Part shown: piece after piece, positions 1 to 64,000 of the stretch | Layout: each line of letters begins with the position of its first letter | How positions within the stretch are numbered: position 1 is the first letter of the stretch | Source: Candidatus Bathyarchaeota archaeon | GTDB taxonomy: Archaea; Thermoproteota; Bathyarchaeia; Bathyarchaeales; Bathycorpusculaceae | NCBI GenBank assembly: GCA_963811105.1 | Contig: CAWEPZ010000013.1 | Span: 160,001-224,000, forward strand | Direction: 5' to 3' | Length of the DNA stretch: 64,000 nucleotides | Program-made: the position numbers and the translations under genes | The notes under the pieces: generated by a model | Databases searched by the model: none | Seen by the model: the letters and a program-made list of their open reading frames with translations, nothing else | Told to the model about the DNA's origin: nothing

Positions 1-3000
1 TCCTGTTCTCGCCACAACAAAAGAACATGAGGTGTAGTATACAGACCCCAGATGAAATACTGAAGCCGTAAGAGAATAGAAACAGGCAAAAAAACAGTAA
101 ATTGAGCCACATAGACTTTTCGTCGGCATGCAGGCGAGAAAAGACGGTGTTGCTTGTTGTGTAGCTCCACAAGAAAGCGCTGTTTGTGGCATCTAAACAA
201 TAAATCTTGCCATCCCCTGAGCCTAGTAGACTTTTCTGTCGGCGACTGCGGGAGAAGAGCGAACTGGACTGCCTGTTGTATAACTCCAGATAAAGGCGCC
301 AGAATTAGCATCTAAACAGTAAACCTTTTTGTCCGTTGAGCCTACGTAGACTTTTCCGTTTACAACTGCAGGAGAAGAATCAACAGTGTTGCCTGTTGTG
401 TAACTCCAGATAAAGGCACCAGTGGCGGCGTTTAGAGCATAAACTTTATCGTCAACTGAGCCTACGTAGACTTTTCCGTAGGCAACTGCAGGAGAAGAGT
501 AGACATAGTTGCCTGTTGTGTAGCTCCATATGAAGGCAACAGAATTAGCATCCAAACAGTAAACCTTGTTGTCGTAGGAACTCACGTAGACTTTGCCATC
601 TAGCGATCGCTGGAGAAGAACGGATAGAGTCGCCTGTTGTGTAACTCCATATGAAGGCACCGTTGATTGCATTCAGACAGTAGACTTTGTTGTCCCATGA
701 TCGAACGTAGACTTTACCGTCGGCAACAGCAGGAGAAGACCGAAATCCAGTTGCCTGTTGTGTAACTACATATGAAAGCGCCAGAATTAGCATCCAAACA
801 GTAAACCTTGTTGTCGTAGGAACCTACGTAGACTTTGCCATCTGCGATCGCAGGAGAAGACAAACCGCTCCGCCTGTTGTGTAACTCCAGAGGAGCGCAC
901 AGAAGTGGCATTCAAACAATAAACATTATTGTCGTTAGATCCCACGTATAGTTTGCCTTTGACAACTGCAGACGAAGAACCATAAGTGTTGCCTGTTGTG
1001 TACATCCATAGGGTGCTGTTGGTGTTTGGCGCTGTAGAGGTGGAGTAAGCGGTATGCTGCAGGTCATGGCGAAACATCGACCAGTAGTCGCTCGAGGCGG
1101 TCGAACTCAAAGTGAACTGTCCAACCCCCGAGTTTTCTCTGGCGAGCTTTACAACGATATAGAATTGCCCTGAAAGGGAAGGAGTATAGGTTATGTTCTC
1201 GAAGCCTCCGGTCGTGGCGGTTGTGCTTTTAGCAACTATAACGGGTTCACCGTAAGCGTTTCCTGTCGTATTGTAAAGGTACAGGTCGTAGTCCGCACCA
1301 GATGGAACACTAAGCGAAAAATTGTATTGAGCGCCCAGCAGCAAGCTGAACGTACCTAGCCCAAGCAAGTCTCTGACCTAGAACAGCTATATTCGTTAAG
1401 GTCGGCGGATTGCCCAAGCTCTCAGAAACGACAGTTCCGATCTGATACGATTTCAGAACAGCTTCCGCCGCTGCATCAACGTTCAGACGCCCATACTCTT
1501 CATGCACATCTTTCCCTCCACGATCAAGAGTTGGACTATAAGCTGAAGAGGGTTCTCGGAGATTCGGATAGGTCTCGGTAGCGGTCATCAAAAGAATAGT
1601 TTTGGGCATAAGAGCTCGGCTTCGAGTGTAGCTCCATGCGTTGTATCCCCCCATAGCTTGAACGATTATTTGTTCAGCACTCGCCACCATTGGCGCGGCC
1701 ATAGATGTTCCCTGCATTGGAGCTGAATCATTAACTTGAATTTCAGTGAATCCTCCTTCTGCATCGTTAGTGTTTGAGTCTGCACTAAAAAGCGGTACAC
1801 CTAAGAAGCTGCCTCCTGGAGCAGTAATATCAGGCTTTACCGTGTAACCTGTGCTATGTGAAGTTCCGCCTTGGCCGCTATAACTGGCTATAGAATCGAA
1901 TTGGTTCATCGCCGCACTGTGGTAACCTCATCAACTGAACCAGGCGTGTAAATGTAATTGCCGCCTGACCCGCTGTTACCTGCTGATACGACGGTAGCTA
2001 CTCCACTGTTTACGAGGTTGACCACGGCTGAGTCCATTGATGATTGTTCACTAGTGGAGCTTATGCTCATGCTGGCCACGGTTATATGGTAAGCAATTCT
2101 GTTCGCTATAACCCAGTTGATGCCGCTAATAAGTTGCGCACTTGTTCCTGAGCCTGCGTTATTAAGAACTTTGACTCCGACGAGTTTAGATTGGGGTGAC
2201 ATTCCAGTCCATGCTGAAAAGCCATCCGCTGGGGGCGTGTACGGCCAAGACATGTTAAACGCGACGTAGAGATTTCCCGTTCCAGATGTTACGTTTACTT
2301 CAGGGTGGTACATATCATAGCCGCCCGTTGGAGTCGAGGGTACAGTGTAAGTTAGGGTGTACCATGTGTTGGGATTGTTCGTGTTCACGCTAGCTACTTG
2401 CACTCCACGAGCCGGTGATGGTTTTGTCGCTATAATATAGCGGTATTGCATTGAGTCTTGCTGTACCTGTACTTGACCATTTCACACTTAGATTTATGTT
2501 GCCTGTCTTATTCACCATCATGCCCGTAATTAGCCAAGCTACCCGTAGGGGTTCCACAAGATTGGCACCCCAAGTGGCGATGGCGTTGCCAGAAGAGTCT
2601 TACTGAAGAAACCATCCCCTGCTGCAAGTGCCAGCAGTATGTGACCCGTGACCGTTATCATCAACCGGAGAAGTTGTGAATGTTACTTGGTCGTTCCACC
2701 CGACTATCTTTTTTTGGAAGTTTTGATCTCCGTAACCAGGCGCAAAATCAGGGTGCGACCCATCTATTCCTGTATCCAGTATTGCAATTGTCGAGTTTTT
2801 GTCTCCTTGAAGTCCCAGATTGTTCCATACATATGTTCTCGCGCCCACTTGTTTTGTTGCATACGCCAGACTGCTAGTGAAGTTTGCCCCTTTTTCAATC
2901 AGTAGCAGATCTGGGCACTGCTCGGCGAAAGCAGTTATTTCATTGTAGGGTATTCGGCCGCCAAATCCGTAGAGCGCGTAAGTCCAAGGTGTTGTGGTTA

Positions 3001-3322
3001 AGGTTCCACCGTTTGAGGCGAATGTGTTCGTGTCGCTTGCTGTTGGTTGGGTTTTTAGCATAACTATTACATCTACGTATTCTTGAGACAGATCGTCTGT
3101 GCTTCTTCGTGTGATAATTTCCTGATCTAGGTTGTCTGCGATTCCGTTATGGTTGGTGTCAATGTTTGGAGGAATGTTCATGGTCGGAATAAAATTTGGC
3201 GCAGAATCAACAATATCTGAAGAAGATAGGTTAGAAGTTGAGTCTGAGAAGACATTCTGAATTGGAAAAATAGTCAATAGAAGGATTCCCAAAATTAGCG
3301 ATACTATTAATTTTCGTATCAA
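1..3322 (-). CDS. Secreted S8 subtilisin-like protease with PPC-like domain, PQQ-type (BamB-like) propeller repeats and a Gly-rich C-terminal module; split by many frameshifts, runs off window start
   Basis: Signal peptide MIRKLIVSLILGILLL; catalytic motifs ILDTGID, HGSHTAG, VVSAGN, GTSMAAP; DYDLYLY PPC-like motif; repeated SSPAVADGKVYVGSxDxKVYCLDA. ORFs 2600-3322, 1906-2451, 1310-1909, 787-1368, 714-911, 545-793 and 223-672 join across 1-nt shifts. Confidence 0.85.
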
Positions 3323-3639
3323 GGAAATCGCCAGTGTCCTGATCTATTGTATTTTATTTATAAGGTTTTGCATGACTCTGTAAATGTAGTTGTTTTGATT
3401 TGTTGCTGAATATTTTAACTTGGCGAAGGGGCTTGACAACTATCAGTAAAGATATTTCCAATGAACGTAAAAGGTTAGAGCACATCTTCAGAAAAATTAC
3501 TTACCTCTTCAACATATGTACTAAGTAATGGACTTTGAGATAACCCTAAAGTCGTCTAGTTTGAAAGCTAGTTCTTTGTTGGTAGCATTAACTTGGCTGG
3601 ACTTTTGGATGGATACGGATGGCTCATCATGGACTTGCT

Positions 3640-5742
3640 TAATTAACGGTTGCTGCTGCTCCTTTTGCTCTTGGGCTGGGTTCTCTTATGATTACTGTTG
3701 GTGAAGATGTGTAGCCGCTGCCTGGATTCGTTAGTACTATTGCTATGATGACGCCTTGGGATACGCGTGCTACTGCTGTGGCTCCTGTTCCTTCGCCTCC
3801 TATCTAGAAAGATGTGTGGGGTTGTATAGCTGGTGCCTCCGGAAGTTACTGTCACTTTATTGAGGGAAATATTTGGCAGTGATGTTGCAGTATTCCAGTA
3901 TGGATTGTATCCGAGTTGTGCGAAAACAAACCAAGAAGTAGCTCCTACGTGTAATCTTGCACTGTAGGTCCAGGTAAACCCTGTAGAAACTAAATCGTGA
4001 GATGCAGCTACCAATCCTTTGCCGTTGGCGTTTTGAGCAGTTTGTTGAGCTTTGGTCAACTCGGAGAGAAACAAATTGGCGCCGGTAACATTCTTAGCCA
4101 TTTGGTATGCAGCAACCATGTGAGCTGTGCCTTCAAACCAGATACCATCTCTGTCGTTGTTGAAGTCAAATCCTTTGAACTCATCCGTCTGCAAATAGCA
4201 GTTGCGTTCGACCCACGTTAAGCCTTGTCCATACTTTGGCAAGTTTCCTAAAGCTAAAAGTCCCCAGGCTTGAATATCAGCGGGAATATTGGCCGTGTTC
4301 AAAGTAGTCCCATCTTCGGTTGTCCCTGTCCAAAAGTGACCACTTGCACCATCCCACATGGCTTCCACAAAGGTTTTTGCGTACAGAGCTCTTTCGCCCC
4401 ATGCTGATTGTCCGGTCAATTCGTAGAGTCTAAGGAAAGCAACGTAACAATCGATGTTGTGCTCTGTGGATTTCCATAATAGTTTTGTTTGGCCTTGAGG
4501 ATTGTTGACTGTTTGTTCCCATCCCTCATAGCCTCCTGTAAATCCTCCTGCGCCTCTTTGGTCTCTGCAATTAGTTTCAATCCATAGTCCCAACTTAACA
4601 GAAGTATTAAGGTACTTGCTGTTGTTAGTTTGTTCGTACAAAGAGAGAAGCGCTAATATTGACCACGCCATGTTGCCTGTATCTGTTCCAACAAACGATT
4701 TATCTTCAAACCAAAAGCCTTGAGAATCCCACCATCCTGAAGCTCTCGCTGTGTTAGTTTTTCCGTTAGGAGTCCAGCCTGGAAACAGTTTCAGATCGCC
4801 TCCTTGGTATGCGTTGCGTAGGCGTCCATCAGTAAAGAAGCGGTCGTTGTTTGCGGCGTAGACTAGCGCATCTCCAATCAATCGGGCATTGTTTACGTTA
4901 TCTTGTGTGGGGCTGGATAAGAATGCGAGTAAGGCCAAGGCGTTATCGTAAATGAAGGCTGTGTTTTTGAGAACTGGTTCGTCTGTGGGTAGAAGCTCAT
5001 AGCTGACCATCAATCTTGGATCATTTAAAAGTGATTTATCGTAGCTAATATCATCTAAGTAGAAGGTTATTGGTAGGTTACTGTTTTGTATTGCATTAGT
5101 TGCCCATCCAAAACCTCCTAGAACATAACTCAGGTCTCGTCCTGCCAGAGATAGCGTGTATTTTGTCCACGTCGTAGTTAGAGTTTTGAATCCTAGAGAT
5201 GTTTTGGGTGAGGAATCAGGAAAAGCAGCAATGGGCAATCCTGTGTTTGCGTCCCGCCCTACTCCGAAAGCAAAGAATTCCACGCTTTCGCCTCCGTTTT
5301 GTCCCTTTGCGTAGAAAGTTAGTGTCGTGGCGCCTGTGAGATTAAATCCGGCGTTTGGGTATATTCCCCAGTTTGCTTTCGGTTGTGTTTCGTCTCCCTG
5401 CAAAACTCCATTCATAAGGTACCAACCGCCCCAGCTTGTGCCTATGCCTGTAAACTTGTTTTCTATGCAAGTAGTTCCTCGATACGGATTGGTGACGCAA
5501 TTCAAGTTAATCTCTACGTCGTTTTCCATCTTGGCTGGAAGAACAAAGTGGTTTCCAGCAGCTGAAGAATCTGTGTAAACATCAAAACTAGTGTGATACT
5601 TATCCAATACTTCTTTTAAGTATTCTAATGCGGGCACAGAACCTGTGTCAGCTTTTACACTTTGCAAATGTGAGATGAATACTGGAGAAATAAGAATAAG
5701 TGACAAGAAAACAATTAAGAAAATAGATGAATATTTTTTCAA
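3640..5742 (-). CDS. Secreted glycan-active protein: CBM/galactose-binding-like domain, putative alpha/alpha-barrel glycoside hydrolase domain, C-terminal Gly-rich module (frameshift near 3803)
   Basis: Signal peptide; [16 protein letters not shown]...FYLDDI jelly-roll motif; [25 protein letters not shown] motifs; the +1 frame continues [39 protein letters not shown]...TVN*. Confidence 0.65.
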
Positions 5743-6078
5743 TTTCGCCTCTCCTATTGTTAAATTTGAGTTCTAGATATATATAAAAATTCTTAAGACA
5801 TATTAGACTGGGAAGCAAAGACTCTTGTATTGGAATTTTCGGTGGCTTTGGACAGGTTTGTGAGGTTTTTCTCTGTATTTACGTTTGGTTTAGGGTTTAA
5901 CTGTTTTTCTTTTTTGAGTTAGTTTGTAATGCTTAATTGTTTCAATTATTGCAGAGAATGGGTTGCAATTGGACAGCAGCAACAACTTCTTTCTTCTTCT
6001 GTTGATTTGGGTTATCATCGGTGTCAACATTAGCAAGTTTTAAAATGGTCTATCGTCACACTGAATAGTGGTGGGATA

Positions 6079-6325
6079 ATGGATCAAATTACTCTCAAAG
6101 TAGATTCAAAGGGCAGACTGTACATTCCAGCAGAAATCAGAGAAGAAATCGGAAACGCCGCTACCCTAAAAAAAAACTTCCGAAGGCTACCTTTTAGTCC
6201 CAGGCAAACAAGAGGATTTTTTGAAAGAATTCGAGAGAGTAGTTACATCAAAACATGGAAGGACAGGAAAACCGGAAAATTGGTCCCCTGAAAAAATGAA
6301 GTCAATGTGGAGCCAAACTAAATGA
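6079..6325 (+). CDS. AbrB/MazE/SpoVT-family antitoxin (frameshift in poly-A near 6170)
   Basis: KVDSKGRLYIPAEIRE AbrB motif; shifted frame continues ...GKPENWSPEKMKSMWSQTK*, stop overlaps next ATG (ATGA). Confidence 0.75.
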
Positions 6326-6757
6326 TCATAGGCTTAGACGCCAACATCATCTGTTATGCCTTGGACGAAGAATACCCCGAAAATAAAAAAGCCGGCAAAT
6401 TGATTCTTAACTTATCTACTGAAAACAAAATTGCCCTAAACCCAACAACCCTCTATGAAACGTACCATACTCTTGTTTTTGGGCAGAAATAGATTCCGCA
6501 AGACGCGGTTAAGACGTTAAAAATGTTGCTAAAGCATCCCTTACATTGAATTCTTTAATCAAACAATGAAAAACAGCATTATTGCCTTAAACTTATCAGT
6601 TCAGCTTGGGCTAGAGGGAAGAGACGCGCTCATAATAGCCAATTTTTTAGCAAACAAGATCCCTACGATGTATACTCATGATAGAGAACTTGTGAAGCTT
6701 GAGAAAATTTCATGGAAAAACTCCCATCTTACCCTCGAAAACCCTCTAATCAAGTAA
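6322..6757 (+). pseudogene. vapC: PIN-domain (VapC-like) toxin, disrupted
   Basis: IGLDANIICY...ETYH...RDALIIA...THDREL; in-frame TAG at 6490-6492 plus frameshift near 6540. Confidence 0.75.
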
Positions 6758-7032
6758 ACCACTGATCCTTAATCTTCAGTAAAGCAGATTTTTCGCACAA
6801 AACAACATCAAAATCTAGAGGTTCTAGCGAGGCAAATTTTGCTGACTTTGAGTGTTTAGAATCTCAAGATAAGCTTCTTCGTAAGCCTGTGCAACGACAC
6901 TGCAACGTTCTTTTTGGGCAAGTTTTAGGTTCTGTTTGCACATGTTGGCTGTTGCTTCCTTGTTATTTGAGAATCTTTTGGATCATATCTTTCAACGGCC
7001 TGAAAATAGAGTGTAATATTGTCAATCGATTG

Positions 7033-8562
7033 TTACAATGTTGGATCGTATAAGTAAATTGCGATTTCTCCGCTGTGATAAACTTCTTTAAATAAGGATG
7101 ATACTGTTGGTTGTCCGTACCAGCCTGTTCCATTTACCCACCAAATCAGGTATATTTTGCCTTGCTCTTGTTGAGTAACAATCTTTGCTGCATTTACGGG
7201 GTTATCATATTCATAAAGAATAATTTGAGTGACATTTGCTGTTAACATTGCCCAGCCATAGAAAGCTCGGTGTGTGAGCAGAAGTGCGCTACTATCTACG
7301 CTATTCTTGAACCATTGCAGAGTGTTAACAGTGTCGGCGCAATCGGTCTTGGGTACAGTGTTCTGGAGCATTGAAGACGGGATCTGATAAATGTAGCTAT
7401 TGACGGGCTGGCCAAAGTAGGGAAAAGGGTTTTCCGGCGGCATCAACATAAAACCCAAACTTAAAACTGAAACCATCAAAACCAAGTAAATTATGCCAAT
7501 TCGGCGTAAATTGAAGCTGAGACGCTTCCAAGAGACAGATTTGAGCCGACTCAGAGTCTCAATGGTACAAAACGCCAAAGGATATGTGAGCATTAATACC
7601 CAGCGAAGATTGCTCGGGCTAACCATCGGAACAAACAACAGAATTAAACTCACTAAGATCCAACTTCTTAGCTGAAAATTCTTAAGACGCCAAATACCCC
7701 ATAGCAAGAAGGGTAAAAGAGGCAAGAAACAATAAAAAAAGAAACCCGTTTCGCTAAAAAGCATTGCCGGGTAAGATGAAAAACCAAAAAGAGCAAGCCA
7801 CCCATCATTGGCGTTAGAAAAACCGAATATTAAACGGAACTCCGATACCGAAGTAAACAAAAAAAGTACCGCCAAGAAAAGCAGCACTGCGGGCAAAACA
7901 GCTAAGACCAAACGAATAGATTTTGCCTGCTCTTTTCGAAGCAACTTATAACCGATCGTAAACGCAAACACGCCCAACATAATGATGGATACAAGTTGAT
8001 GCGATAAAATCACAGCCACCATCGACAAAGAAATTAAGGCATAAAGTTTCCGTGAATACCCATGACGCTCGCCTATGCTATACAGAGTCAAAACTACAAA
8101 AAAGAACACGAAACCAAGCATATTTCTAAGCGAATCCATCGAAACCCGTAAAGCTACAAAATACAAAGTTCCCAAAAGTGCCACAGCAACACTTTTCTTA
8201 GGCGACCACCCTAAACCTTTCTGAGCATACCCGTAAATCGACAAGCCTAAAAATCCTTCAAACGCCACTGAAACGACTTTAAGAACCATTATGAGAGAAC
8301 CGCCGAATGAAACCAACGAAATAATTATTGAATAGAACAAAGGTGCAGTCCCGATAAAACTTAGAAAAGCCACGTTTCCTTTTAGCAACAGTAGAGTGGT
8401 AGGTACATAATGACCCATTGTGTCGAACCCGACGGGGTAAGGCCCCATCAAGACTTCAGGAACGGCTCTCAGCAAGAGGGGAACGACGAATGCGAGGAAA
8501 GGAAACACATTTCTTCTTGAAAACAGACGGCGAATTCTTCCCGATTTTTCTGAACTAATCAT
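7033..8562 (-). CDS. Multi-pass membrane protein, probable GT-C-fold glycosyltransferase
   Basis: About 12 hydrophobic segments; first loop YPVGFDTMGHY; soluble C-terminal domain. Confidence 0.55.
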   Translation of the reverse strand: MISSEKSGRIRRLFSRRNVFPFLAFVVPLLLRAVPEVLMGPYPVGFDTMGHYVPTTLLLLKGNVAFLSFIGTAPLFYSIIISLVSFGGSLIMVLKVVSVAFEGFLGLSIYGYAQKGLGWSPKKSVAVALLGTLYFVALRVSMDSLRNMLGFVFFFVVLTLYSIGERHGYSRKLYALISLSMVAVILSHQLVSIIMLGVFAFTIGYKLLRKEQAKSIRLVLAVLPAVLLFLAVLFLFTSVSEFRLIFGFSNANDGWLALFGFSSYPAMLFSETGFFFYCFLPLLPFLLWGIWRLKNFQLRSWILVSLILLFVPMVSPSNLRWVLMLTYPLAFCTIETLSRLKSVSWKRLSFNLRRIGIIYLVLMVSVLSLGFMLMPPENPFPYFGQPVNSYIYQIPSSMLQNTVPKTDCADTVNTLQWFKNSVDSSALLLTHRAFYGWAMLTANVTQIILYEYDNPVNAAKIVTQQEQGKIYLIWWVNGTGWYGQPTVSSLFKEVYHSGEIAIYLYDPTL

Positions 8563-8635
8563 TCAGTTGGTCCTCAGCAACTTGCTTGACAAAAAATTGA
8601 GTGGAGGAAGCAAAAAAGAGAGACATCCACCTTTC

Positions 8636-10187
8636 TTAACTATTTTCGAGACTGCCAACGCCGATATGCGCTAAATGAAATTGCGGTACTCTAAAAGACC
8701 GCACGTAAAATCGAGACAAAACACCGGATTTTCCTATTTTTTCTCTTATAAAACTAATTATGGGTAGAATAAAGCGAGTGAAGCCAACAATGATGAGTAC
8801 CGTGATAAATACTATGACATACCAACTTGACAGTTGATCTGAAAGAGTGGGACCAGCTGAGGTACTTGGAGTTGGCGTGGAGCTCGTCGTAGGAATCAGC
8901 GTGGGAGAAGCTGTTGGGCTACCCGAAGCAGGAGTAGGCGTAGGTGTTGAGGTAGGGTTGCCGGGTGCAGGGGTAGAAGTTGGGGTAGGAGTTGGAGTGG
9001 GACTTTGTAAGTTGCTAATTGCATATTGCGCTGCTTCAATTATCATTCCATTGGTTTTGTCAATGTCGGTTGTGACAACGCGTCCGTTCTCATCGATACC
9101 GTCAGAGTATCCGCTTGATGGATTAGGTAGATGAGACTCAACATACGAAACCATATTTTCAGTAAAAGGAGTATCATGCATCGCAAGCAAACCAACTGCA
9201 GATTTGAAATAAATAATTGGTGTGATTCCAACTTTGTCCTTGTTCACATTCTCTATGGTCCAAGTTGAACCGTCCTCCTTTACAATCCACTCGTAAACAT
9301 ATGAAGGATTGTCCAAACCTGTATTTCCTTCGCTAAAGGCTGCAAACTTGCCTGTAGTTGTTGTATCTAGCTTCATGAGCGAAATACACTTGCTCAGCCA
9401 AACCATTCAGCTTACCATTAGGGGCAAGATTAAAAACAGAAAGAAGCAAAGGTTCACACATTAATTTTGAAGTAGGTAGCGTTACGCCATAGGTGGAAAT
9501 AGTAGGTGCTGACACAATATTGTTTAATATTGAGCTAGCCAAAGTTGAGAACCGGCTTGGCCAAAAACCGGCGAAGGCACTTGCAACATAGTAATCATAG
9601 AGGTTCTTTGAATTTGTTAGAGCGTCAATTGCCTGTTCCAACGGAGCATAGTTAGTTCGATTATACACAATGGAGTTGATGGTCTCTGCCAATTCAGGCC
9701 TAAAAACTCTCAGATTGTTAAGAGCTGCCAGCAACTCTCCAGCATCGGCAGCGTTTTGCTGGTCAGCGACATATGGATTCCCATTAGCAGATTGGTACCA
9801 TTCATAAGGCAAGCCATTAGATGCAAGCTGACGAATTTGAAGGAACGTCAATATCTTGTTGAATCTCGCATCCGCTCCCCAAGTGCCACCTGCGCTTAAA
9901 ATTCCTAGACGGTTAACAGCGATTATTGATTGAATGTAAACTCCCAAATCCCAATCGGTAAAATAAGGATAACCCAAACCAGCACCGTGGAGCCCCGTTA
10001 TGGAATCTACCGCAACCCCAGGCTGGAAATATTTCCAGGCGTTATTCGCCAAACGTAACCAATATGCCTGATCAACCACCAAACTATTTTGTTGACCTTC
10101 GGTTATGGGTACCAACGATTGAGTGATCCCGGACAGAAACATAAAGATGAGTAAAACCGCAACAACGTGCTTCGCTTTAACTTTCAT
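8636..10187 (-). CDS. Secreted DUF3131-like glycoside hydrolase/transglycosylase with Pro/Thr/Ser linker and TM anchor (frameshift near 9358)
   Basis: AWKYFQ...TGL...FTDWDLGVYIQSIIAV..LGIL and LPYxWY motifs; PTPTPTPT linker; hydrophobic WYVIVFITVLIIVGF. Confidence 0.65.
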
Positions 10188-10456
10188 AGATAAACCCTCG
10201 GTACACCAGACAAAAGGTTAGAAACCGTGAAGCGCAAGATAAATCTTTTTGGAAGCCTCTGCATTTATTCATTATATGCTTGCAAGGAGCACAATGGCAA
10301 CACGGTGGTGGTAAGTAACTTGGATATTTTTGTATTGGCCTTCTCTGGCCGGATACATCTGGCTGGTTCTAATGCATCAAAAGCTACTTTTGAGGGCTAA
10401 ATCTAAAACAGTTTTACCAAAATCCTTTTTTGGTTTCTTTTGCATAGTACGCAACA

Positions 10457-11602
10457 GTGGAGTGTCTAAAAATAAAAATTGTCTTCGTCACCAATTATCC
10501 ACCAAGACGTGGCAGATTATCCGAGTATGCTCTTAACTTAATAGATGAGCTCCAAAAATGTCCCAGCGTGAGCCACATTGACATAATCACTGAAGTATCT
10601 TCTAATGAAGTTACTCGAATAAGTGACAAAGTAACTCTGCATCCGGTATGGAAATCAGACAGCCCCTTATCATTCATTTTAATTCTTAAAAAAATAATTG
10701 CCCTTAAACCCGACATAGTTCATTTTAATATACACATGGCAGTTTTCGGGCAGTCTAGAATATCCAACTTCGTAGGGCTTTCCTTGCCCTTCCTGTCCAT
10801 GATAATAGGTTTTAAGACTATTGTCACCATGCACAACTTTGTTGATAAAATTGACATAAAGAAAACGGGTTTCAAGGACACTTTTATCAATAGATTAAGC
10901 GCTTTCTTGGTCACTAAACTAATCGCATCGAGTTCAGCCGTCACTTTAACCATGAAATCCCACACTGATTTTTTCAACAAAAGATATCACTGCAAAAAGG
11001 CAGTAACAATTCCGCATGGAACCTGGAATAACAGTTCCTATACCCAAGAGCAGGTTTGCGAGAAGGACTCGATATTATACATAGGACATTCAGGACCGTC
11101 CAAAGACATAAATCTACTTTTTGATACGTTCAACATTCTTGAGAGAAAACATCGAGGATTAAAACTAATTGTTGCAGGAACGTCCCACCCGAACCACCCA
11201 CATTATCTCGATAAATATAGAAAAAACGCAGATAACGTATTTTTCACTGGATACGTTCCTGAGGATCAACTTCAAGCTCTATTTGAAAAAGCAAACGCTG
11301 TCATTCTTCCCTACCACACATGCACTGGTACAAGCGGAATTGCCCATTTAGCAAGTTCCTTTGGCACACCAATAGTGGCAACAGATCTTCCCGAATTCAG
11401 AGAACTGACGAAAGAAGGATGCGGTTTATTAGTTAGTGCACATAACCCGCAAGCTTTAGCTTCAAGAGTTGAAGAAATCATCGATAATCCTCGCCTTGCA
11501 CTTGAATTAAAAGAACGCAACATTACTTTCGCCGCTTCAAGATCATGGAACATCGTTGCGGAGCACTTTTGCTCCTTATATGAAGAATTGTTGGGAAGGT
11601 AG
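10457..11602 (+). CDS. Glycosyltransferase family 4
   Basis: YPPRRG, IPHG, GYVPE, ILPY...SGIAHLASSFGTPIVATD GT-B motifs. Confidence 0.9.
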   Translation: MECLKIKIVFVTNYPPRRGRLSEYALNLIDELQKCPSVSHIDIITEVSSNEVTRISDKVTLHPVWKSDSPLSFILILKKIIALKPDIVHFNIHMAVFGQSRISNFVGLSLPFLSMIIGFKTIVTMHNFVDKIDIKKTGFKDTFINRLSAFLVTKLIASSSAVTLTMKSHTDFFNKRYHCKKAVTIPHGTWNNSSYTQEQVCEKDSILYIGHSGPSKDINLLFDTFNILERKHRGLKLIVAGTSHPNHPHYLDKYRKNADNVFFTGYVPEDQLQALFEKANAVILPYHTCTGTSGIAHLASSFGTPIVATDLPEFRELTKEGCGLLVSAHNPQALASRVEEIIDNPRLALELKERNITFAASRSWNIVAEHFCSLYEELLGR

Positions 11603-11903
11603 AAGAATCAAGGTATTCTTAGTTGCTCCTGAAGATCAACCTGTAATCATAGGTGGTGGGGGAATCGTCTGAAAACTTATCCGGGCAAAAGGGGAAGTTG
11701 GTCGCTCATCAATTAGCGCTTAAATTCCTTACTTAAGTTACTTGCCAAAATTGTTTGCTGATTGTGGGAACCACAATAAAGCGTTAACTAACTTATGTTT
11801 CAGGGTTTGGAACTAAAATTTTACTCTTTTGTAAGTATTGCTGCTAAGCGAATTGAAGAGGTTATCGTGTTTGATTAAGACAGGTTTTGAGTTTGTCACA
11901 AAT

Positions 11904-12081
11904 ATGGATGGCGTTAAGTTGTTCCGAAAACCTAAATGGGTTTTATTTTTTCTTTTTTTTGTTTTTTTGATCTTAGTCACGTCTTTAGCAAAGGCTTCCT
12001 CAACAACCAATGAAACCGGGCGGAGCATATTACGACGGGGTACGTTTGAACGCTCAGCTCACAGTTTGGGGAATTACTTAG
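11904..12081 (+). pseudogene. Signal peptide joined directly to the last strand pair of the propeller (internally deleted gene or mini-ORF)
   Basis: MDGVKLFRKPKWVLFFLFFVFLILVTSLAKASSTTNET then, after one extra G, GGAYYDGVRLNAQLTVWGIT* (12019-12081). Confidence 0.65.
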
Positions 12082-12371
12082 AAAGACCTAACCGCCCCCG
12101 CAAATTAGTTTGGCAATCAAGGCTGAATATTAAAATGTGATTGTAGGCACCAGGATTCTTAAATTAAATCACAGGAAATACCTAAAGAGGCAACGGGAGG
12201 GGATCCTAGCCCCATTCTACCAGTAAAAAGTTGATGAAAGTGAGCCCTGATCGGACTTACCGAAAATAGTCTGAGCCCCGTCTCTAACATTTTAATATTT
12301 ACCTGAACATTTTGTAGGAAAGGCAGCAAAGAGTCAACTATATACTTTGCTAAAGTGTTCGTTGTCTGACT

Positions 12372-14171
12372 CTATTGCTTTTTTTCTTCAAGGGCTTTTT
12401 GGTCGAGATAGTATTTTCCGTTGATTTCCACGAACATTTTTGTTTGTTCTTTTCGTCTTTCCATGATTCTTACAAATATTCGTGACAAACCCAGTTCTTT
12501 AGCTGTCATTGCAGTTTGGGGGCTAATGGCTCCCTTCTCTTGGAATTTCTGGATAATTTGCTGGATTTTCTCATCTCTCCAGCCTTGCGGCTCTGTTGTT
12601 CCTTGTTGGCTTGGTGGAGGAGGAGGAACTGGAGCAATGGTCGGCGCAGATTGCATTGGGGCTTGAGTCTTTTGTGTTTCTATAGTTTCAACGGTAGTTG
12701 TTTTGCCTTGGTTGTCAGGTCCACTTCCACTGCTGTCTACTTCGGTTGCTTGAGAGGATGTTGGGTTCAGTTTTATGACAACTTCAGTTTTGTTTTTCAC
12801 TGAAACAGAGATCGGTGTTGAAGCAATGTATCCTGTGGCGGTGGCTTTTATTGTGTAATCGCCGTCTTTGAAGTCTTTGAAAACAGTTTGTCCCTTGTTA
12901 TTAGTGGCGCCTGATAGATCTTGTTGACCGCTGGCGAAGACAGCTGCTCTATAAATCGGCGATTGCGTTTGAGAGTTTTGCACTGTCGCTGTGAATTTGC
13001 GTTGGCGACTAAGCCATATAAGGATTATGATGATTAGCAATATGATGATGATTATGACTATGATGATCCAGATAATTGAGCCAAAATCAAATGAACCTGG
13101 GTTTGTATTTGGTGTTGCAGATGTGGTTGAGGCACCCGATATGACCGACACGGTGTTGTCTCCGCCTTCTGCGCCGCAAGTAACATATATTGCACCATTG
13201 CCTGAGTCACAGGTTATTGTCCATGGTAAGTGCCCCACAGTTATGGTTTCAACCAATTTGTTTGTGCTGTCTGATATTGCAACGACTTTGTTGTTTTGAT
13301 GAAGGGCTACGAATATTTCGCCTCGAGAGGGATCGTAAGCTACCCCTTCAACTTGCACTTCATGATTCAAGTTCGAAATTGTTGCAACAATTGCATTGGT
13401 GCTATCAGAAATAACGGAAACAACGGTATCGCTTGTACCCGTACCAGTAGGTACGAATATTTCGCCTTTTGCAGAATCGTAGGCTAAAAATGAAGGACCG
13501 CCCGGCAGACGCAATGTTGCAACTACCGCGTTGGTATTATCAGATATAACTGAGAGAGAGTAGTTCTTTGAGTCAGTTTCAAAATTGGCTACGAATATCT
13601 CGCTTTTGCCAGAATCGTAGGCGATACTAAAAGGTTCGACTCCTACGGGTATTGTTGCTATCACAGTGTTTGTGCTGTCTGAAATTACTGAGACGGTGTT
13701 GTCGTAAGAATTAGTTACAAATAATTCGCCCTTTGCGGAATCATAAACTATGTTGTAAGGGGATTGTCCTACGGGTATAGTTGCTACCACGGTGTTTGTG
13801 CTATCGGATATAACTGATACAGAGTTGCCATGCAAATTCACTACGAATATCTCGCCCTTGGCAGAGTCATAAGCTACACCATAGGGGTAAGATCCTACGG
13901 GTATAGTTTCAACCACCGTGTTAGTACTGTCGGATATAACTGAAATTGTGTTGTCTTGACCATTAGTTACGAATATCTCGCCTTTGGCAGAATCATAAGC
14001 TACGCCCATTGGAGCTTTTCCAACAGGTATCGTTGCGGTTACTCCCAGGGCATTAGCCATGTTGACTGTTGATAAAATAAAAATTGCAATGAATAATAAA
14101 ACAAGAAGTTTCCTAACTTTGAGCTTCCATAGACATTTCTCTTTCCTTCCTTCTGAATCGGGTAGTTTCAA
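12372..14171 (-). CDS. YVTN/YncE beta-propeller surface protein with TM helix, carboxypeptidase-regulatory-like domain and small C-terminal domain
   Basis: Repeats PVGxxPxGVAYDSAKGEIFVxN...VSVISDSTNTVVATI; poly-Ile TM segment; GxTNNKG...GDYTIKATATGY. Confidence 0.85.
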   Translation of the reverse strand: MKLPDSEGRKEKCLWKLKVRKLLVLLFIAIFILSTVNMANALGVTATIPVGKAPMGVAYDSAKGEIFVTNGQDNTISVISDSTNTVVETIPVGSYPYGVAYDSAKGEIFVVNLHGNSVSVISDSTNTVVATIPVGQSPYNIVYDSAKGELFVTNSYDNTVSVISDSTNTVIATIPVGVEPFSIAYDSGKSEIFVANFETDSKNYSLSVISDNTNAVVATLRLPGGPSFLAYDSAKGEIFVPTGTGTSDTVVSVISDSTNAIVATISNLNHEVQVEGVAYDPSRGEIFVALHQNNKVVAISDSTNKLVETITVGHLPWTITCDSGNGAIYVTCGAEGGDNTVSVISGASTTSATPNTNPGSFDFGSIIWIIIVIIIIILLIIIILIWLSRQRKFTATVQNSQTQSPIYRAAVFASGQQDLSGATNNKGQTVFKDFKDGDYTIKATATGYIASTPISVSVKNKTEVVIKLNPTSSQATEVDSSGSGPDNQGKTTTVETIETQKTQAPMQSAPTIAPVPPPPPSQQGTTEPQGWRDEKIQQIIQKFQEKGAISPQTAMTAKELGLSRIFVRIMERRKEQTKMFVEINGKYYLDQKALEEKKQ

Positions 14172-14669
14172 AGTGGATTTAAGGCTTTTGTTTGCTCGCT
14201 TGAGATACTCGTCAATGAGTTAATTCTGTATGAGAATATCTACAAGCCGGCAACTGCCTGCAACCTAATTATCTCAGCGACAAAACGCACGATCCTAATC
14301 GTGGGGATCTAACCTACAATCTGTTTTAGCAAGGATCCTGGTACAGATTTTAAAACAACAGACAAATAAACCGTAATTACAGTTATTTAACCATATTGAC
14401 CTCAAAAACAGCTCTAGCTGGTAAAATGGCGTCGAGGTGGATTCTAGCCCCAATTTAATAGTAAAATTGTTTTTTCAGCCATCACAAACATGCCCGTACA
14501 AACCAGCCCAGGGTTCAAATCCCGAAGGCCACAAGTTGTCTGGGACCACTTTTGCTCTCTTCTTGGAATCTAAAAGTATTGCCGACTTCTTGATGAGTCT
14601 GAGTATTGATTATGACATAAGTTTGAGAATTCACAATACTTATAGTCATTTCACTTGCCATTCTAACTC

Positions 14670-17371
14670 ATGAGCAAAAGAAATGCTCGCCGAGAAGCAA
14701 AACCTCAAGCAATTGAGACAGCTTCTCCTGTAATGATCAATTCAGCAGCGCTTGACAAAGAGAATCCCCTGCATATTTTACACGTTGATGATGATGCGAG
14801 TCATCTTGAAATCACGAAACAAATACTCTCAGATGAGAACAATTTTGAGATTGAAAGTGCCACATCTGTTGATGAAGCCTTCAAAAAAATGGAGAAGCAA
14901 ACTTTTGATGCGGTTGTTTCCGACTACGAAATGCCTATTAAAAATGGCTTGGAATTTCTAAAAGAACTCCGAACGCAAAAAATGGACATTCCTTTTATTT
15001 TGTTTACAGGAAAAGGCAGGGAAGACGTTGCAGTTAAAGCTTTGAATTTAGGCGCTGACAACTACATTAACAAAAACGGTTCTCCAGAAACAGTCTACTG
15101 CGAATTGGCAGATGCCATAAACAAGACTGTGGAACGCAAGAAATCAATAAAACTGCTTGCTAACTCAGAGGCAAAATATCGTACACTAGTTGAGAATTCA
15201 CTTCAAGGAATATCAATTCTGCAAGCAACTCCGCTCAGGCTGATTTTTGCCAACGAAGCTATGGGAAAACTTTTGGGCTATTCTTCTCAAGAGTTAATGT
15301 CGCTTTCGCAAGAAGGAATTATAGGTTTGGTTTATCATGAGGACAGAGCCGTTTTCTTTGGACGAATGGAAAACCGTTTGCGGGGTGAACCAGCGGGAGC
15401 GCCCTACGAGTTTCGTGGAGTACGAAAGGACGGCTCGATAATATGGATGAGTGCACTCGCTAATCGAGTTGATTATGAAGGGCAACCTGCAGTCCAGGGC
15501 ATGTTCTTAGATATTAACGAACGCAAAAAAGCCGAAGACTCTTTGAAAGAAAGTGAAGAAAAATTCAGGACTCTATCCGAAGAATTGCCGAATATGATCT
15601 TCATAAACAAGCGAGGTAAAGTAGTTTATGCCAACAAGAAATGCGAAGAAATTACTGGATACACAAAAGAAGAGCTGTATTCTCCCAACTTCAACTTCCT
15701 TTCTCTGTGCGCACCGGAATATGTTGACGTAATGAGGTCGTCTTATACTAGACATATGAAAAACGAATCTGTTCCTTCGTACGAGTTCTCGCTCGTCACC
15801 CGAGATAATAAGAGAGTTGAGGCAATAATCACCACAAATTGATGGATTACGAGGGAGAAAAGGCTATCCTTGGAATAGTAACTGACATTACTGAACGCAA
15901 AAAAAATGAGGCGACCCTACGAGAGAGCGAAGAGCAGTTCAGGCAGTTATTTTCTAGTATGCCCAGTGGAGTAGCCATTTACGAGGCGATTGATAATGGA
16001 GAAGATTTTGTGTTCAGGGATTTCAACACTGCGGCAGAGGAGATTGAGAAAAAAAGCAAAGATAATGTTCTTGGCAAACGCGTGACCCAAGTGTTTGCAG
16101 GCGTCAAGAGCTGTGGCATTTTTGATGTTTTTCAGCGCGTTTGGCGAACTGGCCACCCAGAATACTATCCAGTTGCACTCTACAAAGACGACAATAAGCC
16201 GGGTACCTGGCGCGAGAATTGGGTTTACAAACTGCCAAACGGAAATATCATAGCAATATACAACGACATTACCGATCGCAAGAAAGCCGAGGAAAATGTT
16301 AGAAAAAGTGAGGAGCGGTACCGAGAGCTTGCAAACTCTGTGCCGGAGATGGTTTTTGAATGTGACTTGACTGGAAAGATTACCTACATTAGCCAACGTG
16401 CTATCGATTTCACAGGCTTCACCAATGAGGAGCTTTTTGGAAAGAACATGTTGGATTTCCTCGTTCCAGAAGATCGAAAAAGAGCCATAGAGAATATGAA
16501 GAGATCTTTTGCTGGCGAAAATCTAGGCAGCACTGAGTATTCACTTTTCAGGAAAGATGGCACATTCTATCCTACGTTGGTACGCACCTCTCGAATAATT
16601 TCTCAAAACAAAGTAGTGGGTCTTAGAGGACTGGTCATTGAAATAACTGAGCGCAAGAAAGCCGAAAAAGCCTTGCAAGAAAGCCAGATCCACTACCAAC
16701 TATTGGCCGAACGTGAACATGTGACTAACGAAAAGTTGAATGTAATTAGCAAGTTGACAAGGCATGACGTCCGAAACAAATTATCATCGGTCAAAGCAAA
16801 CGTTTACTTGCTTAGAAAGCGGGGTGGTGCTAATTCTGAAATAGCCAATTACATCGCCGCAATCGAACAGTCGGTAGAGCAGACAGAATCTCTCTTAGAA
16901 TTTAGCCGGATCTACGAACAAATAGGTACTGAGCAACTAAAGACTGTGGATGTAGAGGAGTGTTTTAATGAAGCTACGTCTTTCTTTCCAGACCTGAAAA
17001 ACGTGAAGGTTACAAACGATTGCCATGGGTTAAATGTGTTGGCTGACTCGTTGTTGAGGCAGCTCTTATACAATTTTATTGACAATTCAATGAAACATGG
17101 AGAAAAAATTTCTCAAATACGAGTCTACTATAGGAAAGAAGGCAACGAAGCTAAGTTGGTCTATGAGGATGACGGAGTAGGCATATCATCTGCTAACAAG
17201 TCCAGGACTTTTAGTGAAGGTTTTACAACAGGTAAGGGTACCGGCCATGGTCTATACCTTGTAAAGAGGATGATGGAAGTATATGGTTGGAAGATAGAAG
17301 AAGCTGGCGAGGAAGGAAAAGGAGTAAAATTTGTTATAACAATTCCTGAGACAAAGTTAGCTAAACCCTAA
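14670..17371 (+). CDS. Hybrid receiver-PAS(x4)-histidine kinase (frameshift near 15840)
   Basis: ILHVDDD, SDYEMP, FTGKGRE receiver motifs; DITERKKAE PAS ends; RHDVRN H-box; N-box, DDGVG, GTGHGLY. Confidence 0.9.
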
Positions 17372-17519
17372 GCAACCATTTTCCATAGAGTCAAAAGGAA
17401 AACAGAAGACTTGCCAGCCAGAACCTTCGTAAACATTCAAAAAAACAGCATCGAGGAAATTAAGTATTGAGTCACTCAAAAAGTAATCGAAGTTCAAGCG
17501 GTCTTATCGGTCGATAGCA

Positions 17520-17590
17520 CACAAGTGCCTGCTTCCGCCTTGCCTGTATGGCCCGGTGTGAAATAGTAGGCGTCTCCGGCTTCAAGAGTT
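17520..17590 (-). pseudogene. Cupin-domain fragment
   Basis: Minus strand reads TLEAGDAYYFTPGHTGKAEAGT. Confidence 0.45.
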
Positions 17591-17621
17591 AACGCATAAT
17601 GGCTAGTTTAGTAAGCCCATG

Positions 17622-18929
17622 TTAAAGGCTCGTCTGCTTATTCCCCATTCTATGTACCCATTCGAAACTGACTCTTAACACATTCAGGAAAGGCTCTATT
17701 GTTAGAACTTCAGGGCTATCTCGTTTCTGATGATAGAAAGCCACCAATTGCTGCGGTATTTTAAAGGGAAGTAGCGTCGTAGCCTCAATACCTGCTCGAC
17801 TAAACGGGGCGGCGTCGGTCCCTACACCAGATAATGCCGGCTTGATTCTATAGGGAACTCCAGCCGACTTGGCCGCTTCAGCAACACTTTTCACCAAATC
17901 TTGGGAATTCTTTACTGTGCCGTTTATGTCAGAAGAGAGAATAACAATTTCCGGATGAGCAACTGTTTCAAAGTTAAGCACTTGGGCGTGAAGTCGTTTT
18001 AGCTCTTCTTTATGTTGTTTTACATACCGCCGGGATCCTCGAAGCCCTGCTTCTTCACTTCCGAATGATATGAAACGGATTTCCGTGTGGTCGGGAACGT
18101 ACTTGGGGTTTTCAACTAGGAACCGACATAATGCGACCGTGATTGCAGCCGCCGAGAGATTATCTGCCGCGCCTGGCACGTTGCCGCCGTTCTTTCTCCC
18201 GCCAGTAAAGAAAAGCCCAAAGATAATGGAGGGAACTACTGGGTAGATCATGGCCAAAGTCAAAGCATCCGTATGAAGAAAGACTAAATTGGCAATAACC
18301 AAACCGATCAACTGAATAACATTTATTGCTAGCATGGCGAAGAAGCCTATTGTAATAGTCAAGACTACGGCTAAGAATCCGTAGCCAAAAAGGCGAAGCC
18401 AAGTAAATTCTAGTGCACTATCATGGTGACCACTAAAAATAAGCAGTCGCTCCACCTTTGCTGATTTGCGTAAACTCCCAATTACGTTCACCGACTTCTT
18501 CTTTTTAAAAAATAAGTCTATAAATTCAAAATCGAAAAAGAACTCAACAACAAATACTAAAACGGCGGCTATGGAAAACGCAAAAGCGGCAATAGCTACC
18601 GCCCAAGGAGAAATTGTTCTGAAAATTTCTAACGAAACGCTCAGTAGGGCGGCAATCAGTGTGAGGACAGCGCATATGGGATAAGAACCTACGAATGGAT
18701 ATGGTGCAAATGTGAATTCCTCAACTGAAACATTATTGGCTCCCAAGTGTGACGCTAGTTCTTCCTTGATGATAGCAGCTCTTTCCCGCTCTTGAGGGCT
18801 ACCTGGCAAACCAGGGCCAACCTGCGTGCAAATCTTTCTGACTAAATCCAGAGCGTATTGGGCATCATTCTCATTAGGTCTAGCTTCTTGGTTAGTAGAT
18901 GGCTTAGCCTGCTTCATGTGGCTATCCAA
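17622..18929 (-). CDS. Membrane-associated M28 family peptidase
   Basis: GHHDSA, GAADNLSA, GSEEAGLRGS, GTDAAPF, YHQKRD; internal TM segments. Confidence 0.88.
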   Translation of the reverse strand: MDSHMKQAKPSTNQEARPNENDAQYALDLVRKICTQVGPGLPGSPQERERAAIIKEELASHLGANNVSVEEFTFAPYPFVGSYPICAVLTLIAALLSVSLEIFRTISPWAVAIAAFAFSIAAVLVFVVEFFFDFEFIDLFFKKKKSVNVIGSLRKSAKVERLLIFSGHHDSALEFTWLRLFGYGFLAVVLTITIGFFAMLAINVIQLIGLVIANLVFLHTDALTLAMIYPVVPSIIFGLFFTGGRKNGGNVPGAADNLSAAAITVALCRFLVENPKYVPDHTEIRFISFGSEEAGLRGSRRYVKQHKEELKRLHAQVLNFETVAHPEIVILSSDINGTVKNSQDLVKSVAEAAKSAGVPYRIKPALSGVGTDAAPFSRAGIEATTLLPFKIPQQLVAFYHQKRDSPEVLTIEPFLNVLRVSFEWVHRMGNKQTSL

Positions 18930-18936
18930 GTTCTCT

Positions 18937-20397
18937 CTACCTGCTTACGTGTACAGGCGGAATTCGATCATGCCAAGGGATTTTCTGTTCGAGTGCACTT
19001 GCAAGACGAATCAGTCCGCCTTCGTCTCCAAACCTCGCCATAAACTGGACTCCTATGGGTAGACCTGATTTACTTTGACCGAGAGGCAAAGATATTGCTG
19101 GTTGTCCTGTAATGTTTGCCGCTGGCGGATGAATACGGATTTCATCGTTGAGACGCATGTAACCTACGTAGTCGATGTCTTTACGCATTTTCGTGTATGT
19201 CCCAATCGGCTGTGGCAGTTTGACTAGCGTTGGCGTTAGCAACATATCGTACTGTTTAAAAAAGTCGCCAAAAGTTCGCGCAAATTTATTTAGCCAGAAT
19301 TCAGTCATTATCATGTCGGCTCCTGTGAGTCCCTTGGAGTAATTATAGAAAGATAGCATAACAGGCTCCAAGGTCTCTTCGCTGATTGGCCTTTTCGTCA
19401 TGGCGGCAAACATATCAAACCCTGCATATAATCCAAAGGACCAAGCAATGCATGTGAAATGCAGGTACTCTTCATAATCAAAAACTGGACTATCCTCAAC
19501 TAACTCATGACCGGCGCTTCTCAGTTCTGAGACCACTTGCTCCATACAGTGGACAATTTCTGGATCAACTTTGGCGCCAGGCTGCCAAGAGTCAGTGGTC
19601 CACGCTATTCGCAGGCGACCGGTTGACACGTTGACTTCTTGGGCGTAGGGCCGTGTTGGTTGAGTTATGATATATGGGTCTCCTGGTACAGGTGCCGATA
19701 CTTGGTCTAGCATCAAAGCGGTGTCACGGACCGTTTTACTCAAGAGGAACTCCACTAACATTCCAGGCCACATGTCTCCCATGTCTGGTGCAAGGGATAC
19801 TCGTCCGCGCGAGGGTTTAAGTCCCACTATCCCGCAAGCGCTTGCTGGAATGCGGATTGAGCCGCCGTTATCACTGCCATGTGCCATCGGCACTATACCA
19901 GCTGCTATGCTAGCAGCAGAGCCACCGCTAGAACCACCAGCCATTTTGTTAAGATCCCACGGGTTACGAGTAGCCCCTGTCAGCTCAGATTCTGCCGAGG
20001 GCCCTAATCCGAATTCAGGTGTTGTAGTTCGACCCATCAGGTTTAAACCAGACTTCTTGAAAAGCTCTGTCAGCAACGAGTCTTTTTCTGAGACAAATCC
20101 CTTCATTAGTCTAGAACCGCTCTCTTGACGGCGGCCTGCTTGTTGAGCGCCGACATCCTTCATCAAGAATGGCACGCCAGCAAATGGACCAGTAAACACT
20201 TGATCGCCAGCTTCTTTGACTCGGTCAGAAAACACCTCAATTATGGCGTGGATACGAGGGTTGACTTTTTCAACGGCTTCAACAAAAAGTTCAACGAGTT
20301 CTTTTGGTGATATTTCGCTTTGCCTAACCAGGCTGGCTAAAGCTATGCCATCGTATTTTGAATATTCAGTTAAGTTCATCCGGTCCTTCTCCTTCAT
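18937..20397 (-). CDS. Amidase signature family enzyme
   Basis: GVPFLMKD, GGSSGGSAA, GSDNGGSIRIPA, GLKPSRGR. Confidence 0.92.
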   Translation of the reverse strand: MKEKDRMNLTEYSKYDGIALASLVRQSEISPKELVELFVEAVEKVNPRIHAIIEVFSDRVKEAGDQVFTGPFAGVPFLMKDVGAQQAGRRQESGSRLMKGFVSEKDSLLTELFKKSGLNLMGRTTTPEFGLGPSAESELTGATRNPWDLNKMAGGSSGGSAASIAAGIVPMAHGSDNGGSIRIPASACGIVGLKPSRGRVSLAPDMGDMWPGMLVEFLLSKTVRDTALMLDQVSAPVPGDPYIITQPTRPYAQEVNVSTGRLRIAWTTDSWQPGAKVDPEIVHCMEQVVSELRSAGHELVEDSPVFDYEEYLHFTCIAWSFGLYAGFDMFAAMTKRPISEETLEPVMLSFYNYSKGLTGADMIMTEFWLNKFARTFGDFFKQYDMLLTPTLVKLPQPIGTYTKMRKDIDYVGYMRLNDEIRIHPPAANITGQPAISLPLGQSKSGLPIGVQFMARFGDEGGLIRLASALEQKIPWHDRIPPVHVSR

Positions 20398-21601
20398 CCT
20401 GAGTAAGGAATGGGTCTTTTTCGCCTATCGAGTGATACATTGCCAAACGGAGTGCATTTTGTCTTGGGTCTGACAGGTAGACATCGTTTCTGTTTAGGAT
20501 GTATGCAAATCCGATTTTGCCGTGAGGATCGGCAAAGGCAAGGTATCCACCAAATCCTAGCATACCAAAGGAGCTTGGGTGACCGTAGGGTACTTGTTGG
20601 CTAGGCTTCATAAAACCTAGGGATAATTGCATTCCATCTAATTTCATAACTTCATCGTAGAACCCACAGGTCGGAGGACGAGCAGGTGCCATTAGTTGAT
20701 TTAGAGTTTCCCTACATAATCCAAGTTCCTCTCCACCGTTGGCGAATACACTATATGCCTTTGCCATTGCTCTAGCAGTTCCAATACCTCCTCCAGAAGG
20801 AACTTCAACATTTCGAGGGTAGACAAGTTTTTTGTCCGAGGGCATGTCTCCCCACAGTGCTCGGCGAATGCGTGAATGGGGATTTGCGACCGCAAGCATT
20901 AATGGAATGGGGGCTTTGAATGCTCCAGGTATTGGATTAGCCATGTAGTTTATTGCGAGTCTAGAGTTGGGAATGTCTTCTGGTAGCCCTATGTAAAATT
21001 CCAGATTTAGTGGAACAGCGATTTCCTCATGGAAGAATTGTCCCAAGCTCCTGTGCTTTGAGTCAACTCGCCGAAGCAGCTCACTCTCATAGAAACCCAG
21101 GGTAATCGCATGGTAAGCCTGCCGTGTTCCTGGTTCCCAAGCAGGTTTCTGCCGAGCCAATATGACCGCTAGTTTGTCCAGATCAGCCTCTATCTTTGTA
21201 TCCACACGTTTATCTAACGCAAAGAGCCCTGCCTGGTGCCCTAGCAACTGCCGAATACTGATTTTATCCTTGCCTTGTTGAGCAAACTCTGGCCAATACT
21301 TTGAGACGCAGTCATCATAATCAAACAACCCGCGGGAGTGAGCGAGAGCCATAGTTAGGCCGGCGATTCCCTTAGTAGCGGAGGCGACAAGAGCCATCGT
21401 ATCCTCTTCCCACGGCTCATTTGACTTGTTACGGACGCCGCCCCAAAGGTCAACTACTTTTTCCCCTTGGTAGTAGACACAACAGGCCGCTCCAAGTTCA
21501 TGGCGGCGCTCAAAGTTCTCGACGAACGCTTCGCGCACAGCCTCAAACTCTGGCTTCACAAAACCCGATATTACGCCGTTTTCACCCATATTCTGAGTCA
21601 C
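20366..21601 (-). CDS. Beta-lactamase-fold serine hydrolase (class C/EstB-like)
   Basis: SATK (SxxK), LLGHQAG, WEPGT..AYHAIT. Confidence 0.9.
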   Translation of the reverse strand: MTQNMGENGVISGFVKPEFEAVREAFVENFERRHELGAACCVYYQGEKVVDLWGGVRNKSNEPWEEDTMALVASATKGIAGLTMALAHSRGLFDYDDCVSKYWPEFAQQGKDKISIRQLLGHQAGLFALDKRVDTKIEADLDKLAVILARQKPAWEPGTRQAYHAITLGFYESELLRRVDSKHRSLGQFFHEEIAVPLNLEFYIGLPEDIPNSRLAINYMANPIPGAFKAPIPLMLAVANPHSRIRRALWGDMPSDKKLVYPRNVEVPSGGGIGTARAMAKAYSVFANGGEELGLCRETLNQLMAPARPPTCGFYDEVMKLDGMQLSLGFMKPSQQVPYGHPSSFGMLGFGGYLAFADPHGKIGFAYILNRNDVYLSDPRQNALRLAMYHSIGEKDPFLTQDEGEGPDELN

Positions 21602-22073
21602 TTAGGACCTTATTTCTATAGATTATTTTGCTTTATAAAAATAGCGAGGCGTAAAAAGCGGCGGTATTAATCGGACCCGACTTACATGTAAATTGGGTAT
21701 GAGCCGAGTCATTTAGGGGCAAAAGACAGCTTCTTCAGGTTTTTTCAAGTACTTGCTGCATCATTTACGCCTATTTAATTCAAAAAGCTTTGCTAACTAC
21801 AATTGGTGCTATCGCTGAGTTGCGCCAGAAATCAAGTTCAAAGCCAATTTCTATTACTTTCGGGGCTAAATCGGACCGCCGGACTTGCTGCCAAACAGTT
21901 TGAGCCCTTTGTTGCAAGAACGGTGTTGATGGGGATTCTACCCCCAATTTGCTATGAAAATCGTTGGGTTAACCCGAGAAACTTTCATGCCACTTCTATT
22001 GAAGCTCGCTTCATCAGCTTTACCAGTTAAAAGATGATGAGGCGCGCTTCCTTGCCCCTCCTGAATCTGCCGT

Positions 22074-22250
22074 GCAGCTGAAAAGATTGCTAATAAGCTT
22101 AAAGAGAAGAATATGAACAAGCTGTTGCCTGTTCTGAAAGCTCTTGTATCGGCGGGTTTGAAGGGACAACTAGTGGAATGCGAAATCGATCGGACAAAAG
22201 AATATGCAACGGAACTCGCTGCTAAATTGAAGGAGTTGCCTCAATCTTGA
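22074..22250 (+). pseudogene. Flavodoxin C-terminal remnant
   Basis: AAEKIANKLKEK...GLKGQLVECEIDRTKEYATELA; no N-terminal half. Confidence 0.5.
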
Positions 22251-22474
22251 ATGCAATAAAACCTTGTTATGAAAAAAAAGCATCAGAGTATTTGTATGAG
22301 AAAACTTGGAAAATTGTGTTGGTTGTTCTCGTCGCCATTTGAGTGATTCCTTTCTATGTTGTGTGATTTCAGAATCTGTTTACTCGTTCCTGACTACTTT
22401 CTTTTATGAGGGGTAATTTTTCTTTTCTACTTCTTTTTTTCTTAGCACAATTGAAGGCTATTTAGGTTGATAGT

Positions 22475-22834
22475 TTATTTGAATTTGTTGGCGAAAATGA
22501 TTCTAAACATGTAAATTGCTGCTATGATATTGATGATTAAGCTTGCTCCGTTGAGCAAATAGACTGAATAATATATTACGTTAAAGGTGTTGAAGGCGAG
22601 GGCATAGATGAGTGTTGAAGTGGCTATTGCTGCTCCTATTTTTCTCATCGATATTAAACCTGTGATCGATAATACCCATAGAACTAGCATTATTGAATTA
22701 TTCAAATCCGCGGCATCGTTAAAGATTGTTAATTCCAATGCATAGAAAATTGCATTGAAAATCATCCACGCTAAAACCGCATATATTCCTAGCGGTCTCT
22801 TGTTTTCTGCTATCTTATTCATGTTTTCTTTCAC
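22475..22834 (-). CDS. Small 4-TM membrane protein
   Basis: KRPLGI followed by hydrophobic helices; GGAGG just upstream. Confidence 0.7.
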   Translation of the reverse strand: MKENMNKIAENKRPLGIYAVLAWMIFNAIFYALELTIFNDAADLNNSIMLVLWVLSITGLISMRKIGAAIATSTLIYALAFNTFNVIYYSVYLLNGASLIINIIAAIYMFRIIFANKFK

Positions 22835-22940
22835 CTCCTCAAAGCATCGGTTCGTTTGAAACTACAAATAACGATGTGATAAGTAAACTCTGAAGACAGA
22901 GTTAAGAAAAGGGAATATTTTTAGCGAAGCATTATAAAGA

Positions 22941-23228
22941 CTATTTTGTTTTTATTGCCATTTGCTCAATCTTTGCTTCTTCCATTTGTAGATTCTCATT
23001 TAAACGACGGACGCCGAAATTGTAATGCATGGTGAGTCCAAATCCCCAGCCGATTAGTGGGAAGATGAACCAAGGAAACCCAGGAACTAGCAACAAGTTT
23101 ACAGTGATTAGTATTGAATTGACGATTATGTATGCGGCAAGGTTTGCCATGAATCCTTTCTTTGCTTCTTTTGACCTCATTTCTCGATTAGTCTGTTGGT
23201 ATTGAGCTAGAGTTATTTCTTTGTTCAA
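22941..23228 (-). CDS. 2TM-domain protein
   Basis: GFxxNLAAYIIVN...WFIFPLIGWGFGLTMH. Confidence 0.85.
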   Translation of the reverse strand: MNKEITLAQYQQTNREMRSKEAKKGFMANLAAYIIVNSILITVNLLLVPGFPWFIFPLIGWGFGLTMHYNFGVRRLNENLQMEEAKIEQMAIKTK

Positions 23229-23256
23229 TTTACCTCACCTCCTGTTTTTTAAAGAA

Positions 23257-24123
23257 TCAAGTATAGTAAACTGGAGATCCCCGCTTCTTCTTAGGGGCAC
23301 CAATGATCTTGGCAAGCCATTTCATCCTAAACGTTTGGCTTCTTGCCTCATTAGGGCAAATTCTCCAGCAATTCCCACAGCCAATACAATACTTCTCCAA
23401 AGAGTTGACACTCATGAGAGTTTCATTGTCTATACAGCCCATTGGACAAGCATTAACACAGGCTTGACATTTTGTACACTTGTCGGATTCTGCCGCTGAT
23501 GTACCCAATAAATTCAAAACCCTTTTTTCTTTGGTGAATTTCAGTTTAAAAGGTATTTTGGCGGATTGTATTGATTCGAGAGATGAGATGTCTGAACCAC
23601 TCAGTCCTTTTTGGCGAACAGCCAAGCCAAATTCTTTAGCAACAGCCAAATCCCTTTCATCAGGGCGACCAATCGTGCTCTTTGCGTCCATTCCGTGATA
23701 CTCTTTAAAGAAATGCTCGCCAATAAATTCTCCCGCACCAATAACTTTGAAACCTTTTTCTGAGATTAAGTTTACAAGTTGCTTTAGCGCTATGCCTACT
23801 TCCACATCTCCATATACTGATACGGCAACAGCCGATGTCTTGTTTGTGAGACCGCCCAGAGCATCAGACAATCTTTTGTTTGCTATCAAGGGCAACCGTG
23901 AGGCATAAACAGGAGAACCCACAACCCACAAATCCACATCGTCAAAGACTTTATTATCATAATTATTTGGTATAGTCAAATCCATGCGAATTGGTGATGC
24001 TGAACTGATTGATGCAGCAATTTTTTCAATAATTTTTCGAGTGGTTCCTGTTGGCGAAAAATACATAAGCCCAACAGTTAAATCTGCTGGGGATTGGCTC
24101 TTATCGTTTTTTGTCATGGACAT
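23257..24123 (-). CDS. Flavodoxin-fold plus 2x[4Fe-4S] ferredoxin (EFR1-like)
   Basis: YFSPTGTT; CTKCQACVNACP and CIGCGNCWRICP. Confidence 0.88.
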   Translation of the reverse strand: MSMTKNDKSQSPADLTVGLMYFSPTGTTRKIIEKIAASISSASPIRMDLTIPNNYDNKVFDDVDLWVVGSPVYASRLPLIANKRLSDALGGLTNKTSAVAVSVYGDVEVGIALKQLVNLISEKGFKVIGAGEFIGEHFFKEYHGMDAKSTIGRPDERDLAVAKEFGLAVRQKGLSGSDISSLESIQSAKIPFKLKFTKEKRVLNLLGTSAAESDKCTKCQACVNACPMGCIDNETLMSVNSLEKYCIGCGNCWRICPNEARSQTFRMKWLAKIIGAPKKKRGSPVYYT

Positions 24124-24376
24124 ATTCCTCTACCGCCGTGACCTCATTTTTTTCGTCCTTCTTAATTTCGCAGGGTGAAAGGTTAATTCTTAAAACGCCT
24201 GTGTCACCAGTGACTTCTAAGACTGTGCCTTCAACAAATTCAGCGTGTAGTAACTCACCTATACTGCCTTCGATCAAAACATTTTCGCGACTGCCTTGAG
24301 TTAAATTCACGTTCTTGAGATTAAATCTAGATTTTAACTCTACCGAGAAGAAAAGTTCTTTCAACTTTTTCTCCAT
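24101..24376 (-). CDS. Small conserved archaeal hypothetical protein (true start probably MEKKLKE)
   Basis: FSVELKS...VLIEGSIGEL...LEVTGDTGVLRINL; upstream part of the 214-aa ORF is antisense to the HTH gene. Confidence 0.65.
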   Translation of the reverse strand: MEKKLKELFFSVELKSRFNLKNVNLTQGSRENVLIEGSIGELLHAEFVEGTVLEVTGDTGVLRINLSPCEIKKDEKNEVTAVEEYVHDKKR

Positions 24377-24501
24377 AATTTTTTCCTCACAATAATCAAT
24401 GGGATTTAATAGCCATAAATTATATCTTGCAAGAATGTGTAATAGTAAACATTGCTGAGAGTAGTTCACGTTCAAGTGAACCGATCGAGTGCTTGTCACA
24501 A

Positions 24502-25257
24502 ATGGAAAGTCAAGAAGGATTAGACAGATTGTTTTTTGAGCTTGCAAGCGAAAGCAGGTTAGGAATACTGCGAGCGCTTCAAGAGAATGATCTTCGAATG
24601 CTAGAAATCGCTCGATGTCTAAACCTAACGGATACAGAAACCTGCAGGCAACTGCAGCGATTGAGCGATGCTCGTCTAGTTCAAAAACAGGCCGATGGAA
24701 CTTACAGGATAACAACTTACGCGAAGATAGTTCTTTCCACTTCATCCCATTTAGATTTCATCTTCAAGCATAGGGAATACTTTCTTGAACATGACTCGTC
24801 TTTCCTCCCAGTCGAATATCGCGCTAGATTTGGAGAACTATCAGGAGGAAAACTTACACCCACCACGATGGAAACTTTGAACAAAGTGACAGTAATGCTC
24901 AGGAATGCCCAGAACAGAATCGACGGAACGATAGAGGTTGGTTTCGATCTTCATCTTCAGATTATGAGACAACGGCTCCTTGAGGGTGTGAAAGTCAGGT
25001 GGCTTATTCAGGAGAGCTTTCTCAACACGGCCAAATCAATGCTTAGTTCTACGGAGAAGCTTCCCGAAATTAGATCTACGCCTAGAATTTTCTGGCACCT
25101 CTATCAAACAGAGAAAGCGGCAGCTTTCTGTCTCCGACAGAACGACGGAACGATGAGCTATTCCGCCTTCTTTGGAGAAGATGCATCTTTTCTAAAATGG
25201 GCAAACGATTTGTATACGTATGATTGGGAGAAAGCAAAACCAATCCGACTTCGTTAA
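24502..25257 (+). CDS. ArsR-like winged-HTH transcriptional regulator with C-terminal sensor domain
   Basis: LFFELASESRLGIL...ETCRQLQRL; FLKWANDLYTYDWEKA; divergent from ferredoxin operon. Confidence 0.82.
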   Translation: MESQEGLDRLFFELASESRLGILRALQENDLRMLEIARCLNLTDTETCRQLQRLSDARLVQKQADGTYRITTYAKIVLSTSSHLDFIFKHREYFLEHDSSFLPVEYRARFGELSGGKLTPTTMETLNKVTVMLRNAQNRIDGTIEVGFDLHLQIMRQRLLEGVKVRWLIQESFLNTAKSMLSSTEKLPEIRSTPRIFWHLYQTEKAAAFCLRQNDGTMSYSAFFGEDASFLKWANDLYTYDWEKAKPIRLR

Positions 25258-25710
25258 GTCTACCATAAGCATTGTGTGACTCATTCCGAACCCACAGCCG
25301 AAACGATTCTGACCAATTAATTTCGTCGGTAAGAGCAGTAGAAGGGGGATCCTAGCACCATTTTTCCAGTAAAAATTAATTGCGAGCAAGTCCGCTGGTT
25401 TGCGCTCAATACATTTAACAAGTCCTCATTTTTCGATGGAGTAAAAGAATGGCGGGCTCGCTGTAATTTGAACATAGACTCACTGGCGATGTTTACGAAA
25501 ACAATCGCCATTCTTCTTTCTACACACCCACTTTTCCTTTTTTTGAGCATTCTTTTCCCAAGCTCCAACCGAAACCTCTTTTGAGAGCTGTTGGTGCTTT
25601 TCCAAATATTTCTTCAATTGCCGATAAAAAGCTACAGGAAATGGAGAAACTAAAGTTAAAAATGTTCTTTAATGTTTCAGGTATGTTAGTTTTGAAGGTC
25701 GAAGTAAAGC

Positions 25711-26070
25711 ATGATTCTTGAGGCTTATGTAACTATCATGGTTTCCAACGTGAATAAAGCAATAGCCTTCTATGACGAGACTATGGGCTTAAAATTAAGA
25801 AAAAAGTACAATTCCAAATATGCGGAATTTCAAGTTAACAGACTGGTAATTGGACTTCACCTTAAAGACCGCGAAACTTCAGACGTATGCAAAACAAACT
25901 CTGTTTTAGTTGGTTTTAGAGTTGAAGAATTAAACAGCTCGGTTTCTGAACTTAAGAATAGAGGCGTAAAATTTTCTACCGAAATAGAAGAAGGCGCTGG
26001 AGGAAGATTCGCCTACTTCACAGACCCAGATGGAAATCCACTTTATCTTTGGCAAAGCTTAACTCATTAA
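25711..26070 (+). CDS. VOC/glyoxalase family protein
   Basis: VSNVNKAIAFY; GRFAYFTDPDGNPL. Confidence 0.9.
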   Translation: MILEAYVTIMVSNVNKAIAFYDETMGLKLRKKYNSKYAEFQVNRLVIGLHLKDRETSDVCKTNSVLVGFRVEELNSSVSELKNRGVKFSTEIEEGAGGRFAYFTDPDGNPLYLWQSLTH

Positions 26071-26353
26071 CAATTTTCAGGCGAAGAACAGCCTGGAAAA
26101 ACAAATCGAATAAATGGGTCGTACTATTTCCTTTTTTTCCGTGAACAAAATAATCGACAATGAAAAAAGTAAAGTAGCGGTCGGGGGAAAAGTAAAATAT
26201 ACTTTCAAAAAGTGGCCATACTCCGACAGTAAACGTAAAAAATACTGAAAATGACATTACTTTATGTTCGTTGAACGATGGGTTTGACGCTTTAAGAAAG
26301 CTTTGGCTTAGTAACTGTTACAGGTTAGCAAATCGTGATAATTATGCTTGTTT

Positions 26354-27616
26354 TTACGCAAAAGGTGCGCCGCCTGTCTCCAGCATGTAGGATCCCACTA
26401 TTAACATCCCCGTCATGACTGCAAAAATCATGATTCCAATCCAACGGTTCTTGCTATAAATTATTGCTGATACCCAGTAGATCGGAAGCATAGGTATGGC
26501 ATAACGTATGATACTGTAGACCCATGATTGGTATATTATTACAAAGATCATTGAAGCGTAAAAAGCCCAGTACTTTAGTAGTTTAGATTCTTGAATTAAG
26601 TTGTTTTTGATTGACCCAATGCGTAGACGGCTAACAAAATAAGCGGTCGGCAAAAATATCAGTATTAAAGCGATACTATAGAATGCGGATATCTTCAAGC
26701 TTCCACTAAACATTTGGGCTAGCTGGGTGGTGAGAAGAGGGTAAATACCCCAGTTTAGATTGTGTGATATTACTGTGATTGGAAAGACTCCGCCGGCAAC
26801 TTCATAGCCTATAAGTTGAAAAATCAGGAATGGTGAGGCAACGACCACTGAGCTTATTAAGAGTTTAAGGCTTTTTGGCTTGTTTTTTATTGATTGGAGA
26901 GCGTAAATGAGGAAAGGTATACTTATCAAAAGACCATCACTTCTAGTGAAGGATGCTAAGAATCCAAGCAGTACTGCCAATGGTAGTTTGTCTTCTTCGA
27001 GATAGAAAAACGCTCCTAAGGCCAAAGCCATAAATGTTGCCTCGCTGTAAATGGCGGAATAGAATGCTGCTGCAATCCAGAACGAGTAGAATGCTGTCGC
27101 GGCTAGGGCTATTTTGGTTGATGAAAAGATTTTGTTTGTCAGTTTATAAAAAAAGTAAACGCTTACGAAGAATGCTATGTTGGATATTATAAAGCCTGAT
27201 AATACTGTTGCGTTGGTTAATTGTGCTGGGTTGTTTGAAACGAGAAGCATGAACGGTATTTGTAAAGCTTTAATTAATGCTGGGTAGACTGGGAAGAAAG
27301 CCCAATCAGGCTTGGCCAACACAGCAGTGGATGAATAGAAACTCATGTTTCTGCTGGTCCAATAGCTGATATCTGGCGTACCAAGTGGGTAGCCGGTCCT
27401 TGCTATGCTTATGTAATATCCGGAGTCAGTTCGGTAGAATAAGTTTGCTATCGGAACTGGATTGGTTATGTGTGCTGCTGGCTGTAGACTTGAAGTTGTG
27501 AAAAGAACGCTGCAGAGGATAAATACCGCAATAACTAATATGCGAGAACTCAAACCGATCAGTAGAGCTCTATGTATATCATTCATTGATTGCAGCGCCC
27601 CTAGGCTCTTTCTCAA
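26354..27616 (-). CDS. PIG-V/GT76-like GT-C mannosyltransferase
   Basis: DSGYYISIARTGY, AFFPVYP, IYSEATF, TRSDG. Confidence 0.82.
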   Translation of the reverse strand: MRKSLGALQSMNDIHRALLIGLSSRILVIAVFILCSVLFTTSSLQPAAHITNPVPIANLFYRTDSGYYISIARTGYPLGTPDISYWTSRNMSFYSSTAVLAKPDWAFFPVYPALIKALQIPFMLLVSNNPAQLTNATVLSGFIISNIAFFVSVYFFYKLTNKIFSSTKIALAATAFYSFWIAAAFYSAIYSEATFMALALGAFFYLEEDKLPLAVLLGFLASFTRSDGLLISIPFLIYALQSIKNKPKSLKLLISSVVVASPFLIFQLIGYEVAGGVFPITVISHNLNWGIYPLLTTQLAQMFSGSLKISAFYSIALILIFLPTAYFVSRLRIGSIKNNLIQESKLLKYWAFYASMIFVIIYQSWVYSIIRYAIPMLPIYWVSAIIYSKNRWIGIMIFAVMTGMLIVGSYMLETGGAPFA

Positions 27617-28282
27617 TTCTGGTGTTAGCGTTATTAATAAGGGTTAATCCTAACCTGAGACCACGTCAAATATCAATTGTAAGTTGTGTTAGTTAGCGCG
27701 TGGCTGTTCCGAAATGGTCAAGAGTGACAAATAATTCGCCTTTTGGCACAACGCCCTGTAAGCTGTTTCTATTCAGAACCCATGCTCTTACCCACAGCCT
27801 AAATGCAAGTAGCTGACTTTTAACCATTTTTAACCATTTCAGCAACAAGCGCATACCTTAATCATAAAGTGCAAAGCCCGCTGGAAAACGAACTCTAAAC
27901 ATCCATGACAGAAATTATACCGGGGATGGGCTTTTGAGTTGAGGTGCGATTCCCTTCCCCGTTTAGGTTCAAAGAAATGGCTTGCGTACGTATTCCTTGG
28001 AATATCGGTTTTCAAAAATAGCATCTCCCATCGCCGTAAGAGTTACCGTTCCCGGACTCGAATTTATGCCGAAAAATCCTCTTTTTTCTTATTAAAGCAC
28101 GTTCTTTTCATTTGGCTTAAGCTATCCCGACCTACCGTAAGAAGTTAATTGGGCGTTAATAAGTTGGTTGAGAAAATGTATGTGTGAGGTTGTAGTAACA
28201 AATGTTTAAACATCAGCGATTGTTACTAGTGATTTGAGTGTTTTTTTTACAGAAGAATAATCTCTAAGGACTTGTTTAATTT

Positions 28283-28679
28283 ATGGCCGAGAATAAGCGT
28301 AGCATACTGATAATTGATGATAACCCTTCTATTCTGAGATCTATGACTCGAGTTTTGAGTAGAGAAGGTTACGATCTTTTTACTGCGCAAACGGGCAAAG
28401 AGGCTTCAGAAAAACTGTCGACCAAAAAGTTTGATGTGGCTTTGATTGATGTTGGTTTAGGTGAAACATTGGGTACAGATCTGTTGCCTCTGATGAATAA
28501 AGTAGCCCCCAGTATGTTGAAGATTGTACTCACTGGTACGCCTATGTCAAATGGTACGCTTGACGAGGTAAATAGAGGAGCCGACGTATTTCTGCTTAAA
28601 GCCCGTTAAACCAGAAACACTAATTGGAATCCTCGAAGAAAAACTTAAAGGGAAAACAAGTACATTTTCAACGCACTGA
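28283..28679 (+). CDS. Stand-alone response regulator receiver (frameshift near 28600)
   Basis: ILIIDDN, ALIDV, LTG, GADVFLL; shifted frame KPVKPETLIGILEEKL. Confidence 0.82.
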
Positions 28680-29094
28680 AATTATGCTCGTGAATCAGCT
28701 GGCCTGAGTATGGGTTTATGCTAAAAAGCTGGAGATGGAGTCTGATTCTAAGTGCGATTTCCTACCCCGTTTAGCTTTAAGGCAGAAATTTGCATAAATA
28801 TTACCGATCCTCCACTTGCCAATCTGGCTTATAAAAATGTACATCAAACGTTACTAGTGCGCAATCCTTTGGATGGAAAAAAATTTATCATCCGTTTGCC
28901 CCCTATAAAGAAATAATCGGCTACGGACTTGAGCATCCATTCTTGGATTTAATCCTCAATTTACTTGCAAATCTGAGAAGTGGCGGTAACCACATGGTTA
29001 TTGAGGAACGCTTTTTTAAGCTTCTTAACTCATCTTTGGGAAGTCTTATATGCAGACTTGAACTGTCATATATCCGATTTTGTGGGGAAGAAGT

Positions 29095-31629
29095 ATGGAG
29101 AAGAAATTTGTTTCCGTGGGAATAATGATGCTTCTGTTGTCAAGTATGATGTTTGTGGCATTTGAAATTCATCCAGCAAAAGCTTCAGGGCAAATTGCGG
29201 CGCCAGATGATATCACCGAGACTATAACGCTCAAGGCCGCGACTGCCTGGTATTGGACATCGACGACAAGCATCAAAACGGTTGCCTGCACAGACATAAA
29301 CGGTGATGGACAGACCGAGATAATTACAGGCGGCTCCTTCTTTGACGGCGCACGCAACATAGCGCAACTAGTGGTATGGAATAGCACCAGTCTCGCAGCA
29401 GAGAAAATTACAAGCTGGCACTGGACAGGAAACACTACAATCAACTCCCTAGCTGCAGGAGACGTCAACGGGGATGGCAAAACCGAAATTGTCACCGGCG
29501 GATACTATTTCGATGGAACCCGCCAAGTTGCTCAGCTGGTTGTATGGAATGGCTCCAGCTTGGCTGCTGAGAAAATCCAAACTTGGTATTGGACTGGCAA
29601 CACTGTCATCAATTCGGTGGCTTTGGGCGATGTTGACGGTGATGGTCAAGTGGAAATCGTTACAGGCGGATACTACAATGATGGTGCACGCAATGTGGCA
29701 CAACTTATTGAATGGAACGGGCTTAATCTATCCGTTGATCGCTTATCGGGCTGGTATTGGACAGGTAATACCGTCATTAACTCAGTTGCTGTCGGCGATG
29801 TGGATAATGATGGTCAAGTGGAGATCGTTACAGGCGGATTTTACTTTGATGGAACACGCCTCGTTGCCCAGCTGATTGAGTGGACTGGAACGAATCTGGC
29901 AGTTGATAGGCTAACGTCTTGGTATTGGACAGGCAGCACAGTGATCAATTCAGTCGCGATAGGAGATGTTGATAATGATGGACAGACCGAGATAATCACG
30001 GGCGGCTCCTTCTTTGATGGCACACGCAACAATGCGCAGCTTGTGGTTTGGGCAGGATCCAATTTGTCAGTTGATCGGCTAACAGCTTGGTATTGGACAG
30101 GCAACACAGTCATCAATTCAGTTGCGTTAGGCGATGTTGACGGTGATGGCCAGATGGAGATTATTACCGGCGGGTCCTATTTTGATGGCACACGAAATAA
30201 TGCACAGTATGTCGTTTGGAGTGGCTCAAACTTGTCGGTTGAGAGTGCTAAGAACTGGTTCTGGACAAGTGATACTGTCATCAATTCGGTGGTTGCGGGG
30301 GATGTTAATGGAGACTTTTCAGCCGAGATAATTGCGGGCGGGGCGTACCATGATGGCACGCGTTTGAGTGCTCAGCTTACGGTGTGGGGTGTTGTTCAAA
30401 ATTATGTTCCAGCTTACAAGGTATATGGGTTAGATTTTAGCCCTTACAATAGAGATGGGCAAGATCCCAATAGTGGAACAGTGATTACTGAGGCGCAGAT
30501 AAGAGAATTATTGACAACGGTTAAACCGTATACTAATTGGGTGCGGACTTTTGGGTGTTCAAGCGGTCTTGAGGTGGCTGGTCGAGTAGCTCATGAGTTA
30601 GGTTTGAAGGCGGCTGTTGGAGCTTGGATTGGCAGTGATCTTTCTGCTAATGAAGGAGAAATTTCTAAGCTTATAAGCATCGGTAAAGCGGGTGAAGCGG
30701 ATATGTTAATAGTCGGCAGTGAAGTTCTGCTGCGTGGAGATGTTACAGAAACTCAGCTGATAGAGTACATCAACAGAGTAAAAGTTGCTGTTCCTGGAAT
30801 CCAAGTTGCAACAGCTGACGTTTATGGCGAACTTCTAGCACACCCAGCCGTGGTAGCTGCTGGCGATGTGGTCTTGCCCAATTTTTATCCTTACTGGGAA
30901 GGAGTAAACGTGACCTATGCTGTTGCCCATGTTAATGTTTGGTATAATGAAATAGTGTCAGCGGCTGGAGGGAAACCTGTTTTTGTTTCAGAGTCAGGTT
31001 GGCCAAGCAGTGGCAACCAGATTGGAGATGCTGTTGCGTCGCCCGAGAACGCTGCCTTTTACTTTTTGAATTTCGTCTCTTGGGCAAGGGCAAAGAATGT
31101 GCCTTTCTTATACTTTGAAGCTTTCGATGAACCCTGGAAAGCAGCTTCCGAGGGACCTCAAGGTGCCCATTGGGGCGTTTGGGACAAAGACGAAAACCTC
31201 AAAGCAGGAATGAAAGACGTGTTTGACAACAAAACAATCAGTGATAACTGGAGCGGCGACGGAACAATTGCAGGACCTGGAAACGCCACCATCCAATTTA
31301 TCTACGTACCACCATATGGAAGCTTTGACAACCTTAAAGGACAGGTTCTACACGTAAAACCTGCTAATTACAATGTAGCTGTATTCATCAAAGTTGGGTC
31401 AGGATGGTGGACAAAACCGCTCTTCTCCAATCCACTAACCTTCATAAATCCTGACGGAAGCTGGGTTTGCGACGTTACAACTGGAACAAATGATCAAACC
31501 GCCACTGAATTTGCTGCCTATCTGCTCCCTGTCGGCTATAACCCCCCACTAAGCAGCGGACAAAGCACATTACCTGCAGAGCTTGACCAGAACGCAGCCG
31601 CCAAATGCCAAACCACTCGAACGCCATAG
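29095..31629 (+). CDS. Secreted protein: N-terminal 7-blade propeller, GH17 beta-1,3-glucanase/transglucosylase, C-terminal accessory domain
   Basis: Signal peptide; 7x56-aa repeats (29248-30390); GLDFSPY, WVRTFG, VGSEVLLR, SESGWPS, YFEAFDEPWK. Confidence 0.88.
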   Translation: MEKKFVSVGIMMLLLSSMMFVAFEIHPAKASGQIAAPDDITETITLKAATAWYWTSTTSIKTVACTDINGDGQTEIITGGSFFDGARNIAQLVVWNSTSLAAEKITSWHWTGNTTINSLAAGDVNGDGKTEIVTGGYYFDGTRQVAQLVVWNGSSLAAEKIQTWYWTGNTVINSVALGDVDGDGQVEIVTGGYYNDGARNVAQLIEWNGLNLSVDRLSGWYWTGNTVINSVAVGDVDNDGQVEIVTGGFYFDGTRLVAQLIEWTGTNLAVDRLTSWYWTGSTVINSVAIGDVDNDGQTEIITGGSFFDGTRNNAQLVVWAGSNLSVDRLTAWYWTGNTVINSVALGDVDGDGQMEIITGGSYFDGTRNNAQYVVWSGSNLSVESAKNWFWTSDTVINSVVAGDVNGDFSAEIIAGGAYHDGTRLSAQLTVWGVVQNYVPAYKVYGLDFSPYNRDGQDPNSGTVITEAQIRELLTTVKPYTNWVRTFGCSSGLEVAGRVAHELGLKAAVGAWIGSDLSANEGEISKLISIGKAGEADMLIVGSEVLLRGDVTETQLIEYINRVKVAVPGIQVATADVYGELLAHPAVVAAGDVVLPNFYPYWEGVNVTYAVAHVNVWYNEIVSAAGGKPVFVSESGWPSSGNQIGDAVASPENAAFYFLNFVSWARAKNVPFLYFEAFDEPWKAASEGPQGAHWGVWDKDENLKAGMKDVFDNKTISDNWSGDGTIAGPGNATIQFIYVPPYGSFDNLKGQVLHVKPANYNVAVFIKVGSGWWTKPLFSNPLTFINPDGSWVCDVTTGTNDQTATEFAAYLLPVGYNPPLSSGQSTLPAELDQNAAAKCQTTRTP

Positions 31630-32324
31630 ACAAGCAGAAAAAGTTGAAGCAAAAATATCCGTTAACCTTTCTTTGCTTTCTCTCTTTACGGAATAGTTCC
31701 GCACTCATTTTAAATGTTGATGTCACCATTCTCCACGTACTTCTTCCCTTTTTCTTTCAACCAAGTTCCAAAAAACCCGCTTGTTTGTCTGGGTTACTTT
31801 TGATTTTAGGAGATTTATGGGGAAGAATACATTAGAAATAGCACATATGAAAGGAAAAGCTATTCCAGAAGCCCCTTTATTCTGTTTCCTTCTTTTTTCG
31901 AAGAATTAAGTTAATATTTAAGATTGGGAAGCAGTCCGTTTGGTTTAGCACTCTTTTTTAGATGTCGACATGAAATTCTATGCTTTTTGTTTTCTTTTTT
32001 TTAAAAATCAGGAATTACTATTTTTGGCTTTAAAAAATAATTAGTCTGACGAAATTCTAAGTTTTTGTTGCCATGGATTTAGTATAAACTTTTATTATCA
32101 CCAAGTTGGCGACATCTCCCGCATTCCCTTTTTTTGTGTTTTTCTCAATAATATTTAAGATTCTGCAATTCCGATAAAACTTTTGACACTCATACCTTCA
32201 GGATAACGAATTTTGTCTATTTGGCTTCTAAAAGGTTCGAGTGGCAAAATCTCCGGCTCAATCCCTTTTTCTCTTTTTGTATTTCCACTAATTATGTTAT
32301 ATTCGTTGTTAGTATATTTCGGCT

Positions 32325-32810
32325 TTAGATCATGCCCCAGACGGTTAGTTGGCTATTTAGGCGTGTTCCATCATAGAATGTTCCGCCGGCAACTATTTCA
32401 GTTGAAGAGTCACCATTCACGTCAACCACGCTTAGTGAGTTGATTGTCGTGTTGCCTGTCCAGTACCAGGTTTTGACATTTTCAAAAGCAATGCTTGAGC
32501 CTGACCAGATTTTCAGTTGGGCAACATCGCGTGAGCCGTCGTTGTATTGACCACCGGTTACTAATTCGGGTTGTCCATCACTGTCCACGTCGCCTATCGC
32601 AACAGATTTGATTGCCGTATTGCCTGCCCAGTACCAACCCGCCAGTCTATCCATTGTTAAATTTGAACCGATCCACTCCACGAGTTGTGCATTGTTGCGT
32701 GATCATCAAAGTATGACCCCACAGTAACAACTTCGCTTTGCCCATCACCGTCAACGTCGCCTAACGCAACAGAGTTGATCACCGTGTTACCTGTCCAGTA
32801 CCAAGTGGTG
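32325..32810 (-). pseudogene. Orphan C-terminal three blades of the propeller
   Basis: TTWYWTGNTVINSVALGDVDGDG...NSQLTVWGMI*; no start or signal peptide. Confidence 0.8.
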
Positions 32811-32925
32811 AAGGATTAGTGGACGTATTCGTCAATATGAACTATCGATACATGATACGTGTTTCATTTAACACCAGAAAGCATTTAAGCCTAATCAAAC
32901 GATATAAAAATGAGGTGATTTTTGC

Positions 32926-33235
32926 ATGACTACATCAACTGTAATTGATGAGTATACAGTCCTGTATTCATCTGGCACTTTTCGTCCTCGAATCTGGCTA
33001 TATAGTGGCGGGAAAGCTATTGGACAACTTTATTTCGAGACCAACGGGTCAGCCTTGCCTCAAGATCAAATAATCGGTACGCCAACTATCTTCTATCACC
33101 GAGAAGACTTTGCCAACGTCTTAGATATGCTAAGAAATGAAAAGCCAGTTGTTTTTGATTCGGATGGGTCCAGGATCAAATAATGAGAATCGTACTTAGA
33201 ACTGGTCGCGAGCCAGCCGGTGAAGCGAGAAAAAT
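32926..33235 (+). CDS. Small conserved hypothetical protein (C-terminus frameshifted)
   Basis: GAGGTGA upstream; YHREDFANVLDMLRNEKP; shifted frame LRTGREPAGE. Confidence 0.55.
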
Positions 33236-33537
33236 AAACGACAATTTCTAAATCCACTAAGTCACCCTCCTTTTTTTGCAAGAAGATCAATTCTTCAATG
33301 GAAATGCGGTTATAGCCTAGTTTGATCTATCACCAACTATTGATACCGACAATAGAATTTTTGGTTTTTGCAATTCCTTTATTTTTTAGTAAGCTGGTAC
33401 TCATTGAAATCAACAAAATGGAGTAAAGATCAAATCCTTTCAGAAAATAGTCCTTTTTGGCTTCTATAAGATTAAAGTGGCGAAATCTCCCGCGCACTCC
33501 CTTTTTTTTCTGGTGTAGGGGCTAAAATCAAATTTGC

Positions 33538-36418
33538 CTATTTTGTATTATGACTATAATTTTGGGTAATGCCCCAAACGGTGAGTTGAGCATTCCAGCG
33601 AGCCCCGTCATTATGTTCGCCGCCCGTAACTATCTCCGTGGAAAAGTCTCCGTTAACATCTCCAACAACAACCGAGTTTATAGTAGTGTCACCCGTCCAG
33701 AACCAGGTCTGGATGTTCCAGACTGATAGGTTTGATCCAGTCCAGACAACCAGCTGTGAATTCTCGAGTGCTCCGTCAAAATAGTATCCGCCAGTAACAA
33801 CCTCCATCTGGCCGTCGGCGTCAACGTCGCCTATATCAATCGAGCTTATGGCGGTGTCGCCTGTCCAGTACCAACCCGTAAGCCTGTCCACAGCCAAACC
33901 AGAGCCTGTCCACGCCACTAGCTGAGCTACATTTCTTGCGCCATCATTGTAATATCCCCCCTGTCGTTATCTCTATTAGGCTGTCGTTGTCAATGTCGCC
34001 AACGGCAACTGAGTTTATGGTTGTGTTGTTGATCCAGTACCAGGTTGTTAGGCGGTCAACTGCCAGATTTTGCCCCTCCCACTCGACCAGTTGGGCTACG
34101 TTGCGTGATCCGTCAAAGTATGATCCGCCTGTAACAACCTCCACTTGGCCATCATCATCGGCGTCGCCTAGTGCAACAGAATGTATGTAGGTGTTGCCGG
34201 TCCAATACCAAGCTGTTAGCCGATCTACCGTCAAGTTGGACCCAGCCCACACAACCAGCTGAGCCACATCCCTAGAGCCGTCAAAGAAGGAGCCGCCCGT
34301 AACAATTTCTGTTTGCCCGTCGCCGTCAACATCCCCAACGACCACAGAATTGATAGACGTATCGCCATGCCAGTACCAACTAGTGAGTCGTTTAACCACC
34401 AAGCTTGAGCCTGCCCAAACAATCAGCTGAGCCACACTTCTTGTGCCGTCAAAGTATGATCCGCCAGTAACAATCTCCACCTGCCCATCACCGTCAACAT
34501 CACCCAACGCAACAGAATTAATAGTGGTGTTTCCTGTCCAGTACCAAGTCGTGAGCCGCTTGACTGCTAAATTGGTGCTGTTCCAAACTGCGAGTTGGGC
34601 CACAGTGCGAGTGCCGTCGTAGTAGTATCCGCCGGTAACTATCTCGTTTTGCTTGTCGTCGTCAACGTTGCCTGACGCGAGAGAGTTTATGGTTGTGTGG
34701 GAAGTCCAGTACCATGCGGTTACCTTGTCTAATTTTAGACTTTCATGTGCGGTAACCCAATCATTCAACTCAAGCAGTTTCGCATCTTTCTCGGCATAGG
34801 GGAATGCGAAATCATCAATTGCCGGAGACAGATTCCAAAGTAGTGCCCCTGCGCCGCCTGCCTCTAATGTTAGGTTGAGATACTCAGCAATGCCTATGCT
34901 TGTGTTGTGAGTCGGATACTCTTCCAGACACCAAGGCTTTCCCGCCGGTATTAATGGAACATAATCAGACAAATTGCCCATCGATGGATACAGATGGAAA
35001 GCAAAATAATCTAGATTCAATTCCTCTACCAGAGACATGAACTTGATGGACACTCCAACCGTGACTAACTTGCCGGGTGCATATGTCCGAATTGCATTGA
35101 TGCAATCATCTATGAATGTGCGCCAAGGTTCAATAGGCACGTAATCATCTGCTCTTGTTTCTGTGTCAGCGTGTTCCCAGTCACCACCAGCATTTTGACT
35201 CAATATCCACTCAGGCTCATTCATTACATCAAACCCTATAAGAGCAGGGTTATCTCCAAACTCCTCCAAGAAAGGTCTCAAAAACTCATTCAAAAAACCT
35301 GTTTTCAAGGTTTCATTTGTGATTATCCCGCTCCTACCTCTAAGCCAAACTCCTTCAACAATCTCAGCCTTTCCAGCTATCAGGAAATCGACCAGCGTAA
35401 ACTCCACCTTAATGCCTTCTTCACATGCTATGTCCAAAAACGTTTTAACATCTTCACGGAATTTATCATTGTATCCAATCACATGACCTTCTTTATCGAA
35501 CATAGTTCTGCCGTCTGCCAACAATTCCACACGAATTACCTTTGCGCCAGCCCGCCGGAAATTGTCAAAATTTGCCCTTACAAAATTTGGATGCCTGGAC
35601 ACACCGTTTCCCCAAACAAACCAATCCGTCACGCCAAAACTCTGCCCATATGGCAATCCTCGAAAGTTGCCGCCTACCATAAACCATTTTTCGTTGTTCA
35701 AATAGAAACCGTCGCTTTCCGCAGAGATTACATCTCCAGTGGCGAATCTAGGTACAGGTGATGATTCCGGAAGCGGCGGTGGCTGGGTAAGTTCAAATGC
35801 AGGACTCACAGTTAGGTTGGTCACTTGTAGCTGACCGCTAAACCTTGCAAGGGAACCATTTCCAATAGCAAATTTGACTCCAATAATGATTATTTTTTCC
35901 GGGTCAAAACTGGAGGTTGCTTCGACGTGAGGCGTTAATGTCGCCTCAAATTTTCCGCTTTGATCTACATTAACCCATGTTCCATATTGTGACGTCCATT
36001 TGGTGTCGTTTTCTTTGGCGAATACTTGTAAACCGTTAAGTTTGCCTTGTTCTCCGACGAAACCAATCGGTACTTCTGCTTCCACCGTAATTGTTCTTTG
36101 GCTCATGTCGATTGGAACTTGATCTTCTAGACCGGGAAAATATCGTAGGTCAAGCCACACTTCACCTTTCTCGAGATTGCTATCATTTCCTATTAGATTA
36201 GCTGTCAAAATTAGTTTTCCCGCTTCCCAATGCACTGCGGTGATTCCTTGACTGTCAAAATAGTCTTGAGGTTGCCAATCCGCATTATTGCTTATTAGCG
36301 ATTGATTTGTATTTGTCTCGTCGGCTCTCACGTATTTAACTTGGTAGACTCCTTGGAAAAATGTTCCAAGTAACGCTAACAGTAATATTAGCGTTGTGAG
36401 TTTGTAGAGCTTTTTCAT
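33538..36418 (-). CDS. Secreted CBM-like domain, GH5-like (clan GH-A) hydrolase, C-terminal 7-blade propeller (frameshift in G run near 33958)
   Basis: Signal peptide; VMNEPEW acid/base, FHLY, LEEYP nucleophile; 7 repeats at about 33571-34714. Confidence 0.82.
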
Positions 36419-36509
36419 GAAATCGCTCCATTGTCTTGCCCGAATGCATCAACCTTAATCTCGCTTCGAGACGTGCGCATCTCCGCTTTCCTCCTTTTCA
36501 AAGCCTAAA

Positions 36510-38821
36510 CTATACTGTTTGTTTCATGCCCCAAACTACTATTTGGGCGCTCCATCGCAATTCGTCATAATATGCTCCGCCAGTCACTATTTCAGCTGAG
36601 AAGTCACTATTAATGTCGCTTAGACATACGGAGTTTATGAGAGTATCGCTGACCCAGTACCACGTTCGCATATACTCAGGAGCTAGGCTGGAACCGCTCC
36701 AAACAACCAACTGAGCTACGTTACGCGTTCCGTCATAAAAGTATCCCCCCGTAACGATCTCTACTCGGCCATAACCGTCCACATCGCCCACAGCCACCGA
36801 ATTGATGACTGTGTTGCCTGTCCAATACCAGTATGTAAACCGATCCACTGTCAAGTTGGACCCAGCCCACACAACCAGCTGAGCCACATCCCTAGAGCCG
36901 TCAAAGAAGGAGCCGCCCGTAACAATTTCTGTTTGCCCGTCGCCGTCAACATCACCGACAGCTACAGAATTGATAGACGTATCGCCATGCCAGTACCAAC
37001 TAGTAAGCCGTTTAACCACCAAGCTTGAGCCAGTCCAAACGACCAGCTGAGCAACACTTCTTGTGCCGTCAAAGTATGATCCGCCAGTAACAATCTCTAC
37101 CTGACCGTCAGCCTCAACGTCGCCTATGGCCACGGAGTTAATTACCGTCTTGCCAGTCCAATACCACGAGAGTACCCTTATTGGCGGCGCTAACGTAGCC
37201 CCATTCCACACCACAAGTTGGGCTACGTTCCTTATGCCGTCAAAATAGTATCCGCCAGTAACAATCTCCACCTGACCATCAGCGTCAACGTCGCCTATGG
37301 CTACAGAGTTTATTACCGTATTACTATTCCAATACCATGTCCTTAATCTTTTGACCGCCAAATTCGATCCAGACCAAACAACCAACTGAGCCACATTGCG
37401 CACCCCGTCGTAGTATGTTCCGCCTGTGACGATTTCGGTTTGCCGTCTCCGTCTACGTCACCTAATGCCACAGAGTTTATGGTGGTGTTTCCAACCCAGT
37501 ACCACGTGATCGACCGTTCAGGTATTAAAGAAGAGCTATTCCAAACAACCAGTTGAGCCACATTTCGAGTGCCGTCATAGAAAGCTCCGCCTGTCAAGGT
37601 TTCTTCTTGACCATCACCATCAACGTCACCGACAGCGACACTGTTAATGGTTGTGTTGGAGGTCCAATGCCACGTCGTGACGTTTAAGACTGACAGAGTT
37701 GGATTCCAAGGACTAATTAACGGATAATGGTCTACATTATTCGCGTCAATTACGTAGGGCGTGTCGCCAATTCCATCAAGATTTATATCATTTCCTTTGT
37801 AGTCGCTCCAATAGTTACCTTCTTCGCCTTTATCCCATGAATTGTTGGTACCACTAGATTCTACTTGCTTTGTGTTGTTTTGGAAGTTGTTGCGATATAA
37901 ATGCATATTTAATGTTTGGTAGACAGAGACGCCCTGCAAATTCCTTACTATATTGTTTGCAATTATACTGCTGTTACTAGAGGAGGGATAAAAATAGATG
38001 CCTGCTCCACCGTTGCTTGTCAAATTATTTCCGATTATCTTGTCGTTAGAAGAACGAAGATAAAGGCCTGATCCACTGTTGTTTGTAATGTTGTTTCTAG
38101 CGATAGTGTTATTTTCACCACCTTCAATCCAGATCCCAATGTTGTTGTTTGCTACGAAATTCTCAATGATAGTATCATTCAAGCCTCTCCAATAAAGTTC
38201 AAGGCCATACCCGTTGTTAATAATGCTATTTTCAGAAATCGTTCCATTCCAAAAATCATCAAGAAAGAGACCATAACTATTGTTTGTTACACTGTTACCA
38301 AAAATGCTATTCTGGCTTGTAGAGTCAGAGTTGACACCACAAACATTATTCATGATATTGTTCTTAGAAATTATGTTATTATTAGAATGCCATAAGAGAT
38401 TAACGCCATTTGTGTTGTTCAATATGTTGTTTTCAGTTATCGTGTTGTGACCAGTAATAATATCGGATTGGAGAAGGATGCCATTTAGGAATGTTTTGAT
38501 TGTCATATCCCTGACTGTTACGTTACTTTGTCCAGTAAGATTGATACCTGTTCCTGTTCCATTTCCCTGAAGCGTGTGGTTTCCGCCGTCAACCACGATG
38601 TTGCTTCGCTGAACCACAATCGGTGGATTATTTATGTCAGCTGTGAATGTGTAATAGGCGTTTCCAACATTGGAAATTGGTGCGTCTGGTGGGTCAATTG
38701 AACCGTCGGGTCTGATGTAGATTGTTCCAGCTGCCCTTGCTGGGTAAATTTCAAACACGCCTATTATCGCGTTTGCCGACAGAAGCGTCAGGATGGCCAC
38801 AGCAAGAAGTCTCTTCTCCAT
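36510..38821 (-). CDS. Secreted NosD/CASH right-handed beta-helix plus C-terminal 7-blade propeller (frameshift near 37440)
   Basis: IYIRPDGSIDP, Asn-rich NNxxGI repeats, GNYWSDY...GIGDTPY...DHYPL; 7 repeats. Confidence 0.85.
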
Positions 38822-38959
38822 TTCTCCTTCCTTCGGTCGTCTGATATATTATAGCTGGATTCTGCAGATAAAACTTGTGGAAGAATCAACTGTCAGCCTT
38901 CGGGGCCGTGCCAACTTATACCGAGCAGTCTCAAACGATTTATTTTGCGAATTAAAGCT

Positions 38960-39419
38960 GAGAAAGATAGCAATTCAAGGGTTCTTCCGCTATCAGAGAA
39001 AGTATTGACATGATTGCTAAACTTTCCAAGAACAGAAACACTCAGAGAAAAGAACAGCTGTTTGCTAACGCTGACGACGTGAGAACATGCTTTTTCCTGC
39101 AAAATAGACGAATAGCTAAACGCCAAGCCAACAGGAACACGATGAAAATTCACTTTCACACTTTCAGGCATTGGAAAGCAAATACTGAGCAGCATAAAAC
39201 TTAGGATCCCTGGCACGTGAAGATGATTCTTGGCCATAAAAGGTCAGGTCAACGGAAACTTACATACAACTTGAAGAAATGCTATATGATGGTCAAGATT
39301 ACGATAACTTTACTGTTAAAGTCGCTGACACAATCGACGAAGCAATAAGACTAATGGAAGCTGGCTTTGAGTACCACGCTGAAGCCGAAGGACACAAACT
39401 GTTTAGAAAAAGAAAATAG
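38960..39419 (+). pseudogene. Tyrosine recombinase/integrase C-terminal remnant
   Basis: IHFHTFRHWKA, in-frame stop, VKMILGHK, STETYIQL, EAGFEY...KLFRKRK*. Confidence 0.85.
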
Positions 39420-39662
39420 CCTTATCTGCTCCTACAAGACGCATATAATGGATAATACCAAAAGACCATGACCAACTTAAGGTATAATTTCGAAAGAATT
39501 ATTATGTGAATGACAATCGCCCAAATAGGATTCTGGAAAGCAGATAGCTCGATAAGATTACATTAAAGGAAATGCGGAAAGAAGTTCTTACCATATGTGC
39601 ACAAGCTGTAGGAACGGTTTCCGCTGTTTGCAGTCGCCAAGCATCCAAGTTAAAGTCGTGGG

Positions 39663-40035
39663 TTACCAAGCCCAAACGCACAACTGAGCAACTGTGCGAG
39701 TGCTATCCCAGTAGTCGCCTCCTGTTAATATTTCGTTCTTACCGTTAGCATCCACATCCCCAACCGTCACAGAATTAATGTATGTGTCACTAGACCAGTA
39801 CCAGGTTTTGACGTTTTTTAGTGCCAGTGTTGCGCCGTCCCAAACACACAATTGAGCAACGTTCCGAGCGCCATCATTATAGGTGCCACCTGTTATTATT
39901 TCGTTTTTGCCGTCAGTATCCACATCCCCAATACCGACAGAATTAATGAATGTGTGGCTTATCCAGTACCAGGCTTTAACATTTTTCAGCGTTAGCGTTG
40001 CACCATCCCAAACACACAACTGAGCACAATCCCGC
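39663..40035 (-). pseudogene. Orphan C-terminal two blades of the LCVW-type propeller
   Basis: AQLCVWDGATLTLKNVKAWYW...AQLCVWAW*; begins abruptly, no start or signal peptide. Confidence 0.8.
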
Positions 40036-40218
40036 TAATTCAAGTTTCTTTATTGTTGGTTGAAACGGATCAAATCCATTGGGTTTTAGTTCATATCTAA
40101 GCAAATTCTCTTAACCACTACCTAACCGTGGAGTCGTTCAATGCGTTGCTAGAACGCATGCTAGTCTGAATGGTTATTTCTTAAACAATTTTGACTGCGT
40201 GATACAAGTGTTTGAGGG

Positions 40219-42372
40219 CTATGGGTTAATGGTGATGTTTCCAATTGTTGCGCGGTTGCTTCCATCATCATAAAGACTTGGCAATATGCTCAGATGCTCT
40301 TTAGTTGATGGGTCCCAAATACCCATTCTTATGAAATAGGATCCTTGTAAGTTTTCAGGGATCGGAATCACATAGCTTTCTTGAAATATTTGATTTTGTC
40401 TCCATTTTGAAGTTTGAATTAGATTATAGATTGGTTTATGTTCTTCAGAAAAAACTATGGATCCGTTTTCATCTGTGAAATGCACATACACAGTGTAATC
40501 TCTGTTAATCTGCTGCATACATTGCCAATAATACGTTACAGCGAGCACTTTTCTTGATTGTACCTCGATGGCTGTAGCATTAAATCCTAGCAGTTCAATT
40601 CCTTCTCCAAAAAATATGTTTGTTCTCGTACAATTCGGTGTTTCGTTAAGTATCATCTGATGTCTGGCTTTGTTTCCGAAAATCTGAACTGTTCCCCAAC
40701 CACTTGGAAGAACAATAGAGTTAAGCAGCTCAAAAGCTTGTGTTTTGTTGTTGTATTCGTTGAAGAAGTTAATCGTATTTGCTATTTCATTTTCCTCCCA
40801 AAAAGTTCCAATAAATCCACCTTCTTGGGAAACAATAATGTCGCTATTAAATAGGTAAGAAAGGTCGCTTCCCCCAACGCCTTCAAGATTGTAGTGAAGA
40901 TAATCTAAGGCAATGTTGTACTCAAGAGGGCCGTTGACAACTGGATTATTCATTAGTACTCTTACACTTTTTGTTGTGCTGTTTTGTAAGTACTTATTTA
41001 TGGTGTCAAGTATTTCTCCTGATTTCAAATCTTCGTTCATGACCTTCTTGGCATACGGAGGGTTGTTAGAAGAATAGTCACCAAACAACTTGATCTCTCC
41101 AGCGGAACTTGTCAGTGATATCGTAGGCAAATCAACAAATCGGTAAGACGCCCCAAAAAAAATTGTTAATCCAATACTTGCAACAAGCAGAAAAGTAATT
41201 ATCTTCACAAATTTCGGTTTCTTGAACCGACTTGCCAATTCTAATAGTCCATATGCAGTTATTAGCGCTATTGCAGAAACCATTGGGAGCGTATATCTCG
41301 GATCCTTATTGCTCGTTAATGTGAAAATAATGTAAGGTACTACAATCGATGAAGCAATTAGAATCTTAGTTTCTCGTTTAAGATGAACTGTAGTAATGAA
41401 AAATGTTAAACCAATCAAGAAAAAAATGAAGTAAGGAAAAGATATTTGCAGGCTTATGAGCTTCACTAAGTAATACACAAATGAATTTAGAGATAATATC
41501 GTTGGGTCATTTTCTAATGCCCCAAAGTTGGCATATTCTGCAATACTTTTCACCATGCTTGAAAAATTAGCAATGTAGAAAGGAGCGGCGATAATTACGG
41601 CGCAAACTATAACGAACAGGAAATTAAGTGCCGTTAAGTGCTTTGGAGATAGCTGTTTTGCAGAGTTCATTTTGAACTTGGAGATATTGAACGAACTAAT
41701 CACAGAGGAGAACCAGTTTTTCACAATTGGAAAGGAATATACAATCAACGGCGGAATAGTAAAAAATACAAATGTCCATTTTGTTAACAAACCGAGACCG
41801 AAGACAATACCGTACAGAATCGAATACTTGCTATTTTCAAATCTATCTGTTTTTAGCATAACCCAAATTGCAGTAGTAACCATTGCAAGTAGCGGAAAGT
41901 CAAGTAAGAAGTCTCTTGAGAGACCAAAAACCATTGGTGATGTTATGAGAAAGAATGCTGCTAAAAAGCCAGTTGTTTCATCTTTTAGATATTTTCCAAT
42001 TGAAAATATAGAAAAAAGTAGTAGTACGACGAATGGAGCATTTTCAAAGAATATGCCAATATCAGAGGATCTGCCGAACAACACGTAGCCAGGTATCGCA
42101 GCCAAAGGAGCTAAGGGAGGATAAAAGCTATCTATTGATAATAGATGTTGAAAATCCAATTTCATAATAGATTCATGAAAATTCAAACTGACAGTAAAAT
42201 GATGTGCTTCATCCCAAATGAGAGGATATGTATCAGAATGTAGCCAATAAACCTCGTTAACCAACCAAAATACAAACAAAATAAGAAGCAGAATCTTGAA
42301 TTTTGAAATCCCTCTTAACTTTTTGACGAGGTAGTCTCTAAAAAATATTGTTTTGTCCCAAACTATTCTCAT
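40219..42372 (-). CDS. ArnT/PMT-like (GT83/GT39) GT-C glycosyltransferase
   Basis: WDEAHH, FYPPL, LLDFPL, LTKW, KDPRY; C-terminal VYVHF...IRMGIWD domain. Confidence 0.85.
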   Translation of the reverse strand: MRIVWDKTIFFRDYLVKKLRGISKFKILLLILFVFWLVNEVYWLHSDTYPLIWDEAHHFTVSLNFHESIMKLDFQHLLSIDSFYPPLAPLAAIPGYVLFGRSSDIGIFFENAPFVVLLLFSIFSIGKYLKDETTGFLAAFFLITSPMVFGLSRDFLLDFPLLAMVTTAIWVMLKTDRFENSKYSILYGIVFGLGLLTKWTFVFFTIPPLIVYSFPIVKNWFSSVISSFNISKFKMNSAKQLSPKHLTALNFLFVIVCAVIIAAPFYIANFSSMVKSIAEYANFGALENDPTILSLNSFVYYLVKLISLQISFPYFIFFLIGLTFFITTVHLKRETKILIASSIVVPYIIFTLTSNKDPRYTLPMVSAIALITAYGLLELASRFKKPKFVKIITFLLVASIGLTIFFGASYRFVDLPTISLTSSAGEIKLFGDYSSNNPPYAKKVMNEDLKSGEILDTINKYLQNSTTKSVRVLMNNPVVNGPLEYNIALDYLHYNLEGVGGSDLSYLFNSDIIVSQEGGFIGTFWEENEIANTINFFNEYNNKTQAFELLNSIVLPSGWGTVQIFGNKARHQMILNETPNCTRTNIFFGEGIELLGFNATAIEVQSRKVLAVTYYWQCMQQINRDYTVYVHFTDENGSIVFSEEHKPIYNLIQTSKWRQNQIFQESYVIPIPENLQGSYFIRMGIWDPSTKEHLSILPSLYDDGSNRATIGNITINP

Positions 42373-43089
42373 TTTTCACCAAGATACATATAATTTCAAT
42401 TATTTATTAATTGTGAGTTTTGCAAACCTCACTCGAATAATTACCTAGGTTCTGCTCCTGCGCTAAACTCTAACCAATAAACAAGATTGGCTAATTTTTA
42501 GATAACAAACCAGTGCTTACATGCCTTCAAAGAATGGTTATCATCGTTTACCAACAGCATAATGTTCTCAATTGAAAAGTTCTCACTATCAAGAGAGTTC
42601 AGATTATCTTTTAATCCTGCAATCCTCCAAAAAGAAACCCAGGATTAAAGTAACCGCTTGCAACATAAAGATATCATTTAAGAAAATGATTTGGATAGGG
42701 ATGCCGCTAAGAGACAAACAAGGGTTTCCACAGAAATCAATCACAGCTCTTACGAATTCCTTCATTAATATTTAGAGCCCTTGTTTTCGATTTGTATCAG
42801 TGTTTCATGACATTGTAGGAAAAACCCTTTATTGAAAACAATATAGAATGTAAGTCCGGGTTAGCACTCCTTTGATTTCAAGGTGAAGCGATAAACAAAA
42901 AGCAACATCGGTTCACTTTTGCCTTCAATGCTGAAGTCTGCTTTGTCAAAGAGACTAATAACCAAGAATTCTAAGTAGGAAGTATTCCATAATCCTTTCT
43001 AATTCCTCCTAACAACTTGTATTGTCCCACCAGATTTCGGAATAGATTTTAAAAGGTCAATAATATTTGTACAGAACAAGAAAATATGG

Positions 43090-44007
43090 TTGCTTTCGAT
43101 GATGGACAATGAAGTAATGGTAACAGTAGTGGTACCGACCAAAAACTGCGCCGATTCTATTGAAGAATTATTGTGCGCGTTGAAGCAGCAAAAGTATAGG
43201 AACTTTGAAGTGATCGTTGTAGATTCAAGCGATGACGAAACAGAAAAGATAGCCTCTTCTTACAATGTAAAGACCGTTCGCTGTCCATCCATGGGGTTGA
43301 ATATTGCCAGAAATACAGGTATTAGAGAAAGCTCAGGCAAAATAATATGTCTGACTGATGGAGATTGCACAATGGGACCCGACTGGCTAAGCAAAATAGT
43401 CTCCGAATTCACCCAAAATTCTCGAATAGGCTGTGTTGGTGGCAGCGTTCTTTCAAATAGCACTTCGTTTCTAGGTAGATATTATTCAGAAGCAATGATT
43501 CCAATATACCCAATATATTCAAAGCATTTCTTAATTGTTGATGAGAAAAAATTAGACCAACCTTTCGGGGAAGCACGATTTCCAGCTGGCTGCAATATTG
43601 CATTTAAAAGAGAAGCCTTGAACAGGATAGGAGGTTTTAACAGCAATTGGAGAAATGCTTGTGAAGAATCTGAAATGCTGTATCGTCTTTTAGAAGAGGG
43701 TTATTTCATCTCCATTAATCCGGAAATACTAGTTTATCATAGACCACGGCAATCGATTATAGAAGCAACTCGTCAAACATATTCTTACGGATTGGGAGCA
43801 GGAACCTTTTCCAAGACGGAAAACGGTAGAAGTCGATTCGGAAAAAGAATAGCTTCGGTTTTTCTAATGTATGGAAAGACCATTTTTCATTCAACAATAA
43901 CTTTCAAGAAAAAAGGTAACTCATCTGCCTTTCTATATCCCCTACTTGACTTTATTCTAGGAATAAGTTATTATTCTGGGTTCATCATGGCTTATTTGAA
44001 AAATTAG
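43090..44007 (+). CDS. Glycosyltransferase family 2
   Basis: VVVPTKN, VIVVD, ARNTG, TDGDC, GGF...EE. Confidence 0.9.
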   Translation: MLSMMDNEVMVTVVVPTKNCADSIEELLCALKQQKYRNFEVIVVDSSDDETEKIASSYNVKTVRCPSMGLNIARNTGIRESSGKIICLTDGDCTMGPDWLSKIVSEFTQNSRIGCVGGSVLSNSTSFLGRYYSEAMIPIYPIYSKHFLIVDEKKLDQPFGEARFPAGCNIAFKREALNRIGGFNSNWRNACEESEMLYRLLEEGYFISINPEILVYHRPRQSIIEATRQTYSYGLGAGTFSKTENGRSRFGKRIASVFLMYGKTIFHSTITFKKKGNSSAFLYPLLDFILGISYYSGFIMAYLKN

Positions 44008-44042
44008 TCGTAAACATGCATAATTGATATTTGGAGTAAGCT

Positions 44043-45149
44043 ATGAAAATCGTACATGTAACCTCAACATATTTTCCAAATATTGGGGGAATCCAAGTAT
44101 TTGTCAAAGAATTGTGCGATTCACTTTCTCTAAAAGGATTTGACGTTACTGTTTACTCATTCGACAGAAGAAACGGATTTTGTTCCAACGAGTGGATGGA
44201 CAATGTTTTGGTTAAAAGATACGCACCTTTGACTGGGGATCCAACATACTTTCCAACGTTGAGTTTTATAAGAGACATACGTAAAGAGACTCCAGCTATT
44301 CTTCATGTGCATAATCTTCATCACCTATTTCCCTCTCTGCTCTCTCTGATAAAAAAAGACAATCAATATTTTATTTTGCACCCGCATTACCATAGGTTCG
44401 GTCAGTCACCAGCCCGACAGGTTTTTCTAACTTTATACAAACGGATTTTACCGAGCTTAGTTTTAGCGAGGGCGAATGCAATAATTGCTAACTCGCTTTT
44501 TGAAAAAGAGATTTTACAAGAGGACTTTCCATCAAGTAACAACATAATAATGATACCCGAAGGGCTTCCTTTGAATGAACTCAAATTGGTCCGGTGGCGT
44601 CCTGAGAGTCCAGATAGTATATTATTCATTGGAAGCTTGAGAAAATACAAGAGAGTAGATATGTTATTGTACGCTTTCAAGTTATTGCTCAACAACGTAA
44701 AAGAACCTTTGAAGCTTGTGCTTGTGGGAGATGGCCCGGAGAAACAAAGCTTGACGAAATTGGCAACCGAATTGGGTTTGAGTAGCAAAGTGGTTTGGAA
44801 ACAGAACCTCAGCAGGGACGACCTCCTTTTGGAATACTCTAAGGCCCGAGTTTTTATTTCGCTATCATCTATGGAAAGCTTTGGTCGTGCAGTATATGAA
44901 GCGATTGCTATCGGAGTGCCAACCGTTGTACCGGCTACGGGCATTTTTTCAGAGTTAGTAAGTGAGGGTATAGTGGAAGGCGTTTTTTCATTGACGCCGG
45001 GATACATAGCAAAAGCCCTAATACGGGCAAGAGAAAAGTCAGTGTCTTCGTCAGCCGCCCAGAACCTTAACTTTCAGGAAATGGAAAATTACGTAAAGCA
45101 AATCGCTGATATTTACATGTCATTGGAAAGCAGGATGCGTGCAGATTAA
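44043..45149 (+). CDS. Glycosyltransferase family 4
   Basis: YFPNIGG, KYKRVD, ESFGRAVYEAIAIGVP. Confidence 0.9.
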   Translation: MKIVHVTSTYFPNIGGIQVFVKELCDSLSLKGFDVTVYSFDRRNGFCSNEWMDNVLVKRYAPLTGDPTYFPTLSFIRDIRKETPAILHVHNLHHLFPSLLSLIKKDNQYFILHPHYHRFGQSPARQVFLTLYKRILPSLVLARANAIIANSLFEKEILQEDFPSSNNIIMIPEGLPLNELKLVRWRPESPDSILFIGSLRKYKRVDMLLYAFKLLLNNVKEPLKLVLVGDGPEKQSLTKLATELGLSSKVVWKQNLSRDDLLLEYSKARVFISLSSMESFGRAVYEAIAIGVPTVVPATGIFSELVSEGIVEGVFSLTPGYIAKALIRAREKSVSSSAAQNLNFQEMENYVKQIADIYMSLESRMRAD

Positions 45150-47794
45150 TGCTTTTGGTTGATCAATTAATCATTTTGTTTTTATTGAGCATTTCGGGAG
45201 AACCTGTTAGACGATTGGTGTCTCGTCGAGTTAAAATTTTGGAGTCACTGGATTTGATTCAAATAATGACTCTTGATTTTTATTTGGGTGGCTTAATTTT
45301 TTTTGTATTAGCAATTTTTCCTTTTGGCTTGTATACTCGTAGCGTTACGATAGCCATAATCGCTTTTTCGATTTTGATTTCTTTTAGTTTGCTTTCTTGG
45401 AAGTACTTAAAAGGATTAAAGAATTTCACCCAACTTCAAATCACTATAAGGCAGGTTCTTGAATCAAGAGCCACAATTCTGACAGGGTTCCTTCTGGTTA
45501 CGTTCTTTCTCCTGATATTTTGGATTGAAGCAGGAGCAGCACAGGGAATAATCTTTGGAAATGTGCATGATGCTTCTTTGTTTTCAGCCATTGCAAAATT
45601 AATTTCAAAAAACGGGATGATACCTTCAACTCTTAGTCCTTTTGACCCTTCAGGAATAATTTATCCTCAAGCTTTTTCGGTCATACAAGTTTTTGCCGCA
45701 TATGTATTTAACGCTGAACCTGCAAACATGATTCTACTTCTGGTTCCCCTTTTCCAAGCTCTTACTGTGTTCGCCGCCTATTTCTTGGGTAAGCTCTGGT
45801 CTAACAAGACAACGTATGGATTGCTGTTTGCCTTCCTCTTCACATTTTTTTCAAATTGGCCCAAACATCTTGTTTGGGGTAGTTATGCTTTTGTGGCTGC
45901 ATTTCCCCTTTACCTTGTGGTCTTAGGTTTGGTCGGTATCGCAATTCGCAAAAAAGAATGGTTGAAATTTGGAGGGCGAATTGAATTTCTATTTTTAGGT
46001 TTGCTTATTGGTTATCTAGGCGCAATTCACGCAGTATTTTATGAGGTGATATTTGCAACTCTCTTCTTTGTAGTTCTCTTTTGGATAATTAGTTTGCGAA
46101 GAGAAGCCTTGCGCGGGCTATCGGTTGTTTTTATCATTTTCATTTCGAGCTTGCTGCCTGTTTCCGTATTCTTATATCGATTTGTTATTTCGGCGAACGT
46201 GCCAGGTCAAAACGTGGGTTTGCCGAGTGACATAATTGCGCCACAACTCTCTTCTCTTGTTGATAATTCTAAGACACTTCTTACGTCTTTCTTCGACAGA
46301 GACTGGATAAGTCCTTACCCTGACGCTAAAATTATTACAATTTTTGTAATTGTATCAATCCTCGCTATGTTAGTTGTTTTTAGAAAATACCGTTGGGATA
46401 GCTTGCTCTCTCACTCTATTGGATTTTTATCAGCATCACTTATAGGTGGAGAACTTGTCATTTTGATGGCGTCAAAAGAACTAGGGTTTTCATTTCTTGT
46501 TACAGCATTCAATGTTCCGGAAACGGCAATAATATTGTTTGCTTCATTAATTCTTCTTACCGGAATTGGATTAGCCATACTTTTCGACAAAATCCATACA
46601 ATGTTTAGGTTTAGTTTAAAAAAGATAGCTCGATGGAGTATGATATCATTCTTGTTTGTGCTGCTGTTTTCTCCTTTTATTTACTACACCCTGACAGCGG
46701 ACATGGAATATTGTCACGGAATATACAATCTATTATCAATAACCACTCCAGAAGATTACCAGCTAATTCTAAACATGAAAAACCAACTTCCCACAAACTC
46801 GGCTGTTCTCATCAACCCTTATGATGCTGGAGGATTCATACCTTCAATAGACGGTTACAGGGCAATCTACCTTAGCACGGGAAGCAGATCTTCAGTTTCA
46901 TATACTAACCTTTGCAATCTAATCCTCAAGAATAACTTAAACGAAACAACATACACTTTAATGAGCAAACTTAATATAACAAATATTTTTGTTGGGTCAA
47001 GAGCAGTATATTCTGACGGAGTCAATTATCTTGGAGGACAACAATGGGATCCTATGTTGTTTCTTGGAAACCCAAACTTCAATCTAGTCAACCAAGTAAG
47101 TAGTTCATACCTTTTTGCTTTCACTCCCAAAAAATCTACAGACCTTTTCTTTGATGATTTTGAGAACTCTAACATACAACACAACGGTTGGAGAATAGAG
47201 ATTGAGGCAAAAGGAAAAGATTCTGCGAATGTTTCCCTCTCTTCAGACCCTCGCTACAGGTTTAGTGGCAACCAAAGCTTAATGTTAACAACTAAGGGGT
47301 TCCCCGATGAGTTTTCAGTTGTTCGATTATATAGAATGTTCTATTTGCCAAGTTCAACCGAAAATGTCACGCTTGACTTCTATCTAAATTCGCCCTCGGC
47401 CTCTCAACAGAATTCAACGTCAAGCTTTTATATCAGTGGAGAGAACTGGAATAACCAATTTTCATTGCCTTCAGCTTTCCAGAGCAACGAGGGATTAAGC
47501 ATCATAATTTCGAACGAGAATTGGACTCAGCAATTATCTCTTTCGACATGGGACGAACAGGATGCTGTTAGACTTCTACGCACTCCTGGTTTTTATCAAA
47601 TAAATTTGCCGTCTTTGTGGCTGGCTAGGTTTCACACTCCTTTGCCCAGTCATTTCTTTATTAAGACAGAATCGTTTTCCTCTGATGGCCAAGAAAGTGT
47701 TTTCTATTTGGATTCGATTGGTCTTAAGGTTGGATCCAACGCAATCAATCTTGATCAAAACGAAACGTTGAGGAGCGGAGCAACCTTTGGATAA
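45149..47794 (+). CDS. Large multi-pass membrane protein, probable GT-C glycosyltransferase with C-terminal CBM-like domain
   Basis: HDASLF, YPQAF, NPYDAG; many TM segments; FFDDFEN...YLDSI tail; translationally coupled. Confidence 0.6.
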   Translation: MLLVDQLIILFLLSISGEPVRRLVSRRVKILESLDLIQIMTLDFYLGGLIFFVLAIFPFGLYTRSVTIAIIAFSILISFSLLSWKYLKGLKNFTQLQITIRQVLESRATILTGFLLVTFFLLIFWIEAGAAQGIIFGNVHDASLFSAIAKLISKNGMIPSTLSPFDPSGIIYPQAFSVIQVFAAYVFNAEPANMILLLVPLFQALTVFAAYFLGKLWSNKTTYGLLFAFLFTFFSNWPKHLVWGSYAFVAAFPLYLVVLGLVGIAIRKKEWLKFGGRIEFLFLGLLIGYLGAIHAVFYEVIFATLFFVVLFWIISLRREALRGLSVVFIIFISSLLPVSVFLYRFVISANVPGQNVGLPSDIIAPQLSSLVDNSKTLLTSFFDRDWISPYPDAKIITIFVIVSILAMLVVFRKYRWDSLLSHSIGFLSASLIGGELVILMASKELGFSFLVTAFNVPETAIILFASLILLTGIGLAILFDKIHTMFRFSLKKIARWSMISFLFVLLFSPFIYYTLTADMEYCHGIYNLLSITTPEDYQLILNMKNQLPTNSAVLINPYDAGGFIPSIDGYRAIYLSTGSRSSVSYTNLCNLILKNNLNETTYTLMSKLNITNIFVGSRAVYSDGVNYLGGQQWDPMLFLGNPNFNLVNQVSSSYLFAFTPKKSTDLFFDDFENSNIQHNGWRIEIEAKGKDSANVSLSSDPRYRFSGNQSLMLTTKGFPDEFSVVRLYRMFYLPSSTENVTLDFYLNSPSASQQNSTSSFYISGENWNNQFSLPSAFQSNEGLSIIISNENWTQQLSLSTWDEQDAVRLLRTPGFYQINLPSLWLARFHTPLPSHFFIKTESFSSDGQESVFYLDSIGLKVGSNAINLDQNETLRSGATFG

Positions 47795-48611
47795 AAGGTA
47801 TCAAACAAGGGATTTTTGGAATGAGACTGCATTAAGATTCGGAAAAAAAAATGATTATGCACCAGTTCTACATCCGAGCGCAAAAGGTTTGCTCAACTGG
47901 TATACTGATTGGCTTCAAAAACACGCTCTTAACAATACTCTAAAAAAACTTGATGAAAAATTTGTACTAGAAGTGGGCTGCGGCGTCGGTCGATGGTGTG
48001 AAAGGCTAGCGAAAGCTGGTTCACGGGTAATTGGAATTGACGTTTCTCGCGAGATGGTCAAAAAGGCAAGGTACAGAATATCAAAACAGAAAACGAATAG
48101 TGATTTTGTAGTTTCGAGTGCGGACAAGCTTCCATTTGTCCCACAAATTTTTGACTCTGTGATAAGCGTGACAGTCTTGCAGCATATTGTGGTCGAAACC
48201 TTGTTTAAATCAGCCATCGCGGATATGGCGCGAGTAGTAAAAAAAGGTGGAAACATTATTCTGTTGGAGTACATCGCTCGATCAGAAGGAAATCATAGTC
48301 TCAGTTTTCCAACGGTTGCTCATTGCTATGAAGAAGCTTTCGTTGATAGTCTGGGATTCAGTCTAGTCAAAGTTCAAGGCGTCGACTTGTCCGTCTTCTT
48401 AAGACCATTCAACCAAATTACTAAGAAATATGGTAAATATGGAGAATTACTCGGTAGGCTTGAACCTTCTTCAAGATACCTGTTATCTGCTGCGCTTTTC
48501 TATTACATGGTGAGTATTGCCTCCCTTCTTTCGTTACCTTTAGATCTCATTTTTAGAAATATCTTTAGGCAATACTCTGAACATATGGTCTTTATTTTTT
48601 CGAGCAAATAA
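47787..48611 (+). CDS. Class I SAM-dependent methyltransferase
   Basis: VLEVGCGVGRW, GIDVS, VTVLQHI. Confidence 0.9.
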   Translation: MDKRYQTRDFWNETALRFGKKNDYAPVLHPSAKGLLNWYTDWLQKHALNNTLKKLDEKFVLEVGCGVGRWCERLAKAGSRVIGIDVSREMVKKARYRISKQKTNSDFVVSSADKLPFVPQIFDSVISVTVLQHIVVETLFKSAIADMARVVKKGGNIILLEYIARSEGNHSLSFPTVAHCYEEAFVDSLGFSLVKVQGVDLSVFLRPFNQITKKYGKYGELLGRLEPSSRYLLSAALFYYMVSIASLLSLPLDLIFRNIFRQYSEHMVFIFSSK

Positions 48612-48832
48612 TCCTAGAAATTAAGAATCGGATCGCCTATTCCCCATGGTCTTTCGTTTTTAATCTAATTCTTCTTCCAACGAAGTCCATTTTAACAATG
48701 TAACCTGATCTCTCTTTCTCGTAACTGGATATGCTCTAAATATCGCGCACTTAATACCACGCTTAGGAATGTAACTTTGTTTCAAAGACTTGAAGATTTA
48801 AGATATAAATGTGTGATTTTTACAACTCTTGT

Positions 48833-49655
48833 TCAAGATGATGACCATAAGTATAAGAACGTAGTTATTCTTCCAAAAAGTCCCCTGTTTAGTATTTTTC
48901 TGAGCACACTGTAATGAATTCTCAGCCTCACCAGGGAAAATGCCATTACAAACGCCAACTTCAGTTAGGCTAGGCGACAATTTACTACCTTCCTTTTCAA
49001 TCCAAATTATTCCAACTTCTTCTACTTTGAATCCTCTTTGAAAAGCAGAATATATTAGGTTAACATCAAAAGCAAAGTCAGCTACAATAAAATCTTCCTT
49101 AATTTCATCGATCAAGCTTCTTGTAAAGATTTTAACTCCACATTGCGTATCTTTTATGCCACGCAAATTCCAAAACAATAATTTGAGCAAAACGTTAAAA
49201 GACCTGCTGAAAATGACCCTCCTAGTATGTCTTGCCGATAGGATTCTGGAATTTTTTGCATATCTAGATCCAATAACCAGGTCATAACTGCTGGATAATT
49301 CTATAAGCCTGTCCAGTTCTCTCCAGGGTATGGATCCATCTGCATCGATGAAAGCAATAATGTCAGCTTGGCAAGTTTTCAAAGCTTCGATTATTGCACC
49401 ACCCTTTCCAAGTCTATTTGGAACGAATATGCCAACTGCATCATCATAACTGCTTATTATATTCTTGACAACCTCAGGAGTTTCGTCAGTACAGCCATCC
49501 ATAATTACAATCAATTCGCATCGGTTTTTGAACAATAAATCATTAGAAAGCATCAATTCCTTTAATGTTGACTCTATTCTTCCAACTTCATTATATGCTG
49601 GAATAATAAGCGAAACCATTGGTTTACTCTTCAAACACATCGCATTGTTATTCAA
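48833..49655 (-). CDS. Dolichol-phosphate glucosyl/mannosyltransferase (GT2, DPM/ALG5-like); C-terminal frameshift near 48965
   Basis: IIPAYNE, GKGGA, FIDAD, IGSR, DTQCGVK; shifted frame MAFSLVRLRIHYS...WSSS*. Confidence 0.85.
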
Positions 49656-50023
49656 CTCCGCTATCGCTCCAACAGTCGTAAGCTCGAACCCAAATACAAT
49701 TTATAAAGTACTACTGAGGACTCCCATAAATATCCAGCGCACTTTTATTGCTTATTGTTGTTTCCACGATATTTAAGAAAAACAAATTCTAGAAAACAAA
49801 TAAATTCTAGAACAAACCCAGTAACCAGAAAGTAGTGCATATAAACTGATGTGAATCCGCTGGGAAGTTAGACTGATTGATAAAGAAACAACCACAACCA
49901 ACAAAAAAAGAATAGTCCTGCAATTGAGGAGCACAGAAATTCGCTATTACCGCAACCTAGACTTTTTGTGAGCCATTTCACAGTTCTTTCGGTTATTGCT
50001 TAAGTTCACTTCTGGAACTTGCA

Positions 50024-51394
50024 TCAAAAACTCTTTGCATCTTCTTCAGATTTGATAGTACAAGAAATATCAAGTACGAAAACATGCAGCCCAATATTGC
50101 CTAGAATTACAATTCGCAAGGGTTCAACCGTCAAAGTTTCATTCACAATTCCCAACAGGTTACTCGTCATCCAAGGCGCCAGTGGTAGAAAGAAAAAGGG
50201 CAAAGGACAATTCAATATACTGTAAAGCAAAGCTATGAGTGAAGCAACCCAATAAAACGCCCATTTAATCCGCCCTCCCACGCTTGCTATGATCAAGAAC
50301 GGCAACGCCCAAATAAACCACTGTTCTTCGATAGCCCTATACGAAAGAAACAAACCGAATATAATTAACAGCATTGCCGTTGCCAATTCAAAGGTGCGAT
50401 TGCGAAAAGTCATCTTACCAATTTTCCAACAAACAACTGTCAAAGAGATAACAACAAAAACGATCGAACCAGCCGACGCGAAAGAAACAAACCCTGCGTT
50501 GATTGGTAAATACACAAGTCGATTTAGTAAGTAGAGCGACCAGTAAGTGAGACCGAACCCAACTGGCACAACAACAGGATTGATGACGGCACTATTTGCA
50601 GTACCACCATTGATGATGAAAAAGTTAACCAAATTCCCAGCCGAGCCGATACTTGGGAGAAAAAGTATAACCGAGGTAGCTATAAAAATTGAAACAAAAC
50701 TTGCGTAATTCTTCAATCGCTTAGGAACATGACCTGACTTAAAGAAGTAAATCGTAATCGGAATCAAGAAAAGGATCGGATACAACTTGCAAGCTACACC
50801 TAAACTGAGAAAGACTGCTGAAAGAGATATTCGATTCTTCAGAACAAAAAAGAAGGCGGCCAAAGAGAACAAAGCCGGCAATGTATCCCACATACCCCAA
50901 CCTGCAGAAATCCAGATCACGAAAGGATTTATGAACCAGAAAATGGCAGCTTTTTCTGCTATCCCCTTATCATTCGTTAACTCTAGCACAATCTTATAGA
51001 GTAAAAGTGTGACTAAAAGGTCCGAAATCAAGAGTGGAAACTTTACCACAGAGTCAAAGAGGATTCCTGGAACATATTGAATATTAGAGGAGGGATAGAA
51101 GTTCAGAGCATTTGGAAGGGAGGACATAGGAATTGCATGTATTGAGAAAAGTCCTGCCAGCCAATCATAGGTGTACGCTATTGGAATCATCGTGTAATGA
51201 TACCATAGCGGAGCGAACGAATGTATACTAAAAGGACCATCTCTTATGATATCCATAGATATTTTGTACCACCCATACACATCAAGCGGGTGAGCAGAAA
51301 TCGGCATCAAAACTACTCTGGCCATTATCCCTACTACTATTATAGTTGCTAGTTTGTGTCCATATATGAATCTACTAATATTCATGAAACCCAC
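50024..51394 (-). CDS. GT87/PIG-M-like GT-C mannosyltransferase
   Basis: AHPLD, KFPLLISD, INPFVIWISAGWGMWD, KLYP, QWFIWALP. Confidence 0.78.
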   Translation of the reverse strand: MGFMNISRFIYGHKLATIIVVGIMARVVLMPISAHPLDVYGWYKISMDIIRDGPFSIHSFAPLWYHYTMIPIAYTYDWLAGLFSIHAIPMSSLPNALNFYPSSNIQYVPGILFDSVVKFPLLISDLLVTLLLYKIVLELTNDKGIAEKAAIFWFINPFVIWISAGWGMWDTLPALFSLAAFFFVLKNRISLSAVFLSLGVACKLYPILFLIPITIYFFKSGHVPKRLKNYASFVSIFIATSVILFLPSIGSAGNLVNFFIINGGTANSAVINPVVVPVGFGLTYWSLYLLNRLVYLPINAGFVSFASAGSIVFVVISLTVVCWKIGKMTFRNRTFELATAMLLIIFGLFLSYRAIEEQWFIWALPFLIIASVGGRIKWAFYWVASLIALLYSILNCPLPFFFLPLAPWMTSNLLGIVNETLTVEPLRIVILGNIGLHVFVLDISCTIKSEEDAKSF

Positions 51395-51477
51395 GTTTTT
51401 CTCTCATACTTCACGTTATTGGTTAGGTGCATATGAATATTAGGCATAATTATAGCGATTTCCCCGAATAAATTTTC

Positions 51478-51670
51478 TCAACTTATCGAGTGGAATGGCG
51501 CTAACTTAGCAGTTGATAGACTCACCAGCTGGTACTGATATAATCGCACAGTGATTAATTCTGTTAACGTAGCTGATGTTGTTGGTAGCACCCAAGCCAA
51601 GGTTGTTAATGGCCGATATTTACACGATGGCACACGCAACAGTGCTCAACTTACCGTCTATAGCATGATC
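51478..51670 (+). pseudogene. Degraded propeller blades
   Basis: QLIEWNGANLAVDRLTSWY* then VINSVNVADV...HDGTRNSAQLTVYSMI. Confidence 0.7.
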
Positions 51671-52005
51671 CGAGGTCAAAAATTGCAGTCAAAACACGGC
51701 AATCACATAAATATTATCCCTTTTCTATTGATCTTTTGTTTATGAATGTATATGGTTAAACCTGTACACTATAACGTGGAATCCTTTCAACAGGGGTAGT
51801 ACTTACGCGAGCTCTTAACTATGGCATCAAGTCTGTCAATGTTAAGAAAATTCCGGAAGTAACGTGGAACATTTCAGAAGACCTGACCAAATATACGAGA
51901 ATTTGCTGAGCACGACAAGTTAATAAATATCACCCAAAAAAGCTATCTCTAAAAAAAGAAAAACAAAAATTGGGCGTCAAAAGTGAGCCCAAGACTTGGA
52001 AGTTT

Positions 52006-53272
52006 TTACCCCCAAATGGTTAATTGCGCATTATCTCGTATTAGGTCGAAATATGAACCTCCGGCGATAACTCGGTTTCCAGATCCTGTGTTTGCGATTG
52101 AAACAGAATTGACTCGGGTGTTTGATGTTTGGAACCAACTTGCAGTCGATATGGTTGTTAAGCTTGCTCCATTCCAGTCTATTAGTTGAGCATTGTCCTT
52201 AGTTAGGTCATTGAACACTCCGCCTGTGATTATATCTAAGCTGCTGCCGCCTGAGTAGTTGGCAATTGAAACAGAGTTAACTTTGGTGTCTGAATACCAA
52301 TACCATGAGACAACATTTTGTAAGCCGAGAGTCGTCCCGTTCCATTCTGCCAATTGAGCGTTGTTGCGTGTGCCATCAAAGTAATATCCGCCTGTTACAA
52401 TGCTTAAGGCTGTTCCACCAGTTACATTTGCCACTGCAATCGAGTTAATTTCGGTGTTGCCTGTCCAGTACCAGGTTACAATATTGTTGAGTGCTAAGGT
52501 AGCTGCGTTCCAGACAACAAGTTGGGAATTGAGTCTGGTTGTGTCGTTAAATGCTCCGCCTGTTATTATGCTCAAGGATGTGCTTCCAGTAATGTTGGCT
52601 ACTGCAACGGAATTGATGTAAGTGTCTGAATTCCAGTACCAGGTTTTAACGTTTTGCGGTGCAAGTGTTGCACCATTCCAAACAACTAACTGAGCGTTCC
52701 AGCGTGTTCCATCAAAGTACGCGCCTCCAGTGACTATGCTTAGACCGGTTGTGCCAGTTATGTTTGCAACGGCAACTGAGCTAATCTGTGTGTCGCCTAC
52801 CCAACGCCAAGTTACCACATTAATAGAGCCTAACGTGTTTCCATTCCAAACGGCTAACTGAGAATTCCAATTTGTGCCATCAAAATAGGACCCGCCAGTA
52901 ATGATTTCATTCAATCCGTCGCCGTTAACGTCCCCGATTGCAACAGAAGAGATTTGAGTGTGATCTGTCCAAAACCAATATATAACTTTTTCCAGCGCTA
53001 GGTTGGAAGCATTCCAGACTCCTAGTTGAGCATTGTTTCGCAACCCGTCATAGAAACCACCCAACCGTGACAATTTCTGCTTTACCATCGCCATTAACAT
53101 CACCAGTGGCAATTGCCGAAACGTTCGTGCTATCTGTCCAATACCAAGATACTATATTTTGAGAAATAAGTGCCGAAACCGGTGCTGATAAAATAGTCGC
53201 CGAAATAAATGCTACCGCCAACACTAAGGCAAATATTTTCATGAATCGTTTTTTTAACATATTATAAGGCAT
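52006..53272 (-). CDS. Stand-alone secreted 7-blade propeller, divergent type with sequons replacing Ca-binding loops (frameshift near 53062)
   Basis: Signal peptide; 7 WxW...AQLxVW repeats; ends NAQLTIWG*. Confidence 0.85.
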
Positions 53273-53445
53273 AGTAAAAGCTCCAGATTAACTTTATGAA
53301 TAATAAATCACTAATTATAGAGATATTTAATAAATTGTGACTGTAAATAGACAACAACAAATAATTTCGGAAATATTTCTCGCGTTTTTGCGCAAAACTT
53401 AAAAGCATATTCATTAGAACAAATTATTTAAAGAAGGTCTTCTTT
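53273..53445. promoter_or_regulatory. Probable divergent promoter region between the two stand-alone propeller genes
   Basis: AT-rich spacer with TATA-like TTTAATAA (near 53326) and TTAAAAG (near 53399). Confidence 0.45.
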
Positions 53446-54705
53446 ATGAGGAAGAATTTTCTAAGATCAGTTGTCTTGCTCGCAATTTTGACTTTAGTCT
53501 TAACTATGGCTGTGCAGACGGTCAAAGCACTAACCGTTGAAAACGTAAAAACTTGGTACTGGGGAGATAGCACTCAAGTAAGGTCTGTTGCTGTTGGAGA
53601 TGTGGATGGTGATGGCAAAAATGAGATCGTTACGGGCGGATCTTATAGTGATGATACTCGTAACATTGCTCAGTTGTGCGTTTGGGATGGCGCTACGTTA
53701 GCTCTTAAAAACGTTAAGACGTGGCTGTGGCAAAATTACACATTCATCTATTCTGTTGTTGTCGGAGACGTGGATGCTGACGGCAAAACCGAAATAGTAA
53801 CAGGAGGCTACTACATTGATGCCACTCATGGTGATATTGCTCAGTTGTGCGTTTGGGATGGCGCTACGTTAGCTCTTAAAAACGTTAAAACCTGGTACTG
53901 GACAACCGCCACAGAAATCCATTCTGTTGCTCTCGGAGACATAGATGCTGACGGCAAAACCGAAATAGTAACAGGCGGCTACTACTATAATGGCGCTCGA
54001 GAGGTTGCTCAGCTATGTGTCTGGGACGGTGCATCGCTGGCTCTTGAAAACGTTAAAGCCTGGTACTCGCCAGGTAACACATTCATCTATTCTGTTGTTG
54101 TCGGAGACGTGGATGCTGACGGCAAAACCGAAATAGTAACAGGCGGCTACGCCATCTATAACTCTTCTGTTGCTCAGCTATGTGTCTGGGATGGTGCAAC
54201 GCTGGCACTGGAAAACGTTAGGACATGGTACTGGGGAAACTACGCTCTACTCAATTCTGTTGTTGTCGGAGACGTGGATGCTGACGGCAAAACCGAAATA
54301 GTAACAGGCGGCGATTATTCTGATAGTACTCGTGGCCTTTCTGCTCAGTTGTGTGTTTGGAATGGTGCAACACTGGCACTGGAAAACGTTCAAGCCTGGC
54401 AATGGGAAGGTTTTACACGAATCTATCCTATTGCAATAGGAGATTTGTATGGTGATGGCAAAACTGAAATAGTAACATGCGGCGACTACAATAGTACTGG
54501 TTTAGTTGGTCAGCTATGTGTCTGGGATGGTGCATCGCTGGGTCTGAAAAACGTTCAAACTTGGAAATGGGGAGTCGGCACCGGCATCTGGTCTGTTGTT
54601 GTTGGCGATGTCGATGGTGATGGGAAAAATGAGATCGTTACTGGCGGAACGTATAGTGATGGTACTCATGGCATTGCTCAGTTGTGTGTTTGGAGCGGCT
54701 ATTGA
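53446..54705 (+). CDS. Stand-alone secreted 7-blade propeller, LCVW type, with hypervariable loops
   Basis: Signal peptide; 7 repeats containing GDVDADGKTEIVTGG and AQLCVWDGATLAL. Confidence 0.9.
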   Translation: MRKNFLRSVVLLAILTLVLTMAVQTVKALTVENVKTWYWGDSTQVRSVAVGDVDGDGKNEIVTGGSYSDDTRNIAQLCVWDGATLALKNVKTWLWQNYTFIYSVVVGDVDADGKTEIVTGGYYIDATHGDIAQLCVWDGATLALKNVKTWYWTTATEIHSVALGDIDADGKTEIVTGGYYYNGAREVAQLCVWDGASLALENVKAWYSPGNTFIYSVVVGDVDADGKTEIVTGGYAIYNSSVAQLCVWDGATLALENVRTWYWGNYALLNSVVVGDVDADGKTEIVTGGDYSDSTRGLSAQLCVWNGATLALENVQAWQWEGFTRIYPIAIGDLYGDGKTEIVTCGDYNSTGLVGQLCVWDGASLGLKNVQTWKWGVGTGIWSVVVGDVDGDGKNEIVTGGTYSDGTHGIAQLCVWSGY

Positions 54706-54904
54706 TTAGAAATGGACGTTTGAATAGGGTTAATGAGAAAATCTTATTCTGCTCTTACCCCTCATGGTTTGAAACGAAGCAGGTATTCCCTAGCGCCGCT
54801 CTAAGTAGCAATGGCCTCGTTTTCGCAACCCACGCCAAGATTCATACTTAAAGCTAAGTATCGAAGTGTCAACAGAGCTGTTTCCACTGCTTTGCGGTCG
54901 TCAA

Positions 54905-54975
54905 GCCATCAAAGCCAGAGCAGCACACCAAGACCAAACACACAACTGAGCAAAAGACTGATAGAAAAGACCATT
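54905..54975 (-). pseudogene. Terminal propeller strand remnant (TYNG...FAQLCVWSW)
   Basis: 54934-54953 is the exact reverse complement of 54674-54693. Confidence 0.55.
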
Positions 54976-55086
54976 GTAGGTAGAATTATCAATAATGTTG
55001 ATAAAGAAAATATTCCTATAATCAGATATTCCGAAAAAAGTAGAGATAGATAATTATTTTTTTTTTATTTTGTTTGATTTTTGACC

Positions 55087-57261
55087 TCAGGTCATGCCCC
55101 AAACGGTTAGTTGACTGTTTAGACGGGTTCCGTCATTGAATGCTCCGCCTGTGATTATCTCACTTGGAAAGTCACCATTTATGTTGTCTACCGTCACTGA
55201 GTTGATTATTGTGTTGCTTGTCCAGTACCACGATTGAATATTCTTAACTGCTAGATTTAAACCTGACCACACTATCAACTGAGCAACATCCCGAGAACCA
55301 TCATTAAACCTTCCCCCAGTCACAATCTCAGCTTGCCCATAACCATCAACATCACCAATTGCCACAGAATTAATAACAGTATTACCCGTCCAATACCACG
55401 ATTGGATATTCTTAACTGCTAGGTTTAAGCCTGACCACACTATCAACTGAGCAACATCCCGAGAACCATCATTAAAGAATCCACCCGTAACAACCTCAAT
55501 CTGATCATTATCGTCAACATCACCAATTGCCACAGAATTAATAACAGTATTACCCGTCCAATACCACGATTGGATATTCTTAACTGCTAGGTTTAAGCCT
55601 GACCACACTATCAACTGAGCAACATCCCGAGAACCATCATTAAACCTTCCCCCAGTCACAATCTCAGCTTGCCCATAACCATCAACATCACCAATTGCCA
55701 CAGAATTAATAACAGTATTACCCGTCCAATACCACGATTGGATCCCCTCCACCGCAAGATTCGAACCAGCCCACACAATAAGCTGAGCAACATCCCGAGA
55801 GCCATCATTAAAGAATCCACCCGTAACAACCTCGAGCCGTCCATCACCGTCAACATCACCCACAGCTACTGAATTAATCACTGTATTGCCTGTCCAGTAC
55901 CAACACGTAAGCCGCTCAACCGACAAGTTGGAACCAGACCAGACGATCAACTGTGCAACATTTCTGGTGCCGTCAAAGAAAGACCCTCCAGTAACAACCT
56001 CCACTTGCCCGTCACCGTCAACGTCGCCAACCGCCACGGAATTTATTGTGGTGTTACCTGTCCAGTACCAACACTGAATTCTCTCAGCAGCTAAGCTTGA
56101 GCTGTTCCAAACTATCAGCTGAGCAACGTTTCGCGTTCCATCGTTGAAGCATCCGCCCGTAACAATCTCTGTTTGGCCATCACCGTCAACATCGCCCGCA
56201 GCCGTCGAATTTACGTAGGTGTTAGATACCCAGTTCCAAGACGAAACACCGTTAAGTTGCAGTTGTTTGGGACCATGGTTGCAGTCAACTACGTAGGTAA
56301 AGTTGGCGACACCGTATATTCTCAACAAGTAGCTATCAGTCTTACTGGCAATAAACTCGTGAATATGAGTCCCACCGCCATTTATTACTTGATTTGGAAC
56401 CACTGTCAAATTAGAAAAATACACAACCGAACCCCAATAGCTGTCTGGACTAATATGAATAGTGAGCAAAACCAAATCGCCTTGACTAACCCCTGAAACC
56501 CAGTAATAATCAACATCATTAGCCTCGTGAAAACCCGTCTGCGTATACATTGGCTGCTCCGAAATTGGATAGTTGCAGTCAACTACGTAGGTAAAGTTGG
56601 CGACACCGTATATTCTCAACAAGTAGCTATCAGTCTTACTGGCAATAAACTCGTGAATATGAGTCCCACCGCCATTTATTACTTGATTTGGAACCACTGT
56701 CAAATTAGAAAAATACACAACCGAACCCCAATAGCTGTCTGGACTAATATGAATAGTGAGCAAAACCAAATCGCCTTGACTAACCCCTGAAACCCAGTAA
56801 TAATCAACATCATTAGCCTCGTGAAAACCCGTCTGCGTATACATTGGCTGCTCCGAAATTGGATAGTTGCAGTCAACTACGTAGGTAAAGTTGGCGACAC
56901 CGTATATTCTCAACAAGTAGCTATCAGTCTTACTGGCAATAAACTCGTGAATATGAGTCCCACCGCCATTTATTACTTGATTTGGAACCACTGTCAAATT
57001 AGAAAAATACACAACCGAACCCCAATAGCTGTCTGGACTAATATGAATAGTGAGCAAAACCAAATCGCCTTGACTAACCCCTGAAACCCAGTAATAATCA
57101 ACATCATTAGCCTCGTGAAAACCCGTCTGCGTATATGTGGCGTTAGGTTCATTATATGAAGCCGCAGCGGAACCTCTTTGAACTGAAGAGGAGAAACCTG
57201 CTGAGCCTATGAATATTGAGGATAGTAAAATTATGAGTAAGAAGAATACAGATTTTTTCAT
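55087..57261 (-). CDS. Secreted protein: three identical PPC-like beta-sandwich modules plus C-terminal 7-blade propeller
   Basis: Signal peptide; DVDYYWV...GD...YLLRIY x3; 7 repeats ending NSQLTVWGMT*. Confidence 0.85.
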   Translation of the reverse strand: MKKSVFFLLIILLSSIFIGSAGFSSSVQRGSAAASYNEPNATYTQTGFHEANDVDYYWVSGVSQGDLVLLTIHISPDSYWGSVVYFSNLTVVPNQVINGGGTHIHEFIASKTDSYLLRIYGVANFTYVVDCNYPISEQPMYTQTGFHEANDVDYYWVSGVSQGDLVLLTIHISPDSYWGSVVYFSNLTVVPNQVINGGGTHIHEFIASKTDSYLLRIYGVANFTYVVDCNYPISEQPMYTQTGFHEANDVDYYWVSGVSQGDLVLLTIHISPDSYWGSVVYFSNLTVVPNQVINGGGTHIHEFIASKTDSYLLRIYGVANFTYVVDCNHGPKQLQLNGVSSWNWVSNTYVNSTAAGDVDGDGQTEIVTGGCFNDGTRNVAQLIVWNSSSLAAERIQCWYWTGNTTINSVAVGDVDGDGQVEVVTGGSFFDGTRNVAQLIVWSGSNLSVERLTCWYWTGNTVINSVAVGDVDGDGRLEVVTGGFFNDGSRDVAQLIVWAGSNLAVEGIQSWYWTGNTVINSVAIGDVDGYGQAEIVTGGRFNDGSRDVAQLIVWSGLNLAVKNIQSWYWTGNTVINSVAIGDVDDNDQIEVVTGGFFNDGSRDVAQLIVWSGLNLAVKNIQSWYWTGNTVINSVAIGDVDGYGQAEIVTGGRFNDGSRDVAQLIVWSGLNLAVKNIQSWYWTSNTIINSVTVDNINGDFPSEIITGGAFNDGTRLNSQLTVWGMT
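56278..57135. repeat. Tandem 294-bp repeat, about 3 copies, apparently identical
   Basis: Unit starts at 56278, 56572 and 56866. Confidence 0.95.
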
Positions 57262-57829
57262 TTATTCCTTCTCCTGCATGTGATAACAGTGAGTCCCAAT
57301 GCCCTTGCCAGCCTTTAAGCTTGTGCAAGCAGCTTCTTTCCCACTTTACCTGTCCCATATCTTGTTTCTTGGCTTAAAGTTTGCGGTCGTGCCAAAGCGA
57401 AGGACCAAACTGAAAATCTGCAAATAGGGAAACGTTTTTCATATATTTTCTACATAATGTAATTTTAGGAAATAAGGTTAAGTTAATCCCGCTATTTTAG
57501 ACCTAGAACAAGAAAAGGGAAGCATTAGAAGACGCAATTATGTCGCAACTTAACGCCACTATTAACAACAATCTTTTAGTTTTAAAAAGCCAATGTAGAT
57601 TTGTTGTCTTGTTTTGTGGTGTCTTAGGCAGATTACTCTCTAACCGGCTGCTTTCAGCGTTGTCTTGAAATCCAAAATTGTGGGGTCAGAGGATATTGCA
57701 GTTGAGGAAATGAAGAAAAGTTGCAATTTGAGGGGGTAGGAAAAGCTGGAAACGACTTCTAGACGCTTAGAATTGCTAAAGCTTGAAGGTTTTCCCAAAC
57801 GCACAACTGAGCACTAGACCTTCGTCTGC

Positions 57830-58049
57830 AGGACTCAATTGGCAAAATTAACTTAGCAAGGGTAGTTGTTGATGGCGTGTTTTTTTCACCCTCATCAACA
57901 ACTACTAAGCCTAAGCGAGATGCTTTCATCCGTACAGAAGTCAGAGTTTTGCCCAGAACCTTTGCAATAGAACGCATAGACTTCATTTCCGTTAATAATT
58001 GTCGAAGTTGCCGTTAATCTTCAACTGCCCAAGGTTTGCCCTTCGCCAT
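57830..58049 (-). pseudogene. Truncated Myb/GcrA-like HTH gene, copy 1 (internal stop)
   Basis: MAKGKPWAVED*RQLRQLL...IAKVLGKTLTSVRMKASRLGL. Confidence 0.65.
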
Positions 58050-58492
58050 TAAGCTCATCCGGTCTATCACCTGACCTCTCTCACGTTGCAATATTCGCTA
58101 AGCCCACATCATTTTAGTTTCCATTCATCGCAGGGTTCGCATTTTTTGGCCTTGTTTATCTTGCGGGCGAATTGGATCTCAGAGAAAGAAAAGAACCGGT
58201 CAAAATAATCCCAAAAACAATGATTCAAAACAAAAACATCTTTAAAAAACCAATTTTCGTTGCAGGATTAGTTTTCTTGGGAGTTTGGCTCGTTCTGTAT
58301 AGGATGGAAATTTGGGCGAACCTTGAATCACTATTTGCTAACTGGGTAACAATAATTCTCGGACCCGTAGCATTGCTATAATGATCATTCTCCTGATAGT
58401 AGTGGAAATGACAACGAAAAAGAGAAACAGCGCTCCAGTTATTGTGTGAATTAAGAAAAAAGAGGTTGAGGGTGAAATCTCCAGTAGGGCAG

Positions 58493-58516
58493 GGGTTCAA
58501 ATCCCGCCCGGTCCAC
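58493..58516 (+). repeat. tRNA-Ala 3' end fragment (att-like)
   Basis: GGGTTCAAATCCCGCCCGGTCCAC: T-arm plus 3' acceptor strand typical of archaeal tRNA-Ala. Confidence 0.7.
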
Positions 58517-58534
58517 AGTTTAGCTCGGTTTTGC

Positions 58535-58966
58535 CTATTCTAGCTCTTCCAAAAAAAGTAAGGTGATGCCAAATGATTTTTTCCCCATTTCATCTGCCAA
58601 CTCTTGCTCTTTACGAGCAAAAAGGGCGTCACCGGCAATTTTATTGGCCAGCGCCAAAATGAAGCAATCGGGAAGCGAAATAGCTCGTTGGCACTTGATT
58701 TTGGCCGCTTCGTTGATTAATTGTGAGGTGCCTTCAACCGTAAAATATCCTGAAGCAAGGAGTTTGTTTACTCTTTCTTTTGAGTGCTGCCATCCAAATT
58801 TTCTGCATAGGACATATCGCAGCTCTGTTATGGCTAACTCCGTGGTGTAGGCTTCAACCATGTCGGTTTCGAGAGCTTTTTTGAGCTTTTGTCCCAAGCT
58901 ATCAGAGAATATTAGCTCAATTAGTGAGCTGGTGTCTATGGCTAATTTTCCTTTCAAGTCTTTCAT
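58535..58966 (-). CDS. vapC: PIN-domain VapC toxin
   Basis: AIDTSSLIE, TELRYVLCR, ISLPDCFILALA. Confidence 0.88.
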   Translation of the reverse strand: MKDLKGKLAIDTSSLIELIFSDSLGQKLKKALETDMVEAYTTELAITELRYVLCRKFGWQHSKERVNKLLASGYFTVEGTSQLINEAAKIKCQRAISLPDCFILALANKIAGDALFARKEQELADEMGKKSFGITLLFLEELE

Positions 58967-59186
58967 TATCGATCTTCCGTTCTGTCTCTAGTTCTTCAAG
59001 CGCTTCTTTAACTCCTATAGTTGGGCTGCATGCTTCTTCCAGCAACCGAGGGTTTTTATTCCGCTGATCCACCAAGAAACGAAGGGCGTCATTTAGGTCA
59101 ACTCGTCGCCCCGTCTTGATTTGAAGTTCGGATGCGACCTTCAAGAGTTTTTCTTTAACGTCCTCAGTTACAGATATTGTAGTCAT
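58917..59186 (-). CDS. VapB-type antitoxin
   Basis: MTTISVTEDVKEKLLKVASELQ...VDLNDALRFL; overlaps the PIN gene. Confidence 0.8.
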   Translation of the reverse strand: MTTISVTEDVKEKLLKVASELQIKTGRRVDLNDALRFLVDQRNKNPRLLEEACSPTIGVKEALEELETERKIDNERLERKISHRHQLTN

Positions 59187-59259
59187 ATAGATCACATTAG
59201 CTATAGCAGCTATAGTAGATATACCCATCTAGTTGTATCTGCGAGAATTTACGCATTTG

Positions 59260-59324
59260 CAGTTAGACATGATCGCCGCGTTCGCAACGTGGAAGCCGCG
59301 GGTTCAAATCCCGCCTGGTTCCAC
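59260..59324 (+). pseudogene. 5'-truncated tRNA-Ala(CGC)
   Basis: Anticodon arm CCGCG-TTCGCAA-CGTGG, variable loop AAGCC, T-arm GCGGG-TTCAAAT-CCCGC, then CTGGTTCCA; 5' acceptor strand absent. Confidence 0.78.
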
Positions 59325-59582
59325 TTTCACATCGTTCAGTCATAAACTCCAGGTCTTAACGATGTTGAAAAAATCAAAGTTGGCAAAAGATAAACTATTG
59401 ACACGTTGATTAGTGAAGAGACTCTTTTGTTTGGGAAGTATCTGAGAAATTAAAAGAAAGAGTGGATTCCATGAACCCCAACAGACTAACTTTTGCTAGT
59501 CAAGACGGAATGTAAAAGCTTTTCTAAATAGAATTCCGATAAGCCATAGTAATATCGCAAGTAGGAAAAGTTAAGCGATATA

Positions 59583-60168
59583 GTGGTTGGTTTGGATGTT
59601 CACTGGAAAAATAATCAGGTGACCGTTATGAGGTTGAACGGTGAGATTGTTAAGAAAGAAAGAGTTAGTACTTGTAAAGCTTCGCGTCGCAGATGTTTAG
59701 AAGATGTTCCGGTGGGAAGTAGGGTTGCGTTGGAATCTATGTTTTTGTTGGCCTTGGATAGATTTTTTAGATGAGCTTGGGTTTATGCTTTAACTTAGTA
59801 AAGGTAGATGATGATGGCGTGTTTTTTTCACTCCCATCAACAACTACTAAGCCTAATCGAGATATTTTCATTTGTACATAGGTAAGGCTTTTTCCTAGAA
59901 TCTCTGCAATAGAACGCATAGACTTTTTTTCTGCCAACAGTTGTCGAAGTTGCCGTTCATCCTCAACTGTCCAAGGCATGCCCTTCGCCATTAACCTCTT
60001 CCGGTTTGCTGCAGACTTCTTGAACAGTTGGATTTCCGCTGATGATCCTGCTCCACCTGCTAAGTTTCAATGTTTTTTCCCCACAAATAGCCCGATAATA
60101 ATTCCAGTTATGCCTGTTTTGCCGCTTATGTCTATTCCTGGGATTGGTTTTTTGTCTGCAGATTTTGT
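59583..60168 (+). mobile_element. IS110-family transposase remnants (interrupted)
   Basis: VVGLDVHWK...VALES...WPWIDFLDELG (DEDD N-terminus) and LMSIPGIGFLSA at about 60125-60160. Confidence 0.7.
59767..59991 (-). pseudogene. Truncated Myb/GcrA-like HTH gene, copy 2
   Basis: MAKGMPWTVEDERQLRQLL...IAEILGKS..VQMKISRLGL; DNA-level paralog of 57830-58049. Confidence 0.65.
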
Positions 60169-60170
60169 TC

Positions 60171-63100
60171 TCAGGTCATGCCCCAAACGGTTAGTTGGCT
60201 GTTTAGACGTGTTCCGTCATAGAATGTTCCGCCAGTAATGATTTCACTTAAGAAGTCACCGTTCGCATCGGTAATAACGACTGAGTCGATTGAAGTGTTG
60301 TCTGTCCAATACCACGTTTTTACGTTCTCAAACCCTAGCGTTGACCCTGACCAAACTACTAGCTGAGCAACATCTCGCGTGCCATCATAGAATTGACCAC
60401 CTGTCACTACTTCAGCTTGCCCATCACTATCAGGATCGCCTATGGCAACGGAATTGATTGCAGTGTCGCTCATCCAATACCAGGTAGTCAGTCTATCAAC
60501 TACTAAGTTGGCTCCGCTCCATTCGACGAGTTGAGCGATATTGCGTGTGCCATCATTGTAGTAGCCGCCGGTAACAACTTCAACCTTAGTATCGCCGTCA
60601 GCGTCACCAATCGCAACTGAATTAATCACCGTGTTACCCATCCAATACCAACACCTTAGTCTATCAACCGTCAAGCTAGCACCATTCCACTCTACAAGTT
60701 GAGCAACATTACGTAAACCATCGTAGTAGAATCCGCCAGTAACAACTTCGGCTTGACCGTCACTGTCTACGTCGCCTACGGCTACAGAATTAATCGCTGT
60801 GTCGCCACTCCAATACCAACTCTTGACATTTTCCAGCGACAAAATAGTGCCGTTCCAAACACACAACTCAGCAACATTCCGAGTACCATCGTTGTATTGT
60901 CCCCCAGAGACAATTTCAACTTGTCCATCGCCATCAACGTCGCCTATCGCTAATGACGTGATAACTGTATCTCCGGTCCAATTCCATGTTTTAACGTTCT
61001 CCAAAGCTAGGTCAGCACCATTCCAAACGACTAACTGAGCCACTTTGCGTGTACCATCGTAATAGTATCCCCCAGTAACAATTTCAACTTGACCATCACC
61101 ATCAACATCACCTAACGCTACTGAGTTAATGGTGGTGTTGCCGGTCCAGTACCAACATTTGACGCACTCTACAGCCAGGTTCGAGCTGTTCCAAACTACT
61201 ATTTGGGCTACGTTGCGTAAGCCATCGTTATAGTATCCCGCTGAGATGATTTCGACATGTCCGTCATTGTTAACATCACCTGAAGCTTCCGAATTGATGA
61301 TTGTGTATGAATTCCAATACCAAGCTTTAACGTTATTGACAACTACGTCTCCAATAATAGTTATCGCAGTATTGCTAACGTATAGGTTATTAAAAGTGGA
61401 AACTTCGCCGAATACCGGTGACAACTGAGCACTCAAAATATAGTTGCCCTTTGCAAGCAAAGAGGTATTCCACGAGAACTCAACTGTGCGGTTGGTTTTA
61501 CCTGGCAAGGTGAAAGTTGATGTGTGAATAACTGTAGAGTTTGCATAAACTAAGAGGGTGAAGTTCTCAGCAAAGTAACCAAAGTTTGATACTGCAACAT
61601 AGGTCTTTTGGATAGACCCCAGCGGTATTATCGCATTTGGAGATACGACATTTTCTAATCCGATGTCAGGCTTGCCTATTACGGACACAATCGCGTTTGT
61701 TCGAGTAGTTTCCGGAACACTTGGAAAATACACGGTTGCATAATTGATAATTTCCGCATAATCAGGCAAATTGTTTTTGGGTTTGATAGAGTAGTTGGCG
61801 TAACCTCCCTGACTTGGCCCTACTTCACCTACAAACCAGGTTATTGTTCGAGATGATGGATTATAAGTACCTGGTGGGGCAATAATAGAGGCATCAGCCG
61901 TATCGTAGACTGATCCGATCTGTAAAGTTGAATCATCTAAGTCTGCATCTAATGTGTCTGTAAAGTACACTCCAAAAGCAATTCCTCCACCTTCGTTCTC
62001 AAACTCTACCTTGTATTCTAGTTTTTGGCTCTCTGAGACATAGCCTTGATCACCGTATTTAACGTTAGGATCACGCGCAACGCTAATTTGGCTCGTAGCA
62101 TTATTGGAGCCAAATTTTCCTGAATCCCAATCTTGAGGCATTGGTTGTGGAAAATCAACGTTGAATACGTCGCCCATATGGCCATGACCCCCAACTAACA
62201 TAACATCGTCGTCATATGCAATGAAGTTGGGAGCGATTGGAATGCCAGGTATGTAGTTAGAATTTATGTCTATTCCTTGGTTGAAATAAGCCGCCCAGAC
62301 GAGCTCAGTACAGTACCAACCAAGTAAGTCCCCATTTAAGCGCGGAAGGGGATTATATCCAATGGGCGGTATTGGTAACACGTAAGGAAGGTTTTTGTGG
62401 AGCTCTGCTTCCGCAAAGGCTACTGCTGCGTTGATTTGTGCTTGTGTAGCATCTTTTACCCTAAGAATCCCAACATCAGTTCGACGGGGGACATCCCACT
62501 TTTCGATAGACTCTTTGATTGGACCGCTATGACCACCCTCATTTAGAACGGAAGAAATCACATAACCGTTACCATCGTAAATTCCCACATGATCCCAGTA
62601 GCCTGGAACCTGCCCACCGTTACTATGTTCTATAAGAATGTCACCCTTTTTGAGTTGCTGTCTCCAATCTGATGTGCTCCCTGAAGATACAGGCGTTAAA
62701 TATGATGGAGCTTTCGCTTCAACCAATGATAACGTCTCGGGACTATTTGACGAAGGGGATAGAAGTAATGGGTAAGCTAGAACTGTAGTCTTCAGAATGG
62801 TTCCACTTGCTAATCCCCATTTTGCACGAACAGTGATAGAAAGAGAATTGATGGATTTTGCATTTACATTAGTAATATCCCAGAAGACGGTATTTACCTC
62901 CCAATCGCAATAACCATTTCCCGAACAGGATACGAATTCTACGTATTCAGGCAGCGCAGCTTTAATTTGAGTATTATCGACGGCTATTAACCCATCATTC
63001 ATGTACTCAACTATGTAATTTACTGTTTGACCTGGACTTACCCGTTCAGGTCCCCAAACATTTACTTTAAGATCTGCTTGCGGCGGCAGACCTATTTTTA

Positions 63101-64000
63101 TTTTTTCTACACCTATTGACAGAACTCTTGATGGAGAGCTATCATATAGTATTCCAGAAACGACTCCAATAAGTGGTTCATTGAAAAAACCTTTCATTTC
63201 AAATACATTTGGTTGTGCAATATTGTCATAAGTCCATCCTTCACCTGAACCAAAATCGGTAACATAAGAAAGAATTGAGAAACCTTGACCATAGTAAGGA
63301 TTAGCTGAACTATTTATGCTGACGTGAGTAGTAGAGACCGTTAGAGGACCATAATAGTACCCTGAAGATTGACCTTGAATTTGAGTTTGAAGCACATAAA
63401 GTCCTGTTGAAGGATAAGCCACGCTTGACCGATAACTCGGTATTCCATCAAGGTTTAGTATTGCATATACTAGGCTTGAGCCAATGTGGCTGATCGTACA
63501 ATTAGCCACAAAGCTGTCGAAAATATTACTACCATTAACAGATTCTGACAAGAACCCCTCAAGGATTCCTTGAAGACCAACTGACAAGGTACCTTTTAAA
63601 CAGGTTTTGTTTTCCCCAGGAACATTGAAAATTATCCCCTGCCAGTCACCCTGATATTGGCTTCCTTCTATTCTTGCATTGTATGTACCTTTTGAAAAGC
63701 CTTCCCCAACGAACGATCCAGAGCTAATCTGGACAATTTCCAAGTTAGTAAAGTTAAGAGACCCGCTCAAATCGCCTGTTACCAAAGTTTGCAGCGTTGC
63801 AGTTTGAACATTAACAGTTTCACCTAGTTCAGCAGTGGTTGATATTACTTCATTCATCGTCGAGAGCGTGCGCGTATAATTAAGAGTAAAGCTCGCCGTT
63901 ATCGAATGATTCGCTTGGATTTTATTGAAACGAACAGTCTGATCACCCAATGAAGTAACAGTAATCGAACTACCATCAACAGTTATACTCTCAATAAAAT
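60171..64000 (-). CDS. Large surface protein (5'-truncated by window): Ig-like/DUF11 domains, permuted papain-like NlpC/P60 (YiiX/YebB-like) domain, DPNxKxG domain, CARDB-like domain, C-terminal 7-blade propeller
   Basis: LKKGDILI...WDHVGIY...YCTELVWAAY (His before Cys); ADLKV...PGQTVNY; RDPNVKYG; 7 repeats at 60171-61323; frame open to window end. Confidence 0.82.
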   Translation of the reverse strand, partial: FIESITVDGSSITVTSLGDQTVRFNKIQANHSITASFTLNYTRTLSTMNEVISTTAELGETVNVQTATLQTLVTGDLSGSLNFTNLEIVQISSGSFVGEGFSKGTYNARIEGSQYQGDWQGIIFNVPGENKTCLKGTLSVGLQGILEGFLSESVNGSNIFDSFVANCTISHIGSSLVYAILNLDGIPSYRSSVAYPSTGLYVLQTQIQGQSSGYYYGPLTVSTTHVSINSSANPYYGQGFSILSYVTDFGSGEGWTYDNIAQPNVFEMKGFFNEPLIGVVSGILYDSSPSRVLSIGVEKIKIGLPPQADLKVNVWGPERVSPGQTVNYIVEYMNDGLIAVDNTQIKAALPEYVEFVSCSGNGYCDWEVNTVFWDITNVNAKSINSLSITVRAKWGLASGTILKTTVLAYPLLLSPSSNSPETLSLVEAKAPSYLTPVSSGSTSDWRQQLKKGDILIEHSNGGQVPGYWDHVGIYDGNGYVISSVLNEGGHSGPIKESIEKWDVPRRTDVGILRVKDATQAQINAAVAFAEAELHKNLPYVLPIPPIGYNPLPRLNGDLLGWYCTELVWAAYFNQGIDINSNYIPGIPIAPNFIAYDDDVMLVGGHGHMGDVFNVDFPQPMPQDWDSGKFGSNNATSQISVARDPNVKYGDQGYVSESQKLEYKVEFENEGGGIAFGVYFTDTLDADLDDSTLQIGSVYDTADASIIAPPGTYNPSSRTITWFVGEVGPSQGGYANYSIKPKNNLPDYAEIINYATVYFPSVPETTRTNAIVSVIGKPDIGLENVVSPNAIIPLGSIQKTYVAVSNFGYFAENFTLLVYANSTVIHTSTFTLPGKTNRTVEFSWNTSLLAKGNYILSAQLSPVFGEVSTFNNLYVSNTAITIIGDVVVNNVKAWYWNSYTIINSEASGDVNNDGHVEIISAGYYNDGLRNVAQIVVWNSSNLAVECVKCWYWTGNTTINSVALGDVDGDGQVEIVTGGYYYDGTRKVAQLVVWNGADLALENVKTWNWTGDTVITSLAIGDVDGDGQVEIVSGGQYNDGTRNVAELCVWNGTILSLENVKSWYWSGDTAINSVAVGDVDSDGQAEVVTGGFYYDGLRNVAQLVEWNGASLTVDRLRCWYWMGNTVINSVAIGDADGDTKVEVVTGGYYNDGTRNIAQLVEWSGANLVVDRLTTWYWMSDTAINSVAIGDPDSDGQAEVVTGGQFYDGTRDVAQLVVWSGSTLGFENVKTWYWTDNTSIDSVVITDANGDFLSEIITGGTFYDGTRLNSQLTVWGMT

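Follow-up and report, generated by a model that had tools for sequence, protein, structure and literature searches.

The window, by which is meant the whole stretch of 64,000 nucleotides analysed from a Candidatus Bathyarchaeota archaeon, contains a short interval bounded by the end of a glycosyltransferase gene at 11602 and the end of a minus-strand YVTN surface-protein gene at 12372, in which the 3' ends of two different genes stand one behind the other. The features of this interval, together with the gene on its left, are listed below.

10457-11602: glycosyltransferase gene
11603-11682, plus strand: 3' flank of the glycosyltransferase gene, the last stretch syntenic with the metagenome contig L031
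11827-11939, plus strand: degraded 3' terminus of a gene for a tyrosine integrase, some 37 codons long and preceded by a frameshift, ending in LIKTGFEFVTNMDGVKLFRKPK and then TGG at 11937-11939
11904-12140, plus strand: fortuitous open frame of 78 codons, composed of the integrase tail, read-through of the T-runs and the out-of-frame propeller tail
11941-11968, plus strand: oligo-T runs T4, T6, T8 and T7, directly behind the former integrase stop
12016-12081, plus strand: 3' tail of an FG-GAP propeller gene, (P)GGAYYDGVRLNAQLTVWGIT and the stop TAG at 12079-12081, limited to the two final strands of the terminal blade
12018-12020, plus strand: GGG run, in the frame of the tail a part of CCG GGC (compare ACG GGC in paralogs)
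12199-12230, plus strand: genus-wide 32-nt motif, GGGGATCCTAGCCCC and a TATA-like A/T part, a feature of the neighbourhood and not a part of the scraps

Frame 1 from the ATG at 11904 begins with MDGVKLFRKPKWVLFFLFFVFLILVTSLAKASSTTNETGRS (likewise MDGVKLFRKPKWVLFFLFFVFLILVTSLAKASSTTNETGRSILRRG) and is closed by a stop at 12138-12140, and frame 2 over 12010-12081 reads MKPGGAYYDGVRLNAQLTVWGIT followed by a stop. The upstream frame and the blade frame are offset by one base, and when GGGC at 12018-12021 is taken as a single step, the two frames are joined into an ORF of 58 residues. The original prediction had described the letters, both frames and this ORF in the same terms, as frame translation confirmed; it had regarded the whole as an "empty" propeller gene, in which a signal peptide is joined directly to the terminal strand pair. 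No Pfam match was obtained for the 78-codon frame at 11904-12140 or for the frame-joined form of 58 residues, and the segments 11683-11826, 11966-12015 and 12082-12193 gave no matches. The Rfam search over 10000-15000 (E up to 1) returned a sole match, which is sub-threshold, attributable to chance and located inside the YVTN gene, and ARAGORN found no tRNA in the window.

The first of the two pieces is the end of an integrase gene. A weak match of 49 nt connects window 11883-11931 with the very end of a 304-residue ORF in the relative G015, which terminates in GFEFVTEMDGVKLFRKRK (likewise LIEQGFEFVTEMDGVKLFRKRK) before its stop and is assigned to the Phage_integrase family (Pfam PF00589, E 1.5e-20). 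In tblastn, window 11871-11936 shares 82% identity with the last 22 residues of this integrase and 68% identity with the integrase tail of G121, whose full-length frame of 369 residues ends in GFEFVCDMEGVKLFRKSK, then TAG, then GTTTTTTTCTTCTATTTTTAG. The blastn alignment with G121 amounts to 76% over 95 nt and runs across the stop into a T-rich flank, with TGG at 11937-11939 aligned opposite the TAG stop of the G121 integrase. Moreover, a longer local DNA alignment over 11827-11965, which reveals a further, frameshifted integrase piece upstream, scored 108 against 29.9 ± 5.1 (maximum 54) in 200 shuffles. The segment 11827-11965 therefore descends from the tyrosine recombinase family. It is not a functional member of that family (PF00589), since only the last 22 to 37 or so codons, which follow the catalytic domain, are present, and tblastn with two full-length integrases found nothing else in 11400-12100.

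This tail is a recurrent element of the genus. Ten other copies or fragments of it (..GFEYV.E.DG.KLFRKRK) were located in the genome, with a stop directly after ..K.K in eight, and five other genus genomes match it at 76-80%. Integrase-tail matches were obtained in G127, G089 and G048; the tail was the sole part of this integrase query to find a match in G127 and G089, and the stop has been lost in G127 as well. Other copies of the integrase family in the genome adjoin tRNA-like 3' ends.

With the integrase tail identified, each portion of the supposed signal peptide can be assigned. The ATG at 11904 corresponds to a Met that is conserved in the interior of the integrase tail (..V-T-N-M-D-G-V-K-L-F-R-K-P-K), and the basic "n-region", starting MDGVKLFRKPK, is its conserved C-terminal end (KLFRK.K). 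Behind the former stop follow T4 at 11941-11944, T6 at 11946-11951, T8 at 11953-11960 and T7 at 11962-11968, which are read in frame 1 as Phe, Leu and Val codons and yield the "hydrophobic core" VLFFLFFVFL; these runs align with the T-rich sequence that follows the integrase stop in G121. Oligo-dT is described as a termination signal for archaeal RNA polymerase in PMC2253867, and the T-runs at 11941-11968 would presumably act as the terminator of the integrase. If they do so, any mRNA of the proposed ORF would need to cross four such signals within its own coding region. Judged by its letters alone, the frame-1 peptide is indeed arranged like a signal peptide, in n-, h- and c-regions (ATG, basic start, a hydrophobic stretch of 17 residues and AKA), and its descent from an integrase tail and terminator-like DNA argues that this appearance is accidental. 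What had been taken for a signal peptide joined to the terminal strands is accordingly an integrase tail with a lost stop and an oligo-T flank. The following residues, SSTTNET, had been counted as part of the same gene and show no significant homology to the propeller family or to the leader of the FG-GAP protein encoded on L031; for "LAKASSTTNET" against that leader, "LAKSNNSATSS", the DNA alignment scored 25 versus 22.1 ± 3.5 in shuffles. A small hydrophobic ORF, possibly homologous to the T-tract of the window, also lies behind the G015 integrase, and the alignment between the two is of low complexity.

The second piece belongs to a different family. Genes for propellers of the FG-GAP (integrin-alpha) type (Pfam PF01839 and PF13517) occupy 29-64 kb of the window, and a true 3' tail of this family is present in the 20 codons at 12019-12078 and the stop at 12079-12081. 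When the 23-residue peptide was searched by tblastn against the whole 3.49-Mb genome, the terminal blades of paralogs ranked first, and the internal blades (R.VAQLVVW) scored below them. The top terminal-blade matches, GGTFYDGTRLNSQLTVWGMT and GGAFNDGTRLNSQLTVWGMT, each followed by a stop, and GGAYHDGTRLSAQLTVWGV, come from three intact paralogs with identities of 75-79% and E values of 3e-7 to 1.6e-6; for the last 20 residues, the genome-wide identity to the family terminal blade is 75% (E 3e-7). In the alignment, the stop has the same position as that of paralogs ending in WGMT and a stop. A blade profile built from the genes of the cluster, which recorded 80 blade matches in the 3.49-Mb genome (72 on this contig), gave one partial match at 12019-12072, corresponding to profile positions 32-49 of 56 (i-Evalue 5e-5, six-frame genome). 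Descent from the propeller family, as already proposed in the original prediction, is thus upheld by tblastn, the blade profile and the stop position.

About one third of one blade is retained at 12016-12081. This does not amount to a functional propeller, as one partial blade stands against seven consecutive blade matches in the intact paralogs; nor does the tail possess a leader and start of its own in frame with the blade, since the integrase tail and the T-runs are found upstream with an offset of one base. The best nucleotide match to the tail is window 33566-33626 on the minus strand, with 78.7% over 61 nt and no common flank. In DNA searches of 40 relatives and 120 genus genomes, no match to the tail region occurred among the matches listed.

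The original prediction had attributed the separation of the two frames to one extra G. This is one possible description of the offset, and the insertion is superfluous: paralogs read ACG GGC GGA GCA (T G G A) at this point, and the window in the tail's own frame reads CCG GGC GGA GCA. CCG GGC in the window aligns with ACG GGC in the paralogs, and no inserted G is therefore required. On the letters as they stand, an offset would arise only when the tail is forced onto the upstream frame. The integrase tail and the propeller tail were never one gene, and hence they lie in different frames.

The junction was further examined with short public contigs from two studies (four runs), which were placed on 10400-14300 and can miss rare variants. 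X1 record 3 agrees with the window over the whole of 11996-12146, with neither a difference nor a gap, and X4 record 28, which comes from a different study, spans 11857-12072 gap-free and departs from it in 1 letter. X2 record 11 (11885-12100) has 1 difference and a one-letter gap somewhere within that range, and together with X4 record 28 it is one of two contigs that each bridge the integrase tail and the propeller tail. X3 record 20 (12017-12202, 19 differences) starts within 7 letters of its own end and is uninformative on the upstream sequence. For X1, which may be the sample of origin and hence not independent, the T-runs at 11939-11974 were flagged as a skipped repeat. The number of Gs at the junction, which had been put forward as a point to check, agrees with the assembly: GGG at 12018-12020 is covered gap-free in contigs of two studies (X1 record 3 and X4 record 28), which makes an assembly error there unlikely.

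These data bear directly on the proposal that a real small secreted protein is encoded here, produced by a +1 slip at CCGGGC or as a product of 78 residues and acting on the folding or closure of a propeller. Such a protein would make use of the ATG, the basic start, the hydrophobic stretch of 17 residues and AKA of frame 1, a single four-letter step would provide it with a 58-residue ORF ending in the closing strands of the family, and the near constancy of the sequence in contigs from two studies would fit it. However, its ATG is an internal integrase Met, its hydrophobic part is aligned terminator-like DNA with four oligo-T runs inside the would-be coding region, and the 3' part of frame 1 (GRSILRRGTFERSAHS and onward) is out-of-frame propeller DNA. 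The frames are offset, no Pfam match exists, and the tail region is unmatched among the matches listed for the 120 genus genomes. We regard a small protein of this kind as very improbable. The strand-exchanging secreted peptide of the original prediction is likewise unsupported, as the frames remain out of phase in the contigs of both studies, four T-runs lie inside the would-be coding region, and no counterpart of the tail was seen among the matches listed for the 120 genomes.

The same place in a relative could be examined on the metagenome contig L031, the only syntenic relative found. Its glycosyltransferase is 86% identical in protein, and blastn aligns window 10211-11682 with L031 4189-5677 at 82.5% nucleotide identity over 1499 columns, the homology ending at 11682. 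The upstream genes at window 7054-10064 match L031 as well, and the left-hand synteny extends over 7054-11682. Downstream of the glycosyltransferase and on the same strand, L031 carries a winged-helix gene (PF14947, E 3.5e-15) and then an ORF of 1250 residues or more, which opens with a hydrophobic leader and has FG-GAP blades towards its C-terminus; the contig breaks off inside blade 5, short of the 3' end of this ORF. The tail in the window is likely to be the remnant of an ortholog of this FG-GAP gene. For the first 1000 or so residues of the L031 protein, the present genome offers no counterpart and the 120 genus genomes no close ortholog; matches there reach at best 53-57% over a repeated domain. 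The region L031:6500-10249 thus encodes a lineage-specific surface protein, large and secreted, in which a repeated module of about 100 residues is combined with an FG-GAP propeller at the C-terminus.

Glycosyltransferase homologs in a different gene context occur in G109 and G057, and they are probably orthologs of a paralog on the same contig. Among the assembled relatives, only the YVTN gene has orthologs (82% in G023 and 77% in G009), and these have unrelated flanks. The original prediction had named an ordinary full-length gene in relatives among the findings that would speak against its exotic readings, and an ordinary secreted FG-GAP gene is what L031 holds at this place.

Taken together, it is highly probable that the two unrelated gene ends in tandem are a scar left by a mobile element and by deletion, in other words a product of ordinary genome decay. 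The identity of both pieces and the position of the lost stop are established at the level of sequence comparison, and the order and number of the events can be proposed as follows. An integrative element bearing an integrase would have entered the variable interval, either within a large propeller gene on the same strand or next to it, and one or more deletions would then have removed the body of the element and nearly the whole propeller gene. The residue would comprise the last 37 or so codons of the integrase with their T-rich flank and, some 50 bases further on, the last 21 or so codons of the propeller gene with their native stop. A point change would have converted the integrase stop to TGG, and translation from the internal integrase Met would run into the T-runs and give the basic start, the hydrophobic core and "AKA". 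In this respect the "deletion scar" offered among the options of the original prediction is broadly right for the propeller tail, given the full-length FG-GAP gene of L031 behind the same glycosyltransferase, and wrong as to a join between signal peptide and strands. The stretch 11904-12081 is presumably not expressed, no function is implied, and nothing in it is awaiting cassettes.

The locus represents a familiar type of pseudogene scar and functionally belongs neither to the FG-GAP family nor to the integrases, though it descends from both. Like other insertion/deletion scars with solitary integrase fragments, it retains of the tyrosine integrase a short 3' segment, frameshifted and lacking the catalytic domain, beside a host gene truncated at its 5' end, in a non-syntenic interval between conserved genes; similar solitary integrase tails are found in G127 and G089. 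Nothing substantial sets it apart from such scars, the sole oddity being that stop loss and the oligo-T flank create a string resembling a signal peptide. Compared with FG-GAP/integrin-alpha-type seven-bladed beta-propellers (PF01839, PF13517), GGAYYDGVRLNAQLTVWGIT matches the end of the terminal blade and the stop position, whereas a fragment of about one third of a blade, which is joined to no other blade and lacks both a start and a leader of its own, is unable to form a propeller fold.

The wider cluster was surveyed with the blade profile and six-frame reading, which led to a map of decay. Besides the tail discussed here, three 5'-truncated remnants that keep their 3' end and one further integrase remnant were recognized.

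32328-32815, minus strand: 5'-truncated remnant with its 3' end kept, about 3 blades, frameshifted
38971-39416, plus strand: second integrase remnant, in two frames, ending in GFEYHAEAEGHKLFRKRK before a stop
39666-40034, minus strand: 5'-truncated remnant with its 3' end kept, about 2.3 blades of the "QLCVW" subtype
51539-51742, plus strand: 5'-truncated remnant with its 3' end kept, less than 1 blade, stops upstream

The integrase remnant at 38971-39416 (plus) and the propeller remnant at 39666-40034 (minus) lie tail to tail, 250 nt apart. This neighbourhood is one of the points that would favour a somewhat different origin of the locus, in which an element integrated at the 3' end of a propeller gene while carrying its own 3' copy, the original tail was displaced and a later deletion followed; other elements use the 3' ends of tRNA genes or of protein-coding genes in this way. 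Displaced 3' gene ends are a familiar feature of prophage and element attachment sites, as exemplified by element e14 of E. coli, which has a 3' fragment of icd at its far end, and the present locus resembles them in having a short 3' tail of a protein gene beside the end of an integrase gene. The integrase 3' end and the propeller tail are on the same strand and about 80 nt apart, one deletion would suffice instead of two, and other integrases of the family in the genome adjoin tRNA-like 3' ends, as integrating elements do. Nevertheless, the e14/icd arrangement is lacking in three respects, namely a near-identical second tail, an intact target gene and an intact element. No partner att copy was found in the genome, where the best paralogous tail reaches 78.7% over 61 nt with a flank that is not common to both; the second pair is convergent and not tandem, so that the two pairs do not share one geometry; FG-GAP sequence is absent from the surroundings of the related integrases in G015, G121, G127, G089 and G048; and the truncated remnants begin at different blade phases. 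An attachment-site duplicate is accordingly judged unlikely.

The phases of truncation are relevant to yet another proposal, according to which the locus would be a germline-like incomplete acceptor that is filled by copying neighbouring blades, comparable to the assembly of lamprey VLR genes. In its favour, a family of about 12 propeller genes is found within 60 kb together with several fragments that look silent, and blades appear by inspection to have been homogenised between some of the genes. The truncation points, however, differ in blade phase (profile position 32 at this tail and position 9 at 51542), which argues against site-specific cassette junctions; the fragments are decayed, contain stops and share no common junction phase. 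The acceptor itself has no genuine 5' gene part and its pieces are out of phase, and the relative L031 has an ordinary gene here. Among the contigs of the four runs at this locus, in which rare variants can be missed, only the unfilled form and no blade-filled variant was seen. The likeness to lamprey VLR germline genes is superficial, consisting in a leader-like string close to the 3' end of a repeat-protein gene with related repeats nearby, whereas here the leader is derived from an integrase, the parts are out of frame, the search for donor cassettes with a fixed junction yielded none and no assembled variants occur in the contigs. An acceptor of this type can be given hardly any credence, and the unfilled shell awaiting cassettes that the original prediction had envisaged, with no genuine 5' part, out-of-phase pieces, remnants of differing phase and no filled form in the contigs, gains no support.

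A broader version of the decay reading was also considered, in which the cluster is turned over by integrase-bearing elements that repeatedly strike or replace propeller genes, leaving four 5'-truncated footprints in these 64 kb, of which two lie no more than 250 nt from an integrase remnant, and in which stop loss at the present locus has generated a proto-gene with an accidental leader, one base-slip away from the closing strands. In this full form the idea is very unlikely to hold. The reading as a plain scar of element and deletion carries a correction of more general use: a Lys/Arg-rich protein tail, an archaeal oligo-T terminator and a lost stop can in combination imitate a signal peptide, and a family match of 20 codons beside such a mimic invites exotic readings. 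Meanwhile, it shows an FG-GAP surface-protein cluster that evolves by gene birth and death with integrase remnants interspersed, large secreted propeller genes being present in one lineage and missing in the next.

Several further observations were made along the window. Seven-bladed genes at 33541-36448, 36513-38848 and 52009-53287, all on the minus strand and otherwise complete, are each broken in the assembled sequence by a single frameshift inside a blade. According to the ORF listing alone, a subtilisin-like protease at 787-3322 (minus strand) is apparently split into four overlapping ORFs. A gene at 8636-10187 (minus strand) is split in two here and forms one frame of 701 residues in L031; these two split genes suggest that frameshifts are numerous in the window. 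The propeller protein at 55087-57261 (minus strand) contains three exact tandem copies of an N-terminal module of about 96 residues and two identical blade pairs, which are signs of very recent internal duplication.

The 32-nt motif to the right of the scar, consisting of GGGGATCCTAGCCCC and an A/T-rich, TATA-like part that includes ATTTTACCAGTAAAAAG, occurs 7 times in the genome when up to 8 mismatches are allowed, versus 0 times in a reversed-genome control, at the following positions.

Window: 12199-12230, 14437-14468 and 25345-25376
Contig C11: 153754, 568302 and 974429
Contig C2: 429030

Four of the seven copies are located 200-340 nt upstream of plus-strand genes, and the motif recurs in many genus genomes, where several copies often share one orientation at distances of 1-10 kb. 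The motif may represent a promoter, an operator or a 5'-leader element. An interpretation as a tRNA-derived att remnant was rejected, as no copy lies near any of the 37 tRNA genes that ARAGORN detected in the genome. In addition, about 150 nt behind the YVTN stop (12218-12371) are conserved at 75-84% with the flank of a paralog at C11:537372-537533, and also in G078 and G074; this conserved flank could be a 3' UTR or a small antisense unit that starts at the 32-nt motif.

What the first reader, a model, noticed from the sequence alone, without database searches (positions are those of the whole stretch)
29095..64000. Candidate new system: a 7-blade FG-GAP-like propeller used as an interchangeable module on diverse secreted cargo
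Seen: seven genes within 35 kb each have exactly 7x~56-aa blades. Cargoes are unrelated (GH17, CBM+GH5, NosD beta-helix, PPC-like x3, Ig/NlpC-P60), the module sits N- or C-terminally, two genes are propeller-only, and none has a C-terminal TM or PGF anchor. They flank a glycosylation cluster. Established: DxDGDG loops bind Ca2+ in integrin FG-GAP/VCBS propellers, and the fungal lectin PVL is a 7-blade integrin-like propeller with ~56-aa repeats. Inference: a non-covalent surface-display or docking system (lectin anchor on the cell's own glycan, or a cellulosome-like assembly with stand-alone propellers as scaffold/partner).
Basis: partly seen in the sequence, partly recalled or inferred. Interest (0 to 1): 0.88.

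Follow-up and report, generated by a model that had tools for sequence, protein, structure and literature searches.

The report
Propeller module on archaeal secreted enzymes
A soil archaeon attaches the same calcium-binding, seven-bladed propeller domain to many different secreted enzymes, right beside genes that build a surface sugar polymer, which suggests but does not prove a sugar-binding tether that holds the enzymes at the cell surface.

Summary
Seven genes in 29-64 kb carry a 7 x 56-aa FG-GAP propeller (Pfam PF01839/PF13517 above cut-off). Three of them are split by single-base homopolymer frameshifts, probably assembly errors. Three propeller remnants lie in the window, and two more genes lie just beyond it.

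Nearly all genomic copies sit in this one locus. In public data the subfamily is almost confined to Bathyarchaeia. Among 201 strong relatives, 173 have 7 blades; 110 carry the propeller at the extreme C-terminus, 84 are stand-alone and 4 have it N-terminal. Cargo includes GH17, GH5, beta-helix, CE4, GDSL, several peptidase families, vWA and PMT-type glycosyltransferases.

- Paralogues of the cargo in this genome end in a C-terminal membrane helix where these proteins have the propeller.
- Stand-alone propellers head a GT2/GT4/large-membrane-protein/methyltransferase gene block in related genomes.
- Blades are old duplicates kept alike by selection.

The best reading is a Ca-dependent binding module, probably for the cell's own surface glycan (about 0.4). 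Binding is untested. The PVL link was not confirmed, and nothing supports cellulosome-like docking.

This is a new variant of a known domain kind, not a new system.

The parts
26354..27616 (-). PIG-V-like GT-C membrane glycosyltransferase, just left of the finding
   Evidence: PF04188 1.7e-8. An orthologue lies next to propeller genes in L005.
29095..31629 (+). Signal peptide, N-terminal 7-blade propeller (aa ~51-447), GH17 domain and a ~135-aa C-terminal domain
32325..32815 (-). Propeller remnant (about 3 blades, frameshifted, with no cargo or start)
33538..36418 (-). Signal peptide, ~200-aa N-domain, GH5 and a C-terminal 7-blade propeller. It is split 5+2 by a +1 shift in a G6 run at about 33,956-33,961.
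36510..38821 (-). Signal peptide, NosD/beta-helix and a C-terminal 7-blade propeller. It is split 2+5 by a 1-base loss at 37,441/37,442.
   Evidence: Short-read contigs of relatives carry the extra base.
39663..40034 (-). Remnant (2.5 blades) of a stand-alone-type propeller, directly downstream of the PMT_2 gene
40219..42372 (-). PMT_2/PMT-type GT-C membrane glycosyltransferase with a ~300-aa extracytoplasmic tail
   Evidence: PF13231 1.1e-12 and PF02366 5.4e-9.
43090..45149 (+). GT2 (43090-44007) and GT4 (44043-45149)
   Evidence: GT4 orthologues (E down to 3.5e-128) lie beside propeller genes in L005, L008, L010 and L014.
45149..47794 (+). 881-aa polytopic membrane protein with no family match
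   Evidence: No Pfam or NCBIfam hit. Orthologues lie beside propeller genes in L008, L010 and L014. It was found in 7 of 201 class genomes.
47787..51394 (.). Methyltransferase (47787-48611 +), GT2 (48798-49655 -) and a PIG-U/PIG-M-like GT-C (50024-51394 -)
51539..51742 (+). Single-blade fragment
52006..53245 (-). Stand-alone 7-blade propeller, variant type. Blades 3-6 carry ANITG/ANVTG/ANYSG in place of the Ca loop. The signal peptide lies in another frame, with the shift near 53,060.
53446..54705 (+). Stand-alone 7-blade propeller with a signal peptide ('AQLCVW' type)
   Evidence: AF2 model pLDDT 95.5 with 28 strands. Fold matches.
55087..57261 (-). Signal peptide, three 98-aa tandem repeats of unknown family and a C-terminal 7-blade propeller
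60171..64000 (-). C-terminal 1,275 aa of a 2,213-aa secreted protein: Flg_new_2 repeats, DUF11, C92-like, DUF7619 and a C-terminal 7-blade propeller

Best explanation
These genes encode a Bathyarchaeia-centred subfamily of Ca2+-loop-bearing, seven-bladed FG-GAP/VCBS beta-propellers. The propeller serves as a portable extracellular binding, or localisation, module.

Proteins are exported by an N-terminal Sec-type signal peptide. The propeller is usually the very last domain. It then binds a ligand through its top face, which carries seven near-identical sets of Trp/Tyr-rich D-A and B-C loops. Ca2+ in the A-B loops on the opposite face stabilises each blade.

The most likely ligand is a glycan that the cell itself builds outside the membrane, using the neighbouring GT2/GT4/GT-C/methyltransferase genes. 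The likely effect is non-covalent retention of hydrolases at, or in, the cell's own glycan layer. Some cargo, such as GH17, GH5 and beta-helix domains, may also remodel that layer.

Stand-alone propellers, which head the glycan gene block in related genomes, would be the older, pathway-associated form from which the cargo-linked copies derive.

SHOWN: fold, repeat number, Ca-loop motif, secretion signals, modularity, lineage range, gene neighbourhood, and the exchange of propeller for membrane anchor among paralogues.

INFERRED: that it binds anything, that the ligand is a glycan, that the glycan is the cell's own, and that the result is surface retention.
For: 1. FOLD AND MOTIFS.
- Pfam FG-GAP/FG-GAP_3 score above cut-off.
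- The AF2 model has pLDDT 95.5 and 7 x 4 strands. The N-terminal strand closes blade 7.
- Best solved matches are the CylK propeller (Z 45, rmsd 2.2, 343 aa aligned) and integrin alpha (Z ~36).
- Over 1,296 blades of 205 proteins, the DxDxDG..E positions are 82-96% conserved (G27 only 68%). W7, W9 and W50 are 95-99% conserved.

2. EVERY BLADE IS UNDER SELECTION. Between blades, synonymous sites are near saturation (median pS 0.72-0.78) while pN is 0.21-0.26, giving dN/dS of 0.12-0.21.

3. LOCALISATION-MODULE BEHAVIOUR.
- Of 201 strong relatives, 110 have the propeller at the extreme C-terminus, 84 are stand-alone, 4 are N-terminal and 3 are internal.
- Cargo spans GH17, GH5, GH35, CE4, GDSL, BNR, beta-helix, peptidases C25, M6 and S8, vWA, LamG and PKD.
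- All eight C13 proteins have signal-peptide-like N-termini and no C-terminal hydrophobic segment.

4. THE PROPELLER SITS WHERE PARALOGUES HAVE A MEMBRANE ANCHOR.
- 11 of 13 other NosD-like ORFs in this genome end in a hydrophobic helix plus a basic tail.
- So does the closest paralogue of the 2,213-aa protein (E 4.6e-116) and the closest paralogue of the protease-like cargo.

5. LINK TO GLYCAN SYNTHESIS.
- 11 of 16 close loci hold homologues of the window's glycosylation genes next to the propeller gene.
- In L009, L011, L013 and L018 a stand-alone propeller is directly followed on the same strand by GT2 or GT4 genes (gaps about 40-370 nt). A large membrane protein (DUF2079 in L009 and L013) and a methyltransferase lie further down. 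In L014 the same block follows after one opposite-strand gene. Some downstream genes in L009 overlap stop to start.
- Six relatives are PMT-propeller fusions of about 790 aa by their precomputed Pfam lists; three were rescanned here.

6. LINEAGE RESTRICTION fits a lineage-specific ligand. 13 of 16 close loci are labelled Bathyarchaeia or Bathyarchaeota.

7. LITERATURE. [quoted passage not shown] In PVL and tachylectin-2 the D-A' loop Trp forms the sugar pocket (PMC8023676, whole text read).
Against: - No binding of any kind was measured or modelled.
- PVL, the lectin precedent, did not appear among sequence matches or among the top 50 fold matches. The nearest solved propeller, CylK, belongs to an enzyme.
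- A PMT-propeller fusion is already in the membrane, so there the propeller cannot be an anchor. It fits 'binds glycan or acceptor' but not 'display'.
- Phyletic co-occurrence is weak. The family was found in 5 of 201 class genomes at E<=1e-30 and in 0 of 11 same-genus genomes. The 881-aa membrane protein was found in 7 of 201. Only G000 and G163 have both.
- Five of 16 close loci showed no homologue of the window's glycosylation genes. Several of those loci are short.
- The loci compared are kin, so shared synteny is partly shared ancestry.
- GT genes are common in archaeal genomes and adjacency could be coincidental in some loci.
- Stand-alone forms have no explained role in a display model.
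Confidence: 0.4

Rival explanations
1. The propeller is a lectin or CBM-like module for foreign material. It targets secreted hydrolases to polysaccharide-rich detritus or to the walls of other microbes (fungal beta-glucan or mannan, bacterial walls). This would make the locus a degradative or antagonistic secretome rather than a display system.
For: - Cargo are mostly hydrolases of polymers: GH17, GH5, CE4, GDSL and peptidases.
- The best GH17 match is a fungal beta-1,3-glucanosyltransferase.
- VCBS propellers occur on cyanobacterial chitinases (PMC9218822, passage read).
- Replacing a membrane anchor by a soluble binding domain could equally mean release from the cell.
- The family is patchy and absent from the 11 same-genus genomes searched, as expected of a niche-specific accessory trait.
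Against: - The same module sits on peptidases of four families, on vWA, PKD and LamG, and on a membrane glycosyltransferase. That range is unusual for a substrate-specific CBM.
- GH17 and GH5 cargo carry extra domains of their own that could serve as CBMs (their folds were not tested).
- This reading does not explain why stand-alone propellers head glycan-synthesis gene blocks.
Confidence: 0.3
2. The propeller mediates protein-protein docking or lattice formation. Cargo-type propellers would bind stand-alone propellers, another envelope protein or each other, as in cohesin-dockerin pairing or insertion into an S-layer.
For: - Two sequence types co-exist: a cargo type with a distinctive last blade, and a stand-alone 'AQLCVW' type.
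- Propellers are common protein-interaction scaffolds, and integrin alpha is the closest well-studied fold match.
- A beta-propeller S-layer protein is reported for Dehalococcoides (preprint 10.1101/2024.05.28.596244, passage read).
Against: - No cohesin, dockerin or SLH domain appears in any of these proteins.
- Genomes G204 and G205 have a single match, the stand-alone copy. G201 and G203 have only that copy plus a weak match or a second fragment of the same ORF. None shows a cargo-type partner.
- This reading offers no explanation for the glycosyltransferase neighbourhood.
Confidence: 0.1
3. The propeller proteins are substrates or extracytoplasmic components of the adjacent glycosylation pathway. 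They would be dedicated glycoproteins, or an acceptor- or polymer-handling subunit. On this reading the cargo fusions say nothing about anchoring.
For: - The stand-alone propeller is the first gene of the GT gene block in several genomes.
- PMT-propeller fusions exist.
- g52006 carries N-x-S/T sequons at the Ca-loop position of four blades.
Against: - N-glycosylation sequons are not enriched. Stand-alone type: median 1 against 3.65 expected (z -1.2, 58 sequences). Cargo type: 6 against 5.0 (9 sequences).
- The genome's STT3/AglB gene lies elsewhere, on contig C2.
- This reading does not explain the wide cargo range or the exchange with membrane anchors.
- O-glycosylation could not be assessed.
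Confidence: 0.12
4. The propeller is itself catalytic, as in PL11 rhamnogalacturonan lyases or the CylK alkylating enzyme.
For: - The closest solved structure is the CylK propeller.
- There are short matches to RGL11_C and to a PL11 chain (E 0.5).
Against: - The RGL11 matches cover only about 27 residues of the shared Ca-loop motif.
- In CylK the active site needs a second domain that is absent here.
- Seven near-identical blades under equal constraint fit multivalent binding better than one active site.
Confidence: 0.03

Closest known systems
FG-GAP / VCBS beta-propellers (Pfam PF01839, PF13517; VCBS supercluster of Pereira & Lupas 2021, PMC8023676, whole text read)
   Same: Seven four-stranded blades, a DxDxDG Ca loop between strands A and B, a conserved Trp after strand C and in the D-A' loop, a signal peptide, and fusion to catalytic and binding domains.
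   Different: - A distinct, highly regular 56-aa blade (LExVxTWYWTxxTxINSVAxGDVDGDGxxEIVTGGxYxDGxRxVAQLxVWxGxTLA).
- Almost confined to Bathyarchaeia-labelled records.
- Almost always exactly 7 blades and at the extreme C-terminus.
- No paper found by my searches describes this subfamily.
- The supplementary cluster maps of PMC8023676 were not seen and may include it.
Integrin alpha-subunit head propeller (e.g. PDB 7la4, 4um8)
   Same: Fold match with Z 35-36.5 and about 366 aligned residues. There is weak sequence similarity (E 3e-4). Ca loops lie on one face and ligand loops on the other (established for integrins).
   Different: All or most blades keep the Ca motif here, whereas integrins keep it in 3-4 (recalled). 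There is no beta-subunit partner, thigh or calf domains, or TM helix.
PVL, the Psathyrella velutina lectin (7-blade integrin-like lectin; described in PMC8023676)
   Same: Seven blades of about 56 aa, DxDxDG loops, and a Trp in the D-A' loop that forms the sugar pocket in PVL (PMC8023676).
   Different: PVL was not retrieved by the sequence profile and was not in the top 50 of either fold search. Sugar-pocket residues could not be compared, so the resemblance is a lead and not a test.
CylK Friedel-Crafts alkylating enzyme, C-terminal propeller (PDB 7ron, 7fh6)
   Same: Closest solved structure: Z 45, rmsd 2.2 A over 343 residues; Foldseek E 1.8e-13.
   Different: Sequence identity is 12%. CylK is a cytoplasmic biosynthetic enzyme whose active site uses a second domain, so it gives no functional analogy for a module shared by unrelated secreted proteins.
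Non-covalent wall anchors: SLH domains on pyruvylated wall polymer, GW/LysM/CWB modules, and the pseudomurein-binding repeat of methanogens (recalled)
   Same: What it may work like: a shared terminal module on many unrelated secreted enzymes that binds a polymer the cell makes, encoded near that polymer's synthesis genes.
   Different: The fold is unrelated, none of these domains is present, and binding is unproven here.
Dockerin-cohesin (cellulosome)
   Same: A common C-terminal module on diverse hydrolases, with Ca2+-binding loops.
   Different: There are no dockerin or cohesin domains. No scaffold protein was identified. The propeller is about 390 aa against about 70 aa for a dockerin.

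Membership tests
FG-GAP / VCBS (integrin-alpha-type) beta-propeller | Pfam PF01839 or PF13517 above the gathering score | tested here: met
   six of eight ORF pieces score above cut-off (e.g. g53446 at 110.6 and 98.9 bits against 22.1 and 26.9). The NosD piece, with only 2 blades, is below cut-off.
FG-GAP / VCBS (integrin-alpha-type) beta-propeller | Seven four-stranded blades forming a closed propeller | tested here: met
   AF2 model with pLDDT 95.5 and 28 strands; the N-terminal strand completes the last blade. Fold matches to integrin alpha at Z 35-36.5.
FG-GAP / VCBS (integrin-alpha-type) beta-propeller | DxDxDG Ca2+-binding loop between strands A and B | tested here: met
   Conservation is D22 82%, D24 85%, D26 93%, G27 68% and E30 96% over 1,296 blades. 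Metal binding itself is not testable here.
PVL-type propeller lectin | Detectable sequence or closest-fold relation to PVL | tested here: inconclusive
   No PVL chain at E<=1 with the family profile or at E<=0.01 with one sequence. PVL is not among the 50 rows shown.
PVL-type propeller lectin | Conserved inter-blade sugar pocket and measured sugar binding | not testable with these tools
   No PVL sequence or model coordinates were at hand. A Trp-rich D-A' loop is present, but this is only a resemblance.
Cohesin-dockerin docking system | Dockerin on the enzymes and cohesin on a scaffold | tested here: not met
   Pfam scans of all members list neither.
Known non-covalent wall anchors (SLH, LysM, CWB, PMBR) | Presence of one of these domains | tested here: not met
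   None appears in the Pfam scans.
C-terminal membrane or sortase-type anchors (TM helix, PGF-CTERM) | C-terminal hydrophobic helix | tested here: not met
   Maximum Kyte-Doolittle 19-residue mean in the last 60 residues is <=0.73 for all full-length members, against about 2-3.3 in anchored paralogues. An exosortase-family gene does exist elsewhere in the genome.
CAZy carbohydrate-binding module | Match to a defined CBM family | not testable with these tools
   No CAZy or dbCAN library was available. Pfam lists no CBM on the propeller.

The most novel reading that the evidence does not exclude
Bathyarchaeia, an abundant lineage known so far mainly from metagenome-assembled genomes (recalled) and with an unknown envelope, may use a lectin-type surface-display system. 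A Ca2+-dependent seven-site propeller would dock secreted proteases and glycosidases onto a surface glycan built outside the membrane by a dedicated GT2/GT4/GT-C/methyltransferase gene block. The stand-alone propeller encoded at the head of that block would be the ancestral glycan-handling component. If so, this would be a non-covalent, glycan-based protein anchoring mechanism in archaea, for which my searches found no description. The module would also serve as a sequence tag for reading out the surface-bound degradative secretome of the lineage from metagenomes.
Probability: 0.3. Interest if true: 0.75.

Novelty: new variant of a known kind. Interest (0 to 1): 0.5.

Why it matters
Bathyarchaeia are widespread in soils and sediments and are thought to live partly on extracellular breakdown of polymers. 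Their cell envelope, and how they keep enzymes near the cell, are unknown.

A shared, easily recognised C-terminal module would have three uses:
- It marks a set of secreted hydrolases that probably act together.
- It points to a specific glycan-synthesis gene block as a candidate envelope pathway.
- It gives an expressible 390-residue domain whose ligand can be found directly, by glycan arrays or by staining of enrichment cultures.

If the ligand turns out to be foreign polymers instead, the family would be a new propeller-type binding module for enzyme targeting. Either way the claim is testable with one recombinant protein.

Tried and rejected
- COMPLEX PREDICTION. I ran cargo-type propeller (alignment A3) against stand-alone propeller (A2, residues 29-419). 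The verdict was 'no answer', score 0.00, and the controls were not run. It is neither support nor evidence against.
- RNA EVIDENCE. No RNA holder was listed for 33.5-38.9 kb. All runs held small shares (<=0.11).
- FRAMESHIFTS. Laid contigs bridged only the 37,441 frameshift.
- N-GLYCOSYLATION TARGET IDEA. Sequons are not enriched.
- PVL KINSHIP. PVL was not retrieved.
- NCBIfam gave nothing useful.
- THE ESM ATLAS gave only generic FG-GAP clusters with recognition below the mark.
- PFAM PF26736 appears in the precomputed lists. It is not in the local library, so its definition is unknown to me.
- ALIGNMENT A2 was too diverse for the search for related loci. I used A1 instead.
- MEMBRANE PROTEINS. 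The 881-aa membrane protein shows no BLASTP similarity to the DUF2079 or 732-aa proteins that occupy the same slot in L013 and L011. The 'conserved' slot is therefore a class of protein and not one family.
- PHYLETIC CO-OCCURRENCE of the propeller and the 881-aa protein across 201 class genomes is too sparse to test. Two genomes have both, one of them G000.
- RECENT BLADE AMPLIFICATION as the cause of blade similarity is rejected, except for g55087 blades 4 and 6 (pS 0.04).
- MAKAROVA ET AL. 2019 (archaeal toxins with VCBS propellers, cited in PMC8023676) could not be opened.

Full report
WHAT IS THERE

The window is G000:C13:160001-224000 of a 3.49-Mb, 15-contig genome with an archaeal SSU rRNA. 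Earlier AI notes call it a soil Bathyarchaeia. The public relatives of the genes studied here are labelled Bathyarchaeia or Bathyarchaeota, which agrees.

Between 29 kb and the window end, ORF listing and a motif count show a 56-residue repeat with blade starts exactly 56 residues apart. The DNA shows the matching 168-nt spacing. Pfam scores the repeat as FG-GAP (PF01839) and FG-GAP_3 (PF13517), above the curated cut-offs in six of eight ORF pieces.

I built a blade HMM from 21 blades. Against all six-frame ORFs of the genome it hit 18 ORFs. Sixteen are on C13 between 189 and 232 kb, one is on C11 and one is a 42-aa scrap on C1. The family is thus real, and in this genome it is concentrated in one locus of about 45 kb that runs on to the contig end.

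CORRECTIONS TO THE OBSERVATION

Three of the seven genes are interrupted in the assembly.
- The GH5 gene ends after 5 blades at a run of six G (about 33,956-33,961). It continues in another frame for two more blades.
- The NosD gene is split 2+5 at 37,441/2.
- g52006 has its signal peptide and first half-blade in another frame, with the shift near 53,060.

Read through, each has 7 blades and no other defect.

Short-read contigs of 95-97%-similar relatives, from three runs of two studies, carry one extra G behind 37,441. That base restores ...GDVDGDGQTEIVTGG....

Among related loci, five genes on short-read-style contigs (L004-L006) are intact with 7 blades. Genes on several other records are riddled with frameshifts. 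I therefore take the three shifts as probable assembly errors or very recent lesions. Only the 37,441 site was actually checked.

There are also three propeller remnants: 32325-32815, 39663-40034 and 51539-51742. g60171 is the tail of a 2,213-aa protein. A 1,065-aa member with a trypsin-like region and CARDB follows beyond the window.

CARGO

- GH17 is firm: 4wtp, E 1.6e-43.
- GH5 is supported: PF00150 above cut-off and mannanases at 1e-8.
- NosD/beta-helix is firm.
- The three 98-aa repeats of g55087 are 100/100/94% identical at the DNA level. They match nothing in Pfam or the PDB, so 'PPC-like' is unconfirmed.
- The 'NlpC/P60' label rests on a below-cut-off Peptidase_C92 match.

All eight C13 proteins begin with a basic-then-hydrophobic segment typical of Sec signal peptides. 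None has a C-terminal hydrophobic stretch.

THE DOMAIN

An AlphaFold2 model of the stand-alone protein g53446, built with 58 homologues, has mean pLDDT 95.5. It shows 28 strands in seven four-stranded blades. The first strand after the signal peptide completes the last blade.

The best solved matches are the propeller of the enzyme CylK (Z 45, rmsd 2.2 A, 343 residues) and integrin alpha heads (Z 35-36.5). Foldseek agrees.

Sequence searches of the PDB give only weak integrin (3e-4) or CRTAC1 (6.6e-5) hits. That leaves the PVL relation untested rather than refuted.

Over 1,296 blades from 205 proteins the consensus is LExVxTWYWTxxTxINSVAxGDVDGDGxxEIVTGGxYxDGxRxVAQLxVWxGxTLA.
- The Ca-loop positions D22, D24, D26 and E30 are 82-96% conserved (G27 68%).
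- Three Trp are 95-99% conserved.
- The variable positions fall in the D-A' and B-C loops.

By the usual propeller topology (established knowledge; also PMC8023676) those loops form the face opposite the Ca loops. That is the ligand face in integrins, and the D-A' Trp lines the sugar pocket in PVL and tachylectin-2.

The blades are not recent copies. Synonymous differences between blades are near saturation (median pS 0.72-0.78) while non-synonymous differences stay at 0.21-0.26, giving dN/dS of 0.12-0.21. The one exception is a recent pair in g55087. Each of the seven blades is therefore individually constrained, which fits seven equivalent functional units.

THE FAMILY ELSEWHERE

Word-index searches with g53446 returned 901 relatives of 230-734 aa and 615 of 735-2,095 aa at E<=1e-5. 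Both searches were capped at 8,000 candidates.

An exhaustive profile search of 1.84 billion cluster representatives gave 283 at E<=1e-30, 2,226 at <=1e-10 and 9,804 at <=1e-3. The last figure reaches into FG-GAP/VCBS proteins at large.

Of the 240 proteins listed have strong blades.
- 173 of them have exactly 7 blades. The others look truncated.
- In 110 the propeller is the last domain, ending within a few residues of the C-terminus.
- 84 are stand-alone, 4 have it N-terminal and 3 internal.

Cargo domains seen in the precomputed Pfam lists and in my own scans:
- beta-helix/NosD (the commonest)
- GH17, GH35, CE4 deacetylase, GDSL esterase and BNR
- peptidases C25, M6 and S8, and C39-like
- vWA, LamG, PKD, PQQ and PD40 propellers
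- in six proteins of about 790 aa, an N-terminal PMT/PMT_2 membrane glycosyltransferase

In species-representative genomes, 16 loci encode close relatives (37-55% identity). Thirteen are labelled Bathyarchaeia or Bathyarchaeota. Two (L008) are in a bin labelled Ignavibacteria and one (L012) is on an 880-kb contig labelled Chloroflexia. The remaining hits are 25-35%-identical FG-GAP/VCBS-type proteins, nearly all bacterial plus one Thermoplasmata record.

Within the class the family is patchy. It was found in 5 of 201 genomes sampled at E<=1e-30, including G000, and in none of 11 genomes of the same genus. Copy number is bimodal.
- G204 and G205 each have one match, a stand-alone copy. G201 and G203 have that copy plus a weak match or a second fragment of the same ORF. 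G202 has two stand-alone copies and fragments.
- G000 (10 matches), G206 (7), G207 (15) and G208 (15) hold clustered expansions. These counts are matches, inflated by frameshift fragments, and not genes.

THREE OBSERVATIONS THAT BEAR ON FUNCTION

First, position. In this genome, 11 of 13 other NosD-like ORFs end in a hydrophobic helix followed by basic residues. So does the closest paralogue of the 2,213-aa protein (E 4.6e-116) and the closest paralogue of the protease-like cargo. The propeller thus occupies the place of a C-terminal membrane anchor on related cargo. This marks it as a localisation module. It does not say where it localises the protein.

Second, neighbourhood. The window's glycosylation genes are GT2 x2, GT4, PMT_2, PIG-U/M-like and PIG-V-like GT-C proteins, a methyltransferase and an 881-aa polytopic protein without family. 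They have homologues next to propeller genes in 11 of the 16 close loci.
- In L009, L011, L013 and L018 a stand-alone propeller is directly followed on the same strand by GT2 or GT4 genes. The gaps are about 40-370 nt.
- Further down lie a large membrane protein (DUF2079 in L009 and L013) and a methyltransferase. In L014 the same block follows after one opposite-strand gene. Some downstream genes in L009 overlap stop to start.
- The big membrane proteins in this slot are not mutually similar by BLASTP.
- The genome's STT3/AglB gene is elsewhere, so this is not the N-glycosylation locus.

Third, the PMT-propeller fusions put the propeller on the outer side of a GT-C enzyme.

Together these tie the propeller to an extracytoplasmic glycan pathway. 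The loci are kin, five loci showed no such neighbours, and phyletic co-occurrence across 201 genomes is too sparse to test. The link is therefore good but not proven.

EXPLANATION AND RIVALS

The reading I rank first (0.4) is a Ca2+-stabilised, multivalent binding module whose ligand is a glycan made by the cell. It would hold secreted enzymes in or on the cell's own glycan layer. Cargo such as GH17, GH5 and beta-helix may also remodel that layer. An earlier AI note on a Thermoplasmatota island with GT2/GT4/GT-C genes, GH-like enzymes and FG-GAP propellers proposes the same kind of make-bind-trim logic (not compared here).

The main rival (0.3) is a lectin or CBM-like module for foreign polymers or competitors' walls. 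It fits the hydrolase cargo and the patchy, accessory distribution. It does not fit the glycan-synthesis neighbourhood or the breadth of cargo.

The lesser rivals are these.
- Protein-protein docking or lattice insertion (0.1).
- Propeller proteins as substrates or components of the glycosylation pathway (0.12). This is weakened by the lack of sequon enrichment.
- A catalytic propeller (0.03).

There are no cohesin or dockerin domains, and four of the genomes checked show only the stand-alone copy and no cargo-type partner.

COMPARISON WITH WHAT IS KNOWN

As a domain this is a member of the FG-GAP/VCBS propellers. All defining features that I could test are met.

Pereira and Lupas describe signal-peptide-bearing prokaryotic VCBS and integrin-like propellers with accompanying catalytic and binding domains (PMC8023676, whole text). 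They also describe highly repetitive FG-GAP propellers in archaea and bacteria, and VCBS propellers on cyanobacterial chitinases (PMC9218822, passages).

What I did not find in print is this Bathyarchaeia subfamily, its near-exclusive C-terminal placement, its exchange with membrane anchors, or its association with a GT-C gene block. The supplementary maps of PMC8023676 and Makarova et al. 2019 were not seen and could bear on this.

Functionally it may work like SLH, GW or pseudomurein-binding modules, but it is a member of none of them.

VERDICT

The finding is real, and larger than described. It is a lineage-specific use of a known domain kind and not a new system. The proposed anchoring mechanism is plausible and now rests on three independent lines of comparative evidence, but no binding has been shown. 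Interest 0.5.

Noticed in passing
window 57759-57986 (-), 59767-59991 (-), 58535-59228 (-): Two paralogous ~75-aa HTH-like ORFs (weak HTH_38/GcrA matches) lie inside an 84%-identical 216-nt repeat. They flank a PIN (VapC-like) gene and a small upstream ORF. The tail of the first ORF, and a 220-aa ORF beyond the window (C13 231817-232485), run into stand-alone-type propeller sequence ('AQLCVW')..
   Followed up: partly
window 52006-53112 (-): In g52006, blades 3-6 carry ANITG, ANVTG or ANYSG (N-x-S/T sequons) exactly where other blades have the DxDxDG Ca loop. This looks like a Ca-free, possibly glycosylated variant.
   Followed up: no
window 56275-57156 (-): There are three tandem 294-nt repeats, 100/100/94% identical, encoding 98-aa domains with no Pfam or PDB match. 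They are either a very recent duplication or an assembly collapse or expansion.
   Followed up: partly
L003 2701-6694 (G000 contig C11): This is the only family member outside the locus. It has an N-terminal propeller and an unknown 290-aa C-domain, with no signal peptide as read. It lies next to a 505-aa transposase-like ORF and is followed by a secreted, C-terminally anchored protein.
   Followed up: no
L012 (record labelled Chloroflexia, 880-kb contig) and L008 (bin labelled Ignavibacteria): Propeller genes 52-55% identical to the archaeal ones sit with PMT_2, methyltransferase and GT4 genes on records labelled bacterial. This could be inter-domain transfer of the whole block or mis-binning.
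   Followed up: no
window 37441/37442: Short-read contigs of close relatives, from three runs of two studies, have one more G here. That restores the reading frame of the NosD-propeller gene.
   Followed up: yes
L002 2171-8812 (window 60171 onward): The 2,213-aa protein carries about 14 Flg_new_2 (InlB B-repeat-like) units, several of them identical in protein sequence. A long antisense ORF is produced by the repeat.
   Followed up: no
window 48798-49655 (-) and 50024-51394 (-): The C-terminal ~50 residues of the GT2 and of the PIG-U-like protein look unlike the rest of each protein. They may hide further single-base frameshifts of the kind seen in the propeller genes (not checked).
   Followed up: no

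Follow-up and report, generated by a model that had tools for sequence, protein, structure and literature searches.

A seven-bladed FG-GAP propeller of Candidatus Bathyarchaeota with a near-uniform scaffold and variable loops probably under diversifying selection

Within a 64,000-nt stretch (the window) of the genome of a Candidatus Bathyarchaeota archaeon from soil, the open reading frame at 53446-54705 on the forward strand encodes a 419-aa protein of seven tandem repeats, 55-57 aa each. We consider it fairly probable that this protein is an exported seven-bladed FG-GAP β-propeller that serves as a binding module and evolves by concerted evolution, with probable diversifying selection at its top face. 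It is a member of a large, patchily distributed, uncharacterised family of ~420-aa standalone propellers, whose hosts are Bathyarchaeota-type archaea of soils and sediments, and its gene is part of an accessory island that also encodes other FG-GAP surface proteins as well as glycosyltransferases.

Results

Fold of the focal protein

Pfam analysis of the translated frame, taken from the window ORF list, revealed matches to FG-GAP (PF01839; 2.5e-32, 110.6 bits against a cut-off of 22.1, over 6 stretches) and FG-GAP_3 (2.5e-28, 98.9 bits against a cut-off of 26.9). All families above the curated cut-offs were FG-GAP-type or other propeller families, with neither NACHT nor NB-ARC among them. PF26736, precomputed for many of the homologues, was absent from the local Pfam results for the focal protein. 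An NCBIfam search returned no family, a cluster look-up for names returned only "hypothetical protein", and a sequence search of solved structures matched only CRTAC1, at 1e-05.

The AlphaFold2 model has a pLDDT of 95.3 and a pTM of 0.90, with 28 strands after residue 29, four per blade. Together with structure alignment, it revealed a closed ring of seven blades, each built of four antiparallel strands, as in propellers of the integrin-alpha type. The best structural match found with VIA-align was the CylK propeller (7ron_A; Z 45.0, rmsd 2.2, 343 aligned residues); integrin alpha propellers aligned with Z 35-36.5 over 354-368 residues, and Foldseek agreed. The CylK C-terminal propeller (PDB 7ron) has only 12% sequence identity to the focal protein, and CylK is a two-domain enzyme, whereas the focal protein shows no evidence of a catalytic site.

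Residues 2-22 were modelled as a helix with lower confidence, and the N-terminal segment would act as a signal peptide, its cleavage accompanying export of the protein. Repeat 7 stops after its third strand, so the first strand (residues 30-37), judging from strand count and order, would close the ring as the outer strand of the last blade. A bacterial-type promoter and terminator scan of the locus, of a kind not made for archaea, was uninformative. The gene, its N-terminal elements and its repeats are listed below; repeats were delimited from the repeat alignment, with variable stretches defined as alignment columns 8-17 and 36-45.

53446-54705, forward: ORF of 419 aa, predicted signal peptide then seven-bladed FG-GAP β-propeller, with no other domain (ORF list, Pfam, AlphaFold2 model, structure alignment)
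53446-53529, forward: N-terminal signal peptide or anchor, residues 1-28, with a basic start, a hydrophobic helix and V-K-A before residue 29 (sequence)
53533-53556, forward: first strand, residues 30-37 (DSSP strand E30-37), which would supply the missing outer strand of the last blade
53536-53703, forward: repeat 1; variable stretches 53557-53583 and 53641-53667; codon set as in repeat 7 (segment B, 52/57 nt)
53704-53874, forward: repeat 2; variable stretches 53725-53751 and 53809-53838; exact 41-nt tract 53764-53804
53875-54042, forward: repeat 3; variable stretches 53896-53922 and 53980-54006; 41-nt tract with 2 mismatches 53935-53975
54043-54207, forward: repeat 4; variable stretches 54064-54090 and 54148-54171; exact 41-nt tract 54103-54143
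54208-54378, forward: repeat 5; variable stretches 54229-54255 and 54313-54342; exact 41-nt tract 54268-54308
54379-54543, forward: repeat 6; variable stretches 54400-54426 and 54484-54507; most divergent framework
54544-54702, forward: repeat 7, three strands only; variable stretches 54565-54591 and 54649-54675

Variable positions of the blades

In the repeat alignment, both variable loops of every blade read exactly as an earlier sequence-only reading of this DNA had listed them. Identity between blades is 0.17 at variable positions and 0.78 elsewhere. Each blade has 11-13 variable positions, located in the 4-1 connection (with the first half of strand 1) and in the 2-3 connection. The enrichment in aromatic residues noted there was borne out for Tyr, which makes up 14.6% of residues at variable positions against a background of 3.6% in six-frame ORFs of 200 aa or more, a 4.0-fold enrichment; Lys, Leu and Pro are depleted, and overall the composition is non-random, with a bias to Tyr, Asn, Ser, Gly and Arg. 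The Cys noted for each blade is that of the AQLCVW strand, present in 7/7 repeats.

A DxDxDGxxE motif lies between strands 1 and 2 in 6/7 repeats; repeat 6 has Tyr in place of the second Asp of this motif and also carries the one further Cys. From its sequence, the motif probably binds calcium and stabilises the propeller. A calcium site of the DxDxDG type is placed in the loop between strands A and B in the available text of PMC8023676. Because the blade is an antiparallel four-strand unit, the 4-1 and 2-3 connections should share one face, a point that the sequence-only reading had proposed to check. In integrins, ligands are contacted through the face opposite the calcium loops; by this precedent and by strand topology, we infer that the variable positions of the focal protein lie on the corresponding face.

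Homogenisation and mosaic tracts

The framework DNA had been described as nearly identical between blades, a description that fits part of the gene. The 41-nt string on which it was based has 3 exact copies and 1 copy with 2 mismatches, in 4/7 blades (repeats 2-5), while repeats 1, 6 and 7 have no match within 3 mismatches. Over the 21 repeat pairs, mean pS is 0.50 in the framework and likewise 0.50 in the loops, at which pN is 0.10 in the framework and 0.46 in the loops. DNA-level homogenisation of the repeats is therefore present but partial. The repeats of the Podospora proteins HET-D/HET-E reportedly have much higher nucleotide identity to one another than those of the focal gene.

Analysis of codon choice revealed two groups of blades, {1,7} and {2-6}. 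Within repeats 2-6, and for repeat 1 versus repeat 7, codons agree more often than codon usage predicts; for most pairs across the groups they do not. Among repeats 2-6, the same codon was used in 219/283 pair-columns at same-residue framework columns, where the codon usage of the genome predicts 100.2. Because repeats 1 and 7 encode the same peptide with alternative codons, this agreement is not due to codon bias. Conserved codons interleaved inside the loops are also identical in 37/45 cases (18.0 expected), so that whole blades, and not framework patches alone, are of recent common ancestry.

Identical tracts of 36-57 nt imply conflicting blade groupings. Repeats 1 and 2 differ at 13/57 nt in segment B and at 0/36 in segment C (Fisher p=0.0013), segment C of repeat 2 being that of repeat 1 (36/36 nt); repeats 2 and 4 show the reverse pattern, with 1/57 in segment B and 9/36 in segment C (Fisher p=0.0007). 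Segment B of repeat 2 is close to that of repeats 4 and 5 (56/57 nt), and segment B of repeat 5 is that of repeat 4 (57/57 nt). At the sequence level, these conflicts point to short-tract gene conversion between blades.

Genomic island and paralogues

In the genome, 16/18 blade-bearing ORF pieces lie at 189-232 kb of contig C13, beside glycosyltransferases; the GC profile shows no sharp island boundary. Sister propellers are fused to GH17, beta-helix, deacetylase and SGNH domains. The paralogues and fragments of the window are as follows.

29080-31629, forward: 849-aa paralogue that joins an FG-GAP propeller to a GH17-like domain; loops conserved from blade to blade
39663-40019, reverse: orphan, last two blades and C-terminus of a same-subtype gene, without start or signal peptide (translation, blastn)
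52006-53272, reverse: paralogue interrupted by a frame change; calcium loops degenerate (ORF list, blade search, translation)
54934-54951, reverse: 18-nt remnant whose codons are exactly those of the AQLCVW strand in repeats 5 and 7 (shuffle comparison, translation)
55087-57261, reverse: paralogue of 724 aa, three identical 98-aa modules then a seven-blade FG-GAP propeller; blades alike, loops included (internal contrast)
57795-57812, reverse: 18-nt remnant (17/18) of the AQLCVW strand (shuffle comparison, translation)
60171-64000, reverse: paralogue that continues past the window edge (open frame of 2222 aa in the genome) and carries DUF11, DUF7619 and an FG-GAP propeller

The same-subtype orphan fragments reported by the sequence-only reading were found: that at 39663 is a two-blade fragment, and those near 54905 and 57790 are 18-nt remnants only. 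The two-blade orphan (39663-40019) has 67.7-77% nucleotide identity to the focal gene by blastn and a blade-HMM score of 104.1, the best in the genome after the focal gene, and is probably a remnant. Matches to the AQLCVW strand number 12 in the window and none in 100 shuffles, so they are not due to chance.

Selection at variable codons

Comparison of codons between blades revealed mismatch frequencies at positions 1, 2 and 3 of 0.67, 0.68 and 0.47 for variable codons, and of 0.19, 0.09 and 0.34 for other codons; third positions are thus more diverged in variable codons (0.47) than elsewhere (0.34). In the youngest pairs, repeats 3 and 4 had a pN at variable codons of 0.74 against a pS elsewhere of 0.13 (p=3e-6); for repeats 3 and 6 the values were 0.68 and 0.23 (p=9e-4), and for repeats 4 and 6, 0.63 and 0.27 (p=0.008). 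These p-values are uncorrected and the pairs non-independent, with two surviving Bonferroni correction for 21 pairs, and the contrast is inflated, both by the choice of columns for their variability and by gene conversion, which lowers the synonymous yardstick. In the closest homologue, L009, the near-identical blades 3 and 6 differ by 4 nonsynonymous and 1 synonymous changes at 13 variable codons, and by 2 nonsynonymous and 0 synonymous changes at 43 other codons. Whole-blade dN/dS is below 1 in 21/21 pairs, with a maximum of 0.96 (repeats 3 and 4), and the pooled loop dN/dS is 0.86, so relaxed constraint may be the cause of the variation. The positive selection on the loops proposed earlier is suggested by the codon-position pattern and by the excess of pN over pS in the youngest pairs, and is not reflected in whole-blade dN/dS, which stays at or below 0.96. 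Taken from these codon comparisons, diversifying selection at the top face of the propeller is probable.

The strongest alternative, which we hold to be somewhat unlikely, is an ordinary FG-GAP propeller with a scaffold kept by purifying selection, weakly constrained top loops, no diversifying selection, and identical tracts left over from duplication. Propeller loops vary in general, and this reading fits the pooled loop dN/dS of 0.86, the whole-blade dN/dS never above 1 and the mean framework pS of 0.50, by which most blade pairs are old. It fits less well with the enzyme-fused paralogues of the island, in which the same positions are conserved between blades (loop pN 0.19-0.28, about equal to the framework pN of each), and which thus indicate that these positions are not intrinsically unconstrained. 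The greater difference at codon positions 1 and 2 than at position 3, the pN at variable codons of 2-6 times the pS elsewhere in the youngest pairs, and the strong composition bias to Tyr, Asn, Ser, Gly and Arg also argue against it, and the incongruent identical tracts need recombination, not old duplication alone.

Conservation of the pattern in the family

The same pattern of uniform scaffold and variable positions was found in ~118 homologues. In an alignment of 66 homologues with 7 blades each, the same columns are hypervariable (2.3-3.8 bits), and the number of blades is 7 in 66/66. At variable columns, the diversity within a protein equals that of the family (Fst 0.01-0.12), and those framework columns that vary show partial homogenisation inside single proteins (Fst 0.2-0.39). 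Column 28 does not vary in the focal protein, yet 85% of pairs drawn from different proteins mismatch there. At variable positions, blades of the standalone forms (85) have a median identity to one another of 0.28, and those of longer or fused forms (33) one of 0.45, at framework identities of 0.71 and 0.70, respectively.

None of the 14 focal loops recurs in the 117 other family members, the best matches sharing 5-8 of 9 residues. No orthologue above 66% protein identity was found in a search of 5.8 billion proteins, in species genomes or in JGI metagenome contigs. Comparison with the closest homologues detected no positional orthology of blades, same-position identity being about that of different positions. 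In literature searches, FG-GAP did not turn up together with Bathyarchaeota or Bathyarchaeia in any paper.

Nature of the binding surface

Our best guess for the ligand is a glycan or other polymer, since sister propellers are fused to polysaccharide-active enzymes. Those fusions to glycan-active enzymes, together with loops rich in Tyr, Asn, Asp and Arg, would also suit a multivalent lectin of the PVL/tachylectin type, in which each blade or blade interface holds an equivalent sugar site and the loop differences are irrelevant to binding. The VCBS/FG-GAP supercluster includes such lectins, and PVL and tachylectin-2 belong to the same supercluster as the focal protein; their sugar pockets are formed by loops at the blade tops, and PVL has a calcium motif (available text of PMC8023676). 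PVL and tachylectin-2 repeat one site in each blade, whereas every focal blade differs, and an identity between blades of only 0.17 at variable positions makes seven equivalent sites unlikely. It is the fused paralogues that show the lectin-like pattern of conserved loops, and we judge a multivalent lectin improbable for the focal protein.

Search for a diversity generator

A search for reverse transcriptases gave 0 RVT_1 matches in the 96.65%-complete genome (the control search matched 3/14 known genomes). As a DGR template or donor cassette, the best other DNA match in the genome found by blastn was 77% over 313 nt, and it carries loops different from those of the focal gene; as a silent cassette array, the genome holds only the one two-blade fragment (67.7-77%) and the two 18-nt remnants. 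The DGR reverse transcriptase and template that the sequence-only reading had proposed to look for were thus both not found in this 96.65%-complete genome, and the zero RVT_1 matches and lack of a near-identical template speak against DGR-driven rewriting of the loops. Cassette shuffling, also proposed earlier, found no backing, with no donor above 77% in the genome and no focal loop in 117 other family proteins.

Among public sequencing runs, none contained more than 0.15 of the sampled words of the focal gene. Four runs yielded contigs of 130-408 nt only, a mix of close (95-99% identical) and distant relatives, and the short contigs 95-99% identical to the focal gene span loops without breaking. 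Of 193 listed metagenome differences, 38 were mapped: variable codons account for 12, of which 10 are nonsynonymous, and the framework for 18, of which 8 are nonsynonymous, while conserved loop codons and the signal peptide account for 4 each. The mapped differences came mostly from contigs below 90% identity and support no conclusion on strain-level variability.

Programmed diversification, in which a DGR, or assembly or conversion from silent cassettes as in VLRs or antigenic variation, rewrites the loops, would suit the fourteen localised variable stretches in a uniform scaffold, the relatively conserved third positions of variable codons and the orphan fragments in the island, but is very improbable given no RVT_1 match, a best DNA match of 77% with different loops, two of three orphans of only 18 nt, focal loops absent from 117 other family proteins, and 95-99% identical contigs that span the loops.

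Discussion

The evidence favours an exported propeller evolving by concerted evolution with probable diversifying selection. The near-uniform scaffold would consist of four strands per blade, the DxDxDGxxE 1-2 loop and the 3-4 turn, and the fourteen different loops would together form a single asymmetric surface for binding instead of seven equal sites. The blades would be homogenised repeatedly, by short-tract gene conversion or by internal re-amplification, and the loops would stay different if amino-acid change at top-face codons is favoured, or at least tolerated. The earlier proposal of a diversifying binding protein is therefore retained as regards a scaffold of repeats in which each blade has two variable connections rich in aromatic residues, and dropped for programmed diversification, for which no reverse transcriptase, donor or shared loops were found.

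Like the focal protein, integrin alpha has seven four-stranded blades, an FG-GAP profile and a DxDxDG-type motif in the 1-2 loop, and aligns with Z 35-36.5. The focal protein differs in being archaeal and a standalone protein of 419 aa, without thigh or calf domains, a membrane anchor or a beta-subunit partner, in having the calcium motif in 6/7 blades, and in blades that are far more alike. Prokaryotic integrin-type propellers have been described among FG-GAP propellers (PMC3192720). In the available text of the survey by Pereira and Lupas (PMC9218822), highly repetitive FG-GAP/alpha-integrin propellers are reported in archaea and bacteria, and VCBS-type propellers, typically tied to carbohydrate recognition, show internal, protein-specific re-amplification of blades. 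Their blades are highly similar through recent amplification, as are those of the focal protein, whose family differs in a blade number fixed at 7 (66/66 homologues) and in the mosaic nature of its identical tracts. That text describes no hypervariable surface positions, and neither "hypervariable" nor "gene conversion" appears anywhere in it.

The terms "antibody-like" and "VLR-like" applied to the focal protein earlier were overstated. DGR targets and lamprey VLRs do resemble it in that their scaffold is uniform and their variable residues are localised and rich in Tyr, Ser and Gly, but an RT, template and donor cassettes were not found in the 96.65%-complete genome. A better analogy is the concerted evolution of fungal WD40 receptors. 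In the Podospora HET-D/HET-E WD40 repeats, which evolve concertedly, a few surface positions per repeat apparently experience diversifying selection, and these are clustered at the interaction face (available text of PMC1805685). The focal propeller would likewise combine concertedly evolving repeats with variable interaction-face positions. HET-D/HET-E, unlike the focal protein, belong to the WD40 superfamily, are intracellular and NACHT-fused, and are polymorphic in repeat number; positive selection has been formally shown for them and is only suggested for the focal propeller (PMC1805685). By this analogy, the focal pattern matches that known for fungal WD40 receptors, here in an FG-GAP family of Bathyarchaeota.

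A further step, which we think unlikely, would be that the ~420-aa standalone propellers form an extracellular repertoire of variable binders, in which gene conversion keeps the calcium-stabilised scaffold and selection renews a Tyr-rich, CDR-like top face, with specificity for viruses, neighbouring cells or polymers set per genome or paralogue. Such a repertoire would be to archaea, in secreted form, what hypervariable WD40 sensors are to the NLRs of fungi and bacteria. If, on the other hand, the protein is no more than a binding module whose loops are loosely constrained, it would be an ordinary member of a common fold family.

Renewable binding faces on repeat scaffolds underlie the recognition repertoires of several lineages, and are known from LRR-based VLRs and NLRs, the WD40 domains of fungal NLRs and engineered DARPins. 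If the archaeal family functions in this manner, the FG-GAP/integrin-type propeller would join these scaffolds, and protein engineering would gain a seven-blade scaffold that is idealised by nature, stabilised by calcium and defined in its variable positions. Bathyarchaeota are, to our knowledge, abundant and uncultured, with surface proteins that have received essentially no study, and the propeller would then be a pointer to recognition or adhesion biology in these archaea.

A seven-bladed FG-GAP propeller with two variable stretches per repeat

53446-54705, + strand, intact ORF of 419 aa in the ORF list

The protein has a basic and hydrophobic N-terminus followed only by seven tandem repeats of 55-57 residues each, and its C-terminal end lies directly after the third strand of repeat 7. 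Pfam analysis returned FG-GAP (2.5e-32, 110.6 bits vs a cut-off of 22.1) and FG-GAP_3 (2.5e-28). A confident AlphaFold2 model, built on an input alignment of 66 homologues (pLDDT 95.3, pTM 0.90), contains a helix at residues 2-22 and then 28 strands, four per blade; strand 30-37 comes before blade 1 and presumably closes the propeller ring. The best solved fold for the model was the CylK propeller (Z 45.0, rmsd 2.2, 343 aligned), followed by integrin alpha propellers (Z 35-36.5), and Foldseek gave the same ranking, while a sequence search of solved structures returned CRTAC1 alone (1e-05). The protein is a bona fide, well-formed FG-GAP-family propeller.

Alignment of the repeats recovered two variable stretches per repeat (columns 8-17 and 36-45), with exactly the sequences given by the sequence-only reading, which had also correctly placed a Cys in every repeat: it sits in the AQLCVW strand in 7/7, and repeat 6 has one additional Cys. 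Of the 8000 candidates scored in a protein search, 1043 were relatives at E<=0.001, and the top hit other than the protein itself has 66% identity. Many are "hypothetical proteins" of ~420 aa from metagenomes of soil, wetland and sediment, and the named genome matches are Candidatus Bathyarchaeota MAGs. The family is patchy, with any match in only 3/12 same-genus genomes and a match at E<=1e-30 in only 1/200 genomes drawn from the class. Seven blades were found in 66/66 aligned homologues.

Location and composition of the variable positions

Column entropy calculated from the 462 blades of the 66 homologues was highest (2.3-3.8 bits) at columns 8, 10-12, 14, 16 and 36, 38, 40-44, where hypervariable columns alternate with almost invariant W, T, I, S, Y and D. 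By the strand boundaries of the model, the first set covers the turn from strand 4 to the next strand 1 plus alternate strand-1 residues, and the second runs from the last part of strand 2 through the 2-3 turn into the beginning of strand 3. A meander of four antiparallel strands places its 4-1 and 2-3 connections together at one sheet end, and its 1-2 and 3-4 connections at the opposite end. From strand topology, both stretches should therefore share one face, on the other side from the DxDxDG loops. For integrins, the ligand side is the face opposite the calcium loops. The make-up of the variable positions is strongly non-random, and the aromatic enrichment noted earlier was reproduced: Tyr makes up 14.6% of the residues there in the focal protein and 14.2% across the family, a 4-fold enrichment over the background of 3.6%. 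Asn, Trp, Arg, His, Thr, Ser and Gly are also enriched, and Lys, Leu, Pro, Met, Ile and Ala are depleted.

Blade identity was compared across 118 homologues with >=6 blades. Median blade-to-blade identity was 0.71 at ordinary and 0.28 at variable positions in 85 standalone forms, and 0.70 and 0.45 in 33 longer or fused forms. For the focal protein the values are 0.78 and 0.17, a gap ranking 10th of 118; the contrast is strong, but not unique in the family. Between proteins, median variable-position identity was 0.49 for pairs 80-90% identical at ordinary positions, and 0.21 for pairs 70-80% identical. At variable columns, diversity within a protein equals that of the whole family (Fst 0.01-0.12). 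Variable columns of the framework show partial homogenisation inside single proteins, with Fst values of 0.26 (column 28), 0.36 (column 2) and 0.39 (Cys column). No positional orthology was seen between the focal blades and those of the closest relatives.

Probable partial concerted evolution of the framework

Framework DNA had been described as nearly identical between blades. The 41-nt string quoted in support has three exact copies and one copy with two mismatches, all within repeats 2-5, and no match at <=3 mismatches in repeats 1, 6 and 7; the framework is less uniform than claimed. A Nei-Gojobori count over all 21 repeat pairs gave nonsynonymous (pN) and synonymous (pS) differences per site of 0.10 and 0.50 for the framework, and 0.46 and 0.50 for the loops. 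The repeats form two codon groups. Among repeats 2-6, the same codon is used in 219/283 same-residue framework pair-columns (100.2 expected from genome codon usage), and repeats 1 and 7 share it in 21/27 such columns (9.8 expected); between groups, codon identity is mostly at random expectation. Codon preference cannot account for the tract identity, because repeats 1 and 7 encode the same peptide with other codons.

The identical tracts form a mosaic. Between repeats 1 and 2, differences affect 13/57 nt of the strand-1/calcium-loop/strand-2 segment and 0/36 nt of the strand-3 segment (p=0.0013), and repeats 2 and 4 show the opposite pattern (1/57 vs 9/36, p=0.0007). Such conflicting genealogies of adjacent segments are what gene conversion over short tracts, or unequal exchange among the repeats, is expected to produce, and the scaffold is best read as being under partial concerted evolution.

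Probable diversifying selection on the variable codons

At variable codons of the focal gene, mismatch is 0.67, 0.68 and 0.47 at positions 1, 2 and 3, against a usual pattern of 0.19, 0.09 and 0.34 at all other codons; enzyme-fused paralogues of the same island keep the usual order even in variable columns. The conserved codons interleaved in the loops of repeats 2-6 are identical in 37/45 same-residue comparisons (18.0 expected), so the loops have the framework's recent ancestry and differ from each other codon by codon, not in whole tracts. In the youngest pairs, pN at variable codons far exceeds pS at other codons: 0.74 vs 0.13 for repeats 3-4 (p=3e-6), 0.68 vs 0.23 for 3-6 (p=9e-4) and 0.63 vs 0.27 for 4-6 (p=0.008), only two of these p-values surviving correction for 21 tests. 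In L009, the closest homologue (66% identical), blades 3 and 6 differ by 4 nonsynonymous and 1 synonymous changes in 13 variable codons, and by 2 and 0 in 43 others. Near-identical blades of the neighbouring paralogue 55087-57261 (- strand) differ in 0-1 variable codons vs 4-12 others.

Positive selection on the loops, as first proposed, has these codon-level signals in its favour. Against it, whole-blade dN/dS is <1 in 21/21 pairs (highest 0.96), and pooled loop dN/dS is 0.86. Since, in addition, the variable columns were chosen by variability, gene conversion lowers the synonymous yardstick and the repeat pairs are not mutually independent, we regard diversifying selection on these codons as no more than probable.

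No sequencing run contained even half of the focal gene's words; short contigs from four runs, 95-99% identical to the gene, cross repeat junctions and loops (e.g. 53779-53972 with 8 differences, 54348-54602 with 7). Fragmentary as they are, they support the assembly and argue against hypermutation between close strains. A new diversity-generating system, whether retroelement-driven or by the cassette shuffling also suggested, was rejected: the 96.65%-complete genome yielded no reverse transcriptase and, in a DNA search, no template or donor cassette, and no focal loop is reused in 117 family members.

The surrounding island

Nearly all FG-GAP blades of the genome lie within one 43-kb stretch, 16/18 blade-bearing ORF pieces falling in 189-232 kb of contig CAWEPZ010000013.1 (window 29-64 kb and beyond); a further seven-blade gene lies on C11 (324475-326691). 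The genome measures 3.49 Mb, vs 1.2-2.8 Mb in 12 sampled same-genus genomes.

33538-33918 and 33944-36418; also, on the - strand, 36510-37403 and 37343-38821: overlapping or adjacent ORFs with NosD/beta-helix and FG-GAP parts, or 5+2 blades
39663-40019, - strand: two-blade C-terminal fragment of the same subtype, DNA identity 67.7-77%; the orphan placed at 39663 by the sequence-only reading
40001-52000: glycosyltransferase block, G+C 0.36-0.39 vs 0.43-0.45 in flanking propeller genes (window mean 0.42)
45149-47794, + strand: 881-aa ORF amid this block, no Pfam or NCBIfam match
52006-53272, - strand: FG-GAP propeller gene, a frame change separating the signal-peptide/first-blade part from the remainder
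Near 54905 and 57790: orphans, real but each only an 18-nt remnant of AQLCVW codons (0/100 shuffles matched)
56278-57135, in ORF 55087-57261, - strand: 294-bp unit, 2.9 copies, 100% identity
58535-59228, - strand: PIN-domain ORF (3.7e-13) overlapping a small upstream ORF without family

Blade ORFs are interspersed with glycosyltransferases, PMT-like and PIG-like membrane transferases and one methyltransferase. Island paralogues carry fused GH17-like, NosD/beta-helix, DUF11 and DUF7619 modules, homologues elsewhere beta-helix, deacetylase, SGNH, PKD and peptidase-like modules, and a number of genes in the island are split or truncated. The locus has the look of a flexible island for cell-surface proteins or exoenzymes. 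The ORF pairs at 33538-36418 and 36510-38821 each have the appearance of one fused gene interrupted by frame changes; elsewhere, fused homologues of ~700 aa occur intact. In 52006-53272, most blades have N-x-T/S sequons (e.g. ANITG, ANVTG, ANYSG) in place of the DxDxDG loop, as if calcium sites had been exchanged for glycosylation sites. The 294-bp units encode three identical 98-aa modules, without Pfam family, before a seven-blade FG-GAP propeller, and reflect either a very recent triplication or a copy number mis-counted by the assembler. The arrangement of the PIN ORF pair suggests a VapBC-like toxin-antitoxin.

Relation to known repeat proteins

Highly repetitive FG-GAP/alpha-integrin propellers are known from archaea and bacteria, and VCBS propellers show protein-specific re-amplification of internal blades (PMC9218822); the available text of that survey contains neither "hypervariable" nor "gene conversion". 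The VCBS/FG-GAP supercluster, its lectins and the calcium loop between strands A and B have also been described (PMC8023676). For the Podospora het-d/het-e WD40 repeats, concerted evolution is established, and four residues of the interaction surface are under positive selection (PMC1805685). Literature searches found no paper joining FG-GAP with Bathyarchaeota or Bathyarchaeia and, for FG-GAP, archaeal, hypervariable and beta-propeller, no description of this pattern among the entries listed. The focal protein is best read as an exported putative binding module with diversified top-face positions on a scaffold in partial concerted evolution. Rather than a new diversity-generating system, it adds a variant to a known evolutionary theme.
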